Shown here: in pieces, positions 1 to 27,314 of the stretch
How the letters are laid out: each line of letters starts with the position of its first letter
How positions within the stretch are numbered: the first letter of the stretch is position 1
Assembly (NCBI GenBank): GCA_964393935.1
Contig: CAYMXF010000007.1
Span: 1-27,314 of the forward strand
Origin: an uncultured Planctomycetaceae bacterium
GTDB taxonomy: Bacteria > Planctomycetota > Phycisphaerae > UBA1845 > UTPLA1
Direction of reading: 5' to 3'
Length of the DNA: 27,314 nt
The notes under the pieces: generated by a model
Seen by the model: only the letters and a program-made list of their open reading frames with translations
Database searches by the model: none
What the model was told of the DNA's origin: nothing
Position numbers and translations under genes: made by a program

Positions 1-986
1 CCCACGTCCCGAAGCCAAGCGTGCTCAGGGCCGATCCCAGGGTAGTCGAGGCCGGCCGAGATTGAGTGTGCCTCCTTGATCTGCCCGTCGCCGTCCTGAA
101 GCAGGTAGGTGCGGTTGCCGTGCAGCACGCCCGGGCGGCCAGCGTTGAGGCTGGCGGCGTGGCGTCCGGTCGCGATGCCCTCGCCTGCCGCCTCGACGCC
201 AACGATGCGTACCGCGGGCTCGTCGAGAAACGGGAAGAACAGGCCGATCGCGTTTGAGCCGCCGCCGACGCAGGCGACCAGCGAATCGGGCAACCGCCCT
301 TCCGCCGCCATGATCTGCGTCCGGGTTTCCTCGCCGATTACGCATTGGAAATTGCGTACCATGGTCGGATAGGGATGTGGGCCGGCAGCCGTGCCAATCA
401 GATAATAGGTGTCGCGCACGTTGGCGACCCAGTCGCGCAAGCCCTCGTTCATCGCGTCCTTGAGGGTCGCCGAGCCGGCGGTGACCGGGCGGACCTCGGC
501 ACCCAGCATCTTCATACGGAAAACGTTGGGCGCCTGGCGCTCGACGTCGACCACGCCCATGTAGACCACGCACGGAATGTCGAACAGCGCGCACACGGTC
601 GCGACCGCGACCCCATGTTGACCGGCGCCGGTCTCGGCGATCACCCGGGTCTTGCCCATGCGACGCGCGAGCAGGATCTGGCCGATGCACGAATTGATCT
701 TGTGCGCGCCGGTGTGGTTGAGGTCTTCGCGCTTGATGTAGATCTTGGCGCCGCCGCAGTGCTCGGACAGGCGCCGGGCAAAGTAAAGGGGGCTCGGCCG
801 GCCGATGTAGTGCTTGTAGTAGTACTCCTTCTCGGCCAGGAACTCGGGGTCGTCCTTGTAGCGCAGATACGCTTTCTCGACCTCGAGGATCAGCGGCATC
901 AGCGTCTCGGCGACGTAGCGACCGCCGTAGATGCCGAAGTGCCCGCGCTCGTCGGCGCCGCCGCGGTAGGTGTTGAGCTTGTTCAT
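1..986 (-). CDS. trpB: Tryptophan synthase beta subunit (partial; 3' end runs off the window)
   Basis: Not in the ORF track because it has no stop inside the window. Manual minus-strand translation from ATG at 986 gives [31 protein letters not shown]...[14 protein letters not shown] (PLP lysine motif)...[12 protein letters not shown], the TrpB signature. Confidence 0.97.
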
Positions 987-1178
987 CCCGCGCTTCACGG
1001 CAATAATCGATATTTCCCAGATGAACGCTTCATTGGTCCACGTTCACTGGCAGAATAGCTTGCGCGACCGCCTGCGGGAAGCCCCGAAGCGCCAAGCCTT
1101 TCGCGGGTCTTCCGGATCGGGGACCGTTCACACGTCACCTCGCCAGGCCCCTGCGTGGGCGCGCGATACCGCCAGCGG

Positions 1179-2343
1179 CTAGCATAGAGGCACCGTCGCG
1201 AGGGAAAATGCGCCGAGGGTCATGAACACTATCGGAAGCTCAAAACCGCCTCCCTCAATATGCCGTATGCCAGCGGCGCTGACGCGCCGGCCGAAATTGT
1301 CAGCGTTTAGGCAGAGTCCGAATGCGTGCGAATGTCGCTCCGGGGCAACGAAATCGGCAGTGGTCGAGTACAGCACCGAGGATGTGCCGTTAAGCGTCAC
1401 GCCGACCAGCGGCAGCAGGACGAGGGCGGGTATCAGCGGAAGAAAATGGAGCGCGATGATAGTCACTCCGGTCGCCAGTTCGGTCACCACCATGCGGATC
1501 ACTCCCAAGCGCTCGGCCAGGAACCCGCAGGCGAGCTTGCCGGCCGCCCCACCGATGAACAGCAGCGCCATGGCGAATCCGATGATATCGGCCGCGGCGC
1601 CCTTGGCGATCAACAGGAACGGCACGAAAGTGAAAACCGCCGCGCGGACCGTGTCGCCGACAACACCGATTGCCGCCAGCGCCGAGAAGCCGCGGCGATT
1701 CCGGATGCCCCAATTCGCGGTCGAACTCCGGATGTCGCCGCCGTCTGCTGCGGGCGCGGCCGCTGGATGGGGCCCGCCGGAACGAAGCCTGAGGAGGATG
1801 AGCCACAGGCCGACGGCGGCGGCCACGCACAGCGCGCCGACGCCAACGACGCTCGCACGCCAGCCGAAGGCGTTGATCATCAGTCCAACCAGCGCCGGGA
1901 TCGCCGCCTTGCCGATGTCGCCCGCGAAATTGTAGGTACCGAGGGCCGCGCGGTACGAACCCTGGGAATATGCTGTCGCCACCAGCGACGAGGCAAGAGG
2001 GTGTTGCGCGTCCGAGGCGGCCCCGGCGACCAGCAGGCAGACCAGCTACGCGATGAACCCCCGCTCCACCCCATCAACTCGAAGCCGAGGCCCATGATCG
2101 CAGTGCCAAGAGCGAGCAGCCCGCGTTCGCCGATGTGCTCGGCAAGCATACCCATCGGCAACTGAAGCCCGCCATCGCCAGCGAATACGTAGTCTTAAGG
2201 GAACCAACCTGCGACATGGAGAAATTGAAGCCCGGCGCCCAGAACGGCAGCAGCATGTAGATCGAACTGTAGCACCCGTGGTGCACCGCATGGGCTGCGG
2301 CGCAGGTCAAAAGTAGCCCGCGGGCATGCGGTCGCGGCGTCAT
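1179..2343 (-). pseudogene. MFS transporter (Fsr-like) pseudogene
   Basis: One hydrophobic MFS protein is split across ORFs 2074..2361, 1880..2161 and 1179..1982. Frameshifts near 2164 (GF/QLPMG) and at the C-run 2058-2062, plus an in-frame TAG at 2046-2048 (GFIA*LVCLLVAGAASDAQHPLASSLV). A further shifted-frame segment near 1229-1310 reads TLTISAGASAPLAYGIL. Confidence 0.88.
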
Positions 2344-2381
2344 GGCGGATCGATGCGGCATCCGTGGCGCATTCTACCGGC

Positions 2382-3692
2382 TCACAGGCTGCGAATCACC
2401 TTGCGCAGGATGTCGCACATCTCGTCGACATGCCGTTTCTCGGCAATGAAGGCGGGCGCGACCACGACGGTATCGCCCGGGGCACGAACCAGAAGCCCGG
2501 CCTCGAACGCTTTGCTCAACGCCTCGTGACCGCGCGCCCCAACCTTGTCGGCAGGTGCGAGCTCGATGCCGGCGAGCAGGCCATAGCCGCGGATGTCGTA
2601 GACGATCGGAATGTCGCGCAGGGCGTGTACCTGCTTGAGGAAGTAGGGCGTCAGCTCCTCGGCACGCTCGAACAGGGCGTCCCGCGCGAAGATCTCCAGT
2701 GTTGCGAGCGCGGCGGCACAGGCGACCGGCGAGGCCGAATGGGTGTAGCCGTGAAAAAACTCGATCGACTCCGCCGAGGCGGCGTTGGTGATTGTTTCGT
2801 AGATCTGGTCGCGAACCGCGACCGCGGACATCGGCACGGTGCCGTTGGTTATGGCCTTGGCCATGGTCATGATGTCGGGCGTGACCCCGAAGCTCTGCGC
2901 CGCGAACGCCTTGCCCGTCCGGCCGAACCCAGTTCCGACCTCGTCGAACACGAGCACGATGCCGGTCGCGTCGCAGATCTTGCGGATCCTCTCGAGATAG
3001 CCCTTGGGCGACACCAGCACGCCGGTCGATCCGGCGATCGGCTCGATGAACACGGCCGCGATGCTGTCCGCGCCGAAGGTATCGACGGCGCGCTGCAGGT
3101 CGTCGGCCAGCTCGGCACCGGTCTCGGGTTGGCCGATTGAGAACCTCTGCTCCGGAGTCCAGGTGTGGCGAATGTGGATCACGCCCGGGAGCCCGATTCC
3201 AAAGGTGCGCCGGTTGCGCACCATGCCGCTGATCGACAGCCCGCCGAAGTTGACGCCGTGATAGGCGCGCTCGCGGCCGACGAAGCGCGTGCGTTGCGGC
3301 TCCCCGCGGGCGTGGTGGTAGGCGAGGCAAATCTTCATCGCCGAATCCGTTGCCTCTGAGCCGGAGCACGCGAAGAAGACATGATCGATCGAATCCGGCG
3401 CGAGGCCGGCAATCCGGCGTGCGAGCTCGTAGGATGACGGGTGGCCGAAGGAGAAATGGGGGACGTAGTCCGCCTCCTGCAACTGCTTGAGGATGGCGGT
3501 CTCGATCTCCTTCCGCTTGTGGCCGGCGGAGACGCAGAACAAGCCCGAGCAGCCGTCCATGACGCGCCGCCCGCCCTGGTCCCAGTAGTACATGCCGTCG
3601 GCGCGGATGATCAGCCGCGGATTAGCCTTGAAGCTGCGGTTGGCGGTGAACGGCATCCAGTGGTGTTCGAGCGAATTGGCGAGCTTATGCAT
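2382..3692 (-). CDS. Class III PLP omega-amino acid:pyruvate aminotransferase (beta-alanine/omega-TA type)
   Basis: HWMPFTANR N-terminus, DGCSGLFCV, AYHG, FIEPIAGSTG, FDEVGTGFGRTG, PDIMTMAK (PLP lysine), HGYTHS. GGAGAG RBS upstream. Confidence 0.92.
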   Translation of the reverse strand: MHKLANSLEHHWMPFTANRSFKANPRLIIRADGMYYWDQGGRRVMDGCSGLFCVSAGHKRKEIETAILKQLQEADYVPHFSFGHPSSYELARRIAGLAPDSIDHVFFACSGSEATDSAMKICLAYHHARGEPQRTRFVGRERAYHGVNFGGLSISGMVRNRRTFGIGLPGVIHIRHTWTPEQRFSIGQPETGAELADDLQRAVDTFGADSIAAVFIEPIAGSTGVLVSPKGYLERIRKICDATGIVLVFDEVGTGFGRTGKAFAAQSFGVTPDIMTMAKAITNGTVPMSAVAVRDQIYETITNAASAESIEFFHGYTHSASPVACAAALATLEIFARDALFERAEELTPYFLKQVHALRDIPIVYDIRGYGLLAGIELAPADKVGARGHEALSKAFEAGLLVRAPGDTVVVAPAFIAEKRHVDEMCDILRKVIRSL

Positions 3693-3731
3693 GCCGGCGC
3701 CCTCTCCTGCCCGTCGCTGACCCGATCGGCG

Positions 3732-4706
3732 TCATACGCGGACCGCGCGGACGGCTTGGGCAATCGCTTCCTCGTTCGGCACCACGACCGCCTCGAGGGA
3801 GGGGCTGACCGGAGCCGGTGCCTCCGCGCCGCCGACTCGCTTGATCGGCCCCTTGAGGTACTTGAACGCCAGATCGGCCAGGACCGCCGCGATTTCGCCC
3901 CCCACCCCACCGATCACGTTGGCTTCGTGGACGATGACGGCGCGACCAGTCTTCCTAACCGAACTCACGAGGGTCTTCACGTCGAGGGGTTTGATGGTCC
4001 TGGGATCGACCACCTCGATCGAGATTCCTTCCGCGGCCAGCTTCTCGGCGACCGCGATGGCACGCGGCACCATCGCCCCGAGCGCGATGATCGTCACGTC
4101 CGTTCCTTGGCGCTTCACGTCGGCAACGCCCAAGGGGATCACGTATTCGGTCTCCGGCACGGAACCTTTAAGCGAATAGACCCCTTTCGGCTCGTAAAAG
4201 ATGACGGGGTTGTCGTCGCGCACGGCGGATTTGAGCAAGCCTTTGACGTCGTAGGGGGTCGAGGGCATCACAACCTTGAGACCCGGAAAGTGATTGAAGA
4301 TCGCCTCATTGCTTTGCGACTGCTGTGGCCCGCCGCCGCGGCGGAAACCCGACCAGACACGGCAGACCAGGGGAACTGAAGACTTTCCATCGTAGAAGTA
4401 ATTCATCTTGGCTGCCGTGTTTGCGATCTGATCCATCGCCACCAGGATAACATCGGCCAGCCCGAGCTCGAGGATCGGCCGGAATCCCTTAAGCGCGGCG
4501 CCGACTGCGGCGCCGACGAAGCCACACTCGGAGATCGGGGTTTCGAGAACCCGCTCCGCGCCGAACTCGTCGATAATCCCGATGGTTGTGCCGGTGAGGC
4601 CCCCGAAGCTGCCGACGTCCTCCCCCAACAGGATGACTTTCGGGTCGCGGCGCATCTCTTCGATCATGGCCTCGCGGATCGCGTCTTGGTAGCTGAGGAT
4701 CTTCAT
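3732..4706 (-). CDS. ThDP-dependent 2-oxoacid/acetoin dehydrogenase E1 beta subunit, copy 2 (divergent)
   Basis: LLGEDVG, ETPISECGFVG, DQIANTAAK, VVMPSTPYDVKGLL, DDNPVIFYE, IEVVDPRTIKPLD. PQQSQ stands where the family has xQHSQ. Confidence 0.92.
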   Translation of the reverse strand: MKILSYQDAIREAMIEEMRRDPKVILLGEDVGSFGGLTGTTIGIIDEFGAERVLETPISECGFVGAAVGAALKGFRPILELGLADVILVAMDQIANTAAKMNYFYDGKSSVPLVCRVWSGFRRGGGPQQSQSNEAIFNHFPGLKVVMPSTPYDVKGLLKSAVRDDNPVIFYEPKGVYSLKGSVPETEYVIPLGVADVKRQGTDVTIIALGAMVPRAIAVAEKLAAEGISIEVVDPRTIKPLDVKTLVSSVRKTGRAVIVHEANVIGGVGGEIAAVLADLAFKYLKGPIKRVGGAEAPAPVSPSLEAVVVPNEEAIAQAVRAVRV

Positions 4707-4731
4707 CGGGTGGACTCCGTCCTTCGGCGTT

Positions 4732-5733
4732 TCAGCGATAGACGTTCTCGAGGGCGACCGCGCCCGGGGCGTATGGCGCTGTTTCAGCGAAGTCGACCGC
4801 CGCTCTGACCTCGCTTTGGGCTTCCTTGTCCCACTGCGCCAGCTGGCTCTCGGTCGCGTGCTTGCCCGCGAGCAGGGTCGCTTTGAGCCGAAAGATCGGG
4901 CAACGCGCCTTCCAGCTCGCTATCTCCTCCGGGGTGCGGGCGAATTCGCGCGTCCCGGCGGTCGAATGCGGAGTCCAGCGGTAGGTCTCGCACTCGATCA
5001 ACGTCGGCCCCTCGCCGCGGCGCGCGCGCGCGATCGCTTCTTGCGTCGCGTGATAGACCTTGACCGCGTCGTTGCCATCGACCAGCGGACCAGGAATGCC
5101 GTAGGCGCCGGCGCGGGCGCGAATGCTGCCCCCGGCAGTCGAGGCGGAAACCGGCATCGACTTAGCGTAGAAGTTGTTCTCGCAGAAAAACACGATCGGA
5201 AGCTTCCAGATCGTGGCGAGATTGATGCCCTCGTGGAAGTCGCCACGGTTCACCGCGCCGTCACCAAAGAATGAGATGACGACGTCCGGCTTCTTCTCGA
5301 GCTTGGTTGCCAGCGCGGCGCCGACCGCAAGCGGAATCACCGACCCGACCATCGAGGTGCCGGCAAGGATGCCGAGGTCGGGCGCGCACATGTGATAGAT
5401 CGGAATGCGCCCGCGGGTCGGCGAGTCGGCCTTGGCGTAAAGACCGGCCATGACGTCACGGACCGATATCCCGCGGGCAATAAGCACCCCGAGGCCGCGG
5501 TGCGTGATCATGGTCATGTCGGTCTTAGTGAGGCCGTGGCAGACCCCCGCCGGGATCGCTTCCTGTCCCATGCCGCCATGATAATTGGCGTACTTCCCGG
5601 TTTGGGCGAGTTCGAACGAGACCTCTTCGAATCGCCGGATCAAGACCATCCGGCGGTAGATGGCGACCAGATCCGCGAGCGAGAGAGCGGGCACGGGCTG
5701 TTCCCGCGGCTGGACCTTCGGTGGCGTGCTCAT
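4732..5733 (-). CDS. ThDP-dependent dehydrogenase E1 alpha subunit, copy 2 (divergent)
   Basis: GMGQEA, THRG, GDGAVNRGDFHEGINLATIWKLPIVFFCENN (ThDP/Mg motif), VDGND, GEGPTLIECETYR. Confidence 0.92.
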   Translation of the reverse strand: MSTPPKVQPREQPVPALSLADLVAIYRRMVLIRRFEEVSFELAQTGKYANYHGGMGQEAIPAGVCHGLTKTDMTMITHRGLGVLIARGISVRDVMAGLYAKADSPTRGRIPIYHMCAPDLGILAGTSMVGSVIPLAVGAALATKLEKKPDVVISFFGDGAVNRGDFHEGINLATIWKLPIVFFCENNFYAKSMPVSASTAGGSIRARAGAYGIPGPLVDGNDAVKVYHATQEAIARARRGEGPTLIECETYRWTPHSTAGTREFARTPEEIASWKARCPIFRLKATLLAGKHATESQLAQWDKEAQSEVRAAVDFAETAPYAPGAVALENVYR

Positions 5734-5751
5734 GTTGGGCTCCTCGCGGTT

Positions 5752-6783
5752 CTAGAATTCGCACCCGGCGGCGGGACCCCGGGTCGCGTCCCCGAGGTGC
5801 GGCGTTTGGGGCAGCACCAGCCGGCGCACCGCGTCGGCCAGGATTTTCTGCGGCCGCAGATATACGGACTCCAGCGTCAGGCCGCTTGGGACCGGGATAT
5901 CGGGTGCTGCGACCCGAACCGGCGGTGCGTCCAGCCAGTCGAACGCCTTTTCGACCGCGCGGGCGACGATCTCGGCGCCGAAGCCTGCAGACATGCACGC
6001 CTCGTGACAGACAACTAGGCGCCCGGTCTTCTCGATCGCGCCGATCACGGTGGCGTCGTCGAACGGCACCAGCGTACGCGGATCGACAACCTGACATTCA
6101 ATCCCTTCCGCCGCCAACTCGTCGGCCGCCGCGAGCGCCCAGTGGAGCGCGCGTGACCACGCAACGATGGTGACATCCTTGCCCTCCCGGCGGATCGCGG
6201 CGCGGCCGAGAGGAATGCGATGGTCGCCGTCGGGAACCTCGCCCTTCATCGTGTAAAGCAGCTTGTGCTCCATGAAGACGACCGGATCGTCGTCCTCGAC
6301 CGCGGACAGCAGCAGCCCCTTGGCGTCGGCAGGAGTCGCGGGCATGGCCACCTTCAGGCCTGGGATGTGGGCAAACCACGCCTCGAGGCTTTGCGAATGG
6401 TGCACGCCGTAGCCGAGGCCCGCGCCGCACGTCATGCGTAACACCATCGGCACCGCGGCGCGGCCGCCAGAAGCGTAGCGGAACTTGGCCGCCTGATTGA
6501 AGATCTGATCCCAGCAGGTGCCGACGAAATCGACGAATCCGATCTCCAGGATCGGCCGTGCGCCGACCAAGGCCGCGCCGACGCTCGCGCCGGTGATGGC
6601 GGCCTCCGAGATCGGCGTGTCAAGAACACGGCGAGAACCGAATTCGTCGATCAAACCCTTGGTCACACGGTAGATGCCGCCGTACCGGCCAATGTCCTCG
6701 CCAATCGCGAACACGCGCCGGTCCGAGCTGAGCGCGATCCGGTGCGCGTCGTTCAGAGCCTGGGCGTAGGTCATGACCGTCAT
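5752..6783 (-). CDS. ThDP-dependent dehydrogenase E1 beta subunit, copy 1 (AcoB/PdhB-like)
   Basis: IGEDIG, LDTPISEAAITG, DQIFNQAAK, GVHHSQSLEAW, DDPVVFMEHK. Start overlaps the alpha-1 stop (ATGA, 6780-6783). Confidence 0.93.
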   Translation of the reverse strand: MTVMTYAQALNDAHRIALSSDRRVFAIGEDIGRYGGIYRVTKGLIDEFGSRRVLDTPISEAAITGASVGAALVGARPILEIGFVDFVGTCWDQIFNQAAKFRYASGGRAAVPMVLRMTCGAGLGYGVHHSQSLEAWFAHIPGLKVAMPATPADAKGLLLSAVEDDDPVVFMEHKLLYTMKGEVPDGDHRIPLGRAAIRREGKDVTIVAWSRALHWALAAADELAAEGIECQVVDPRTLVPFDDATVIGAIEKTGRLVVCHEACMSAGFGAEIVARAVEKAFDWLDAPPVRVAAPDIPVPSGLTLESVYLRPQKILADAVRRLVLPQTPHLGDATRGPAAGCEF

Positions 6784-7799
6784 GACGCGGCGGGCCTCGC
6801 GCGGGCGGCCGTGGCCTTGGCGAAGACGTCTTCGAGCGCGGCCTCGGGCGGTGGATAGGGGCTACGCAAGGCGAATGCGGTCGCTTCGCGCACGATCTCG
6901 GCGGTCTGTGCCTTGATACAATCGAGCGCCGGTTGGTCGAGCATCTGGCGGTCGAAGAGCACCTTCTCAAGCCGCTGGATCGGGTCCTTGCTCTTCCACG
7001 CCGCGACCTCCTCTTTCGGCCGGTAGGATTTCGGGTCGCCCTCATAGTGACCGGAAATCCGATAGGTCTTGCACTCGATCAAGGTCGGGCCCTGCCCGGC
7101 GCGGGCCGCGGCGACGGCGGCGGAGGCGGCCTGGTAGACAGCGATCACGTCGTTACCGTCGACGATCTGGGCGGGGATCCGGTAGGCGGCCCCGCGTTCG
7201 GCCACGTGCTCGATCTTCTGCTGGTCGCGGGTGCTGATCGAGATGCCGTACTCGTTGTTCTCGCACACGAACACCACCGGCAGGTCCCAGATCGCGGCGA
7301 GGTTGAGGGATTCGTGAAAGGTGCCCTGGTTGTTCGCACCGTCGCCAAAAATGCACACGGTCACCCAATCGCCCTCCAGGATCCGCTGGCCGAGCGCCGC
7401 GCCGACCGCAAGCGGCAGGCCGGCGCCGACCACGCCGTTGGCGCCGAGGAACCCGACGTCGAGATCAATCAGGTGCATCGAGCCGCCTTTGCCGTGACAG
7501 CAGCCGGTTTGCTTCCCACACAGCTCTGCCAAGAGGGCCCGCGGCTGCCCACCCTTGGCCAGGAAATGGCCGTGGCCGCGATGCGTGCTGGTGATCTTGT
7601 CCTGGGGTTGCAGGGCGGCGCACACCCCGACCGCGACCGCTTCCTCGCCGATCCCGAGGTGGATTAGGCCGGTAATTTGTCCGCGTTTGCACAGCCGGCC
7701 GACCTCGTGGTCGCAGGCGCGCAGGAGATGCATGTTCGCGAGCATCTTAAGGATGGTCTCGCGCGGCGGTAATTCGGACTCTGGGATCGGGGTGGTCAT
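6780..7799 (-). CDS. ThDP-dependent dehydrogenase E1 alpha subunit, copy 1 (AcoA-like)
   Basis: HLGIGEEA, TSTHRGHGH, GKGGSMH, GANGVVG, GDGANNQGTFHESLNLAAIWDLPVVFVCENN, TYRISGHYEGDP. Confidence 0.94.
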   Translation of the reverse strand: MTTPIPESELPPRETILKMLANMHLLRACDHEVGRLCKRGQITGLIHLGIGEEAVAVGVCAALQPQDKITSTHRGHGHFLAKGGQPRALLAELCGKQTGCCHGKGGSMHLIDLDVGFLGANGVVGAGLPLAVGAALGQRILEGDWVTVCIFGDGANNQGTFHESLNLAAIWDLPVVFVCENNEYGISISTRDQQKIEHVAERGAAYRIPAQIVDGNDVIAVYQAASAAVAAARAGQGPTLIECKTYRISGHYEGDPKSYRPKEEVAAWKSKDPIQRLEKVLFDRQMLDQPALDCIKAQTAEIVREATAFALRSPYPPPEAALEDVFAKATAARARPAAS

Positions 7800-7953
7800 G
7801 GTCTCGGTCTCTCAATCGTCCGAACTGCCTCCGTGCTAGTTGTTGCTGCCCTCAAACATCGGCCGGCCGCGGTCAACGGGCCAACCGGCGGGCATTCCGG
7901 TCGATCCCCGGCGCACGTCCCCGGGTCTGCGAAAGTGACCGAAAACGAGTGAT

Positions 7954-8005
7954 TTTGATCGATCAAACAGATTGAATAAGAACATTTTGAAACAATATAT
8001 GTCAA
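7954..8005 (-). promoter_or_regulatory. Putative promoter/operator of the E1-E1-omegaTA operon
   Basis: AT-rich island. Perfect 14-bp palindrome TTTGATCGATCAAA at 7954-7967; minus-strand TTGACA at 8000-8005; TCAAAAT elements. Confidence 0.6.
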
Positions 8006-8284
8006 CCAGATTCGGTAACGATTGCCACGCGGGCGATACTCGCAGTTCTCTCGGCCAAACTTGGTATTCCACAAAACCGCCTGTTTCAGGTTTGTGGCGG
8101 TGCCATGTCATGTTTTAATTTGTTCACATATGATATGAAGCGTGCTAAATTGTTTAACTGCGCCCGCCGAATGCGTGGAACGGATCTCGTTTGGTTGCCG
8201 CCCGGACCGGCCCCAGGCTACGAATCTCGTCCGTGCCACGGCAGGTTCAATCGTGCCAAACCCGAACTGATCAGGACGTATCCC

Positions 8285-9055
8285 GTGATCCAGGCCGCCC
8301 GTCACAAGGAAATCCGCGACATCCTCGACCGCCAGGGCGTGGTGTCAATCTCGGACCTGGCGCGGAAGTTCAGGAAGTGCCCGATCACCATCCGGCGCGA
8401 CTTTTTGATCCTCGAAAGGCAGGGCGTGCTGGTCCGTACACATGGCGGCGCCACGACAACGCCCGATCTTGCCACAGAACCGCCACCCTACGATATCCGG
8501 GAGCGGCTCCACGCCAAGGAGAAGGCTTCGATCGCCAAGAAGGCGGCTGAGTTCATCGCCGAGGGCGATACGCTAATCATCAACGCCGGAACGACGATGC
8601 ACAGGTTGGCGCGCAGTTTGCGCCAGCGGAAGAACCTTCAGGTCGTCACCAACGGCTTGACGGTGGCGATGGAACTCGGCCATTCGCCTGGCACGCAGGT
8701 TCTCATGATCGGGGGCATGGTCGATTTCAAGAAGCTCGGCACCGTCGGACCGCTCGCCGAAGAAACCATCACCAACATGCGCGTCACCAAGGCCTTTCTT
8801 GGGGTGACCGGCGTGTCCCTGGACCATGGCCTGTTCATGCACAGCCCGATGGAAGCCCAGATCAACGCTCTGTTCGTCAAGGCCGCCCGCGAAGTCACCG
8901 TGGTCGTCGATTCAAGCAAGTTCGAGGCGGGAACCTTGTTCCGAGTCGCGCCACTCGACACGATCGATCGGATCATCACCGACAGCCAGATCCAGCCGGA
9001 AACTCGCCGCGCGCTCGACAAAATGGGACTGGAAGTCGTGATCGTCCCGGCGTAG
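8285..9055 (+). CDS. DeoR/GlpR family transcriptional regulator (copy 1)
   Basis: Likely start is GTG 8285, not 8105. IQAARHKEIRDIL...TIRRDF..LE..G...RTHGGA wHTH; INAGTT, VVTNG, GG...GTVGP, KAFLG, DSSKF sensor domain. Divergent from the E1 operon. Confidence 0.93.
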   Translation: MIQAARHKEIRDILDRQGVVSISDLARKFRKCPITIRRDFLILERQGVLVRTHGGATTTPDLATEPPPYDIRERLHAKEKASIAKKAAEFIAEGDTLIINAGTTMHRLARSLRQRKNLQVVTNGLTVAMELGHSPGTQVLMIGGMVDFKKLGTVGPLAEETITNMRVTKAFLGVTGVSLDHGLFMHSPMEAQINALFVKAAREVTVVVDSSKFEAGTLFRVAPLDTIDRIITDSQIQPETRRALDKMGLEVVIVPA

Positions 9056-9205
9056 CACGCCTTCCTGGATGATCATCGCCCCTCGCACCGCCTACAATCT
9101 ACCCTGAACCGGCCCTTCACGACGTACGCTGCAAGGCTGCCGAGACCGCGGTGCGGTTTCTTGGGCCGCAGTGAGCTTCGTAAGCGCATTGTCTGACGGG
9201 GCGAC

Positions 9206-10573
9206 ATGACCGATCGTGCGACCGACGATGCCGACAGATCGATGGCGACCCCTTCCGGGAAGGTCAGGAAAATGTCCAAACCTGCCGATATTGACGACCC
9301 GCTTATCGACGACCTCTTCAAGGGCATTCCCGGCGGCGTGGCGCCGTTCCACCTGGACGACATCGGCCGCAAGGGATGGAATGTCCTGCGCGAGGATCTG
9401 CCGCTGCCACTCGCGGTGCTCAAGGCTTCCGCGCTTGATAACAACCAACGCTGGATGCGGGCGTTTCTCACGGCCGGCGGCGCGACGATCGCTCCGCACG
9501 GTAAAACATCGTTGAGCCCGCAGATCTTCCAACGCCAGCTCGACGGCGGCGCTTGGGCGATCACGGTGTCCACCGCCCACCATGTGCAGGTATGCCGGCG
9601 GTTTGGGATCAACCGCATCCTGATGGCCAATCAGTTGATCGGCCGACAGGCGATCCGTTACGTGCTCGATGAGTTGAGGCGCGCCGCGGAATTCGAATTC
9701 TTCTGCCTCGTGGATTCGTTGGAAGGAGTCGAAGCGCTCCGCAAAGCCGTCGCCGCGGCACCTATCGGACGCCCGATTCATCTCCTGTTGGAGGGTGGGG
9801 TGAAAGGTTCGCGAGCCGGATGCCGCGAACTCGACAGCGCTTTGGCAGTGGCCCGGGCGATCAAGGCCTGCGAACCTCATCTCGTGTTGTCCGGGGTCGA
9901 AGGTTACGAAGGGGTCATCTACGGCTCGGTCGCGGAGGACTGCGAAACCCGGGTCAGGGATTTCATGGATTTCTTGGTCAAGATCGCCGAAGCCTGCGCG
10001 CGGGAAAAGCTGTTCTCGGGTCAACCCGTCATTCTGAGCGGCGGGGGCTCGGCATACTACGACATCGTCGTCGACCGGCTCGCCAAGGCGAAGCTCGGTT
10101 GCGAGACGATGGTATTGACGCGCAGCGGCGGATACCTGTTTCACGATTCGGGCATGTATCGACGCCATTTCGCGCGCATGCAGGAGAGGTCCGCGAAGTT
10201 GAGGAAACTGGGCGGCAGTCTGCGCCCGGCGATCGAGGTCTGGAGTTACGTGCAGTCGTGTCCCGAGCCTGAGAGGGTCATTCTCGCCTTGGGCAAGCGC
10301 GATATCTCCTTCGACAACGACCTGCCGATGGTCGAGCTGTGGTACCGGCCGGGATTCCATAACCGGCCGCACCCCGTCTGCGCCGGTTGCCGTGCGGTCG
10401 AGATGCACACCCAGCACATCCATATGGATGCTCCTGTGGGCCATCCGTTCCGCGTCGGCGATATGGTCTCCCTCGGCATCTCGCAGCCCTGCACGACATT
10501 CGACAAGTGGCAGGTGATCCCGGTCGTTGACGACGACTACAATGTCATATCGGCGATCCGCACGTTCTTTTGA
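9206..10573 (+). CDS. Fold-type III PLP enzyme, D-serine dehydratase/amino-acid deaminase-like (COG3616-type)
   Basis: APHGKTS (PLP lysine), GAWAITVS, ILMANQ, SRAGCR, GVEGYEG, LSGGGSAYYD, RSGGYLFHD, ALGKRDISFD, QHIHM, GISQPCTTFDKW. Exact start uncertain (9206, 9242 or 9272). Confidence 0.82.
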   Translation: MTDRATDDADRSMATPSGKVRKMSKPADIDDPLIDDLFKGIPGGVAPFHLDDIGRKGWNVLREDLPLPLAVLKASALDNNQRWMRAFLTAGGATIAPHGKTSLSPQIFQRQLDGGAWAITVSTAHHVQVCRRFGINRILMANQLIGRQAIRYVLDELRRAAEFEFFCLVDSLEGVEALRKAVAAAPIGRPIHLLLEGGVKGSRAGCRELDSALAVARAIKACEPHLVLSGVEGYEGVIYGSVAEDCETRVRDFMDFLVKIAEACAREKLFSGQPVILSGGGSAYYDIVVDRLAKAKLGCETMVLTRSGGYLFHDSGMYRRHFARMQERSAKLRKLGGSLRPAIEVWSYVQSCPEPERVILALGKRDISFDNDLPMVELWYRPGFHNRPHPVCAGCRAVEMHTQHIHMDAPVGHPFRVGDMVSLGISQPCTTFDKWQVIPVVDDDYNVISAIRTFF

Positions 10574-10612
10574 GATCGGTTCCGGTTTTTGCGCGGACGC
10601 ACCGTCCGGGGA

Positions 10613-11479
10613 TCAACCGAAAATGATCAGCACGATCCCGCCGACTAGGACGAGCGACGCCAACAGCCGCCACACGAAAGCGCTCTCGCCCAACATCCAG
10701 CTGCCAAGCAGCACAGAGATCGGGAGCGAGGCTTGGCGAACGGCGGAAACGGCGGCCACGTTGCCGCCCAAAGTCAGAGCTTTCAACAGCAGATAGAACG
10801 ACGCATAACTGGTGGCGGCAGCCAAGAAGCACCGAACGGCAATCCGCGAAAAGTCGGCGGCGAACGAACCAAGCCGCATGCCGTCCGCCTTCGCTTGGCG
10901 CAACGCGACCATGCCGAGCAGCGGAAGTATCAAGACGACCGTCCAGAACAGCCGCACCTCGGGCGAAATAATCTTCATCAGCCGGGCATCGGTGAGCGAA
11001 TAAACGCAGGTTCCAAACATCGCCACGAACGCAAACAGCAAAACCCGCAGATTTTCAAGCGGGTGGACGTTACGCTGCCACTGGATCAGAAAGACGCCAA
11101 GGATTGTGACCGAAATGCCGAGTAGGAGCGAAACGCCATAGCTCTCCCCTAGAACGAGGAAATCGATCAAGACGATCCCGAAAGCGGTCGATCGAAGGAT
11201 CGGATAATAGATCGATAGATCCCCGTACCTGAGCGCGGCGACGGCGAAGACCCCGTACACCAGCTCGCCGCCGGCCGCGAGAAGCAGGAGTGGCCACGCT
11301 CGCCCCGGAATCAGAAAGGATGCATCGCCAAGCGACACGTGAAGACCAGCAAGAGCCGCCGTGAAGGCGAAAATCACGAAATAGGTGAATTCCGGGTTCC
11401 TGTCGCTCTTGACGACCAATTCGCGGAAGGGATGGAGCGCAGCCGATGCCAGGGCGCAGATCGCGACTTCGAAACCCAT
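10613..11479 (-). CDS. EamA/DMT membrane transporter, resembling the phosphonate-cluster-associated EamA clade
   Basis: Highly hydrophobic protein with two EamA-like halves; GDLSIYYPILRS, TCVYSLTD, VSAVRQASL..SVLLG.W.LGE. Confidence 0.82.
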   Translation of the reverse strand: MGFEVAICALASAALHPFRELVVKSDRNPEFTYFVIFAFTAALAGLHVSLGDASFLIPGRAWPLLLLAAGGELVYGVFAVAALRYGDLSIYYPILRSTAFGIVLIDFLVLGESYGVSLLLGISVTILGVFLIQWQRNVHPLENLRVLLFAFVAMFGTCVYSLTDARLMKIISPEVRLFWTVVLILPLLGMVALRQAKADGMRLGSFAADFSRIAVRCFLAAATSYASFYLLLKALTLGGNVAAVSAVRQASLPISVLLGSWMLGESAFVWRLLASLVLVGGIVLIIFG

Positions 11480-11554
11480 CCGGACTCCTCAATATCGGCT
11501 CGTGGCGTGAGATTCACCGGCAACGAAATGTGACAGCCCGGCGTCCGAGATACT

Positions 11555-12169
11555 TCACAAGAGCTGGAACGCGACATCCTTCGACGTGCGGTCTAGACCG
11601 TTGGTCAGCGACATGTCCTGCGGACAAGCGGACAAGACGACCACGACATTGTCCAGCTCCGCCCGCAGGAGCAGGTAGTCTCCTGGCCGCGAAAGCGGGG
11701 GCTGGATCTCCAGCCACCCTCCCGGGTTCTGGCCTCCGGTCACGACCACCCGCTCGAACATGTTAAATGGAGCCGGGATATACGGCGTCATGTAGCCGAG
11801 TTTGGCGAGCGCCGCCCTGAGATTGTCAGCGCAGTTGGCGTGATAACCCTTGTGGCCGAGCAGGCGGTAGCGGTCGACGTCGCAGGCGGCGTGGAGCGTG
11901 TCATGGACGCCCGGCGAGGTGTCCTCGATGACGGTCAGGATCGGCCGCCGCCGGTTGCTGTACAAGGCGTCGCCAATTCCTGGGAACAGCTTTTCGAGGC
12001 ACGAGCGAGTATGCTCCATAGAAGTGAATTCGCTCATGTCGTCGGCGTTGAAGGCCCAGGTATCGACGACCTGCTGACCGTGGGTGTTGATCACCTTGAT
12101 GTGCTGGCCTTTGGCAATGCGCACCGCCTTGCCGTGCCCGCCCGCAATCTTGATGGGTTCGATTGTCAT
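11555..12169 (-). CDS. DUF1989 (urea carboxylase-associated family) protein
   Basis: Likely start ATG 12169 (MTIEPIKIAGGHGKAV). INTHGQQVVDTWAF, LYSNRRRPILTVIEDT, HDTLHAACD, HANCADNL, PFNMF, SRPGDY, SACPQD. Confidence 0.9.
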   Translation of the reverse strand: MTIEPIKIAGGHGKAVRIAKGQHIKVINTHGQQVVDTWAFNADDMSEFTSMEHTRSCLEKLFPGIGDALYSNRRRPILTVIEDTSPGVHDTLHAACDVDRYRLLGHKGYHANCADNLRAALAKLGYMTPYIPAPFNMFERVVVTGGQNPGGWLEIQPPLSRPGDYLLLRAELDNVVVVLSACPQDMSLTNGLDRTSKDVAFQLL

Positions 12170-12426
12170 TGGCTCGCCCCTCTGCCTTATCGCTGTGATC
12201 TTATTCGCAACCCGTACGATCGCCACGATCATCCTCGCCTCGCTCGCCATTTCCGCCGGCCCGTTTTCGACCGGTGTACCGACCGCGGGCGCAACCTCCC
12301 GGCGATCGACCGTCCGATTTTCGGTTTCGCCTTTTCCGGCGCCGGTCGCGCGACCCGGACCACGAATTCGATCGTCATCCGCCCGTTCGCGTGTCACATC
12401 AAGAGAATCCTCAGAGAACCGCTCGG

Positions 12427-12466
12427 TTGACGATGCGATCGATTTGATCGTAATATCTTCAAAATC
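12427..12466 (+). promoter_or_regulatory. Putative sigma70-type promoter of the ABC transporter operon
   Basis: TTGACG (12427-12432), 16 nt spacer, CGTAAT, then TTCAAAAT, in an AT-rich patch about 95 nt upstream of the SBP gene. Confidence 0.5.
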
Positions 12467-12559
12467 AATCTAGAAGGAAGAGGGCACGCGCGCCCTCCGC
12501 GGCGACGGTTTCAAAGCTCCCAAGCGAATGACGGACACTATCCGAGGGAGGATCGAGCC

Positions 12560-13627
12560 ATGTTCCACAGCGTAACCTCTAAGGCAGGCCAATGTCTTGC
12601 CGCCTTCTTCTCCGTCGGCGCAATGGTCATGGGTTTTGCGTGGAATCCAGCGCCGGCCGGTGAATTGGTCGTCTACAGCACCATCGATCCCGACGAGGTG
12701 CCCCTCTACAAAGGAGCCTTCGAAAAGTCCAACCCGAGCATCACGCTCAACATCGTCCGCAGCTCGACCGGTACGACCACAGCCCGGATCTTGGCGGAAA
12801 AGGATAATCCGCGGCACGATGTCATCTTCCGCATGGCTAACACTAGCTTGATCGTTTTCGGCAAGGAAGGATTGCTCTATCCTTACGAGCCGAAGGGGCT
12901 CGCGAGGATCGATCCTGCGTTCAGGGACAAAGTCAACAATCCGCCGCTTTGGGTCGGGAGCAACGCGTATACGAACGCGATTTGCTACAACATCCCCGAG
13001 TCCAAGAAGCTTGGCCTGCCCCCGCCCAAAACCTGGGCGGACCTGATCAAGCCCGTCTACAAGGGCTATATCGTGGCGCCCAACCCGCAGGCCTCGGGCA
13101 CCGGATTCATCAACATCACCGCCTGGATCTTTCTGTGGGGCGAGGATAAGGCTTTCGAATACATGGACAAGCTGGACGAAAACATCAAGTTCTACATGAA
13201 TTCGGGGTCCGCGCCTTGCGTCAAGGCTGGTTCGGGCGAGGTGCCGATTGCCTTGTCCTGGGATTTCCGCGCCGCCAGGCTGATCGGCCAGGGCGCTCCC
13301 ATCGAACTCATCGTCCCGGAAGAAGGCCTAGGGTGGGACCTGGAAGGCTCCGCCATCATGAAGGTCGCGGAAAAGAATGACCGCCTTGCGGACGCGAAGA
13401 CATTCATGGATTGGACGATCTCCGAGGAAGCCCTGAAGGTGCATAACAAAAACTTCGCCATTATTGCGACGCCCGACAAGGTGGAGCCGGTGCCAAACCA
13501 TCCGTCATCTAAGGGCGACATGATGAAATACCTGCTCAAGTATGATTTCGTGTGGAACGCGGAAAACCGCAATCGGTTGATCGCCAAGTGGACCGCGCGC
13601 TACGAAGGCAAGGTCGAAAAGCCGTAA
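12560..13627 (+). CDS. phnS: ABC transporter substrate-binding protein, PhnS2-type (putative 2-aminoethylphosphonate binding)
   Basis: Signal-peptide-like N-terminus. VRSSTGTTTARILAEKDNP, PNPQASGTGF, SGSAPC, EGLGWDLEGSAI match the PhnS2/AfuA-like family as recalled. Confidence 0.82.
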   Translation: MFHSVTSKAGQCLAAFFSVGAMVMGFAWNPAPAGELVVYSTIDPDEVPLYKGAFEKSNPSITLNIVRSSTGTTTARILAEKDNPRHDVIFRMANTSLIVFGKEGLLYPYEPKGLARIDPAFRDKVNNPPLWVGSNAYTNAICYNIPESKKLGLPPPKTWADLIKPVYKGYIVAPNPQASGTGFINITAWIFLWGEDKAFEYMDKLDENIKFYMNSGSAPCVKAGSGEVPIALSWDFRAARLIGQGAPIELIVPEEGLGWDLEGSAIMKVAEKNDRLADAKTFMDWTISEEALKVHNKNFAIIATPDKVEPVPNHPSSKGDMMKYLLKYDFVWNAENRNRLIAKWTARYEGKVEKP

Positions 13628-13666
13628 TTTTACCGCCCCACACCCAATCTTCCGAACTCAATCAAC

Positions 13667-13700
13667 AATCGGCTACCCGCGAACGAGTAGCCGATTTTCT
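13667..13700 (+). terminator. Stem-loop with T tract after the SBP gene (intra-operon attenuator/stabiliser)
   Basis: AATCGGCTAC (13667-13676) pairs with GTAGCCGATT (13687-13696), followed by TTCT. Confidence 0.65.
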
Positions 13701-13749
13701 CTGGCCTGACGGCAGTGCCAACTTCGGCGCAAGCGGATAGGATGGCAGG

Positions 13750-14862
13750 ATGAACAATACTGCGCTATCGCCGAAGAGCGGGAAACGCAGACCGTACCTT
13801 AAGATCGAGAACCTCACCAAGAAGTTCGGCGACTTCATGGCACTGAATGGCGTTTCCCTCGACATCTACGAGGGCGAGTTCATTTGTTTCCTGGGCCCGT
13901 CCGGCTGCGGCAAGACAACCCTGCTACGAACCATTGCGGGGCTGGAGATCCGGACCTCCGGCCGCATCGAGCAGGCCGGCCGCGACATCTCGGTATTGCC
14001 GCCGGCGCAGCGGGATTTCGGGATCGTCTTCCAGTCCTATGCCCTCTTTCCTAACCTGACGGTGGTCGAGAACGTCGGCTATGGCCTCGATCGGCGCAAG
14101 ATTGGGAAGGCTGCGGCTGACGCCCGTGTCGACGAGTTGCTGCATCTCGTCGGCATGCCGGAGCAGGGCTCGAAGTATCCGGCGCAGCTTTCCGGCGGCC
14201 AGCAGCAACGAGTGGCGCTCGCCCGTGCACTCGCCATGTCGCCAGGCTTGCTCCTGCTGGACGAGCCGCTGAGCGCGCTCGACGCCAAGGTACGGGCACG
14301 GCTGCGTCACGAGATCAAGATGCTTCAGCATCGACTCGGTATTACGACCATCCACGTCACCCACGATCAGGAAGAAGCTCTGACCATGGCCGATCGCATC
14401 GTGGTGTTGAACGAGGGCGTCGTCCAACAGGTTGGAACACCGCTTGAGATCTATCGCCAACCCGTGGACCGGTTCGTCGCCACTTTCGTCGGAACCATGA
14501 ATTTTATGCCGGCGGTCGCAGGGGGCGGCGGCAAAGTGCGCTGCATCGGCATCGAGATCACCCCGGGGACATGCCCCGACGGCCTAGCCGAAGGCACGGC
14601 CGTGACCGCATGCGTGCGCCCGGAAGATATCCTCGCCCGCGGCGTCGACGCAGCCGCCACGAACGCCCTGGAAGTCACGGTCGTCGACCTCGAGTTCCTG
14701 GGCTTTTTCTTCCGTGCCGAACTTTCGCCGAAAGGTATGGATAACGTGGCGTTCAATGCTATTTTCTCGCCCAACCTCATGCGCGATTCTGACATCCAGG
14801 TCGGCCGCTCTATGACTGTCGCCTTCCGCGAGGAGCGGGTTCACGTCTTCAAAGACCTTTAA
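13750..14862 (+). CDS. phnT: ABC transporter ATP-binding protein, PhnT2-type
   Basis: GPSGCGKTT (Walker A), VFQSYALF (Q-loop), LSGGQQQRVALARA, LLLLDEP, HVTHDQEEA; TOBE-like C-terminus. Confidence 0.9.
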   Translation: MNNTALSPKSGKRRPYLKIENLTKKFGDFMALNGVSLDIYEGEFICFLGPSGCGKTTLLRTIAGLEIRTSGRIEQAGRDISVLPPAQRDFGIVFQSYALFPNLTVVENVGYGLDRRKIGKAAADARVDELLHLVGMPEQGSKYPAQLSGGQQQRVALARALAMSPGLLLLDEPLSALDAKVRARLRHEIKMLQHRLGITTIHVTHDQEEALTMADRIVVLNEGVVQQVGTPLEIYRQPVDRFVATFVGTMNFMPAVAGGGGKVRCIGIEITPGTCPDGLAEGTAVTACVRPEDILARGVDAAATNALEVTVVDLEFLGFFFRAELSPKGMDNVAFNAIFSPNLMRDSDIQVGRSMTVAFREERVHVFKDL

Positions 14863-14900
14863 CAGCGGTCGCCACGACTCGTGCACGATGGAGCCACCCT

Positions 14901-16589
14901 TTGGCGAAGCAAGCTACGACGGCCACACAGAATTTAGGCCGCGATGATTGGATTTTGCGCGGCGTCATAGTCTTGATCATTGCCGCGCTGTCGATCACGA
15001 TCCTGCTGCCGCTTTGTTTCTTCCTGGTGAAAAGCCTGCAGAACGCGAACCGCGAGTTCGTCGGGATCACCAACTATATCCGATATTTCAATTCCGCGAG
15101 GTTGGTCCGCTCTATCGGCAACAGCATGTTCGCCGGCAGCCTATCGACCGTGATTTCCGTCACGCTGGCGTTCGCTTATGCCTATGGTCTGACACACAGC
15201 TGTCTGCCGGGTAAGGGCTTCTTCCGGGTCATTGCTTTCTTTCCGATGTTTGCGCCGTCGCTGCTGCCGGCAATTTCGTTCGTCTATTTCTTCGGCACGC
15301 AGGGCGTCATCAGAGGCGCTCTGATGGGACACGAGATCTACGGTCCGATCGGAATCGTCATGGGCTTGGTGTTCTACACCTTCCCCCACGCTTTTATAAT
15401 CATCCTGATCGCACTTTCGCTCGCCGATGCGCGATTGTACGAGTCGTCGATTTCGCTACGCGCCTCCAAGTTTAAAACCTTCCACAAAGTGACCCTGCCC
15501 GGCGTGAAGTACGGCCTGATCAGCGCGGCATTCGTTTCCTTCTCGCTCGCGATCACCGACTTCGGCGTGCCCAAGGTCATCGGCGGCAAGTTCACTATGC
15601 TGGCAACCGACATCTATTCCAACGTAGTCGGCGTGCAAGATATGGAGACGGCCGCGGTGGTGGGCGTGGTACTGCTGGTTCCCGCCGCGGTCGCCTTCGT
15701 CTGCGACCGTATGATCCAGGGCAAGCAGATGGCGATGCTATCTGCGCGCGCGGTGCCCTACAGTCCGAAGCCAAGCCGATGGTTCGACCTAACGATGCTC
15801 GGGATTTGCAGCCTGATCGCGTTTCTGATCCTTAGCGTGCTGGTCATGGCTGCTTTTGCATCCCTGGTCCAGTTCTGGCCCTACAATCTCACCCTCACCC
15901 TCGCCAAATACGACTTCGCCGCGACCACCGACAGGGGGTGGGGCGCTTACCATGTCTCACTGTTGATGTCTGGCCACGTCGCAGTGTTCGGCACCGTGCT
16001 GATTTTCGGCGGCGCCTACCTGGTCGAGAAGTCACGCGCTTTCCCGATCGGCCGTTTGGCAATCCAGTTCTTGGCGATGATGCCGATGGCGGTGCCGGGC
16101 ATGGTGCTAGGATTAGCTTACATCTTCTTCTTCAACCATCCCAAGAACCCCCTCGGATTTCTCTATGGAACGTTGGCGATCCTGGTGATCGTCACCGTCA
16201 CCCATTTCTACACGGTCGGCCATCTGACGATGGTGACCGCCTTGAAGCAACTGGACAACGAGTTCGAATCCGTTTCAGCTTCTCTGAAGGTGCCGATTTA
16301 CAAGACCGTCTGGCGGGTCACGGTGCCGGTCTGCGTCCCGGCGATTCTTAACATTATGGTCTATTTATTCATCAACAGCATGACAACCGTTTCAGCCTTG
16401 GTCTTCCTTTATTTCCCCAACACCATGACAGCTTCGATCCTGATGCTTTTCCAGGATGACAACGGCAACTTGGGATCGGCGCTTGCTCTTGGCATGGTAA
16501 TTTTCCTCACCTCGGTGGGCGTGCGCTTCCTGTATTGGCTCCTCACGCTCGGCATCAGCCGCCGGACTCAGGCTTGGCGCGCGTCATGA
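14901..16589 (+). CDS. phnU: ABC transporter fused double permease, PhnU2-type
   Basis: TTG start with GGAG upstream. Two permease repeats; APSLLPAISFVYFFGTQG, DARLYESSISL, TDFGVPKVIGG, QLDNEFESVSASLK. Confidence 0.85.
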   Translation: MAKQATTATQNLGRDDWILRGVIVLIIAALSITILLPLCFFLVKSLQNANREFVGITNYIRYFNSARLVRSIGNSMFAGSLSTVISVTLAFAYAYGLTHSCLPGKGFFRVIAFFPMFAPSLLPAISFVYFFGTQGVIRGALMGHEIYGPIGIVMGLVFYTFPHAFIIILIALSLADARLYESSISLRASKFKTFHKVTLPGVKYGLISAAFVSFSLAITDFGVPKVIGGKFTMLATDIYSNVVGVQDMETAAVVGVVLLVPAAVAFVCDRMIQGKQMAMLSARAVPYSPKPSRWFDLTMLGICSLIAFLILSVLVMAAFASLVQFWPYNLTLTLAKYDFAATTDRGWGAYHVSLLMSGHVAVFGTVLIFGGAYLVEKSRAFPIGRLAIQFLAMMPMAVPGMVLGLAYIFFFNHPKNPLGFLYGTLAILVIVTVTHFYTVGHLTMVTALKQLDNEFESVSASLKVPIYKTVWRVTVPVCVPAILNIMVYLFINSMTTVSALVFLYFPNTMTASILMLFQDDNGNLGSALALGMVIFLTSVGVRFLYWLLTLGISRRTQAWRAS

Positions 16590-16674
16590 GGCATCCGCGC
16601 ACGAATGGCGCGATCGCGCTCGCACCTGGAAGGCCGCCCGCGTTGGCCCGGGTTAGTGACGTGTCGGCAGTTTG

Positions 16675-16710
16675 TTGACGCGGGACAAAATTTATCATAA
16701 ATATTCAAAA
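16675..16710 (+). promoter_or_regulatory. Putative promoter of the aldehyde dehydrogenase gene
   Basis: TTGACG (16675-16680) followed by AT-rich CATAAAT and TTCAAAAAT; layout resembles the 12427 site. Confidence 0.45.
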
Positions 16711-16802
16711 ATGCTCATTGCTCAGACGCGAGCCACGCGCCCCGGACGTCGTGGGAGCAAGATCGCCTGGGTGCCGCGTCCCAAGGATGGAGAATAACGC
16801 CA

Positions 16803-18242
16803 ATGGACCAGAAATCGCACGTGAAACTGGAACTGGAGCGCGATTTCAAGAATTTGATCGCGGGCAAGTGGGTCGATTCGGACAAGAAGATCGAGGTCCA
16901 CAACCCTTATACCAACGAGTTGGTCGGGACCGTCCCGCGGATGAACCTGGCGGAGGTCAAGCGCGCGATCGACGCCCTATACGCATACGAGCCGACCCTA
17001 ACCGCGCATCAACGTTCCGAGATCCTGAGGGCGACCGCGGCCGAGATCGCCTCACGCACCCAGGAGTTCGCGTACGGTATTTCGCTCGAATCGGGGATGT
17101 CGCTCAAGGACAGCACCAAGGAGGTCGGCCGCGGGGTCGGACTGCTGACCGTCGCCGCCGAGGAGGCCAAGCGCATCTACGGGGAGCAGCTGCCGAGCGA
17201 CGTCGATGCCACGGGCGCTGACAAGATCATCCTCGCCATCCGTTTTCCGGTTGGTTTGGTCAGCGCCATCGTTCCGTTCAACCGGCCAATGAACCAGGTG
17301 GTGGTCAAGGTCGCGCCAGCGATCGCATCAGGCAACAAGGTCATCGTCAAGCCGACCGAGCGGACCCCAATGTCAGCGATCCGCTTCGTGCAGGCTCTGC
17401 TGAAAAACGGCCTGCCGCCGGAGATGATCAGCGTCGTCACCGGCCGTTCGAGCGAGATCGGCAACGAGCTGGTTTCAAGCCCGAAAATCGACATGGTGAC
17501 CTTCACTGGCAGCACCGAAGTCGGCCGCAAGCTGACCACACTGGCCGGCATCAAGAAGCTGACCATGGAACTCGGCGGCAACGATCCCCTGATCGTGCTC
17601 GAGGACGCAGATCTCGACAAGGCGGTGAAGCTGGCCACGGCCGGCGCCTACAGCAATGCCGGCCAGGCCTGCCGCGGCATAAAGCGGATCCTGGTAGTGG
17701 AGCAAGTCGCCGACGCCTTCGCCGCGAAGCTGAAGGCGGCGACCGAGAAGATCAAGTGCGGCAACCCATTCGACCCCGAAACCGACGTCGGCACCGTGAT
17801 CGATGAAAAGGCGGCGATGGACATCGAGGCGGTGGTTAACAAGGCGGTCCAGGATGGTGCCAAGATTCTGTGCGGACACAAGCGCAAAGGGGCTCTCTAT
17901 CCGCCGACGGTGATCGACCACGTCGACCCGAAGTCGAAAATGGTGATCGACGAAACTTTCGGTCCGCTCGCGCCGATCATCCGTGTCAAGGACGTGAAAG
18001 AGGCCTGCGAAATCGCTAATTCGACGGAATTCGGCCTGCAGTCGGGCGTCGTCACCAACAATCTGGAAAACATCCGCTACTGCATCAAGAAGCTGAAGGT
18101 CGGGGCGGTCAACATCAACGAGGGGCCGCAGCACGACATGCCAAACATCCCTTTCGGAGGCGTCAAGCAGAGTGGAATCGGACGCGAGGGCATCCGCTAC
18201 GCCATTCAGGAAATGACTTACGTCAAGTGCATCGTTATGTAA
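16803..18242 (+). CDS. phnY: NAD-dependent aldehyde dehydrogenase of the phosphonoacetaldehyde dehydrogenase (PhnY) clade, with altered substrate-pocket residues
   Basis: ALDH motifs PFN, KPTE, FTGS, MELGGND, catalytic Cys290 (GQACRG), ETFGP, PFGG. PhnY-like N-terminus (IEV..PY....VGTVP, Y.PTLT..QRS.IL, LESG.S.KDS..EVGR). Confidence 0.72.
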   Translation: MDQKSHVKLELERDFKNLIAGKWVDSDKKIEVHNPYTNELVGTVPRMNLAEVKRAIDALYAYEPTLTAHQRSEILRATAAEIASRTQEFAYGISLESGMSLKDSTKEVGRGVGLLTVAAEEAKRIYGEQLPSDVDATGADKIILAIRFPVGLVSAIVPFNRPMNQVVVKVAPAIASGNKVIVKPTERTPMSAIRFVQALLKNGLPPEMISVVTGRSSEIGNELVSSPKIDMVTFTGSTEVGRKLTTLAGIKKLTMELGGNDPLIVLEDADLDKAVKLATAGAYSNAGQACRGIKRILVVEQVADAFAAKLKAATEKIKCGNPFDPETDVGTVIDEKAAMDIEAVVNKAVQDGAKILCGHKRKGALYPPTVIDHVDPKSKMVIDETFGPLAPIIRVKDVKEACEIANSTEFGLQSGVVTNNLENIRYCIKKLKVGAVNINEGPQHDMPNIPFGGVKQSGIGREGIRYAIQEMTYVKCIVM

Positions 18243-18299
18243 GCGGCGGCGCCGGCGCGCCCGCCTGTGATCCCGGTCCTCGGGCACGACGCCCGAAGC

Positions 18300-19097
18300 C
18301 TACCGAACGTGCGCGATCACGACCTCCAAACCCAGTTTCTGCAGCGCCTGCCTGACGTCGCGATTGAGTTTGTTGTCCGTCACGATTCTCTTTATTTCAG
18401 TCAGCTTGGCCACTGGGAAAAGGAAATTCGCCTCGAACGGATCGGAGAAGTTGACCTCGAACTTGCTTGAATCGGCAACCACGGTGACTTCTTTCGCCGC
18501 GCGCAGGAACCGGCGATTGATCTCGGCCTCGAGCGGGCTGTGCACAGAGATTCCACGTTCGATCGAGACCGCCAGAACTCCGAGGAACGCTTTCGGCACC
18601 TGGATTCCCTGCATCATCTTCTCGGCTAGCGGGCCGATCGTCGCGAGCTCCTTCGAGTCGACCGCGCCGCCGATCAGAAGTACCTGAGAGTCGGGCGCGT
18701 TCGAAATCTCTATCGCAACGGCCAGGCCGTTGGTAACCACCTTCAGGTTTTTCACGTTCTTGAGCTGGTGCGCCAGCACGCGCATGGTCGTGCCTGCGTT
18801 GATGATCAAGCTGTCGCCATCCTGTATGTATTCGGCCGCTTTTTGCGCGATCGACAGTTTCTCCGCGTAGTATTCTTTCTCGCGGACCTCGTAAGGCGAC
18901 ATCAACTTGTCCGGCGTGACCAGGGCGACAGCGCCGCCGTGCGTACGGACGAGATGGCCGCCGCTGTCCAGCATAGCCAGATCCCTCCGGATCGTGACCG
19001 CGGAAATGCTCAACTTCTCGGCAAGATCCGCGATGGAAACGACACCGTCCTTATTGAGCAGGGATTTAATCTTGTTGTGGCGGGCGGCCCGGATCAT
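18300..19097 (-). CDS. DeoR/GlpR family transcriptional regulator (copy 2, paralog of 8285..9055)
   Basis: Likely start ATG 19097 (MIRAARHNKIKSLL). TIRRDL, RTHGGA, INAGTTM, VVTNGLAVA, KAFLG, HSPLEAEIN, DSSKFE. Confidence 0.93.
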   Translation of the reverse strand: MIRAARHNKIKSLLNKDGVVSIADLAEKLSISAVTIRRDLAMLDSGGHLVRTHGGAVALVTPDKLMSPYEVREKEYYAEKLSIAQKAAEYIQDGDSLIINAGTTMRVLAHQLKNVKNLKVVTNGLAVAIEISNAPDSQVLLIGGAVDSKELATIGPLAEKMMQGIQVPKAFLGVLAVSIERGISVHSPLEAEINRRFLRAAKEVTVVADSSKFEVNFSDPFEANFLFPVAKLTEIKRIVTDNKLNRDVRQALQKLGLEVVIAHVR

Positions 19098-19290
19098 GTG
19101 TTTTGGGTTTGATCGTCTGTTCACAGTCCGGGGTCCGTGACGATTATGCGGGCTGGGGGAAGGTGCCAACCAAGAACGGCATCGCTGGCGAGCGAACACA
19201 ATACAATAAAAGCAAGTGTATCATCAGGGTGGCTTGCCGGACACCCCAAAATTTTCTCCGACGCGCTCTCAGCCCTGACCGAGTCGGCAT

Positions 19291-19330
19291 CGCCGCCCGG
19301 AGATATCAGATCGGCATCTTCCGGGCGGTG
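19291..19330. repeat. GC-rich inverted repeat (hairpin)
   Basis: CGCCGCCCGGA (19291-19301) pairs with TCCGGGCGGTG (19320-19330) with one G-T pair. Confidence 0.5.
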
Positions 19331-19589
19331 AGGCTGGAGCACGCGGGAATCGTTCGGGCGGGGCAAGTTCAAAGCACGGCTCGCACATCCTCAAGATGGA
19401 TATGGAAGGCGACAATCTCCCGCGGGCGACCTGAAAGACGGCGGCCGAGCCCGGTTACAACCATCGGGCCCGCCCGCCCGACGAGGAGTCACCGCCGCCC
19501 ACGCGGCGGGACGATCCGCCAGTCTGGAATACCTTGCGGCGTTCCGTCACCGCCGATGTCGTTGATACCCAGAACCGACGACCGCCTGC

Positions 19590-19629
19590 CGGACCCGCAC
19601 AGGCCTTATTCAAATTCCGTGCGGGTCCG
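19590..19629 (-). terminator. Stem-loop just downstream of the class IV aminotransferase stop
   Basis: Perfect 11-bp stem CGGACCCGCAC (19590-19600) / GTGCGGGTCCG (19619-19629). No T tract, so the terminator role is uncertain. Confidence 0.45.
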
Positions 19630-19645
19630 TGTTGCTGGCAATACC

Positions 19646-20584
19646 CTATTGGGCGGCCACGACGCGTGGCTTGAGGTTGATTCCAGCCACCCGGCGCGCC
19701 TGTTCGTGGACGTCGAACCCGGCCATTTTGCTGAAAGCGTCCGCGATCCGCTGGACCATCGGCCCAGGCACATCCTTGCAGCCGATCGGTTCCCCGTTCA
19801 GGCGCGACGCCGGCACCAAGCACCAGCTGGTCGAGCAGAGGAATGCCTCGTCGCAGTTGTAAAGGTCGTAAATCTGGATATCTCGCTCGACATACGGGAT
19901 GCCCTGCGCCCTGGCGATTTCTTTGATGGTCCGCTCCGTAATCCCCTCAAGCCGGCCGGTCAACAGAGGCACGTGAATCTCTCCGTTCTTGACCACGCCG
20001 ATACTCGACGACCGGTTCTCTGCGACATTCCCGTCCAGGTCAAGCATCACGCACCAAGCGTCCGGGTCGACCTGATAGACCTCGATGTCGGCGAGTGTAT
20101 GGGTGATGCGGCTCGTGGTCTTGATTTTGGCGTCCCACACCTGTGGCGGCTGACGCCGCGTGGACGCGACCACGAGATGCACCCCGGTGTCGATGAACCG
20201 TGCGAATTCCTTGAAGTTGAGGTCCTTGCACGCGATGTGCACCTCACACGGCCCCGCTTTCATGGGGTGGCCGCCGGGTCCACGTGAAACGTAGTGATAG
20301 ACGAAGAATTCCGGGATTTCCTTGAGCCGAGGCGCATTCCGCTGGACTGCTTCTTCGGTGATCTTCAGCATCTGCTCTGGGCTCAACTTGGGATCCATGC
20401 GCAACGGCTTCATCGACCGGTAGAGACGATCGATATGCTCGCGCGTCTTGAACAGCTTGCCGTTGAACGTTCGGGTTGCCTCGTATACCGCGTCGCCGAG
20501 CGTAAAGCCGCGATTCCAGATCGAAACCTTGGCCTCGCTTTCCGGCACCCATTGTCCATTCTGATAGGCAATCTTTTCAGCCAT
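19646..20584 (-). CDS. Class IV PLP aminotransferase (BCAT/D-amino-acid/R-amine transaminase superfamily)
   Basis: NGQWVPESEAKVSIWNRGFTLGDAVYEATRTF, HIDRLYRS, AKIKTT (PLP lysine), LEGITERTI, DEAFLCST, PGPMVQRI. GAGGAG RBS. Confidence 0.9.
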   Translation of the reverse strand: MAEKIAYQNGQWVPESEAKVSIWNRGFTLGDAVYEATRTFNGKLFKTREHIDRLYRSMKPLRMDPKLSPEQMLKITEEAVQRNAPRLKEIPEFFVYHYVSRGPGGHPMKAGPCEVHIACKDLNFKEFARFIDTGVHLVVASTRRQPPQVWDAKIKTTSRITHTLADIEVYQVDPDAWCVMLDLDGNVAENRSSSIGVVKNGEIHVPLLTGRLEGITERTIKEIARAQGIPYVERDIQIYDLYNCDEAFLCSTSWCLVPASRLNGEPIGCKDVPGPMVQRIADAFSKMAGFDVHEQARRVAGINLKPRVVAAQ

Positions 20585-20670
20585 GCGTTCCTCCTCAGTT
20601 TCCGAAAATCAAAACACGTGACGAGACCGGGCTGCGCCGACCCCGCTTTTGCCGCGCGCGGCGGCGTCAT

Positions 20671-21714
20671 TCAGCTGCGCGCGGCCTCGCCGGATAAGGG
20701 CACCGGCATGTTCATGTCCTTCATGTTGAGCAGGCCTGGAAGAGCATCGCGCACACGCGGTATCGAATTGACCAGGATCGCGACCGTTCCGATGTCGCCG
20801 TTCACGCCCCCCAAGAACTTTGCATGAAGATTCGGCCTTCCTTCAAGCTCGACCGAATCGTACGGCTCCTCGACGTTAGCGTGGGCAATAAAATCCAGGG
20901 TTACCAGCACCTTGCCGTTCTTCCTCGCCTCGGCGACGCTTCTCAGGCCGGCCACCTGTCCCGGCCTGACGGTCGTCAGGACCTCATTCTTCGTGTGGTC
21001 GGTGTAGGTGGTGACTTCGGATTCGCAGATTACAGGCTCGACCGGAAGCTCGCGAATATCGTCCACGTCGAGTCCGAGGCCGTCAACGATCATCGCCGCC
21101 GACTCGATCAGTCCGACGTGGCCGGTGATAACCTTCTCCTTGATCAGGCGCAGAAATTCCTTTTTCTCCATCCCTGTGCCGATCTTCTTCTGGAACGAGG
21201 GCCGGCGCGTCCTTGAATACATCACCCGCATCACCTTGACGCGCTTTACTTCCAGGCAAATACCCGAAATCAGCAGCGGAAACTTGTCCATCAAGAAGCC
21301 CGGGTTGATGCCCGTGGCAAGGATGGTTATGCCGTTCTGCTTGCAGACTTTGTTGATCTCCTCCGCAAGCTTGCGCTGCTTGAAATAGGGAAAGGAAAGC
21401 TCCTCGCAGCTCGTGATTACGTCCAACCCGGCACGCGCGCATGCCTTGAGCTGGGGCGTGATCTTTTCCAGGTTCGAAGAGGTCATATGGATGACGATGT
21501 CGGCCTTGCTTTTAGCAAGCACGCCGGTCGCGTCGTCGGTAATGGTGACGAAGGCCTTGCGCTCCGCGCGGACGACTTCGCCGAGATCCTTGCCGACATT
21601 GGCGAGATCGATCGCACCGACGATGTCGATTTGACCCTGATTCAGAATGAACCTGGCAACGTTCTTTCCAAGCGATCCAATTCCATACAAAATTGCTCTT
21701 GTCTTCTTCTTCAT
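20671..21714 (-). CDS. NAD(P)-dependent oxidoreductase, 2,4-diaminopentanoate dehydrogenase (Ord)/native amine dehydrogenase/DapB-N-like family
   Basis: Likely start ATG 21714 (MKKKTRAILYGIGSLG, Rossmann). DVITSCEEL, TGINPGFLMD, KKIGTG, GHVGL, GGVNGDIGT, NSIPRV...PGLL. Confidence 0.78.
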   Translation of the reverse strand: MKKKTRAILYGIGSLGKNVARFILNQGQIDIVGAIDLANVGKDLGEVVRAERKAFVTITDDATGVLAKSKADIVIHMTSSNLEKITPQLKACARAGLDVITSCEELSFPYFKQRKLAEEINKVCKQNGITILATGINPGFLMDKFPLLISGICLEVKRVKVMRVMYSRTRRPSFQKKIGTGMEKKEFLRLIKEKVITGHVGLIESAAMIVDGLGLDVDDIRELPVEPVICESEVTTYTDHTKNEVLTTVRPGQVAGLRSVAEARKNGKVLVTLDFIAHANVEEPYDSVELEGRPNLHAKFLGGVNGDIGTVAILVNSIPRVRDALPGLLNMKDMNMPVPLSGEAARS

Positions 21715-21883
21715 CAGGGTCTCCTCGCGCCAGCAACTGGACCAAAACGAATCGAACACGTCGCGACGGTGGACCTCATCCGGCGCGCGCCCGGCGGGGG
21801 GTGGGGTAGGGTAACAGCCCGTTGCCGTCTTTCGCTGCGGATCGCGATCCGAGCGCAAGGTCAACCATGATCGGTAATGGCAT

Positions 21884-21911
21884 ATTTTGATCGATATAGT
21901 CAATATCAAAA
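21884..21911 (-). promoter_or_regulatory. Putative promoter/operator of the dehydrogenase-aminotransferase operon
   Basis: Minus-strand TTGACT (21898-21903). Inverted TTTTGAT (21885-21891) / ATCAAAA (21905-21911). Closely resembles 7984-8005. Confidence 0.55.
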
Positions 21912-22050
21912 GCGGACCGGCGCAATCCCGGCTTGGGCTCGAATCTGCCGGTTAGAGAGAGCCTCGTCCAGTATGACTCGCCGACAGATGGCGTCCCGGT
22001 TGCTTGGTGACCGACGCGGCCGCTGCCGATTATGAACCATTTATCGTATA

Positions 22051-22081
22051 TCGTTGACAATCAACGAACCACAATTACTAT
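22051..22081 (+). promoter_or_regulatory. sigma70 promoter with overlapping palindromic operator upstream of the GntR gene
   Basis: TTGACA (22054-22059), 16 nt spacer, TACTAT (22076-22081). Inverted repeat TCGTTGA-CAA-TCAACGA (22051-22067) covers the -35 element. Confidence 0.7.
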
Positions 22082-22112
22082 GCCGTCGGCACCTTAAAAT
22101 CCAGGGTTCCTT

Positions 22113-22805
22113 GTGAATACGCTGAAAATCGTCCAATCGAATTCACTGTCGACGCTGGTGCAGGAAGAGATCACCCGGATGATCCTCGCGGGTGAAATTG
22201 CGACCGGCGAATGGCTGAACGAATCCGCGTTTTCCCAGCGTTTCGGTGTATCACGCGGACCGGTGCGCGAAGCGCTTCGGTCGTTGCAGGAATCCGGATT
22301 GGTCCGGCAGGAGAAGAATCGCGGCGTATTTGTGCGCGAGCTCACCGTCGCCGAGGCGGATCAGATCTACGAGGTCAGGGAAGCCTTGGACGAGCTCATC
22401 GGCAAAAGGGTGGCGGCCGCCGCATCGAAGGCACAGATCGGGAAACTGCGAGAGTTGGTCGAGAAGATGGACCAATCGGTCCGCAGCGACGATTTGCACC
22501 GGTATTATCTCGATAATCTGAAGTTTCACGATCTGCTCGCCAACCTCAGCGGCAATGCGAAGCTGATGTTAGCTTACCGGCGGCTGATCAACGAGCTTCA
22601 CCTGTTCCGGTTGCACGGGCTTGCCCAATTCGGCGGCTTGCGAACCTCGAACGAGGAACACCACGCGCTTCTGAAGGCGATCGAGACGAAGAACCCCGAG
22701 GCCGCCGGCCGATTGCTGAAGGCGCATGTCGTGGCGAGCCGCCGTCGCATGCATAAAGCGTTGGCGGCGCGACCGTTAGAATCAGAGCGCTGCTCCGCCG
22801 GATAG
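22113..22805 (+). CDS. GntR (FCD) regulator, phosphonate-utilisation-associated type
   Basis: GTG start. QSNSLSTLVQEEITRMILAGE...LNES...GVSRGPVREA...GLVRQEKNRGVFVRE...EADQIYEVR, FHDLL. Matches the PhnR-like GntR clade found beside AEP operons, as recalled. Confidence 0.88.
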   Translation: MNTLKIVQSNSLSTLVQEEITRMILAGEIATGEWLNESAFSQRFGVSRGPVREALRSLQESGLVRQEKNRGVFVRELTVAEADQIYEVREALDELIGKRVAAAASKAQIGKLRELVEKMDQSVRSDDLHRYYLDNLKFHDLLANLSGNAKLMLAYRRLINELHLFRLHGLAQFGGLRTSNEEHHALLKAIETKNPEAAGRLLKAHVVASRRRMHKALAARPLESERCSAG

Positions 22806-22957
22806 GGAATCGACCACGCATATCAGCCAAGTCACAGGGATCGCCTGATCCCAACCAACGAAGAAGACCGGAATGCTGTTGGGTGGCACCTCCGGTCATC
22901 GATGGAGAAGTTCTAGTTCCAGTCATCAGTTGTGTTACGTGAGGGGAAGAAAAGCAA

Positions 22958-24103
22958 ATGGCCGCAAGCACGAAACGTAGAATCCTGATCGTGATGATGG
23001 ACGGGTTCGACCCCGCTTATCTGCAGGCGAGTGACATGCCGAACACCAAGCAGATGACCGCCAGCGGGTTCTACAAGACCGTCAAAGGTGTGATGCCCAG
23101 CGTGACGAACGTGAACAACACCGGCATATGCTGTGGCTGCCCGCCCTCGCAACACGGCATCACGGCGAATTCCTATTTCGATCTGCAGACGCAGAAAGAA
23201 GAATACATGGACAAGGCGGCAATGGTGCTTGCCCCCACGATATTCGAGCGCGGCGCGCCGCTTGGATTCAAGTCGGCCCTCTTGACCGCGAAAAAGAAGA
23301 CCCAGTCGTTGCTACGAACTGGCGCTACAATCCGGCTGGCGGCAGAGGCGCCGAAGGACGCCGAGGGATCCAACATCGATTGGATCGGCCGGCTCGGTCC
23401 GGCCCCCGATATCTACTCGCTCGAAATCAATCTGTGGCTGTTCCGGGCGGCACAGATCGTCTTGAACGAGACAGATACCAATCTCGTTTACTTCCATACG
23501 ACCGACTATCCCATGCACATGGAGCCGCCTTGGGGCGAGAAATCGCTGTTCCACCTGAGTCAGTTGGACAAGCTGCTTGGCGAAACACTCAACGCGCATC
23601 CCAAGCTGGAAATCTACATGTCCGCCGACCATGGGATGAACTTCAAATCGCGCTGCTACGACTTGAACAAGGTTGTGCCGAATAAGGGCGCAGAAATCTT
23701 CTTCGCGATGTCTGCGGAACGCGATCCCTATGTGAAGCATCATCGGAACTTCGGTGGCACGGCGTTCGTGTGGCTGCGGCGCCCGGGCGATTTCGATCGC
23801 GTGGCGGACATCTGCCGTCGGCTGGACGGCGTGGAGGCCGTCTACGACCGCTACACGGCTGCGTCCAAATACCTCCTGCACCCCGATCGCATCGGCGACA
23901 TGCTGGTTATGGGCGACTTCAACACGGTCTTCGGTCCGCTCGAAGGCAAGGAGGGCATCGAGGAAATGGCGAAAGGCTTCCGGACGCACGGCGGCAGCGA
24001 TGAGGCGATCGCGCCGCTGATCATCTACAACCGGGCAGTCGATCCCCGGCTGTGGCATGAAATCCGCTACAACTTCGATCTGACCAAGCCGATCGGCTTC
24101 TAG
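22958..24103 (+). CDS. phnA: Phosphonoacetate hydrolase-like protein (alkaline phosphatase superfamily)
   Basis: MMDG, PSVTNVNN (Thr nucleophile; canonical PSFTNPNN), TTDYPMH, SADHGM, DPYVKHH, DRIGD, RTHGG. All dinuclear-metal ligand motifs are present. Confidence 0.8.
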   Translation: MAASTKRRILIVMMDGFDPAYLQASDMPNTKQMTASGFYKTVKGVMPSVTNVNNTGICCGCPPSQHGITANSYFDLQTQKEEYMDKAAMVLAPTIFERGAPLGFKSALLTAKKKTQSLLRTGATIRLAAEAPKDAEGSNIDWIGRLGPAPDIYSLEINLWLFRAAQIVLNETDTNLVYFHTTDYPMHMEPPWGEKSLFHLSQLDKLLGETLNAHPKLEIYMSADHGMNFKSRCYDLNKVVPNKGAEIFFAMSAERDPYVKHHRNFGGTAFVWLRRPGDFDRVADICRRLDGVEAVYDRYTAASKYLLHPDRIGDMLVMGDFNTVFGPLEGKEGIEEMAKGFRTHGGSDEAIAPLIIYNRAVDPRLWHEIRYNFDLTKPIGF

Positions 24104-24122
24104 CGGAGCGTCAATCAGCCCT

Positions 24123-25817
24123 ATGAGCACGATCGACGAAAAACCGATCTCCGTATCATTGCTCACGGGCTTTTTGGGCAGCGGTAAGACGACGCTGCTC
24201 AATCACCTGCTCGCGCATCCGGATATGGATAAGACGGCGGTGCTGATCAACGAGTTCGGCGAGATCGGACTTGACCACTTGATTGTCGGAAGGCTCGACG
24301 AGGACGTCGTGCTGCTGAAGTCCGGCTGCATCTGCTGCACCGTGCAAGGGCAGCTGGTCGACGGGCTGAAAGAGCTTTACGTCAAGCGGCTGGCTGGGCA
24401 GACTCCGGCCTTCACGCGGCTTGTGATCGAAACGACCGGGCTCGCCGATCCGTTGCCGATCGTTGACTGCCTGATGCGCGACCCACTTTTCAGGCGGGTC
24501 TATCGGCTGGACACGGTGGTGACGACGGTGGACGCGGTCTACGGCGGGGGCCAGCTTGATATGCACCGGGAGGCTATCCACCAGGCGGCGATCGCCGACA
24601 ACATCGTTATCACCAAGGACGATATCTCCGACAAGGCACGGATCGGTTCGCTGCGGGAGCGGCTAAGTCGCCTCAATCCAGGTGCCAAGATTATTTCCGC
24701 GCAATTCGGCCAGGTAACTCCGGGTGAGTTGTTCGGCAGCGGATTCTTCGATCTGCAGCAGAAATTTCTCGACATGCGGAAATGGTTCGGCACCGCGGAG
24801 CATAGCGGTCAGTCGGCGAATACCCACGATCAGCACGGCGCGCATGATCACGTCCAGGAGGATCACGGCCATGCCGGGCGCGCGCACGAGGAGCACGAGC
24901 ATGTGGATGTGAACCGGCATGACGAGCGCATCGCTTCATTCTGCATCGTGCTGGATGAGGCGGTATCGTGGGAGGCCTTTACCCGCTGGTACGACGATCT
25001 TGCCGAGAAAAAGGCCGATCATCTGTTGCGGGTGAAAGGCATCCTCAACGTGGAGAACACACCGACCCCGGTATTTGTGCATTGTGTGCAATCCACCCAA
25101 CATGACCCGACGCTGCTGCCATCCTGGCCCGACGACGACCATCGCTCGCGCATCGTGTTCATCACCCGCGATTTGGCGCGCGGCGAGGTGGAAGCCAATC
25201 TGCGTGCGCGGCTGGCAGCAGCGCGAACCGATAGCGGGTCCAACAGGGCGCATGGCACGCCGACTTTTGTCCAACCTCCCGGCGCGAGCCGCTGGCTGAA
25301 CCAGGCGGAGCTGAGCCGGTTGTTCGCCGCGTTGCTGCTGCAAAATGACCGCTTCGCCGTCGACGTTTTGCGGTTGATGCTGCTTACTGGCGTGGATAGC
25401 GAGGCGACACGTCTAGCACGGTGGGAGGATTTCGACATCGACCAGCATTTGTGGCTGTTGCCGCATGCGGCTGCAACGAAGCCCGGTGTCGGCGCGCGCG
25501 CGCGCCGCATCTCGCTTCATTCCACGGCGCTGACACTGCTGGCCGGCTTGCGGCAACGAGGCACGAGCAGAGGTTATCTGTTCGGCGGTTCGAAGCCCGA
25601 GACCTCGGCCGAGCGGCTGGACCGTGCGTGGAAGACCGCAACCGAACAGGCCAAGATCCAAAGGATTGCCCTGACCGAACTGCAACCCACGCTTGCGATC
25701 GACGTGTTTGCCGGACTTGCGCCGACGTTGGTACGTGTACTGCTTGGACTCGCCAGCCAAGCAGCACCTAAAGTGGCATTGTCTGTACCGAAAACGTCGG
25801 CCGATTTGACTCGCTGA
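24123..25817 (+). CDS. COG0523/CobW-family (G3E) metal-binding GTPase fused to a catalytically substituted tyrosine-recombinase-like C-terminal domain
   Basis: TGFLGSGKTT, INEFGEIGLD, GCICC, IETTGLADP, ITK.D, His-rich linker, LRVKG and RIVFI (CobW_C). From about 25290 integrase-like LMLLTG...ARWEDFD...W.LP...TK...R.I.L...YLF...RAW...LLG. Confidence 0.85.
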   Translation: MSTIDEKPISVSLLTGFLGSGKTTLLNHLLAHPDMDKTAVLINEFGEIGLDHLIVGRLDEDVVLLKSGCICCTVQGQLVDGLKELYVKRLAGQTPAFTRLVIETTGLADPLPIVDCLMRDPLFRRVYRLDTVVTTVDAVYGGGQLDMHREAIHQAAIADNIVITKDDISDKARIGSLRERLSRLNPGAKIISAQFGQVTPGELFGSGFFDLQQKFLDMRKWFGTAEHSGQSANTHDQHGAHDHVQEDHGHAGRAHEEHEHVDVNRHDERIASFCIVLDEAVSWEAFTRWYDDLAEKKADHLLRVKGILNVENTPTPVFVHCVQSTQHDPTLLPSWPDDDHRSRIVFITRDLARGEVEANLRARLAAARTDSGSNRAHGTPTFVQPPGASRWLNQAELSRLFAALLLQNDRFAVDVLRLMLLTGVDSEATRLARWEDFDIDQHLWLLPHAAATKPGVGARARRISLHSTALTLLAGLRQRGTSRGYLFGGSKPETSAERLDRAWKTATEQAKIQRIALTELQPTLAIDVFAGLAPTLVRVLLGLASQAAPKVALSVPKTSADLTR

Positions 25818-26873
25818 GGGATTTGGCTAGCGTCAGCGGCGATGACCGTGCTCCTACGCCTGTTCCTAGCCGTTGTGACGTCGCTGATCATGTCGAAGGC
25901 TCGGCGCGCGGCCGACAACACAGCGCTCCGGCACCAGTTGATCGTGCTGCGGCGCAAGCTGCCGGGCCGCGTCAGGCTCTCGAACGACGATCGTCTCTTC
26001 TTCGTCTGGCTGTGGCGGCTGTTTCCATCGGCTCTTGACGCGGTCCTGATCATTCGCCCCGAGACACTCATCCGATGGCATCGGGAGGGTTTTCGCCGCT
26101 ATTGGCGATGGAAGTCGCGTGCTCGGGGAGGCCGCCCAAGGGTCGATTCCGAGCGTCGCTCCCAGATCCGGCAAATGAATGTCGAAAATCCACTGTGGGG
26201 CGCGCCCCGCATTCACGGGGAGCGTCTCAAGCTGGGCTTCGACGTCGCTCAGTCAACCGTGGCCAAGTACATGATCAGGCGTCGCGGTCCGCCCTCACAG
26301 GGTTGGCGCACCTTCCTGCAAAACCACGCGCCCGACATCGCGGCCATCGACCTATTTGTCGTTCCCACAATCAACTTCGGTTTGCTGTACGGGCTGGTCA
26401 TTGTTGGCCTAGCCCGGCGCAACCTCATCTGGGTCAACGTCACCGCCAACCCGATGGCAGAATGGATCGCGCGGGAGATGACCGAGGCGTTTCCTTGGGA
26501 TCAGGCGCCGAGGCATCTCATTCGTGATCGCGACGGCGTGTATGGCAACGCCTTTGTCGAGCGTCTCTACGCGATGGGCATTGGCGATCACCCGATTCCG
26601 CCGCGATCACCCTGGCAAAATGCCTATGCGGAACGGCTGATCGGCTCGATCCGACGCGAATGTCTCGATCACGTCGTGGTTCTGAATGAGGCACACTTGC
26701 GGCGAATATTGAAGGCCTACGCCGACTACGACAACCGAGCCCGAACACACCGGTCTTTGAGCAAAGATTGCCCGACGCATCGGCCGGTCGAGACGAGGGG
26801 CGAGGTCAGATCGTTGTCGATCCTCGGTGGCCTTCATCACGTCTATGCGCGGATGTGATTTGCGGTACGCACA
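25780..26873 (+). mobile_element. Insertion sequence with TGT...ACA termini (IS481-like, rve/DDE)
   Basis: Left end TGTCTGTACCGAAAAC (25780-25795). Right end 26858-26873 reverse-complements to TGTGCGTACCGCAAAT (12/16 identical). The ends flank a single transposase ORF. No convincing target-site duplication. Confidence 0.72.
25842..26858 (+). CDS. DDE transposase, integrase core domain (rve/rve_3)
   Basis: ALRHQLIVLRR, PETLIRWHR, GGRP, NPLWGAPRIHGE, STVAKYM; catalytic D (AIDLF), D (IRDRD), E (YAERLIGSIRRECLDH). Confidence 0.92.
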   Translation: MTVLLRLFLAVVTSLIMSKARRAADNTALRHQLIVLRRKLPGRVRLSNDDRLFFVWLWRLFPSALDAVLIIRPETLIRWHREGFRRYWRWKSRARGGRPRVDSERRSQIRQMNVENPLWGAPRIHGERLKLGFDVAQSTVAKYMIRRRGPPSQGWRTFLQNHAPDIAAIDLFVVPTINFGLLYGLVIVGLARRNLIWVNVTANPMAEWIAREMTEAFPWDQAPRHLIRDRDGVYGNAFVERLYAMGIGDHPIPPRSPWQNAYAERLIGSIRRECLDHVVVLNEAHLRRILKAYADYDNRARTHRSLSKDCPTHRPVETRGEVRSLSILGGLHHVYARM

Positions 26874-26995
26874 ATGAGATCCTGATCCTCCGGCATTAGC
26901 TGAACGTTCTTCGGCGACCAACGCCCAACCGCGTGTCGCTGACCAGTGTCGATCGGTTGCTCTTCGCCTGGTCGTATCGCCTATGCGTGCCGAAC
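26874..26995 (+). pseudogene. 5'-truncated remnant of a second transposase of the same family
   Basis: Frame from 26876 reads EILILRH*LNVLRRPTPNRVSLTSVDRLLFAWSYRL, with TAG at 26897-26899. Homologous to ALRHQLIVLRRKLPGRVRLSNDDRLFFVWLWRL of the intact copy. Confidence 0.75.
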
Positions 26996-27068
26996 ATCCG
27001 CCGCTTGGCAGACATAGGTAATTTTTCGGACTCCGCGCTAGTATCTTAAAAGACCTGCGGCGATGTAA

Positions 27069-27314
27069 GATTCCTTCCGTGAGCCTAAGACTCACTTTGA
27101 GGTTCGGCTACGGGAGCGCCCCCTTCGATGCCACGCGTGTTACGACCGCCGCCATTCAAAGCATTCCGTCGCCGAAAACGGCTACGCCTTTCGAAGGAAC
27201 AGCGTGAGCAGATCCTCGCGACGATCATCGCCCGCGACGGCAATCCAGAGATTCGAATGGCCGCGATCGAACAGGTGGTCAATCAGTCTCCGGCGGCGTT
27301 TTATATGTTTGACA
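27069..27314 (+). other. Open frame(s) running off the window, unassigned
   Basis: One frame after TAA 27066-27068 reads ...RERPLRCHACYDRRPFKAFRRRKRLRLSKEQREQILATIIARDG... with no clear start; a second frame from GTG 27079 is also open. Confidence 0.2.

Follow-up and report, generated by a model that had tools for sequence, protein, structure and literature searches.

A recurring bacterial gene island, very probably for amino-phosphonate breakdown, with two tandem thiamine-dependent E1 pairs

Does a locus that carries a phosphonate-type transporter together with relatives of PhnY and PhnA encode one catabolic pathway, and do the amine- and thiamine-dependent enzymes encoded around them take part in it? 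In the window, by which we mean the whole stretch of 27,314 nucleotides that was analysed, Pfam and NCBIfam scans located on positions 2382-25817 all of the genes listed in the original prediction, i.e. those for the transporter, a PhnY-clade aldehyde dehydrogenase (ALDH), a PhnA-like hydrolase, the aminotransferases (TAs), a deaminase, an Ord-like enzyme, two E1 pairs and a DUF1989 protein (Table 1). The prediction that phnW, phnX, C-P lyase, palA and PhnY*/PhnZ oxygenase genes are missing from the window held, profile scans having detected no phnW, phnX, C-P lyase, PEP-mutase/PalA-type or HD-oxygenase gene there. The proposed search of the rest of the genome for phnW gave the same outcome, as no gene of these types scored above its cut-off in the whole assembly. 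This is a weak argument, since the assembly has a second trpB that resembles the trpB of its congeners; the contig (C7) is thus probably mis-binned and whole-genome absences carry little weight. Judged by sequence comparison, the locus is a recurring bacterial island whose products very probably obtain phosphorus by degrading an amino-phosphonate. Divergent forms of the final enzymes known for such breakdown are encoded there alongside enzymes not previously described in the pathway, of which two tandem thiamine-dependent E1 pairs are the most prominent. We found no earlier description of such an island.

Genes of the island

Table 1. Features of the window, with profile scores in bits against the cut-off of each profile
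Feature	Position	Strand	Profile match
trpB flank, cut by contig end	3..998	-	TIGR00263, 521 vs 392
Class III omega-TA, AptA type	2382..3692	-	Aminotran_3; NF052567 equivalog, 607 vs 500
Two E1 beta/alpha pairs, tandem	3732-7799	-	Pfam/NCBIfam
E1 beta, pair 2	3732..4706	-	Transket_pyr + Transketolase_C; PRK09212, 340 vs 321
E1 alpha, pair 2	4732..5733	-	E1_dh; PDH_E1_alph_y, 272 vs 394
E1 beta, pair 1	5752..6783	-	PRK09212, 352 vs 321
E1 alpha, pair 1, PDH-like	6780..7799	-	PDH_E1_alph_y, 355 vs 394
DeoR-family regulator 1	8285..9055 (likely start; ORF opens at 8105)	+	HTH_DeoR + DeoRC
Fold-type III PLP enzyme, D-serine dehydratase/D-threonine aldolase-like	9272..10573 (ORF from 9206)	+	D-ser_dehydrat + Ala_racemase_N
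EamA-family membrane protein	10613..11479	-	Pfam EamA
DUF1989 protein, 204 aa	11555..12169	-	PF09347, E = 6.5e-49
ABC importer, three genes	12560..16589	+	TIGR03261, TIGR03265, TIGR03262
PhnS2-like substrate-binding protein (SBP)	12560-13627	+	TIGR03261, 379.6 vs 392.75 (just under cut-off)
PhnT2 ATPase	13750-14862	+	TIGR03265, 490.7 vs 457.7 (above equivalog cut-off)
PhnU2 permease	14901-16589	+	TIGR03262, 721 vs 593 (above equivalog cut-off)
PhnY-clade ALDH, variant	16803..18242	+	TIGR03250 (PhnY), 531 vs 635.65
DeoR-family regulator 2	18300..19097	-	HTH_DeoR + DeoRC
Class IV TA (BCAT/D-amino-acid/R-amine type)	19646..20584	-	Aminotran_4
Ord-like/native amine-dehydrogenase-like NAD(P) enzyme	20671..21714	-	DAP_DH_C + DapB_N; ornith_Ord, 255 vs 400
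GntR/FCD regulator, PhnR-like	22113..22805	+	phnR_burk, 264 vs 271.5 (just under cut-off)
PhnA-like alkaline-phosphatase-superfamily hydrolase, variant clade of ~380 aa	22958..24103	+	TIGR02335, 187 vs 407.55
COG0523/CobW GTPase, long C-terminal extension	24123..25817	+	cobW + CobW_C
IS3/IS481-type transposase flank	25842..26858	+	rve_3; weak matches NF033516, NF033577

The best solved structure for the ALDH is PhnY (4i3t, 403 bits), followed by GAPN (336 bits), but the ALDH departs from PhnY in its phosphonate-pocket motifs. The hydrolase belongs to the Pfam family Phosphodiest, its PDB matches at E < 1e-5 are only PhnA (1ei6, 3szy), and it keeps the catalytic features of PhnA, with the Thr nucleophile, the metal-ligand motifs and the TAKxK lysines aligning; more than 100 metagenomic clusters contain this protein at 50-88% identity. 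The CobW gene begins 19 nt downstream of it. Orthologs of the ALDH (65-79% identity; L033, L034, L035, L039) and of the GntR regulator (61-68%; L033, L036, L037) adjoin PhnA-like genes, and CobW orthologs (46-58%) follow such genes in L033-L036 and on contig ERZ23498363. The nearest relatives of the two final enzymes are thus PhnY and PhnA, as had been predicted, but both fall well under the respective cut-offs and form a clade of their own with CobW, so that by score they are best regarded as subfamily-level relatives and not as family members. Canonical PhnA and the PhnA-like protein are both present in two other genomes (G062 and G063), which argues for different substrates; because of this coexistence and of the altered ALDH pocket, the ALDH/PhnA-like/CobW clade may act on substrates other than phosphonoacetaldehyde and phosphonoacetate.

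Among the amine enzymes, the omega-TA has orthologs (71-81% identity) after the E1 genes in L040, L120 and L123, and the same three loci hold orthologs, at 75% identity, of the fold-type III enzyme, whose best PDB match is 3gwq (349 bits) and which matches D-threonine aldolases weakly. The class IV TA has archaeal BCATs as top PDB matches and (R)-amine TAs as the next, and recurs on one other contig only (ERZ23498363), where a 312-aa Aminotran_4 gene lies after a DeoR gene, as judged from Pfam family and length alone. The Ord-like enzyme matches 7xdu and the AmDH structures 6g1h and 6g1m, and its recurrence was not seen in the related contigs.

In the window and the related contigs the DUF1989 gene always adjoins the transporter. 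Its orthologs lie beside the SBP gene in L040, L041, L121 and L123 (80-81% identity), L120 holds one at 68% identity, and the gene on ERZ23498363 was called by Pfam only. Relatives of the EamA protein (36-41% identity) occur in L034, L039 and L123; it had been predicted to be of a phosphonate type, but assignment to the phn_DUF6 family was rejected (84 bits vs 288).

Each E1 alpha gene is paired with a beta gene, and no E2 gene accompanies the two pairs in the window. The pair 1 alpha subunit has human PDH E1 alpha as its best solved structure, and the beta subunit has orthologs at 60-79% identity. In the alpha subunit of pair 2 the ThDP motif is kept and conserved motifs are altered, the pair-specific motifs being conserved in an alignment of the window, L040 and L122; this subunit is found in about 42 metagenomic clusters at 60% identity or more, and orthologs of its beta partner (68-88%) in L040, L120, L122, L123 and L124. 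Two DeoR regulators, absent from the genes originally listed, lie in the window. Orthologs of DeoR regulator 1 (49-76%) adjoin the double E1 in L120, L122, L123, L124, L133 and L134.

Occurrence on other contigs

Parts of the same gene set were found on at least five other metagenomic contigs at 66-88% identity and in shuffled order, the two E1 pairs recurring together with the omega-TA and the D-serine-dehydratase-like gene (DSD). L120 has the gene order of the window. In L040, U2-T2-S2 is divergent from DUF1989-E1a1b1a2b2-omegaTA, followed by DSD and trpAB, while the order in L123 is PhnA-like-U2-T2-S2 / DUF1989-EamA / DeoR / E1x2-omegaTA / DSD. ERZ23498363 reads DUF1989 / S2T2U2-ALDH-Phosphodiest-CobW / DeoR (265 aa) / Aminotran_4. 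In four contigs the transporter and DUF1989 are linked with PhnY/PhnA-type pairs. The partner of the transporter is the variant ALDH/PhnA-like/CobW triad, except in L041, where canonical PhnY (861 bits vs 636), PhnA (562 vs 408) and PhnR (293 vs 271.5) and an amidase are followed by S2T2U2-DUF1989. The ALDH/PhnA-like/CobW(/GntR/EamA) core is also found in L033-L039, and L039 additionally carries a PhnZ/TmpB-like HD oxygenase. Gene identities, recurrence of the set and its link to phosphonate genes are direct observations. Like the window, L040 and L123 have a trp flank (trpA-trpB), and since most supporting contigs have the trpBA flank in common, they represent one lineage and are not independent evidence. 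The neighbourhood comparison that could have refuted the original prediction was positive, and the idea survived it: at least five other contigs carry the accessory genes, in varied orders, along with the same clade of transporter, so these genes did not come to lie together by chance.

The unit of DeoR and double E1 is the most deeply conserved partner in the system and was found in two further forms at 60-70% identity, in which the amine enzymes are replaced by 2-hydroxyacid dehydrogenases, E2 and transketolases. In the L122 form the E1 genes lie within the transporter operon, together with S2T2U2, a 2-hydroxyacid dehydrogenase, a PDH-type E2 and a Na/Pi-PhoU gene, and no other C-P enzyme was found within 10 kb. 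In the second form, present in three congeneric genomes, DeoR and the double E1 are accompanied by a transketolase, a 2-hydroxyacid dehydrogenase, a 3HCDH and an E2; this form adjoins PhnC and two PhnE genes (above cut-off), a second transketolase, a PhnX-like hydrolase and a PhnD-like SBP scoring above cut-off only for the broader phosphate/phosphite/phosphonate SBP subfamily. The pattern is complementary: where E2 is absent, an ALDH and PhnA(-like) pair is present, and in genomes with E2 beside the double E1 no PhnY/PhnA was found.

Proposed route and competing explanations

With a probability of roughly 0.55, we propose that the island serves organophosphonate catabolism and is assembled from recurrent modules; the substrate, the order of the steps and the E1 reaction are what we infer. 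An AfuA-family PhnS2T2U2-type importer would bring in a small amino- and/or hydroxy-substituted phosphonate, and DUF1989 would probably act early, on a nitrogen-containing group. The AptA-type omega-TA, the class IV TA, the Ord-like dehydrogenase and the D-serine-dehydratase/D-threonine-aldolase-like enzyme would then convert C-N to C=O. The two tandem ThDP E1 pairs, lacking E2, would shorten the resulting oxo-phosphonate by C-C cleavage, either by decarboxylation of a phosphonopyruvate-type 2-oxo acid or by acetoin-type ketol cleavage, to a phosphonoacetaldehyde-like aldehyde, although known E1 enzymes make aldehydes only poorly in the absence of E2, which counts against this step. The PhnY-clade ALDH would oxidise the aldehyde to a phosphonoacetate-like acid, from which the PhnA-like di-metal hydrolase, its metallation aided by the co-transcribed COG0523 GTPase, would release phosphate by C-P cleavage. 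Control of the modules would fall to the PhnR-like GntR and both DeoR regulators.

A plain 2-aminoethylphosphonate (AEP) route, which we consider unlikely, would have the omega-TA replace PhnW in turning AEP into phosphonoacetaldehyde, and the variant ALDH and hydrolase catalyse the same steps as canonical PhnY and PhnA; DUF1989, the E1 pairs and the DSD-like, class IV TA and Ord-like genes would serve other nitrogen or carbon catabolism, merely sharing neighbourhood or regulators. AptA-type enzymes use beta-amino acids, and beta-alanine has AEP as its phosphonate analogue, which suits such an exchange, as do the lack of phnW in window and assembly, the canonical PhnY and PhnA beside the L041 transporter and the absence of phn genes from the 78 remaining DUF1989 loci, each under 60% identity. 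However, in L040 and L123 DUF1989, the double E1 and the omega-TA lie close together on one strand and are divergent from the transporter, the L122 transporter operon includes the E1 genes, in another genus the double E1 adjoins PhnCDE and a PhnX-like gene, and gene content that stays conserved while the order is shuffled points to one function. It is quite unlikely that the substrate lacks a C-P bond and is an amino-organophosphate ester, e.g. phosphoethanolamine or a serine/ethanolamine phosphodiester, which a transaminase would convert to phosphoglycolaldehyde and the GAPN/PhnY-like ALDH to phosphoglycolate, with the PhnA-like protein as phosphatase or phosphodiesterase. The hydrolase has only PhnA enzymes as solved relatives at E < 1e-5, PhnT2 and PhnU2 exceed equivalog cut-offs, phosphonate genes accompany the L041 transporter (PhnY, PhnA, PhnR), the L039 core (PhnZ-like oxygenase) and the double E1 (PhnCDE, PhnX-like), and phosphate release from esters requires no such pathway. 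Yet the solved relatives of the SBP bind organophosphates (AfuA, 4r72; P5PA, 6wce), their ligands being phosphate esters (sugar phosphates, pyridoxal phosphate) and no phosphonates, which speaks for an ester and against the proposed phosphonate uptake. DeoR regulators, moreover, usually sense phosphate esters, GAPNs are the next-best ALDH structures, and the hydrolase is far under the PhnA cut-off, belongs to Phosphodiest and coexists with true PhnA.

That the double E1 itself cleaves the C-P bond is very unlikely. The transaminases, dehydrogenases and dehydratases would make acylphosphonates, analogues of 2-oxo acids, from 1-amino- or 1-hydroxy-alkylphosphonates (alanine, serine or lactate analogues); ThDP would add to the carbonyl, the phosphonyl group would leave instead of CO2, and the acyl group would pass to E2 and CoA or be released as an aldehyde. 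This would agree with the pyruvate-dehydrogenase type of E1 pair 1 and the L122 E2, the alanine/serine/lactate-type relatives of all front-end enzymes (class IV TA, D-serine-dehydratase-like enzyme, D-2-hydroxyacid dehydrogenases), the conserved non-canonical active-site motifs of pair 2, the lack of another C-P enzyme near the L122 genes, and the precedent of PbfF, by which pfam02826 enzymes are able to oxidise 1-hydroxyphosphonates (PMC12366243). But acetylphosphonates are stable inhibitors of E1 enzymes (PMC4741878), there would be no role for the PhnA-like hydrolase or for the PhnY-like ALDH and its cationic pocket, and an ALDH/PhnA-like or PhnX-like enzyme accompanies the system in the window, ERZ23498363, L123, L041 and G061. 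A mosaic of unrelated operons, joined by rearrangement or insertion-sequence activity and sharing no pathway, is highly improbable given the same gene content on at least five other contigs in differing orders and the fusion of transporter and double E1 that distant versions keep (L122), even though G+C falls from ~0.65 at 1-8 kb to 0.56-0.62 further right, a transposase and an MFS gene remnant mark the right and left ends, a proposed shared operator motif was not significant, and the island was not found in 60 relatives of the assembly.

The idea of a funnel of extra genes into PhnY/PhnA is thus partly supported: most accessory genes recur, the class IV TA does so on one other contig only, and recurrence of the Ord-like gene was not seen. 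As DeoR and the double E1 are also found without any amine enzymes, a thiamine-dependent core whose entry and exit enzymes can be exchanged describes the system better than a new front end on a PhnY/PhnA pathway does.

Gene content of the window and of its host assembly

The ORF listing, combined with Pfam and NCBIfam scans, gave a gene map of the window without gaps (see the Table), and the gene content claimed in the original prediction was confirmed. The starts of the DUF1989, DSD-like and Ord-like genes and of both DeoR genes were shifted inward, so that they match the lengths of their orthologs. The PALP gene at the left contig end was dropped as a pathway member, since its identity is that of trpB. 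The MFS remnant that separates this trpB from the island, the candidate phosphonate-catabolic gene set, suggests a rearrangement scar. A 394-aa ORF without Pfam match (19103-20287, plus strand) is in all likelihood spurious, a high-GC shadow ORF that overlaps the class IV transaminase gene in antisense. The G+C content amounts to 0.64-0.66 in the trpB/E1/omega-aminotransferase part (1-8000) versus 0.56-0.62 in the transporter, ALDH and PhnA-like parts (8000-27314), a fall along the window that would fit modules of differing origin. No riboswitches or other RNA families were detected in the window at the gathering threshold.

Table. Features of the window. The aminotransferase and E1 genes form one minus-strand operon.
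Feature	Position	Strand	Remarks
trpB	3-998	-	cut by contig end
MFS remnant	1179-1982	-	only profile positions 119-338 of MFS_1 matched; N-terminally truncated
AptA-type class III omega-aminotransferase	2382-3692	-	last in E1 operon; NF052567 607.2 bits, cut-off 500
E1-beta-2	3732-4706	-	fourth in operon
E1-alpha-2	4732-5733	-	third in operon
E1-beta-1	5752-6783	-	second in operon
E1-alpha-1	6780-7799	-	first in operon (transcription order)
DeoR regulator 1			divergent from E1 operon; upstream of fold-type III enzyme gene
Fold-type III D-serine-dehydratase/D-threonine-aldolase-like enzyme (DSD-like)	to 10573		after DeoR regulator 1
EamA and DUF1989 genes		-	between DSD-like gene and importer
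PhnS2/T2/U2-type ABC importer	12560-16589
PhnS2-like SBP gene	12560-13627
Aldehyde dehydrogenase (ALDH)	16803-18242		213-nt gap after importer
Ord-like dehydrogenase, class IV aminotransferase, DeoR regulator 2	18300-21714	-
PhnR-like GntR regulator, PhnA-like hydrolase, COG0523/CobW GTPase	22113-25817
Transposase			right end of window, after COG0523/CobW GTPase

The assembly is a bin of 660 contigs with 6.6% contamination, and the contig that carries the island was probably mis-binned. This is because the assembly contains a second trpB (G000:C257:3280-4221), because the TrpB of the window shares only 62% identity with that copy and 62-64% with the TrpB of same-genus genomes, but 69-70% with the TrpB of two loci that share the island's flank (L040 and L123), and because searches of 60 relatives of the assembly found no PhnA-like or E1-alpha-2 gene. 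What is absent elsewhere in the assembly therefore says little. The original prediction had assumed a front end that replaces PhnW, and no phnW was found in the window, while the best match in the assembly, which is 87% complete and to which the contig probably does not belong, reached 102 bits (cut-off 400.8). Likewise, no phnX, phnJ, PEP-mutase-fold or HD-oxygenase gene scored above cut-off across the assembly.

Modular recurrence of the gene set and its association with phosphonate genes

Gene neighbourhoods were analyzed with three sets of anchors, namely the PhnA-like homologues, DUF1989, and the SBP together with E1-alpha-2 homologues. The PhnA-like homologues in loci L033-L039, which are 77-86% identical to the window protein, are flanked by orthologues of the ALDH (65-79%), the CobW fusion (46-58%), the GntR regulator (61-68%) and EamA (36-41%). 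None of the amine-enzyme and E1 genes of the window was found around them; in their place stand D-2-hydroxyacid dehydrogenases, a Rieske oxygenase and the reductase that goes with it, and, in L039, a PhnZ/TmpB-like HD oxygenase (193 bits versus a cut-off of 215). These oxygenase and dehydrogenase sets are alternative front ends to one terminal module. Because the flanking front-end genes differ, we conclude that the ALDH, the PhnA-like protein and CobW constitute a portable terminal module that serves different front ends. The Rieske oxygenases in L036 and L039 (and also in L033-L035) have 505-510 aa, and their clusters include a DmmA-like reductase and LysR regulators besides the D-2-hydroxyacid dehydrogenases. 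The COG0523 GTPase of the window (24123-25817) has a C-terminal extension of ~200 aa without Pfam match, and Phage_integrase matches are on record for its orthologues in L034 (faint) and L035 (unmarked).

In the metagenome scan with DUF1989, phn genes were found only with two matches, both at 81% identity (L040 and L041). In L040, U2-T2-S2 importer genes are divergent from a single block of DUF1989-E1a1-E1b1-E1a2-E1b2-omegaTA, which is followed by a DSD-like gene and trpA-trpB. In L041, canonical PhnY (861 bits), PhnA (562 bits) and PhnR (293 bits) and an amidase adjoin S2-T2-U2-DUF1989. The latter amidase-signature enzyme (L041:4420-5856, 478 aa) is encoded between PhnR and the importer-DUF1989 genes, and could point to a phosphonate substrate that is N-acylated or bears an amide. 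The gene order of locus L120 is the same as in the window, and that of L123 is PhnA-like-U2-T2-S2 / DUF1989-EamA / DeoR / E1x2-omegaTA / DSD / trpAB. A 15.5-kb contig of ERZ23498363, for which gene calls only were used, reads DUF1989 / S2-T2-U2-ALDH-Phosphodiest (380 aa)-CobW / DeoR / Aminotran_4 (312 aa). The retention of gene content under repeated shuffling of gene order is the signature of selection for a common function. Since the trpBA flank is common to the window, L040 and L123, these three loci represent a single lineage rather than independent acquisitions. When the genome collection was scanned with the SBP, the only relatives were at most 50% identical and accompanied by transporter genes alone. 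The predicted recurrence of the accessory genes with the importer was observed in L040, L120 and L123 for the E1s, the omega-aminotransferase, the DSD-like enzyme and DUF1989, and in L041 and the ERZ23498363 contig for DUF1989. A shared DeoR operator was not borne out: TTCAAAAT occurs twice versus 0.54 times expected, a count reached in 9 of 100 shuffles, and the palindrome TTGATCGATCAA is matched exactly at a single site, its matches with two mismatches being mostly intragenic, which is too little to claim a regulon.

More distant versions were also found. In locus L122, with an SBP that is 52-55% identical, the genes of the importer, of E1a1b1a2b2 and of a PDH-type E2 (477 versus 445 bits) form a single operon. 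A 2-hydroxyacid dehydrogenase and EamA are encoded divergently there, and DeoR and Na/Pi-PhoU genes are also present; no ALDH or PhnA gene lies within 10 kb. The congeneric genomes G061, G064 and G065 contain a DeoR gene and E1a1b1a2b2 (60-70% identity), followed in order by (transketolase), 2-hydroxyacid dehydrogenase, 3-hydroxyacyl-CoA dehydrogenase and E2 genes. A few kb downstream is a phosphonate-type ABC transporter, of which PhnC and two PhnE proteins score above equivalog cut-offs and the PhnD-like SBP only above that of the broader phosphate/phosphite/phosphonate SBP subfamily. It is followed by an MFS transporter, a second 2-hydroxyacid dehydrogenase, a second transketolase, a PhnX-like HAD hydrolase and, lastly, PhoU/Pi-transporter-like genes. 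No PhnA, PhnA-like protein or PhnY was found in these three genomes. In L143 (G061:C13:48000-61000) and L124, the stretch from the E1 unit to the PhnX-like and PhoU genes covers ~25 kb in a genus with 2.5-Mb genomes, and seems to represent a separate phosphonate catabolic cluster that has not been described. The DeoR gene and the double-E1 unit, i.e. the two tandem pairs of E1 alpha and beta genes, are the oldest conserved core, which is linked to phosphonate importers as well as to C-P hydrolases of three kinds (PhnA, PhnA-like and PhnX-like). No E2 or E3 gene accompanies the two E1 pairs in the window, and the distant versions L122 and L124 do carry an E2. The pattern is complementary: E2 is present where the ALDH/PhnA pair was not seen, and absent where this pair is present.

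Relationship of the proteins to known families

When the importer is compared to the putative AEP transporter models, PhnT2 (TIGR03265, 490.7 bits versus 457.7) and PhnU2 (TIGR03262, 721 versus 593) are above the equivalog cut-offs and PhnS2 (TIGR03261, 379.6 versus 392.75) is narrowly under; at identities of at least 62%, the SBP groups in a clade of its own. The GntR/FCD regulator narrowly misses the phnR_burk model (TIGR03338, 264 versus 271.5 bits). The ALDH remains under the PhnY cut-off (TIGR03250, 531.2 versus 635.65 bits), and among solved structures it is nearest to PhnY (4i3t, 403 bits), with a GAPN as the runner-up (336 bits). Compared to 4i3t, its phosphonate-pocket motifs are altered (PFNH to PFNR, GQRC to GQAC-R, and PGYR...PFGG to PQHD...PFGG) and the EVGR motif is retained. 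The hydrolase scores far under the PhnA cut-off (TIGR02335, 187.1 versus 407.55 bits), canonical examples reaching 561-577 bits. Its solved relatives are PhnA enzymes only (1ei6 and 3szy), with which the DG motif, PSxTNxNN, TAKxK, TTDYxxH, ADHGM and HGG all align; these include the Thr nucleophile, the di-metal ligand motifs and the lysine pair (TAKxK) that belong to the active site of PhnA. As both proteins remain under the family cut-offs and are nonetheless nearest to PhnY and PhnA, they are, by sequence criteria, placed as distinct subfamilies of these two branches. The PhnA-like clade comprises more than 100 metagenomic clusters at 50-88% identity. The coexistence of canonical PhnA and PhnA-like copies in two other genomes argues for a PhnA-like substrate other than that of PhnA.

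The E1 subunits keep the ThDP-binding motif, and their best matches are PDH E1 alpha and beta. The pair-2 motifs HRGLGV (HRG/AHGH in pair 1) and YRWTPHSTAG (YR-x-x-GHYEGD in pair 1) are kept in the window, L040 and L122, and the ThDP motif and the alpha-subunit histidine are invariant in the same E1 alpha alignment; pair 2 is therefore specialised and not decaying. The E1-alpha-2 clade comprises about 42 metagenomic clusters with identities of 60% or more. Domain make-up, ThDP motif and best matches are thus common to the window proteins and the alpha2beta2 enzymes PdhAB and AcoAB, but the former occur as two non-identical tandem pairs without E2/E3, with conserved active-site changes in pair 2 and in a context of phosphonate transport and C-P hydrolases.

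The DUF1989 protein carries the Pfam domain and matches the Tdm and urea-amidolyase-associated models as well as PDB entries 3oru and 9q59, without reaching equivalog level (Tdm 109 bits versus 1100; UAAP2 93 versus 285). It shares its domain with carboxyguanidine deiminase (CgdAB) and the N-terminal domain of TMAO demethylase, and differs from these by its low scores and by belonging to a clade, at 80% identity, that is tied to a phosphonate-type importer. Atlas look-alikes, the PDB and the literature offered only 'urea carboxylase-associated' and Tdm as functions, without a link to phosphonates. Relatives of DUF1989 hydrolyse or rearrange C-N/N-O groups.

Proposed pathway and its implications

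With a probability of about 0.8, we regard the island as serving organophosphonate catabolism, its accessory genes being functionally linked. Compared to the PhnW-PhnY-PhnA route for AEP (Sinorhizobium meliloti type, with PhnR and PhnS2T2U2), it shares the importer type, the near-phnR_burk regulator, an ALDH nearest to PhnY and an alkaline-phosphatase-fold hydrolase that is nearest to PhnA among solved structures. It differs in that PhnW is missing, that ALDH and hydrolase score under the cut-offs and that the ALDH pocket is changed, and it adds the COG0523 GTPase and ten extra enzyme genes. The same logic underlies the ancillary 'phosphonate breakdown factors' PbfA, PbfB-D, PbfF and PbfG that feed AEP clusters (PMC8154272, PMC12366243, PMC13576164), where extra enzymes in hydrolytic clusters turn related phosphonates into phosphonoacetaldehyde. 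Pfam02826 dehydrogenases, to which PbfF belongs, likewise occur in clusters related to the window, but the two E1 alpha/beta pairs, DUF1989, the AptA-type and class IV aminotransferases, the Ord-like enzyme and the fold-type III enzyme correspond to no described Pbf.

Hydrolytic C-P cleavage, as catalysed by PhnX, PhnA and PalA, requires a carbonyl group beta to the phosphorus. All three exit modules would act on a phosphonoacetaldehyde-type compound, and the simplest role of the ThDP-dependent E1s (and of the transketolases in the distant version) would be to generate this aldehyde by cutting a C-C bond in a larger oxo-phosphonate, either through decarboxylation of a phosphonopyruvate-type 2-oxo acid or through acetoin-type ketol cleavage. 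The oxo group would derive from an amine in the window, through the omega-aminotransferase and possibly the class IV aminotransferase and the Ord-like and DSD-like enzymes, and from an alcohol in the distant versions, through 2-hydroxyacid dehydrogenases. The D-threonine-aldolase-like enzyme could also free the aldehyde by retro-aldol cleavage. The ALDH and then the PhnA-like enzyme would yield a carboxylic acid and phosphate, with the COG0523 GTPase probably supplying zinc. If phosphonopyruvate were the E1 substrate, the net step to phosphonoacetaldehyde would equal that of Ppd in phosphonate biosynthesis, a ThDP enzyme of another family than E1, and phosphonoalanine would be the amino donor as in the PalB/PalA route, for which no PalA/PEP-mutase-fold gene was found in the window or, above cut-off, in the assembly. 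We consider this C-C-cleavage scheme as a whole to be slightly favoured.

Other, less likely explanations have to be weighed. The island could represent a plain AEP route with unrelated neighbours, for which the missing phnW speaks if another enzyme takes its place, or a mosaic of unrelated operons, for which the uneven G+C content speaks; against both stand the accessory genes that travel with the importer in differently ordered loci. A phosphate ester might be the substrate instead, and the solved relatives of the SBP are indeed organophosphate binders (AfuA for sugar-phosphate and P5PA for PLP; none binds iron), while those of the hydrolase are C-P-cleaving enzymes. Finally, the C-P bond of acylphosphonates might be cleaved by the double E1 itself as a ThDP-dependent enzyme, above all by pair 2, whose active-site motifs are altered yet conserved; the surrounding amine and alcohol enzymes would then funnel 1-amino- and 1-hydroxy-alkylphosphonates into the double E1. 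This seems improbable to us, but, if true, it would be of high value as a fifth, mechanistically new route to carbon-phosphorus bond breakage.

In full-text literature searches we found no E1, thiamine enzyme, transketolase or DUF1989 described in phosphonate catabolism, nor this PhnA-like clade; searches on phosphonoalanine catabolism and on acetylphosphonate or 1-aminoethylphosphonate degradation gave no description of the window system, and a 2023 review of phosphonate degradation names no thiamine enzyme. The island would represent hydrolytic phosphonate catabolism with undescribed elements, the known PbfA-G being of other families. These elements are a thiamine enzyme of two tandem E1 pairs that is recurrently linked to phosphonate importers, a large PhnA-like/PhnY-like/COG0523 clade now auto-annotated as 'phosphonoacetate hydrolase', and a DUF1989 enzyme locked to the importer. 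A large pool of organic phosphorus consists of phosphonates, for whose catabolism, to our knowledge, few entry enzymes have been described, and the island genes provide a defined, clonable set for substrate discovery. If the main reading is true, hydrolytic phosphonate catabolism would reach longer or differently substituted natural phosphonates, and gene-based estimates of phosphonate turnover in metagenomes would improve.

Follow-up and report, generated by a model that had tools for sequence, protein, structure and literature searches.

Heterotetrameric E1 enzymes of solved structure (1W85 and 3DUF from G. stearothermophilus, 1UM9 from T. thermophilus, and the human enzymes 1DTW, a BCKDH, and 1NI4, a PDH) are the closest described systems to the locus reported here, and both of its E1 pairs resemble them in two-subunit architecture and domains, with E-values of 1e-35 to 1e-78 for the module subunits against their PDB chains. 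Their GDG...NN ThDP/Mg motif, activating beta glutamate and alpha catalytic histidine are also present here. Pair 1 has every catalytic residue, whereas pair 2 carries glutamine for the beta histidine, lysine for the isoleucine that contacts the thiazolium, and further clade-specific changes; both alpha subunits have a histidine where the YR motif of the known enzymes has a tyrosine. Acetoin dehydrogenase (AcoA/AcoB) is a second point of comparison, with THRGHGH, GKGGSMH and GHYEGD-type motifs common to pair 1 and the Aco/PDH-like sequences that were fetched; to our knowledge, a DeoR regulator, a second E1 pair and a transaminase are not among the parts of aco operons. Thirdly, ComDE sulfopyruvate decarboxylase and phosphonopyruvate decarboxylase are split ThDP enzymes that act on an anionic 2-oxo acid without lipoamide, and together with E1-like C2-transfer enzymes of natural-product pathways they offer an analogy for the role that we propose for pair 2. 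The two decarboxylases have another fold arrangement and belong to another family, not the PF00676-type E1, and the likeness is functional rather than sequence-based. Finally, the 2-aminoethylphosphonate clusters of the PhnW-PhnY-PhnA and PhnW-PhnX kinds have an importer type (PhnS2T2U2, Aep-type) that matches the one found here.

The window is the whole stretch of 27,314 nucleotides that was analysed, and the features relevant to the comparison are listed below, starting with the putative operon.

6780..7799, minus strand: alpha1, E1 alpha of the acetoin/PDH 'y' type (Pfam E1_dh, 290.6 bits)
5752..6783, minus strand: beta1, canonical E1 beta (Pfam Transket_pyr and Transketolase_C)
4732..5733, minus strand: alpha2, divergent E1 alpha (Pfam E1_dh, 254.7 bits)
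3732..4706, minus strand: beta2, divergent E1 beta (Pfam Transket_pyr and Transketolase_C)
2382..3692, minus strand: class-III omega-transaminase, AptA type, the final gene of the operon (Pfam Aminotran_3, 307.5 bits)
8105..9055, plus strand: divergent DeoR-family regulator (Pfam HTH_DeoR and DeoRC)
9206..10573, plus strand: PLP enzyme of the D-serine dehydratase / D-threonine aldolase type (Pfam D-ser_dehydrat and Ala_racemase_N)
10613-11479, minus strand: EamA-type membrane protein (Pfam)
11555-12397, minus strand: DUF1989 protein (Pfam)
12560..16589, plus strand: ABC importer of the PhnS2/PhnT2/PhnU2 type, with binding protein, ATPase and fused permease (NCBIfam)
16803..18242, plus strand: aldehyde dehydrogenase (Pfam Aldedh, 498.9 bits)

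The gene order alpha1-beta1-alpha2-beta2-omega-transaminase and the tight packing described in the first-pass annotation are confirmed by the coordinates of the five co-directional open reading frames, which are spaced by -4, 18, 25 and 39 nt; the alpha1 stop and beta1 start share 4 nt (ATGA), and a gap of 18 nt lies between beta1 and alpha2. The transaminase scores 607 bits against the NCBIfam AptA model NF052567 (cut-off 500). The DeoR regulator probably starts at a GTG near 8286 rather than at the start of the long open reading frame, because its HTH begins at residue 66 of that frame and its homologues are 254-265 aa in length. The contig holds no lipoyl or E2 catalytic domain, Pfam scans of the large open reading frames detected no Pyr_redox-type E3, and the earlier statement that E2 and E3 are missing is thus correct locally, in distinction from the heterotetrameric E1 complexes.

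The active site of pair 1 is canonical. In alpha1 we find His251 within SGHYEGDP, Ile186 within ENNEYGIS, and GDG...ENN, and in beta1 Glu60 and the His129 of VHHSQS; the motifs first noted for this pair are all in the sequence (as THRGHGH, SGHYEGDP and VHHSQ), and YGVHHSQSLEA is common to all beta1-clade sequences. The top PDB match of alpha1 is human PDH E1 alpha, and its nearest named database relatives (55-57% identity) are called 'acetoin:DCPIP oxidoreductase alpha', names given by automatic annotation. It scores 354.8 against TIGR03182 (cut-off 393.85), and both alpha1 and alpha2 fall under the NCBIfam PDH E1-alpha equivalog cut-offs. In the alpha tree the alpha1 clade is a group of its own (support 100) nested among Aco/PDH-like sequences, none of the sequences in the E1 trees being a characterised AcoAB. 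Pair 1 appears to be a normal E1 of the acetoin/PDH type with a full catalytic set, and would be lipoyl-coupled.

The motifs reported for pair 2 (THRGLGV, TPHSTAG, PQQSQ, GDG...ENN and PISE) are likewise all present, but the claim that this pair has lost catalytic histidines holds for the beta subunit and not for the alpha subunit. Beta2 keeps the activating Glu60 and has Gln129 where G. stearothermophilus has His128-beta, the glutamine standing opposite the histidine of the Thermus, Geobacillus and human E1-beta chains (1um9_B, 1w85_B, 3duf_B and 6cer_B alignments). Within the beta2 clade this position is glutamine in 21 of 24 sequences and methionine in three, whereas it is histidine in all 123 of the other E1-beta sequences from the fetched loci. 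Alpha2 retains the ThDP/Mg motif (G157-D-G...E185-N-N) and the catalytic histidine: its YRWTPHS aligns residue for residue with YRYGPHS of Thermus and YRIGHHS of human BCKDH (1um9_A and 1dtw_A), such that His256 in TPHS corresponds to that in GPHS of Thermus, and the WTPHSTAG loop is ruled out as a site of histidine loss. Neither do the histidines of THRGHGH count as a catalytic loss, since they are not universal catalytic residues and human BCKDH has YREAGV there. Clade-specific changes in alpha2 include Leu81/Val83 in place of HGH, Arg163 in place of Glu/Gln, and TRGRIPIYH in place of GKGGSMH. Lys191 sits at the position of the thiazolium-contacting isoleucine of solved E1s, and lysine occupies it in all distinct alpha2-clade motif variants listed. 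The ThDP/Mg motif, activating glutamate and alpha histidine are invariant across pair 2, and the nearest outgroup pair (L109) retains both the beta histidine and the alpha isoleucine.

As judged from their sequences, the two pairs stem from different E1 lineages. Alpha1 and alpha2 are 38% identical, and beta1 and beta2 47.5%; the alpha2 clade (support 100, stem 0.88) clusters with the x-type E1 alpha that its own genome encodes (support 100), and the beta2 clade has a support of 100 in the beta tree. Both pairs are 62-75% identical across loci, indicating comparable constraint, and pair 2 is therefore not decaying. These separate lineages in the alpha and beta trees, with clade-wide changes at two positions that uncouple a known E1 (see below), fit the initial suggestion of two enzymes with different ThDP chemistry.

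The double-E1 cassette recurs in uncultured marine-type bacteria. The DeoR gene with alpha1-beta1-alpha2-beta2 was found in about ten neighbourhood types from uncultured Rhodospirillales-like bacteria, and because the same signature substitutions accompany the module in more than 20 independent contigs, the arrangement is not due to chance. All three alpha1-clade members chosen without regard to alpha2 are followed by beta1-alpha2-beta2, and a DeoR orthologue (49-61% identity) adjoins the module in the L008, L009, L011, L012, L094, L202, P0028, P0303 and P0312 loci. The transaminase lies directly 3′ of beta2 in L097, L099, P0028 and P0312 also, followed by homologues of the D-Ser-dehydratase-type PLP enzyme in L097, L099 and P0028. 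Elsewhere the neighbours are a D-2-hydroxyacid dehydrogenase, a 3-hydroxyacyl-type dehydrogenase or an isocitrate-dehydrogenase-like enzyme, and the enzymes adjoining the module are consistently carbonyl-generating. No characterised member of the module was found in the literature.

Published mutants of G. stearothermophilus E1p, a PDH E1 that alpha2 matches only distantly (in the weakest tier of its PDB matches), are altered at the two sites where pair 2 carries natural substitutions. H128Q-beta retains 100% of DCPIP activity but 3.8% of PDH-complex activity, and I206A-alpha, at a residue that touches the thiazolium, has 1331% and 35% respectively; mutation at these positions breaks the link between enamine formation and the acylation of the lipoyl group (Pei et al. 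2008, PMC2663715). Those are laboratory point mutants, whereas pair 2 represents a lineage conserved in nature, with lysine rather than alanine at the isoleucine position and many other changes. Because residues linked by mutagenesis to lipoyl hand-over are replaced, pair 2 is probably a free-standing, lipoyl-independent ThDP decarboxylase, lyase or carboligase. We lean towards a reading of the whole module as a portable, DeoR-regulated catabolic cassette of two separate alpha2beta2 ThDP enzymes, one lipoyl-coupled and one not, with substrates from locus-specific front ends. The acyl group that pair 1 carries on ThDP would pass to a lipoyl-E2; some relatives encode this E2 in cis, and here it is presumably supplied in trans. 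In pair 2, Gln129 stands in for the histidine that protonates the lipoyl dithiolane and Lys191 for the isoleucine that packs against the thiazolium, with Arg163 gained; the enzyme would form the ThDP enamine without reductively acylating lipoamide, and would act non-oxidatively, as a decarboxylase, lyase or carboligase, probably on carbonyl compounds that bear an anionic group. Interchangeable front-end enzymes would supply the carbonyl substrates of the module, here the AptA-type omega-transaminase, converting an amine to a carbonyl compound, and the D-Ser-dehydratase-like PLP enzyme, and in other loci the dehydrogenase-type neighbours named above.

The strongest competitor, although we consider it unlikely, is that each pair is an ordinary lipoyl-dependent E1 for a 2-oxo acid or acyloin of its own, both being served by one shared E2/E3 core (in cis, or the housekeeping PDH type), with another residue, e.g. 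Lys191, replacing the beta histidine. Such a residue could assume the proton-donor role and preserve lipoyl coupling, and the intact His256, Glu60 and ThDP motif of pair 2 agree with this. A PDH 'mito'-type lipoyl E2 gene lies immediately 3′ of beta2 in L009/L010 and farther downstream in L008, and L009 encodes an E3 as well; the position in L009/L010 would also fit an E2-coupled pair 2. These loci, and the catalytic completeness of pair 1, contradict the first-pass proposal that the whole module acts without lipoamide, and the E2-less state is a local variant. However, beta2 of the E2-bearing loci has methionine at the beta-histidine site, which is unable to donate a proton, and the cis E2 is therefore not paired with a restored donor; the H128Q result in a genuine E1 argues in the same direction. 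Most module architectures have no E2 in cis, and while relatives of this kind have E2 genes at other places in their genomes, no orthologue of the L009 E2 was found in the genome of the present locus (best match 27% identity; an 87%-complete MAG of 660 contigs).

Less probable still is a specific role for pair 2 in a new aminophosphonate route, in which PhnS2T2U2-type import would be followed by deamination or oxidation to an anionic 2-oxo compound (3-phosphonopyruvate or an acylphosphonate, or a sulfonate counterpart) and its decarboxylation or cleavage by alpha2-beta2. Gene context makes a phosphonate substrate possible: PhnT2 and PhnU2 exceed their NCBIfam cut-offs (490.7 against 457.7, and 721.1 against 593.25) with PhnS2 just under (379.6 against 392.75), and PF13343 binding proteins of this kind take up 2-AEP in Pseudomonas and Stappia (PMC8316502). 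A like transporter adjoins the module in 3-4 architectures (the window, L099, P0028, P0312 and L009/L010), Na/Pi-cotransporter/PhoU genes flank it in L008 and L009, and pair 2 has gained Arg163 and Lys191, which may lie in its pocket region. Relative to the PhnW-PhnY-PhnA clusters, the window also has an alkaline-phosphatase-superfamily hydrolase and the aldehyde dehydrogenase that follows the permease, here as in P0028. PhnW and PhnX were not found in the same incomplete MAG, and an imported compound would therefore need another route; neither was a bona fide PhnA or PhnY, the PhnA-like protein scoring 187 (cut-off 408) and the aldehyde dehydrogenase, closest to phosphonoacetaldehyde and lactaldehyde dehydrogenase models but under both cut-offs, 531.2 against the PhnY model TIGR03250 (635.65). 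Against a phosphonate role, the TIGR names of the transporter read 'putative', half of the architectures have sugar-acid-type genes (OtnK, transketolase, 2-hydroxyacid dehydrogenase) instead of such a transporter, and acylphosphonates are established inhibitors of E1 and DXPS, with no report of their ThDP-dependent turnover, nor of E1 pairs in described phosphonate pathways, found in the literature searched.

The asymmetric alpha1-alpha2-beta1-beta2 assembly raised in the first-pass annotation, or a non-catalytic regulatory or scaffolding role for pair 2, would suit the strict co-occurrence and fixed order of the pairs in most loci and the one missing catalytic residue, but is very improbable given that alpha2-beta2 stands alone in a nested subclade (L014, L098 and L103-L106; the 1.2-Mb assembly from which L014 comes yielded no alpha1 orthologue), that the pairs are so dissimilar, that the invariant residues of pair 2 would be needless in a scaffold, and that alpha1 and beta1 overlap yet the pairs are spaced apart. 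Among the remaining genes of the window, the EamA and DUF1989 pair is also seen in P0028, with DUF1989 in L099 and EamA in P0312.

The MAG behind the window is distributed over 660 contigs and is 87% complete, and the window is the whole of one of them, contig C7. Both of its tandem E1 alpha/beta pairs contain the domains of a heterotetrameric ThDP-dependent E1 (PF00676; PF02779 and PF02780), and the genes concerned are as follows.

Genes of the tandem E1 operon and its divergent regulator
6780–7799, minus strand: alpha1, 339 aa; Pfam E1_dh (PF00676), 290.6 bits
5752–6783, minus strand: beta1, 343 aa; Transket_pyr 144.8 and Transketolase_C 121.9 bits
4732–5733, minus strand: alpha2, 333 aa; Pfam E1_dh, 254.7 bits
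3732–4706, minus strand: beta2, 324 aa; Transket_pyr 122.4 and Transketolase_C 138.2 bits
2382–3692, minus strand: class-III aminotransferase (omega-transaminase), 436 aa; passes the NCBIfam AptA equivalog (607 vs 500 bits)
8105–9055, divergent from the operon: DeoR-family regulator (Pfam)

The alpha1 stop and the beta1 start overlap by 4 nt and the remaining gaps are 18, 25 and 39 nt, such that the five genes read as one operon. Homologues of the DeoR protein are 254–265 aa in length and the HTH of the longer reading frame does not start until residue 66, such that the true start of the gene is probably a GTG near 8286. No RNA family, including the TPP riboswitch, is found anywhere in the window at Rfam gathering thresholds. 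The AT-rich alpha1/DeoR intergenic region contains a perfect 14-bp palindrome, TTTGATCGATCAAA (7954–7967), although we dropped the idea that it is an operator, since it shows no conservation in front of alpha1 across ten related loci.

The active sites of the two pairs were compared by HMMER alignments to solved PDB structures and by NCBIfam scores. The ThDP/Mg motif is intact in both alpha subunits (alpha1 G152-D-G...E180-N-N; alpha2 G157-D-G...E185-N-N) and aligns with Geobacillus D173/Q200/N202; the activating Glu60 (PISE) is present in both beta subunits and aligns with Geobacillus E59-beta. The alpha catalytic histidine (G. stearothermophilus H271; human BCKDH H291; human PDH H263) is also present in both pairs: alpha1 His251 aligns with the histidine preceding the phospho-serine of human PDH (GH-S), and alpha2 YRWTPHS matches Thermus YRYGPHS and human BCKDH YRIGHHS column for column, showing that the residue is retained as His256. 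In alpha2, Leu81 and Val83 stand in the place of the THRGHGH histidines, but human BCKDH has YREAGV at this position, and these are thus not universal catalytic residues. There are two further departures. First, beta1 keeps the beta catalytic histidine (His129), whereas beta2 has Gln129 (PQQSQS), aligned with the histidine in Thermus HHHSQS, Geobacillus ELHSDS (His128-beta) and human PDH AQHSQC. Secondly, the thiazolium-contact site (G. stearothermophilus I206-alpha), where Ile or Met is expected, is Ile186 in pair 1 and Lys191 in pair 2; Lys191 lies four residues past the Mg-ligand Asn187, the same spacing as I206-alpha after N202-alpha, and both Thermus and human BCKDH have Ile at the equivalent position. 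All of the motifs quoted in the first-pass annotation are present, but its statement that the second pair has lost catalytic histidines holds for beta2 and not for alpha2; what pair 2 lacks is the beta histidine together with the isoleucine that packs on the thiazolium. Neither alpha subunit reaches the cut-off of the PDH E1 alpha models TIGR03182 (alpha1 354.8 and alpha2 271.9, vs 393.85) or TIGR03181 (269.5 and 268.8, vs 411.35), the latter of which is passed at 421.3 by another E1 alpha of the same genome, on contig C38.

The likely effect of these replacements can be judged from published mutants of G. stearothermophilus E1p (Pei et al. 2008, PMC2663715). H128-beta contacts the 2-oxo group of the substrate and is the proposed general acid (proton donor) for reductive acetylation of lipoate; H128Q has 100.2% of DCPIP activity and 3.8% of PDH-complex activity, and H128N loses both. 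I206-alpha contacts the thiazolium, and I206A raises DCPIP activity up to 1331% with complex activity down to 35% (PMC2663715). Pair 2 is naturally altered at both of these uncoupling positions, with the difference that the second is Lys where the tested mutant was Ala. Judging from the substitutions and the mutants, pair 2 would still make the ThDP enamine without handing it to lipoamide, and its activity would thus be that of a decarboxylase, lyase or carboligase. It has also gained Arg163 and Lys191, which suggests that its substrate may bear an anionic group. The most likely interpretation is that the operon encodes two separate enzymes: pair 1 would be a canonical E1 coupled to lipoyl groups, and pair 2 a rewired ThDP enzyme that derives from an E1 but does not depend on lipoyl groups.

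The same replacements are characteristic of a clade. The column equivalent to His128 is Gln in 21 and Met in 3 of 24 beta2-clade proteins, and is His in all 123 other E1-beta proteins from the fetched loci. All of the distinct alpha2-clade motif variants listed have Lys191, THRGLGV, and TRGR(I/H)P(I/V)(Y/F)H in place of GKGGSMH; these variants also have NRG following GDG, as opposed to NEG or NQG elsewhere, ENNF(Y/F)AKS as opposed to ENNxY(A/G)(I/M)S, and a (T/A)PHSTAG(D/T/A)REF loop that is one residue longer. The nearest outgroup pair, at L109, still has both the His and the Ile, and both changes therefore arose on the clade stem and have been held since.

Gene contexts drawn from assemblies, species-representative genomes and metagenomes show that the module is a real and conserved arrangement. 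A protein search with alpha2 returns about 45 orthologue clusters at 60–78% identity, followed by a sharp fall to about 50%. Wherever the flank suffices the order alpha1-beta1-alpha2-beta2 is held, with 62–75% identity in all four proteins and a DeoR orthologue adjoining, and the reverse comparison agrees: three of three alpha1-clade proteins picked without reference to alpha2 are followed by beta1, alpha2-type and beta2-type genes, with DeoR upstream. The carriers named by organism are uncultured Rhodospirillales/Rhodospirillaceae and one 'Burkholderiales' MAG. Within the class, 400 genomes were sampled and none has an alpha2 orthologue (the best match has 43% identity); one of them, 96% complete, belongs to the same genus. 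The module is thus rare and patchy. The ESM Atlas look-alikes of alpha2 are generic E1-alpha clusters only, and we found no description of such a module in the literature on E1, acetoin dehydrogenase, DeoR, transketolase and phosphonates.

An alternative to two enzymes is a mixed alpha1-alpha2-beta1-beta2 tetramer. Against this, alpha2-beta2 occurs alone in a subclade nested inside the alpha2 clade (L014, L098, L103–L106), these lone pairs bear the full pair-2 signature, and no alpha1 orthologue was found in the 1.2-Mb L014 assembly, which is incomplete. The lone-pair loci have a DUF924 gene upstream, and a convergent D-2-hydroxyacid dehydrogenase and a divergent transketolase downstream.

Contig C7 contains no lipoyl domain, no E2 catalytic domain and no cognate E2/E3, in agreement with the first-pass annotation; however, this is a local state, as the cassettes of L008 and L009/L010 do carry an E2. 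In L009/L010 a PDH-type E2 with lipoyl, E3-binding and catalytic domains (TIGR01349, 453.9 vs 445) directly follows beta2, with an E3 three genes beyond, and in L008 the E2 is four genes downstream; there is no E2 in cis in the other architectures fetched. All three Met-bearing beta2 genes are at these E2-bearing loci (L008:10973–11947, L009:10949–11962 and L010:6253–7266; GGAQMSQS or GGPQMAQS). E2 is thus accompanied by Met rather than Gln, and not by a restored proton donor, and the simplest view is that the in-cis E2 works with pair 1, where the catalytic set is complete. The E2-less relatives have E2 genes elsewhere in their genomes, and the window's own genome has one on contig C87, which shares only 27% identity with the E2 of L009. 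Supply in trans is plausible, if tentative in an incomplete MAG.

The genes neighboring the module fall largely into two sets. An 'amine' set, in the window, L097, L099 and the P0028 and P0312 loci, has an omega-transaminase after beta2, a PLP enzyme resembling D-Ser dehydratase/D-Thr aldolase, EamA, DUF1989, an aldehyde dehydrogenase and an ABC importer of the PhnS2T2U2 type. In the window, the binding protein of this importer is encoded at 12560–13627. The second, 'hydroxy' set (L008, L011, L094/L202, the P0303 locus and the lone-pair loci) has a D-2-hydroxyacid dehydrogenase, often with a 3-hydroxyacyl-CoA-dehydrogenase-family enzyme and often with a divergent transketolase. L009 is a mix of both (importer, 2-hydroxyacid dehydrogenase and E2), and in L091/L092 beta2 is followed by a gene of the isocitrate/isopropylmalate-dehydrogenase family. 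A bona fide 3-oxo-tetronate kinase gene, OtnK, lies beside DeoR in L012 (4017–5288; 594 vs 350 bits), L101 and L108, hinting that this architecture may be linked to four-carbon acid sugars. What the neighbors share is the conversion of amines or alcohols into carbonyl compounds, for the most part 2-oxo acids, and a cassette for processing these compounds would be in keeping with that. In the window, whatever the omega-transaminase and the D-Ser-dehydratase-like enzyme (9206–10573) produce would be candidate substrates of the E1 enzymes.

The importer raises the question of whether pair 2 acts on a phosphonate, as proposed in the first-pass annotation, or on a sulfonate, although we regard either as improbable. 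Two importer components exceed the NCBIfam cut-offs (PhnT2 490.7 vs 457.7; PhnU2 721.1 vs 593.25) and the third falls slightly short (PhnS2 379.6 vs 392.75). In Pseudomonas and Stappia, 2-aminoethylphosphonate is taken up by binding proteins of the same Pfam family (PMC8316502). Three to four architectures have the importer next to the module, and Na/Pi-cotransporter/PhoU genes flank L008 and L009. However, the importer is absent from half of the architectures, and a 2-aminoethylphosphonate catabolic cluster at family cut-offs (the transaminase PhnW with PhnX, or with PhnY and PhnA) is not present: the genome has neither PhnW (best 102.3 vs 400.8) nor PhnX (best 43.2 vs 220) above cut-off, and its PhnA-like (187.1 vs 407.55) and PhnY-like (531.2 vs 635.65) proteins are well below their models. 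In the literature on phosphonate, phosphonopyruvate, sulfopyruvate and acetylphosphonate we found neither a link between E1 and phosphonate turnover nor ThDP-dependent phosphonate cleavage. It is similarly doubtful that alpha2-beta2 founds a lipoamide-free, E1-derived ThDP class acting on P- or S-bearing carbonyls (by 3-phosphonopyruvate decarboxylation, or acylphosphonate C-P cleavage via a ThDP adduct) at the core of a new marine aminophosphonate route fed by an Aep/PhnS2T2U2-type importer. The recurrence of an aminophosphonate-type importer nonetheless provides a concrete and cheap set of candidate substrates.

Origin of the operon by recent tandem duplication with decay of the second copy is rejected, because each pair has a lineage of its own and the conservation of pair 2 matches that of pair 1. 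The alpha subunits share 38% and the beta subunits 47.5% identity. In a tree of 114 alpha sequences the alpha2 clade (SH-aLRT 100, stem 0.88) groups with support of 100 with the C38 E1 alpha, a PDH 'x-type' equivalog, and the alpha1 clade (support 100) lies among Aco/PDH 'y-type' sequences, where its nearest named relatives are annotated as acetoin:DCPIP oxidoreductase. The beta tree is concordant: both clades have support of 100, and the closest outgroup of beta2 is L109. The module is not alone in having tandem E1 pairs: in another lineage, the two at L125:8271–13280 are sister copies, which indicates a recent duplication, and at least the downstream beta has the beta histidine.

E1s are textbook enzymes whose beta histidine had been described as conserved in all known members, and the lineage described here is a natural, well-conserved one with both this residue and the thiazolium-packing isoleucine replaced. 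A canonical E1 accompanies it in nearly all cases. If our interpretation is correct, a component of a multienzyme complex has been recruited as a free-standing ThDP enzyme, and a catabolic cassette with two ThDP enzymes is defined in uncultured marine-type Alphaproteobacteria. The phenomenon may extend beyond the beta2 clade. When beta2 was searched against 1.84 billion 50%-identity cluster representatives, 138 of the best 150 E1-beta representatives had His at the His128-equivalent column and about a dozen (∼8%) had another residue, six of them Gln, although some may be alignment slips; His-less E1-beta lineages thus exist outside this clade, as a small minority, and we found no description of them. 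The Gln-bearing, unrelated E1-beta-like representatives (P0165, P0184, P0215, P0233, P0244 and P0274, one within a 1133-aa fusion protein) are candidates for further lipoyl-independent E1 derivatives.

Several other features of the contig are of note. The cassette is flanked by trpB in the window (3–998) and in its closest relatives, L099 and the P0028 locus, the last of which also has trpA; in this lineage the cassette occupies a stable chromosomal position, though it is absent from one same-genus genome. Downstream of the transaminase, an MFS transporter gene (1179–2361, minus strand) is broken across two or more reading frames, with five stops if read in a single frame and an ORF (1179–1982) covering only profile positions 119–338; it is either a frameshifted pseudogene or a product of MAG assembly errors. 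The segment 19646–22805 is another amine-catabolic unit, with a class-IV (D-amino-acid/branched-chain) aminotransferase, a 2,4-diaminopentanoate-dehydrogenase-like enzyme (254.8 vs 400 bits) and a GntR/FCD regulator, and a second DeoR regulator (18300–19199) lies beside it. To the right (22958–25817) are an alkaline-phosphatase-superfamily hydrolase, distantly PhnA-like (187 vs 408 bits), and a 564-aa CobW/CobW_C GTPase, which could form a metal-delivery pair. An integrase-core (rve_3) ORF occupies 25842–26858 at the right end of the contig, and a mobile element may account for the break point there.

Follow-up and report, generated by a model that had tools for sequence, protein, structure and literature searches.

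A predicted PhpJ-type aldehyde dehydrogenase between a phosphonate importer and a PhnA-like hydrolase, probably a middle step of phosphonate catabolism

The roles of the residues lining the substrate pocket of the phosphonoacetaldehyde dehydrogenase PhnY were reportedly worked out with the PhnY structure by Agarwal et al. in 2014. A second aldehyde dehydrogenase (ALDH) of phosphonate metabolism, PhpJ, is reported to convert phosphonoformaldehyde to phosphonoformate (PMC8942020). Mutants lacking phpJ are reported to build up aminomethylphosphonate (PMC8976061; PMC11203657), and formylphosphonate is described as unstable and commercially unavailable (PMC11203657). The window, that is, the whole stretch of 27,314 nucleotides analysed here, carries a gene for an ALDH of the PhpJ type (Table 1). 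With a probability of about 0.72, this enzyme most likely oxidises formylphosphonate to phosphonoformate with NAD+, probably midway along a catabolic pathway.

Table 1. Features of the window around the predicted PhpJ-type ALDH gene, with the key codons of that gene.
Feature	Position	Strand	Remarks
EamA-family membrane protein	10613..11479	-	TIGR03340, 84 bits; recurs near the module
PhnS2-T2-U2-type ABC importer: substrate-binding protein, ATPase, fused permease	12560..16589	+	Directly upstream of the ALDH gene
Promoter-like site of the ALDH gene itself	16675..16711	+	TTGACG, 17 nt, TAAATA, then TTCAAAAAT; pattern match, 0 expected
PhpJ-type ALDH (predicted)	16803..18242	+	479 aa; predicted NAD+-dependent, formylphosphonate to phosphonoformate
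Codon R110	17130..17132	+	Arg common to PhnY; aligns with an Arg of GAPN
Codons N160 and R161	17280..17285	+	N160 (oxyanion hole) 17280-17282; R161 (His in PhnY) 17283-17285
Codon E256	17568..17570	+	General base of ELGG; invariant in signature and canonical groups
Codons A289-C290-R291-G292	17667..17678	+	A289 17667-17669; C290 (catalytic) 17670-17672; R291 17673-17675; Arg shifted from -1 to +1
Codons D445-M446-P447	18135..18143	+	Arg-Ile-Glu in PhnY; D445 18135-18137
Operon of Ord-like amine dehydrogenase, class IV aminotransferase and DeoR regulator	18300..21909	-	
GntR-type phosphonate-utilisation regulator (PhnR-like)	22113..22805	+	TIGR03338, 264 bits (cutoff 271.5)
Divergent PhnA-like hydrolase, alkaline-phosphatase superfamily	22958..24103	+	TIGR02335, 187 bits (cutoff 407.55); PDB 1EI6, 155 bits
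COG0523 metallochaperone GTPase	24123..25817	+	Travels with the PhnA-like gene

The protein scores 499 bits against the Pfam Aldedh model (PF00171) and has the marks of the superfamily: an ALDH fold, a Rossmann-type cofactor domain, and the residues C290, E256 and N160, which are present and invariant. By the ordinary ALDH mechanism, Cys290 would attack the carbonyl, Asn160 would stabilise the oxyanion, hydride would pass to NAD+, and Glu256 would activate water for hydrolysis of the thioester. In the alignment, E186 falls at the position where Glu is known to favour NAD+ in ALDHs. The top NCBIfam model is TIGR03250, the PhnY equivalog, whose cutoff of 635.65 lies above the 531.2 bits scored here. 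An AlphaFold model (pLDDT 86 overall, only 50-68 in the pocket loops at residues 281-290 and 441-460) is best matched by PhnY (PDB 4I3T and 4I3X, TM 0.91). Since TIGR03250 is the best NCBIfam model, at 531 bits, and PhnY the closest solved structure, a true PhnY role has to be weighed. The importer would then bring in 2-aminoethylphosphonate (2-AEP), one of the aminotransferases nearby or the amine dehydrogenase would deaminate it, and the ALDH would oxidise phosphonoacetaldehyde to phosphonoacetate for hydrolysis by the PhnA-like enzyme. This role is unlikely, given that the TIGR03250 score is under the curated cutoff and that the protein departs from 21 of 21 canonical PhnY proteins at each of the five diagnostic pocket positions.

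These pocket positions can be compared directly in a HMMER alignment to Sinorhizobium meliloti PhnY (PDB 4I3T; 403 bits), which is free of gaps at the pocket sites and agrees with the PhnY consensus (PFNH, GQRC and PGYR) given in an earlier note on this DNA. PFNR of the window protein is paired with PFNH, GQACR with GQRCT, and PQHDM with PGYRI. The motifs PFNR, GQACRG, PQHDMPNIPFGG and EVGR are all found, and direct reading of the codons places R161, the residues around Cys290 and the Asp near 18135 where that note had put them. Relative to PhnY, H159 is replaced by R, R290 by A, T292 by R, R447 by D and E449 by P; of the pocket set R108/H159/R290/T292/R447/E449 (approximate S. meliloti numbering), the window protein keeps R108 alone, as R110. 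Position 292 is also diagnostic, being G in the window protein versus Ala or Ser in PhnY, and this change and P447 for Glu go beyond those listed in the earlier note. The suggestion that such substitutions might be common in bona fide PhnY is not borne out: the full pocket set is retained in 21/21 canonical PhnY proteins, in none of which the PhpJ-type substitutions occur, and the 13 strongest TIGR03250 matches from 400 sampled Pseudomonadota genomes all have the canonical residues.

The PhpJ-type signature is defined here as R161, [SA]289, R291, G292, [DE]445 and P447, and the window protein has all six residues. Retrieval by overall similarity gave 114 full-length homologues, of which 104 show R161/[AS]289/R291/[DEA]445/[PA]447, eight show the canonical [HY]/R/T/R/E, and two are mixed. 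Position 161 is R in all 84 signature proteins and H in all 21 canonical ones, position 445 is D or E in 82/84 versus R in 21/21, and position 447 is P in 83/84 versus E in 21/21; conservation at 161 and 291 in the genome-locus set is partly by construction, because that set was retrieved with peptide patterns containing R161 and R291. Positions 445 and 447 lie outside these patterns, and they and the 114-homologue set are free of this retrieval bias. In an unbiased scan of all aligned positions, only 161, 289, 291 and 447 are differently fixed between the two groups, and 445 is nearly so. The pocket substitutions are a mark of the whole family and are not peculiar to the window gene. The "rewired pocket" of the earlier note is real as far as the substitutions go, but it is no one-off: it is the conserved signature of a genetically known enzyme type. 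As a sequence rule, R161/[SA]289/R291/[DE]445/P447 separates the PhpJ type from PhnY (H/R/T/R/E). Some JGI annotations call PhpJ-type proteins "putative phosphonoacetaldehyde dehydrogenase", and with such proteins labelled as PhnY, phnY counts in surveys of 2-AEP catabolism may be inflated.

In the tree, the signature proteins group together as a single clade (SH-aLRT 99; 39 rows) beside the canonical PhnY rows. The window ALDH lies inside this clade, in a close subclade (SH-aLRT 100) with identities of 64-85%. At least one hallmark of phosphonate biosynthesis (PEP mutase, PnPy decarboxylase or PhpC/D/F/G/H/I/K) is found within 10 kb in 62 of the 68 distant clade loci. Of these 68 loci, 60 have a PhpE-type dehydrogenase, 47 have HEPD, assigned on the basis of PDB 3G7D (E 6e-147), and 26 have the phosphonoformate-consuming PhpF/G/H. 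In one locus (L091), the ALDH gene sits between those for PhpI (TIGR02319, 691 bits) and PhpK (TIGR04479, 717 bits), with PhpD, E, F, G and H upstream. Three further loci (L104-L106) encode ALDHs that fall within the close subclade and share 75% identity with the window protein; their gene order is HEPD (PDB PhpD, E 3e-85), whose product is hydroxymethylphosphonate, then a hydroxyacid dehydrogenase, then the ALDH, with PhpC, Ppd and Ppm adjoining. From synteny in other Streptomyces loci we infer that the signature clade is the PhpJ family. Nesting in a clade whose ALDHs serve alongside HEPD and PhpE-type enzymes, a setting that demands a C1 aldehyde, sits poorly with a PhnY role. Clade placement and gene context support formylphosphonate (phosphonoformaldehyde) as the substrate. 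The earlier note had read the charge changes as pointing to a different aldehyde and had listed formylphosphonate as one of four options; the others (a longer chain, a sulfonate, an amino-aldehyde) gained no support.

A structural rationale for the PhpJ-type pocket may lie in the substrate itself. The pocket would be unlike that of PhnY because the phosphonate of formylphosphonate would be joined straight to the carbonyl carbon, against one methylene away in the PhnY substrate. The gained R161 and R291 directly adjoin N160 and C290, the predicted contacts of the carbonyl, and the more distant PhnY arginines R290 and R447 have given way to Ala/Ser and Asp/Glu. The acidic D/E445 in the pocket could instead indicate another phosphonate aldehyde, such as 1-hydroxy-2-oxoethylphosphonate or an amino-bearing phosphonoaldehyde, or a generalist enzyme, with Asp445 binding the hydroxyl or ammonium; the genes for amine processing and for a weak BhcC-like PLP aldolase near the window ALDH gene would fit such a substrate. 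D/E445 is, however, as conserved in biosynthetic PhpJ contexts, where the substrate has neither amine nor hydroxyl, and the amine-handling genes of the window recur beside the ALDH in no other locus examined, which makes this a decidedly improbable alternative to formylphosphonate.

The importer directly upstream scores 379.6 bits against TIGR03261 (cutoff 392.75), and 490.7 and 721 bits against TIGR03265 and TIGR03262, both above cutoff. It replaces the hydroxyacid dehydrogenase of related loci in the window and in a metagenome contig (L100), with the same order in both. These transporter models are named for 2-AEP, with two of three passing their cutoffs, and the pair of ALDH and PhnA-like genes parallels PhnY-PhnA, as a PhnY role would have it. 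Characterised relatives of this transporter family carry 2-aminoethylphosphonate (PMC8316502), and such transport would fit that role as well. Yet the same transporter type occurs together with the hydroxyacid-dehydrogenase form of the module in L023, the window hydrolase shares no more than about 31% identity with PhnA (187 bits against a cutoff of 407), and no PhnW was found in the genome, which is 87% complete (best match 102 bits, cutoff 400.8). In the same genome, PEP mutase, HEPD, PhnX, PhnA and PhnY are likewise without a match above cutoff.

A GGAG lies at 16789-16792, 10 nt 5′ of the ALDH ATG. The promoter-like site of the ALDH gene resembles the phnS2 promoter at 12427, and a combined promoter pattern matches the ALDH promoter alone because the spacing differs. 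A shared palindromic operator is unsupported, having one window match with 0.12 expected, and 12 of 100 shuffles match too. The PhnR-like regulator has a 69% homologue at the same position in L017, and a 67% homologue of the window DeoR gene flanks the module in L100. EamA-family homologues occur in L015, L016, L018, L021, L022, L023 and L089. For the Ord-like dehydrogenase, no relative above 45% identity was found in 400 sampled genomes. The window has no hydroxyacid dehydrogenase, and the closest one found in the genome reaches 39% identity.

The neighbourhoods of the related loci were rebuilt with ORF calling by codon-position GC score. The typical order in the close subclade is a D-2-hydroxyacid dehydrogenase, the ALDH, and a divergent PhnA-like hydrolase with a COG0523 GTPase. 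In all 25 related loci that extend 1 kb or more upstream, the dehydrogenase gene lies 46-154 nt upstream of the ALDH gene. Of the 26 related close-clade loci that extend far enough downstream, 21 have the PhnA-like gene 21-446 nt downstream of the ALDH gene (that of L112, at 58%, counted at a 50% identity threshold). The PhnA-like gene is 3.2 kb downstream in L017 and is missing from the three biosynthetic-type loci L104-L106. The COG0523 GTPase gene is present in 10/12 genome loci, and Ppm, Ppd and PhpC/D in 0/12. In roughly half of the loci, a bona fide phosphite dehydrogenase (PtxD) is encoded directly upstream. The carriers are sediment, freshwater and marine Proteobacteria. As no PEP mutase lies near the close-subclade genes, the module looks catabolic.

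The hydroxyacid dehydrogenase of these catabolic loci is not an orthologue of PhpE, to which it is only about 29% identical; it is therefore treated as an analogue, with a role suggested by the L104 context. Nor is it PtxD: in the PDB it best matches PGDH and glyoxylate reductase, and PtxD has a gene of its own alongside. A partner of the glyoxylate-reductase/PGDH kind, together with SafD and succinate-semialdehyde models at 387-394 bits, would suit an ALDH for a small non-phosphonate anionic aldehyde, such as glyoxylate (isosteric with formylphosphonate), sulfoacetaldehyde or malonate semialdehyde, among phosphonate genes present by coincidence. Nearly all clade members, however, lie among phosphonate-specific genes, including PEP mutase, HEPD, PhpG above cutoff, PhpK, PtxD, and phosphonate transporters and regulators, and the non-phosphonate ALDH models score far under their cutoffs, so a substrate of this kind is very improbable.

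For the PhpJ-type enzyme, the importer upstream and the PhnA-like metallohydrolase with its COG0523 GTPase make a middle step in catabolism probable. From this gene context, an imported C1 phosphonate would be turned into formylphosphonate and oxidised to phosphonoformate, the C-P bond of which would then be cleaved; the PhnA-like hydrolase, which its own COG0523 GTPase would mature, is the candidate enzyme for this product. In most relatives, the aldehyde would probably come from hydroxymethylphosphonate via the D-2-hydroxyacid dehydrogenase. In the window, it may come from an amine, possibly aminomethylphosphonate (a glyphosate breakdown product), via the neighbouring transaminase or amine dehydrogenase, whose operon is an unproven candidate source of the aldehyde from an aminophosphonate. 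As PtxD is encoded directly upstream in so many loci, cleavage may yield phosphite and CO2 rather than phosphate and formate. More tentatively, the whole may constitute an undescribed C1-phosphonate catabolism via phosphonoformate that ends with a new PhnA-like metalloenzyme, the first known to cleave phosphonoformate. In the literature searched, no paper describes the module, and none was found on a catabolic route from hydroxymethylphosphonate to phosphonoformate or on a phosphonoformate hydrolase. The module offers a candidate for a new C-P cleavage route that lends itself to testing, and it may bear on the fate of aminomethylphosphonate, the turnover of phosphonoformate (foscarnet) and a biological source of phosphite.

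Among other known enzymes, the Methanocaldococcus lactaldehyde dehydrogenase (NF040648; PDB 3PQA) gives the window ALDH 512 bits, nearly the NCBIfam score of PhnY, but the cutoff of that model is 650 bits, and nothing in the gene context connects the window ALDH with lactaldehyde metabolism. GAPN (e.g., of S. pneumoniae, PDB 9DLA) is the second-best match in both sequence and structure, at 34-38% identity. It aligns an Arg with each of R108, R290 and R447 of PhnY, arginines that in GAPN bind the substrate phosphate. It differs in being NADP+-specific and in retaining the pre-Cys Arg and the C-terminal Arg, both lost in the window ALDH. PhnY of S. meliloti (PDB 4I3T-4I3X) shares the fold, 44% identity, the catalytic Cys/Glu/Asn, Arg110 and likely NAD+ use, and it too is partnered by a C-P hydrolase of the alkaline-phosphatase superfamily (predicted for the window). 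Canonical PhnA adjoins 11 of 13 canonical PhnY genes. The order is reversed, with the ALDH gene before the hydrolase gene in the module and phnA before phnY in 11/13 canonical loci, and the genome of the window differs further in that neither PhnW nor a canonical PhnA above the TIGR02335 cutoff was found. PhpJ of phosphinothricin tripeptide biosynthesis (Streptomyces viridochromogenes and S. hygroscopicus) is likened to the window ALDH through the clade of ALDHs encoded at the phpI-phpJ-phpK position, the pocket signature of that clade and the predicted conversion of phosphonoformaldehyde to phosphonoformate. The window protein is about 46-55% identical to the actinomycete members of the clade. 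Unlike the PhpJ setting, the window locus is without PEP mutase, HEPD and PhpF/G/H; in their place, it has the importer and the PhnA-like hydrolase.

The ALDH gene of the window lies behind a promoter-like site of its own, with GGAG 10 nt before its ATG. Direct reading of its codons gives R110, N160, R161, E256, A289, C290, R291 and D445, with R161, C290 and D445 where an earlier note had placed them in claiming a rewired PhnY (phosphonoacetaldehyde dehydrogenase) pocket. The best solved relative is Sinorhizobium meliloti PhnY (PDB 4I3T–4I3X; 403 bits, 44% identity), and their alignment has no gaps near the motifs, matching PFNR to PFNH, GQACR to GQRCT and PQHDMP to PGYRIE, while EVGR is common to both. 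Because the alignment contains the same motifs, the PhnY consensus given in the note (PFNH, GQRC, PGYR) is correct. The catalytic residues Cys290, Glu256 and Asn160 are intact, and E186 occupies the position favouring NAD+ in ALDHs. The AlphaFold model has good overall confidence (pLDDT 86) with poorly defined pocket loops, and its closest structural match is PhnY (TM 0.91).

The closest NCBIfam model is TIGR03250 (PhnY), at 531 bits against a cutoff of 635.65, with a model for a Methanocaldococcus lactaldehyde dehydrogenase close behind in score. Among 114 full-length homologues gathered by similarity alone, 104 carry R161/[AS]289/R291/[DEA]445/[PA]447, eight carry the canonical [HY]/R/T/R/E set, and two, both single metagenomic sequences, are mixed. 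One of these (P0063 and P0075) combines R161 with an otherwise canonical set, and the other is canonical at 161, 289 and 291 with D445 and P447; each being a single sequence, they may be assembly chimeras. Among representatives from 50% clustering, the pattern is common to just three other clusters, and most other ALDHs inspected keep Arg at the D445 position. All 13 control proteins, the strongest TIGR03250 matches (567–640 bits) in 400 sampled Pseudomonadota genomes, have PFNH, GQRCT and PG[YFW]R, and canonical PhnA adjoins 11 of the 13 genes. The substitutions are therefore real and absent from the canonical PhnY control proteins, as the earlier claim needed, but they are no peculiarity of this protein, since most similarity-gathered homologues share them. 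When all aligned positions were scanned for residues fixed at ≥90% within each group and differing between groups, 161, 289, 291 and 447 alone separated signature proteins from canonical PhnY, with 445 (D/E vs. R) and 292 (G vs. A/S) as near misses. In the 80 genome loci described below, retrieved by peptide patterns with R161 and R291, the retrieval itself partly determines what stands at these two sites; 445, 447 and the 114-homologue set are free of this bias.

Scanning one genome of each species with the patterns returned 108 relatives, and 80 loci were kept, in which genes were called, neighbours clustered and recurrent families named. The 68 more distant loci (45–58% identity) come mostly from actinomycetes, with Acidobacteriota, Planctomycetota and other groups also represented, and are phosphonate biosynthetic clusters. 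Within 10 kb of the ALDH, they encode PEP mutase (54/68), phosphonopyruvate decarboxylase (54/68), PhpC-type alcohol dehydrogenase (38/68), PhpD/HEPD (47/68; PDB 3G7D, E 6e-147), PhpE-type D-2-hydroxyacid dehydrogenase (60/68), PhpF/G/H (26/68) and PhpK (6/68). Leaving PhpE uncounted, at least one biosynthesis hallmark is found in 62 of the 68 and at least two in 58. One locus, L091, has the order PhpD, PhpE, Ppd, PhpF, PhpG, PhpH, PhpI (TIGR02319, 691 bits), ALDH, PhpK (TIGR04479, 717 bits); a homocitrate-synthase-like gene and an NRPS adenylation protein come next. The ALDH therefore sits where phpJ does in phosphinothricin-type clusters. PMC8942020 describes PhpJ as a PhnY-like ALDH that converts phosphonoformaldehyde (formylphosphonate) to phosphonoformate, and PMC8976061 and PMC11203657 state that aminomethylphosphonate accumulates in mutants without PhpJ. 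In a maximum-likelihood tree, the signature proteins form one clade (SH-aLRT 99) beside the canonical PhnY rows, except for one pattern-retrieved locus (L068) that groups with the latter. Separately, an asparagine-synthetase-like amidotransferase lies directly upstream of PhpJ-type ALDHs in several phyla, including Omnitrophota and Actinomycetota, and may amidate phosphonoformate.

The window ALDH belongs to a tight subclade (64–85% identity, support 100), whose members come from MAGs of Rhodospirillales, Gammaproteobacteria, Burkholderiales and Acidiferrobacterales and from many metagenome contigs. A D-2-hydroxyacid dehydrogenase, only ~29% identical to PhpE, lies 46–154 nt upstream of the ALDH in each of the 25 related loci whose upstream sequence is visible. 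Of the 26 related loci with enough downstream sequence, 21 have a PhnA-like hydrolase (58–88% identical to that of the window) 21–446 nt downstream, and a COG0523 GTPase comes after it in most loci that extend far enough; in L017 the hydrolase is 3.2 kb away, and in L104–L106 it is absent. PEP mutase and other biosynthetic genes were found in none of the 12 subclade genome loci, which carry phosphonate ABC transporters, phosphonate-type LysR/GntR regulators, an EamA protein, a PhnZ/TmpB-like HD oxygenase, and a Rieske oxygenase with its reductase. The HD-domain and Rieske oxygenases and a DmmA/GbcB-like reductase recur beside the module in L013, L016, L018, L022, L103, L107 and L110, and could form an oxygen-dependent phosphonate route alongside the dehydrogenase route. 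Corrinoid genes in some module islands suggest corrinoid-dependent demethylation of a methylated substrate.

L104–L106 are three contigs nested within this subclade (75% identical to the window ALDH), in which the dehydrogenase–ALDH pair lies downstream of an HEPD homologue (PDB PhpD, E 3e-85), beside PhpC, Ppd and Ppm. HEPD produces hydroxymethylphosphonate, so the pair would convert hydroxymethylphosphonate to formylphosphonate and then phosphonoformate. Together with the clade of PhpJ-position ALDHs, this context supports the earlier proposal of a different aldehyde and, among its options, formylphosphonate. Formylphosphonate carries its phosphonate directly on the carbonyl carbon and would thus need anion-binding groups closer to the site of reaction than those of PhnY. 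The gained arginines, R161 and R291, directly adjoin Asn160 and Cys290 in sequence, and the two arginines that PhnY has farther out are lost in the PhpJ type, a plausible structural rationale for the pocket change. The low-GC L104-type cluster, whose HEPD, hydroxyacid dehydrogenase and ALDH genes face PhpC, Ppd, a cytidylyltransferase–PEP mutase fusion, an AsnB-like amidotransferase, APS kinase and sulfate adenylyltransferase, looks like a source of an undescribed phosphonoformate-derived product and appears common, judging from ~30 protein clusters at 75% identity.

The window PhnA-like hydrolase retains the PSxTNxNN motif, aligned to PSFTNPNN of PhnA, with the Thr that is presumably the nucleophile. 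Since it scores 187 bits against a PhnA cutoff of 407 and is ~31% identical to PhnA proteins beside canonical PhnY, the ALDH and hydrolase appear, from sequence, to have diverged together from a PhnY–PhnA pair, which fits a different phosphonocarboxylate. The gene order also differs: phnA precedes phnY in canonical loci (L175–L187), and the hydrolase comes after the ALDH in the PhpJ-like module. Of the 16 loci that extend far enough upstream, 8 encode a clear phosphite dehydrogenase (368 bits to Pseudomonas stutzeri PtxD, PDB 4E5K/4E5N, vs. 154 for the next family) immediately before the hydroxyacid dehydrogenase, as does a ninth locus with less sequence. This adjacency, in about half of the loci, hints at phosphite among the pathway products, so phosphonoformate may be cleaved to phosphite and CO2. 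Alternatively, PtxD and the module may just be neighbours in one reduced-phosphorus island; the window's own genome gave no PtxD.

Coordinates of features in the window and in related loci (L-numbers)
Feature	Location	Strand	Remarks
ALDH ORF	16803–18242	+	479 aa, aldehyde dehydrogenase
ALDH promoter-like site	16675–16711	+	TTGACG, 17 nt, TAAATA
phnS2 promoter	12427–12470		
DeoR gene	18300–19199		
BhcC-like gene	9206–10573	+	455 aa
Antisense ORF	9092–10444		no family match
Transposase	25842–26858		IS3/IS481-like
PtxD	L013:6348–7352	-	also L015, L019, L021, L022, L023, L101, L103, L127
Asparagine-synthetase-like amidotransferase	L089:5797–7584; L027:8198–9925		also L030, L041, L047
Corrinoid-protein fusions (MtgC-like) and corrinoid reductive activase (AcsV/RamA-like)	L014:934–3051; L022:15605–17476		also L018
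L104-type biosynthetic cluster	L104:316–12795		metagenomic; also L105, L106

The window itself is a variant of this arrangement. It lacks the hydroxyacid dehydrogenase (best match in the 87%-complete genome, 39% identity), and a PhnS2T2U2-type importer precedes the ALDH instead. Both the phnS2 and ALDH promoters have TTGACG, a 17–18 nt spacer and TAATAT or TAAATA, then TTCAAAA(A)T; given this likeness, transporter and ALDH may be co-regulated, and a palindrome search of the window gave no statistical support for a wider regulon. An amine-handling operon (Ord-like amine dehydrogenase, class IV aminotransferase and, last, DeoR) and a PhnR-like regulator separate the ALDH from the PhnA-like gene. 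Metagenome contig L100, the closest relative (84% identity), shows the importer-first layout too: the 3′-end of phnU2 (81%), ALDH, PhnA-like gene, GTPase and, in convergent orientation, a DeoR gene that shares 67% identity with that of the window. This recurrence of DeoR is the sole link between the amine-handling operon and the module, and the Ord-like dehydrogenase has no close relatives for comparison. Aminomethylphosphonate as the amine source of formylphosphonate has already been proposed (PMC11203657); its transamination or oxidative deamination would be a chemically reasonable aldehyde source here. In the window's genome, no PEP mutase, HEPD, PhnW, PhnX, PhnA or PhnY scored above cutoff. 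The region looks like an acquired catabolic island, because the ALDH is absent from the 2 same-genus and 22 other same-family genomes searched, a transposase is present, and GC is 58–61% over 8000–26858 vs. 65% in the first 8 kb. After a second DeoR gene, the window also encodes a protein weakly similar to 3-hydroxy-D-aspartate aldolase BhcC (67 bits); codon-position GC favours its frame over the antisense ORF, and this gene is not a recurrent neighbour of the ALDH in other loci.

The literature searched contained no description of the diagnostic signature, of the ALDH being paired with a PhnA-like hydrolase, GTPase and PtxD, or of the importer-linked form. The window ALDH differs from PhnY in all three features tested, namely its score below the TIGR03250 cutoff, its changed pocket residues and its missing PhnW/PhnA context. 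It shares clade and signature with PhpJ, but its setting is catabolic-looking, with no formylphosphonate-forming enzyme among its neighbours in the window. We file it as a PhpJ-type enzyme, a kind already known, in a new, apparently catabolic setting.
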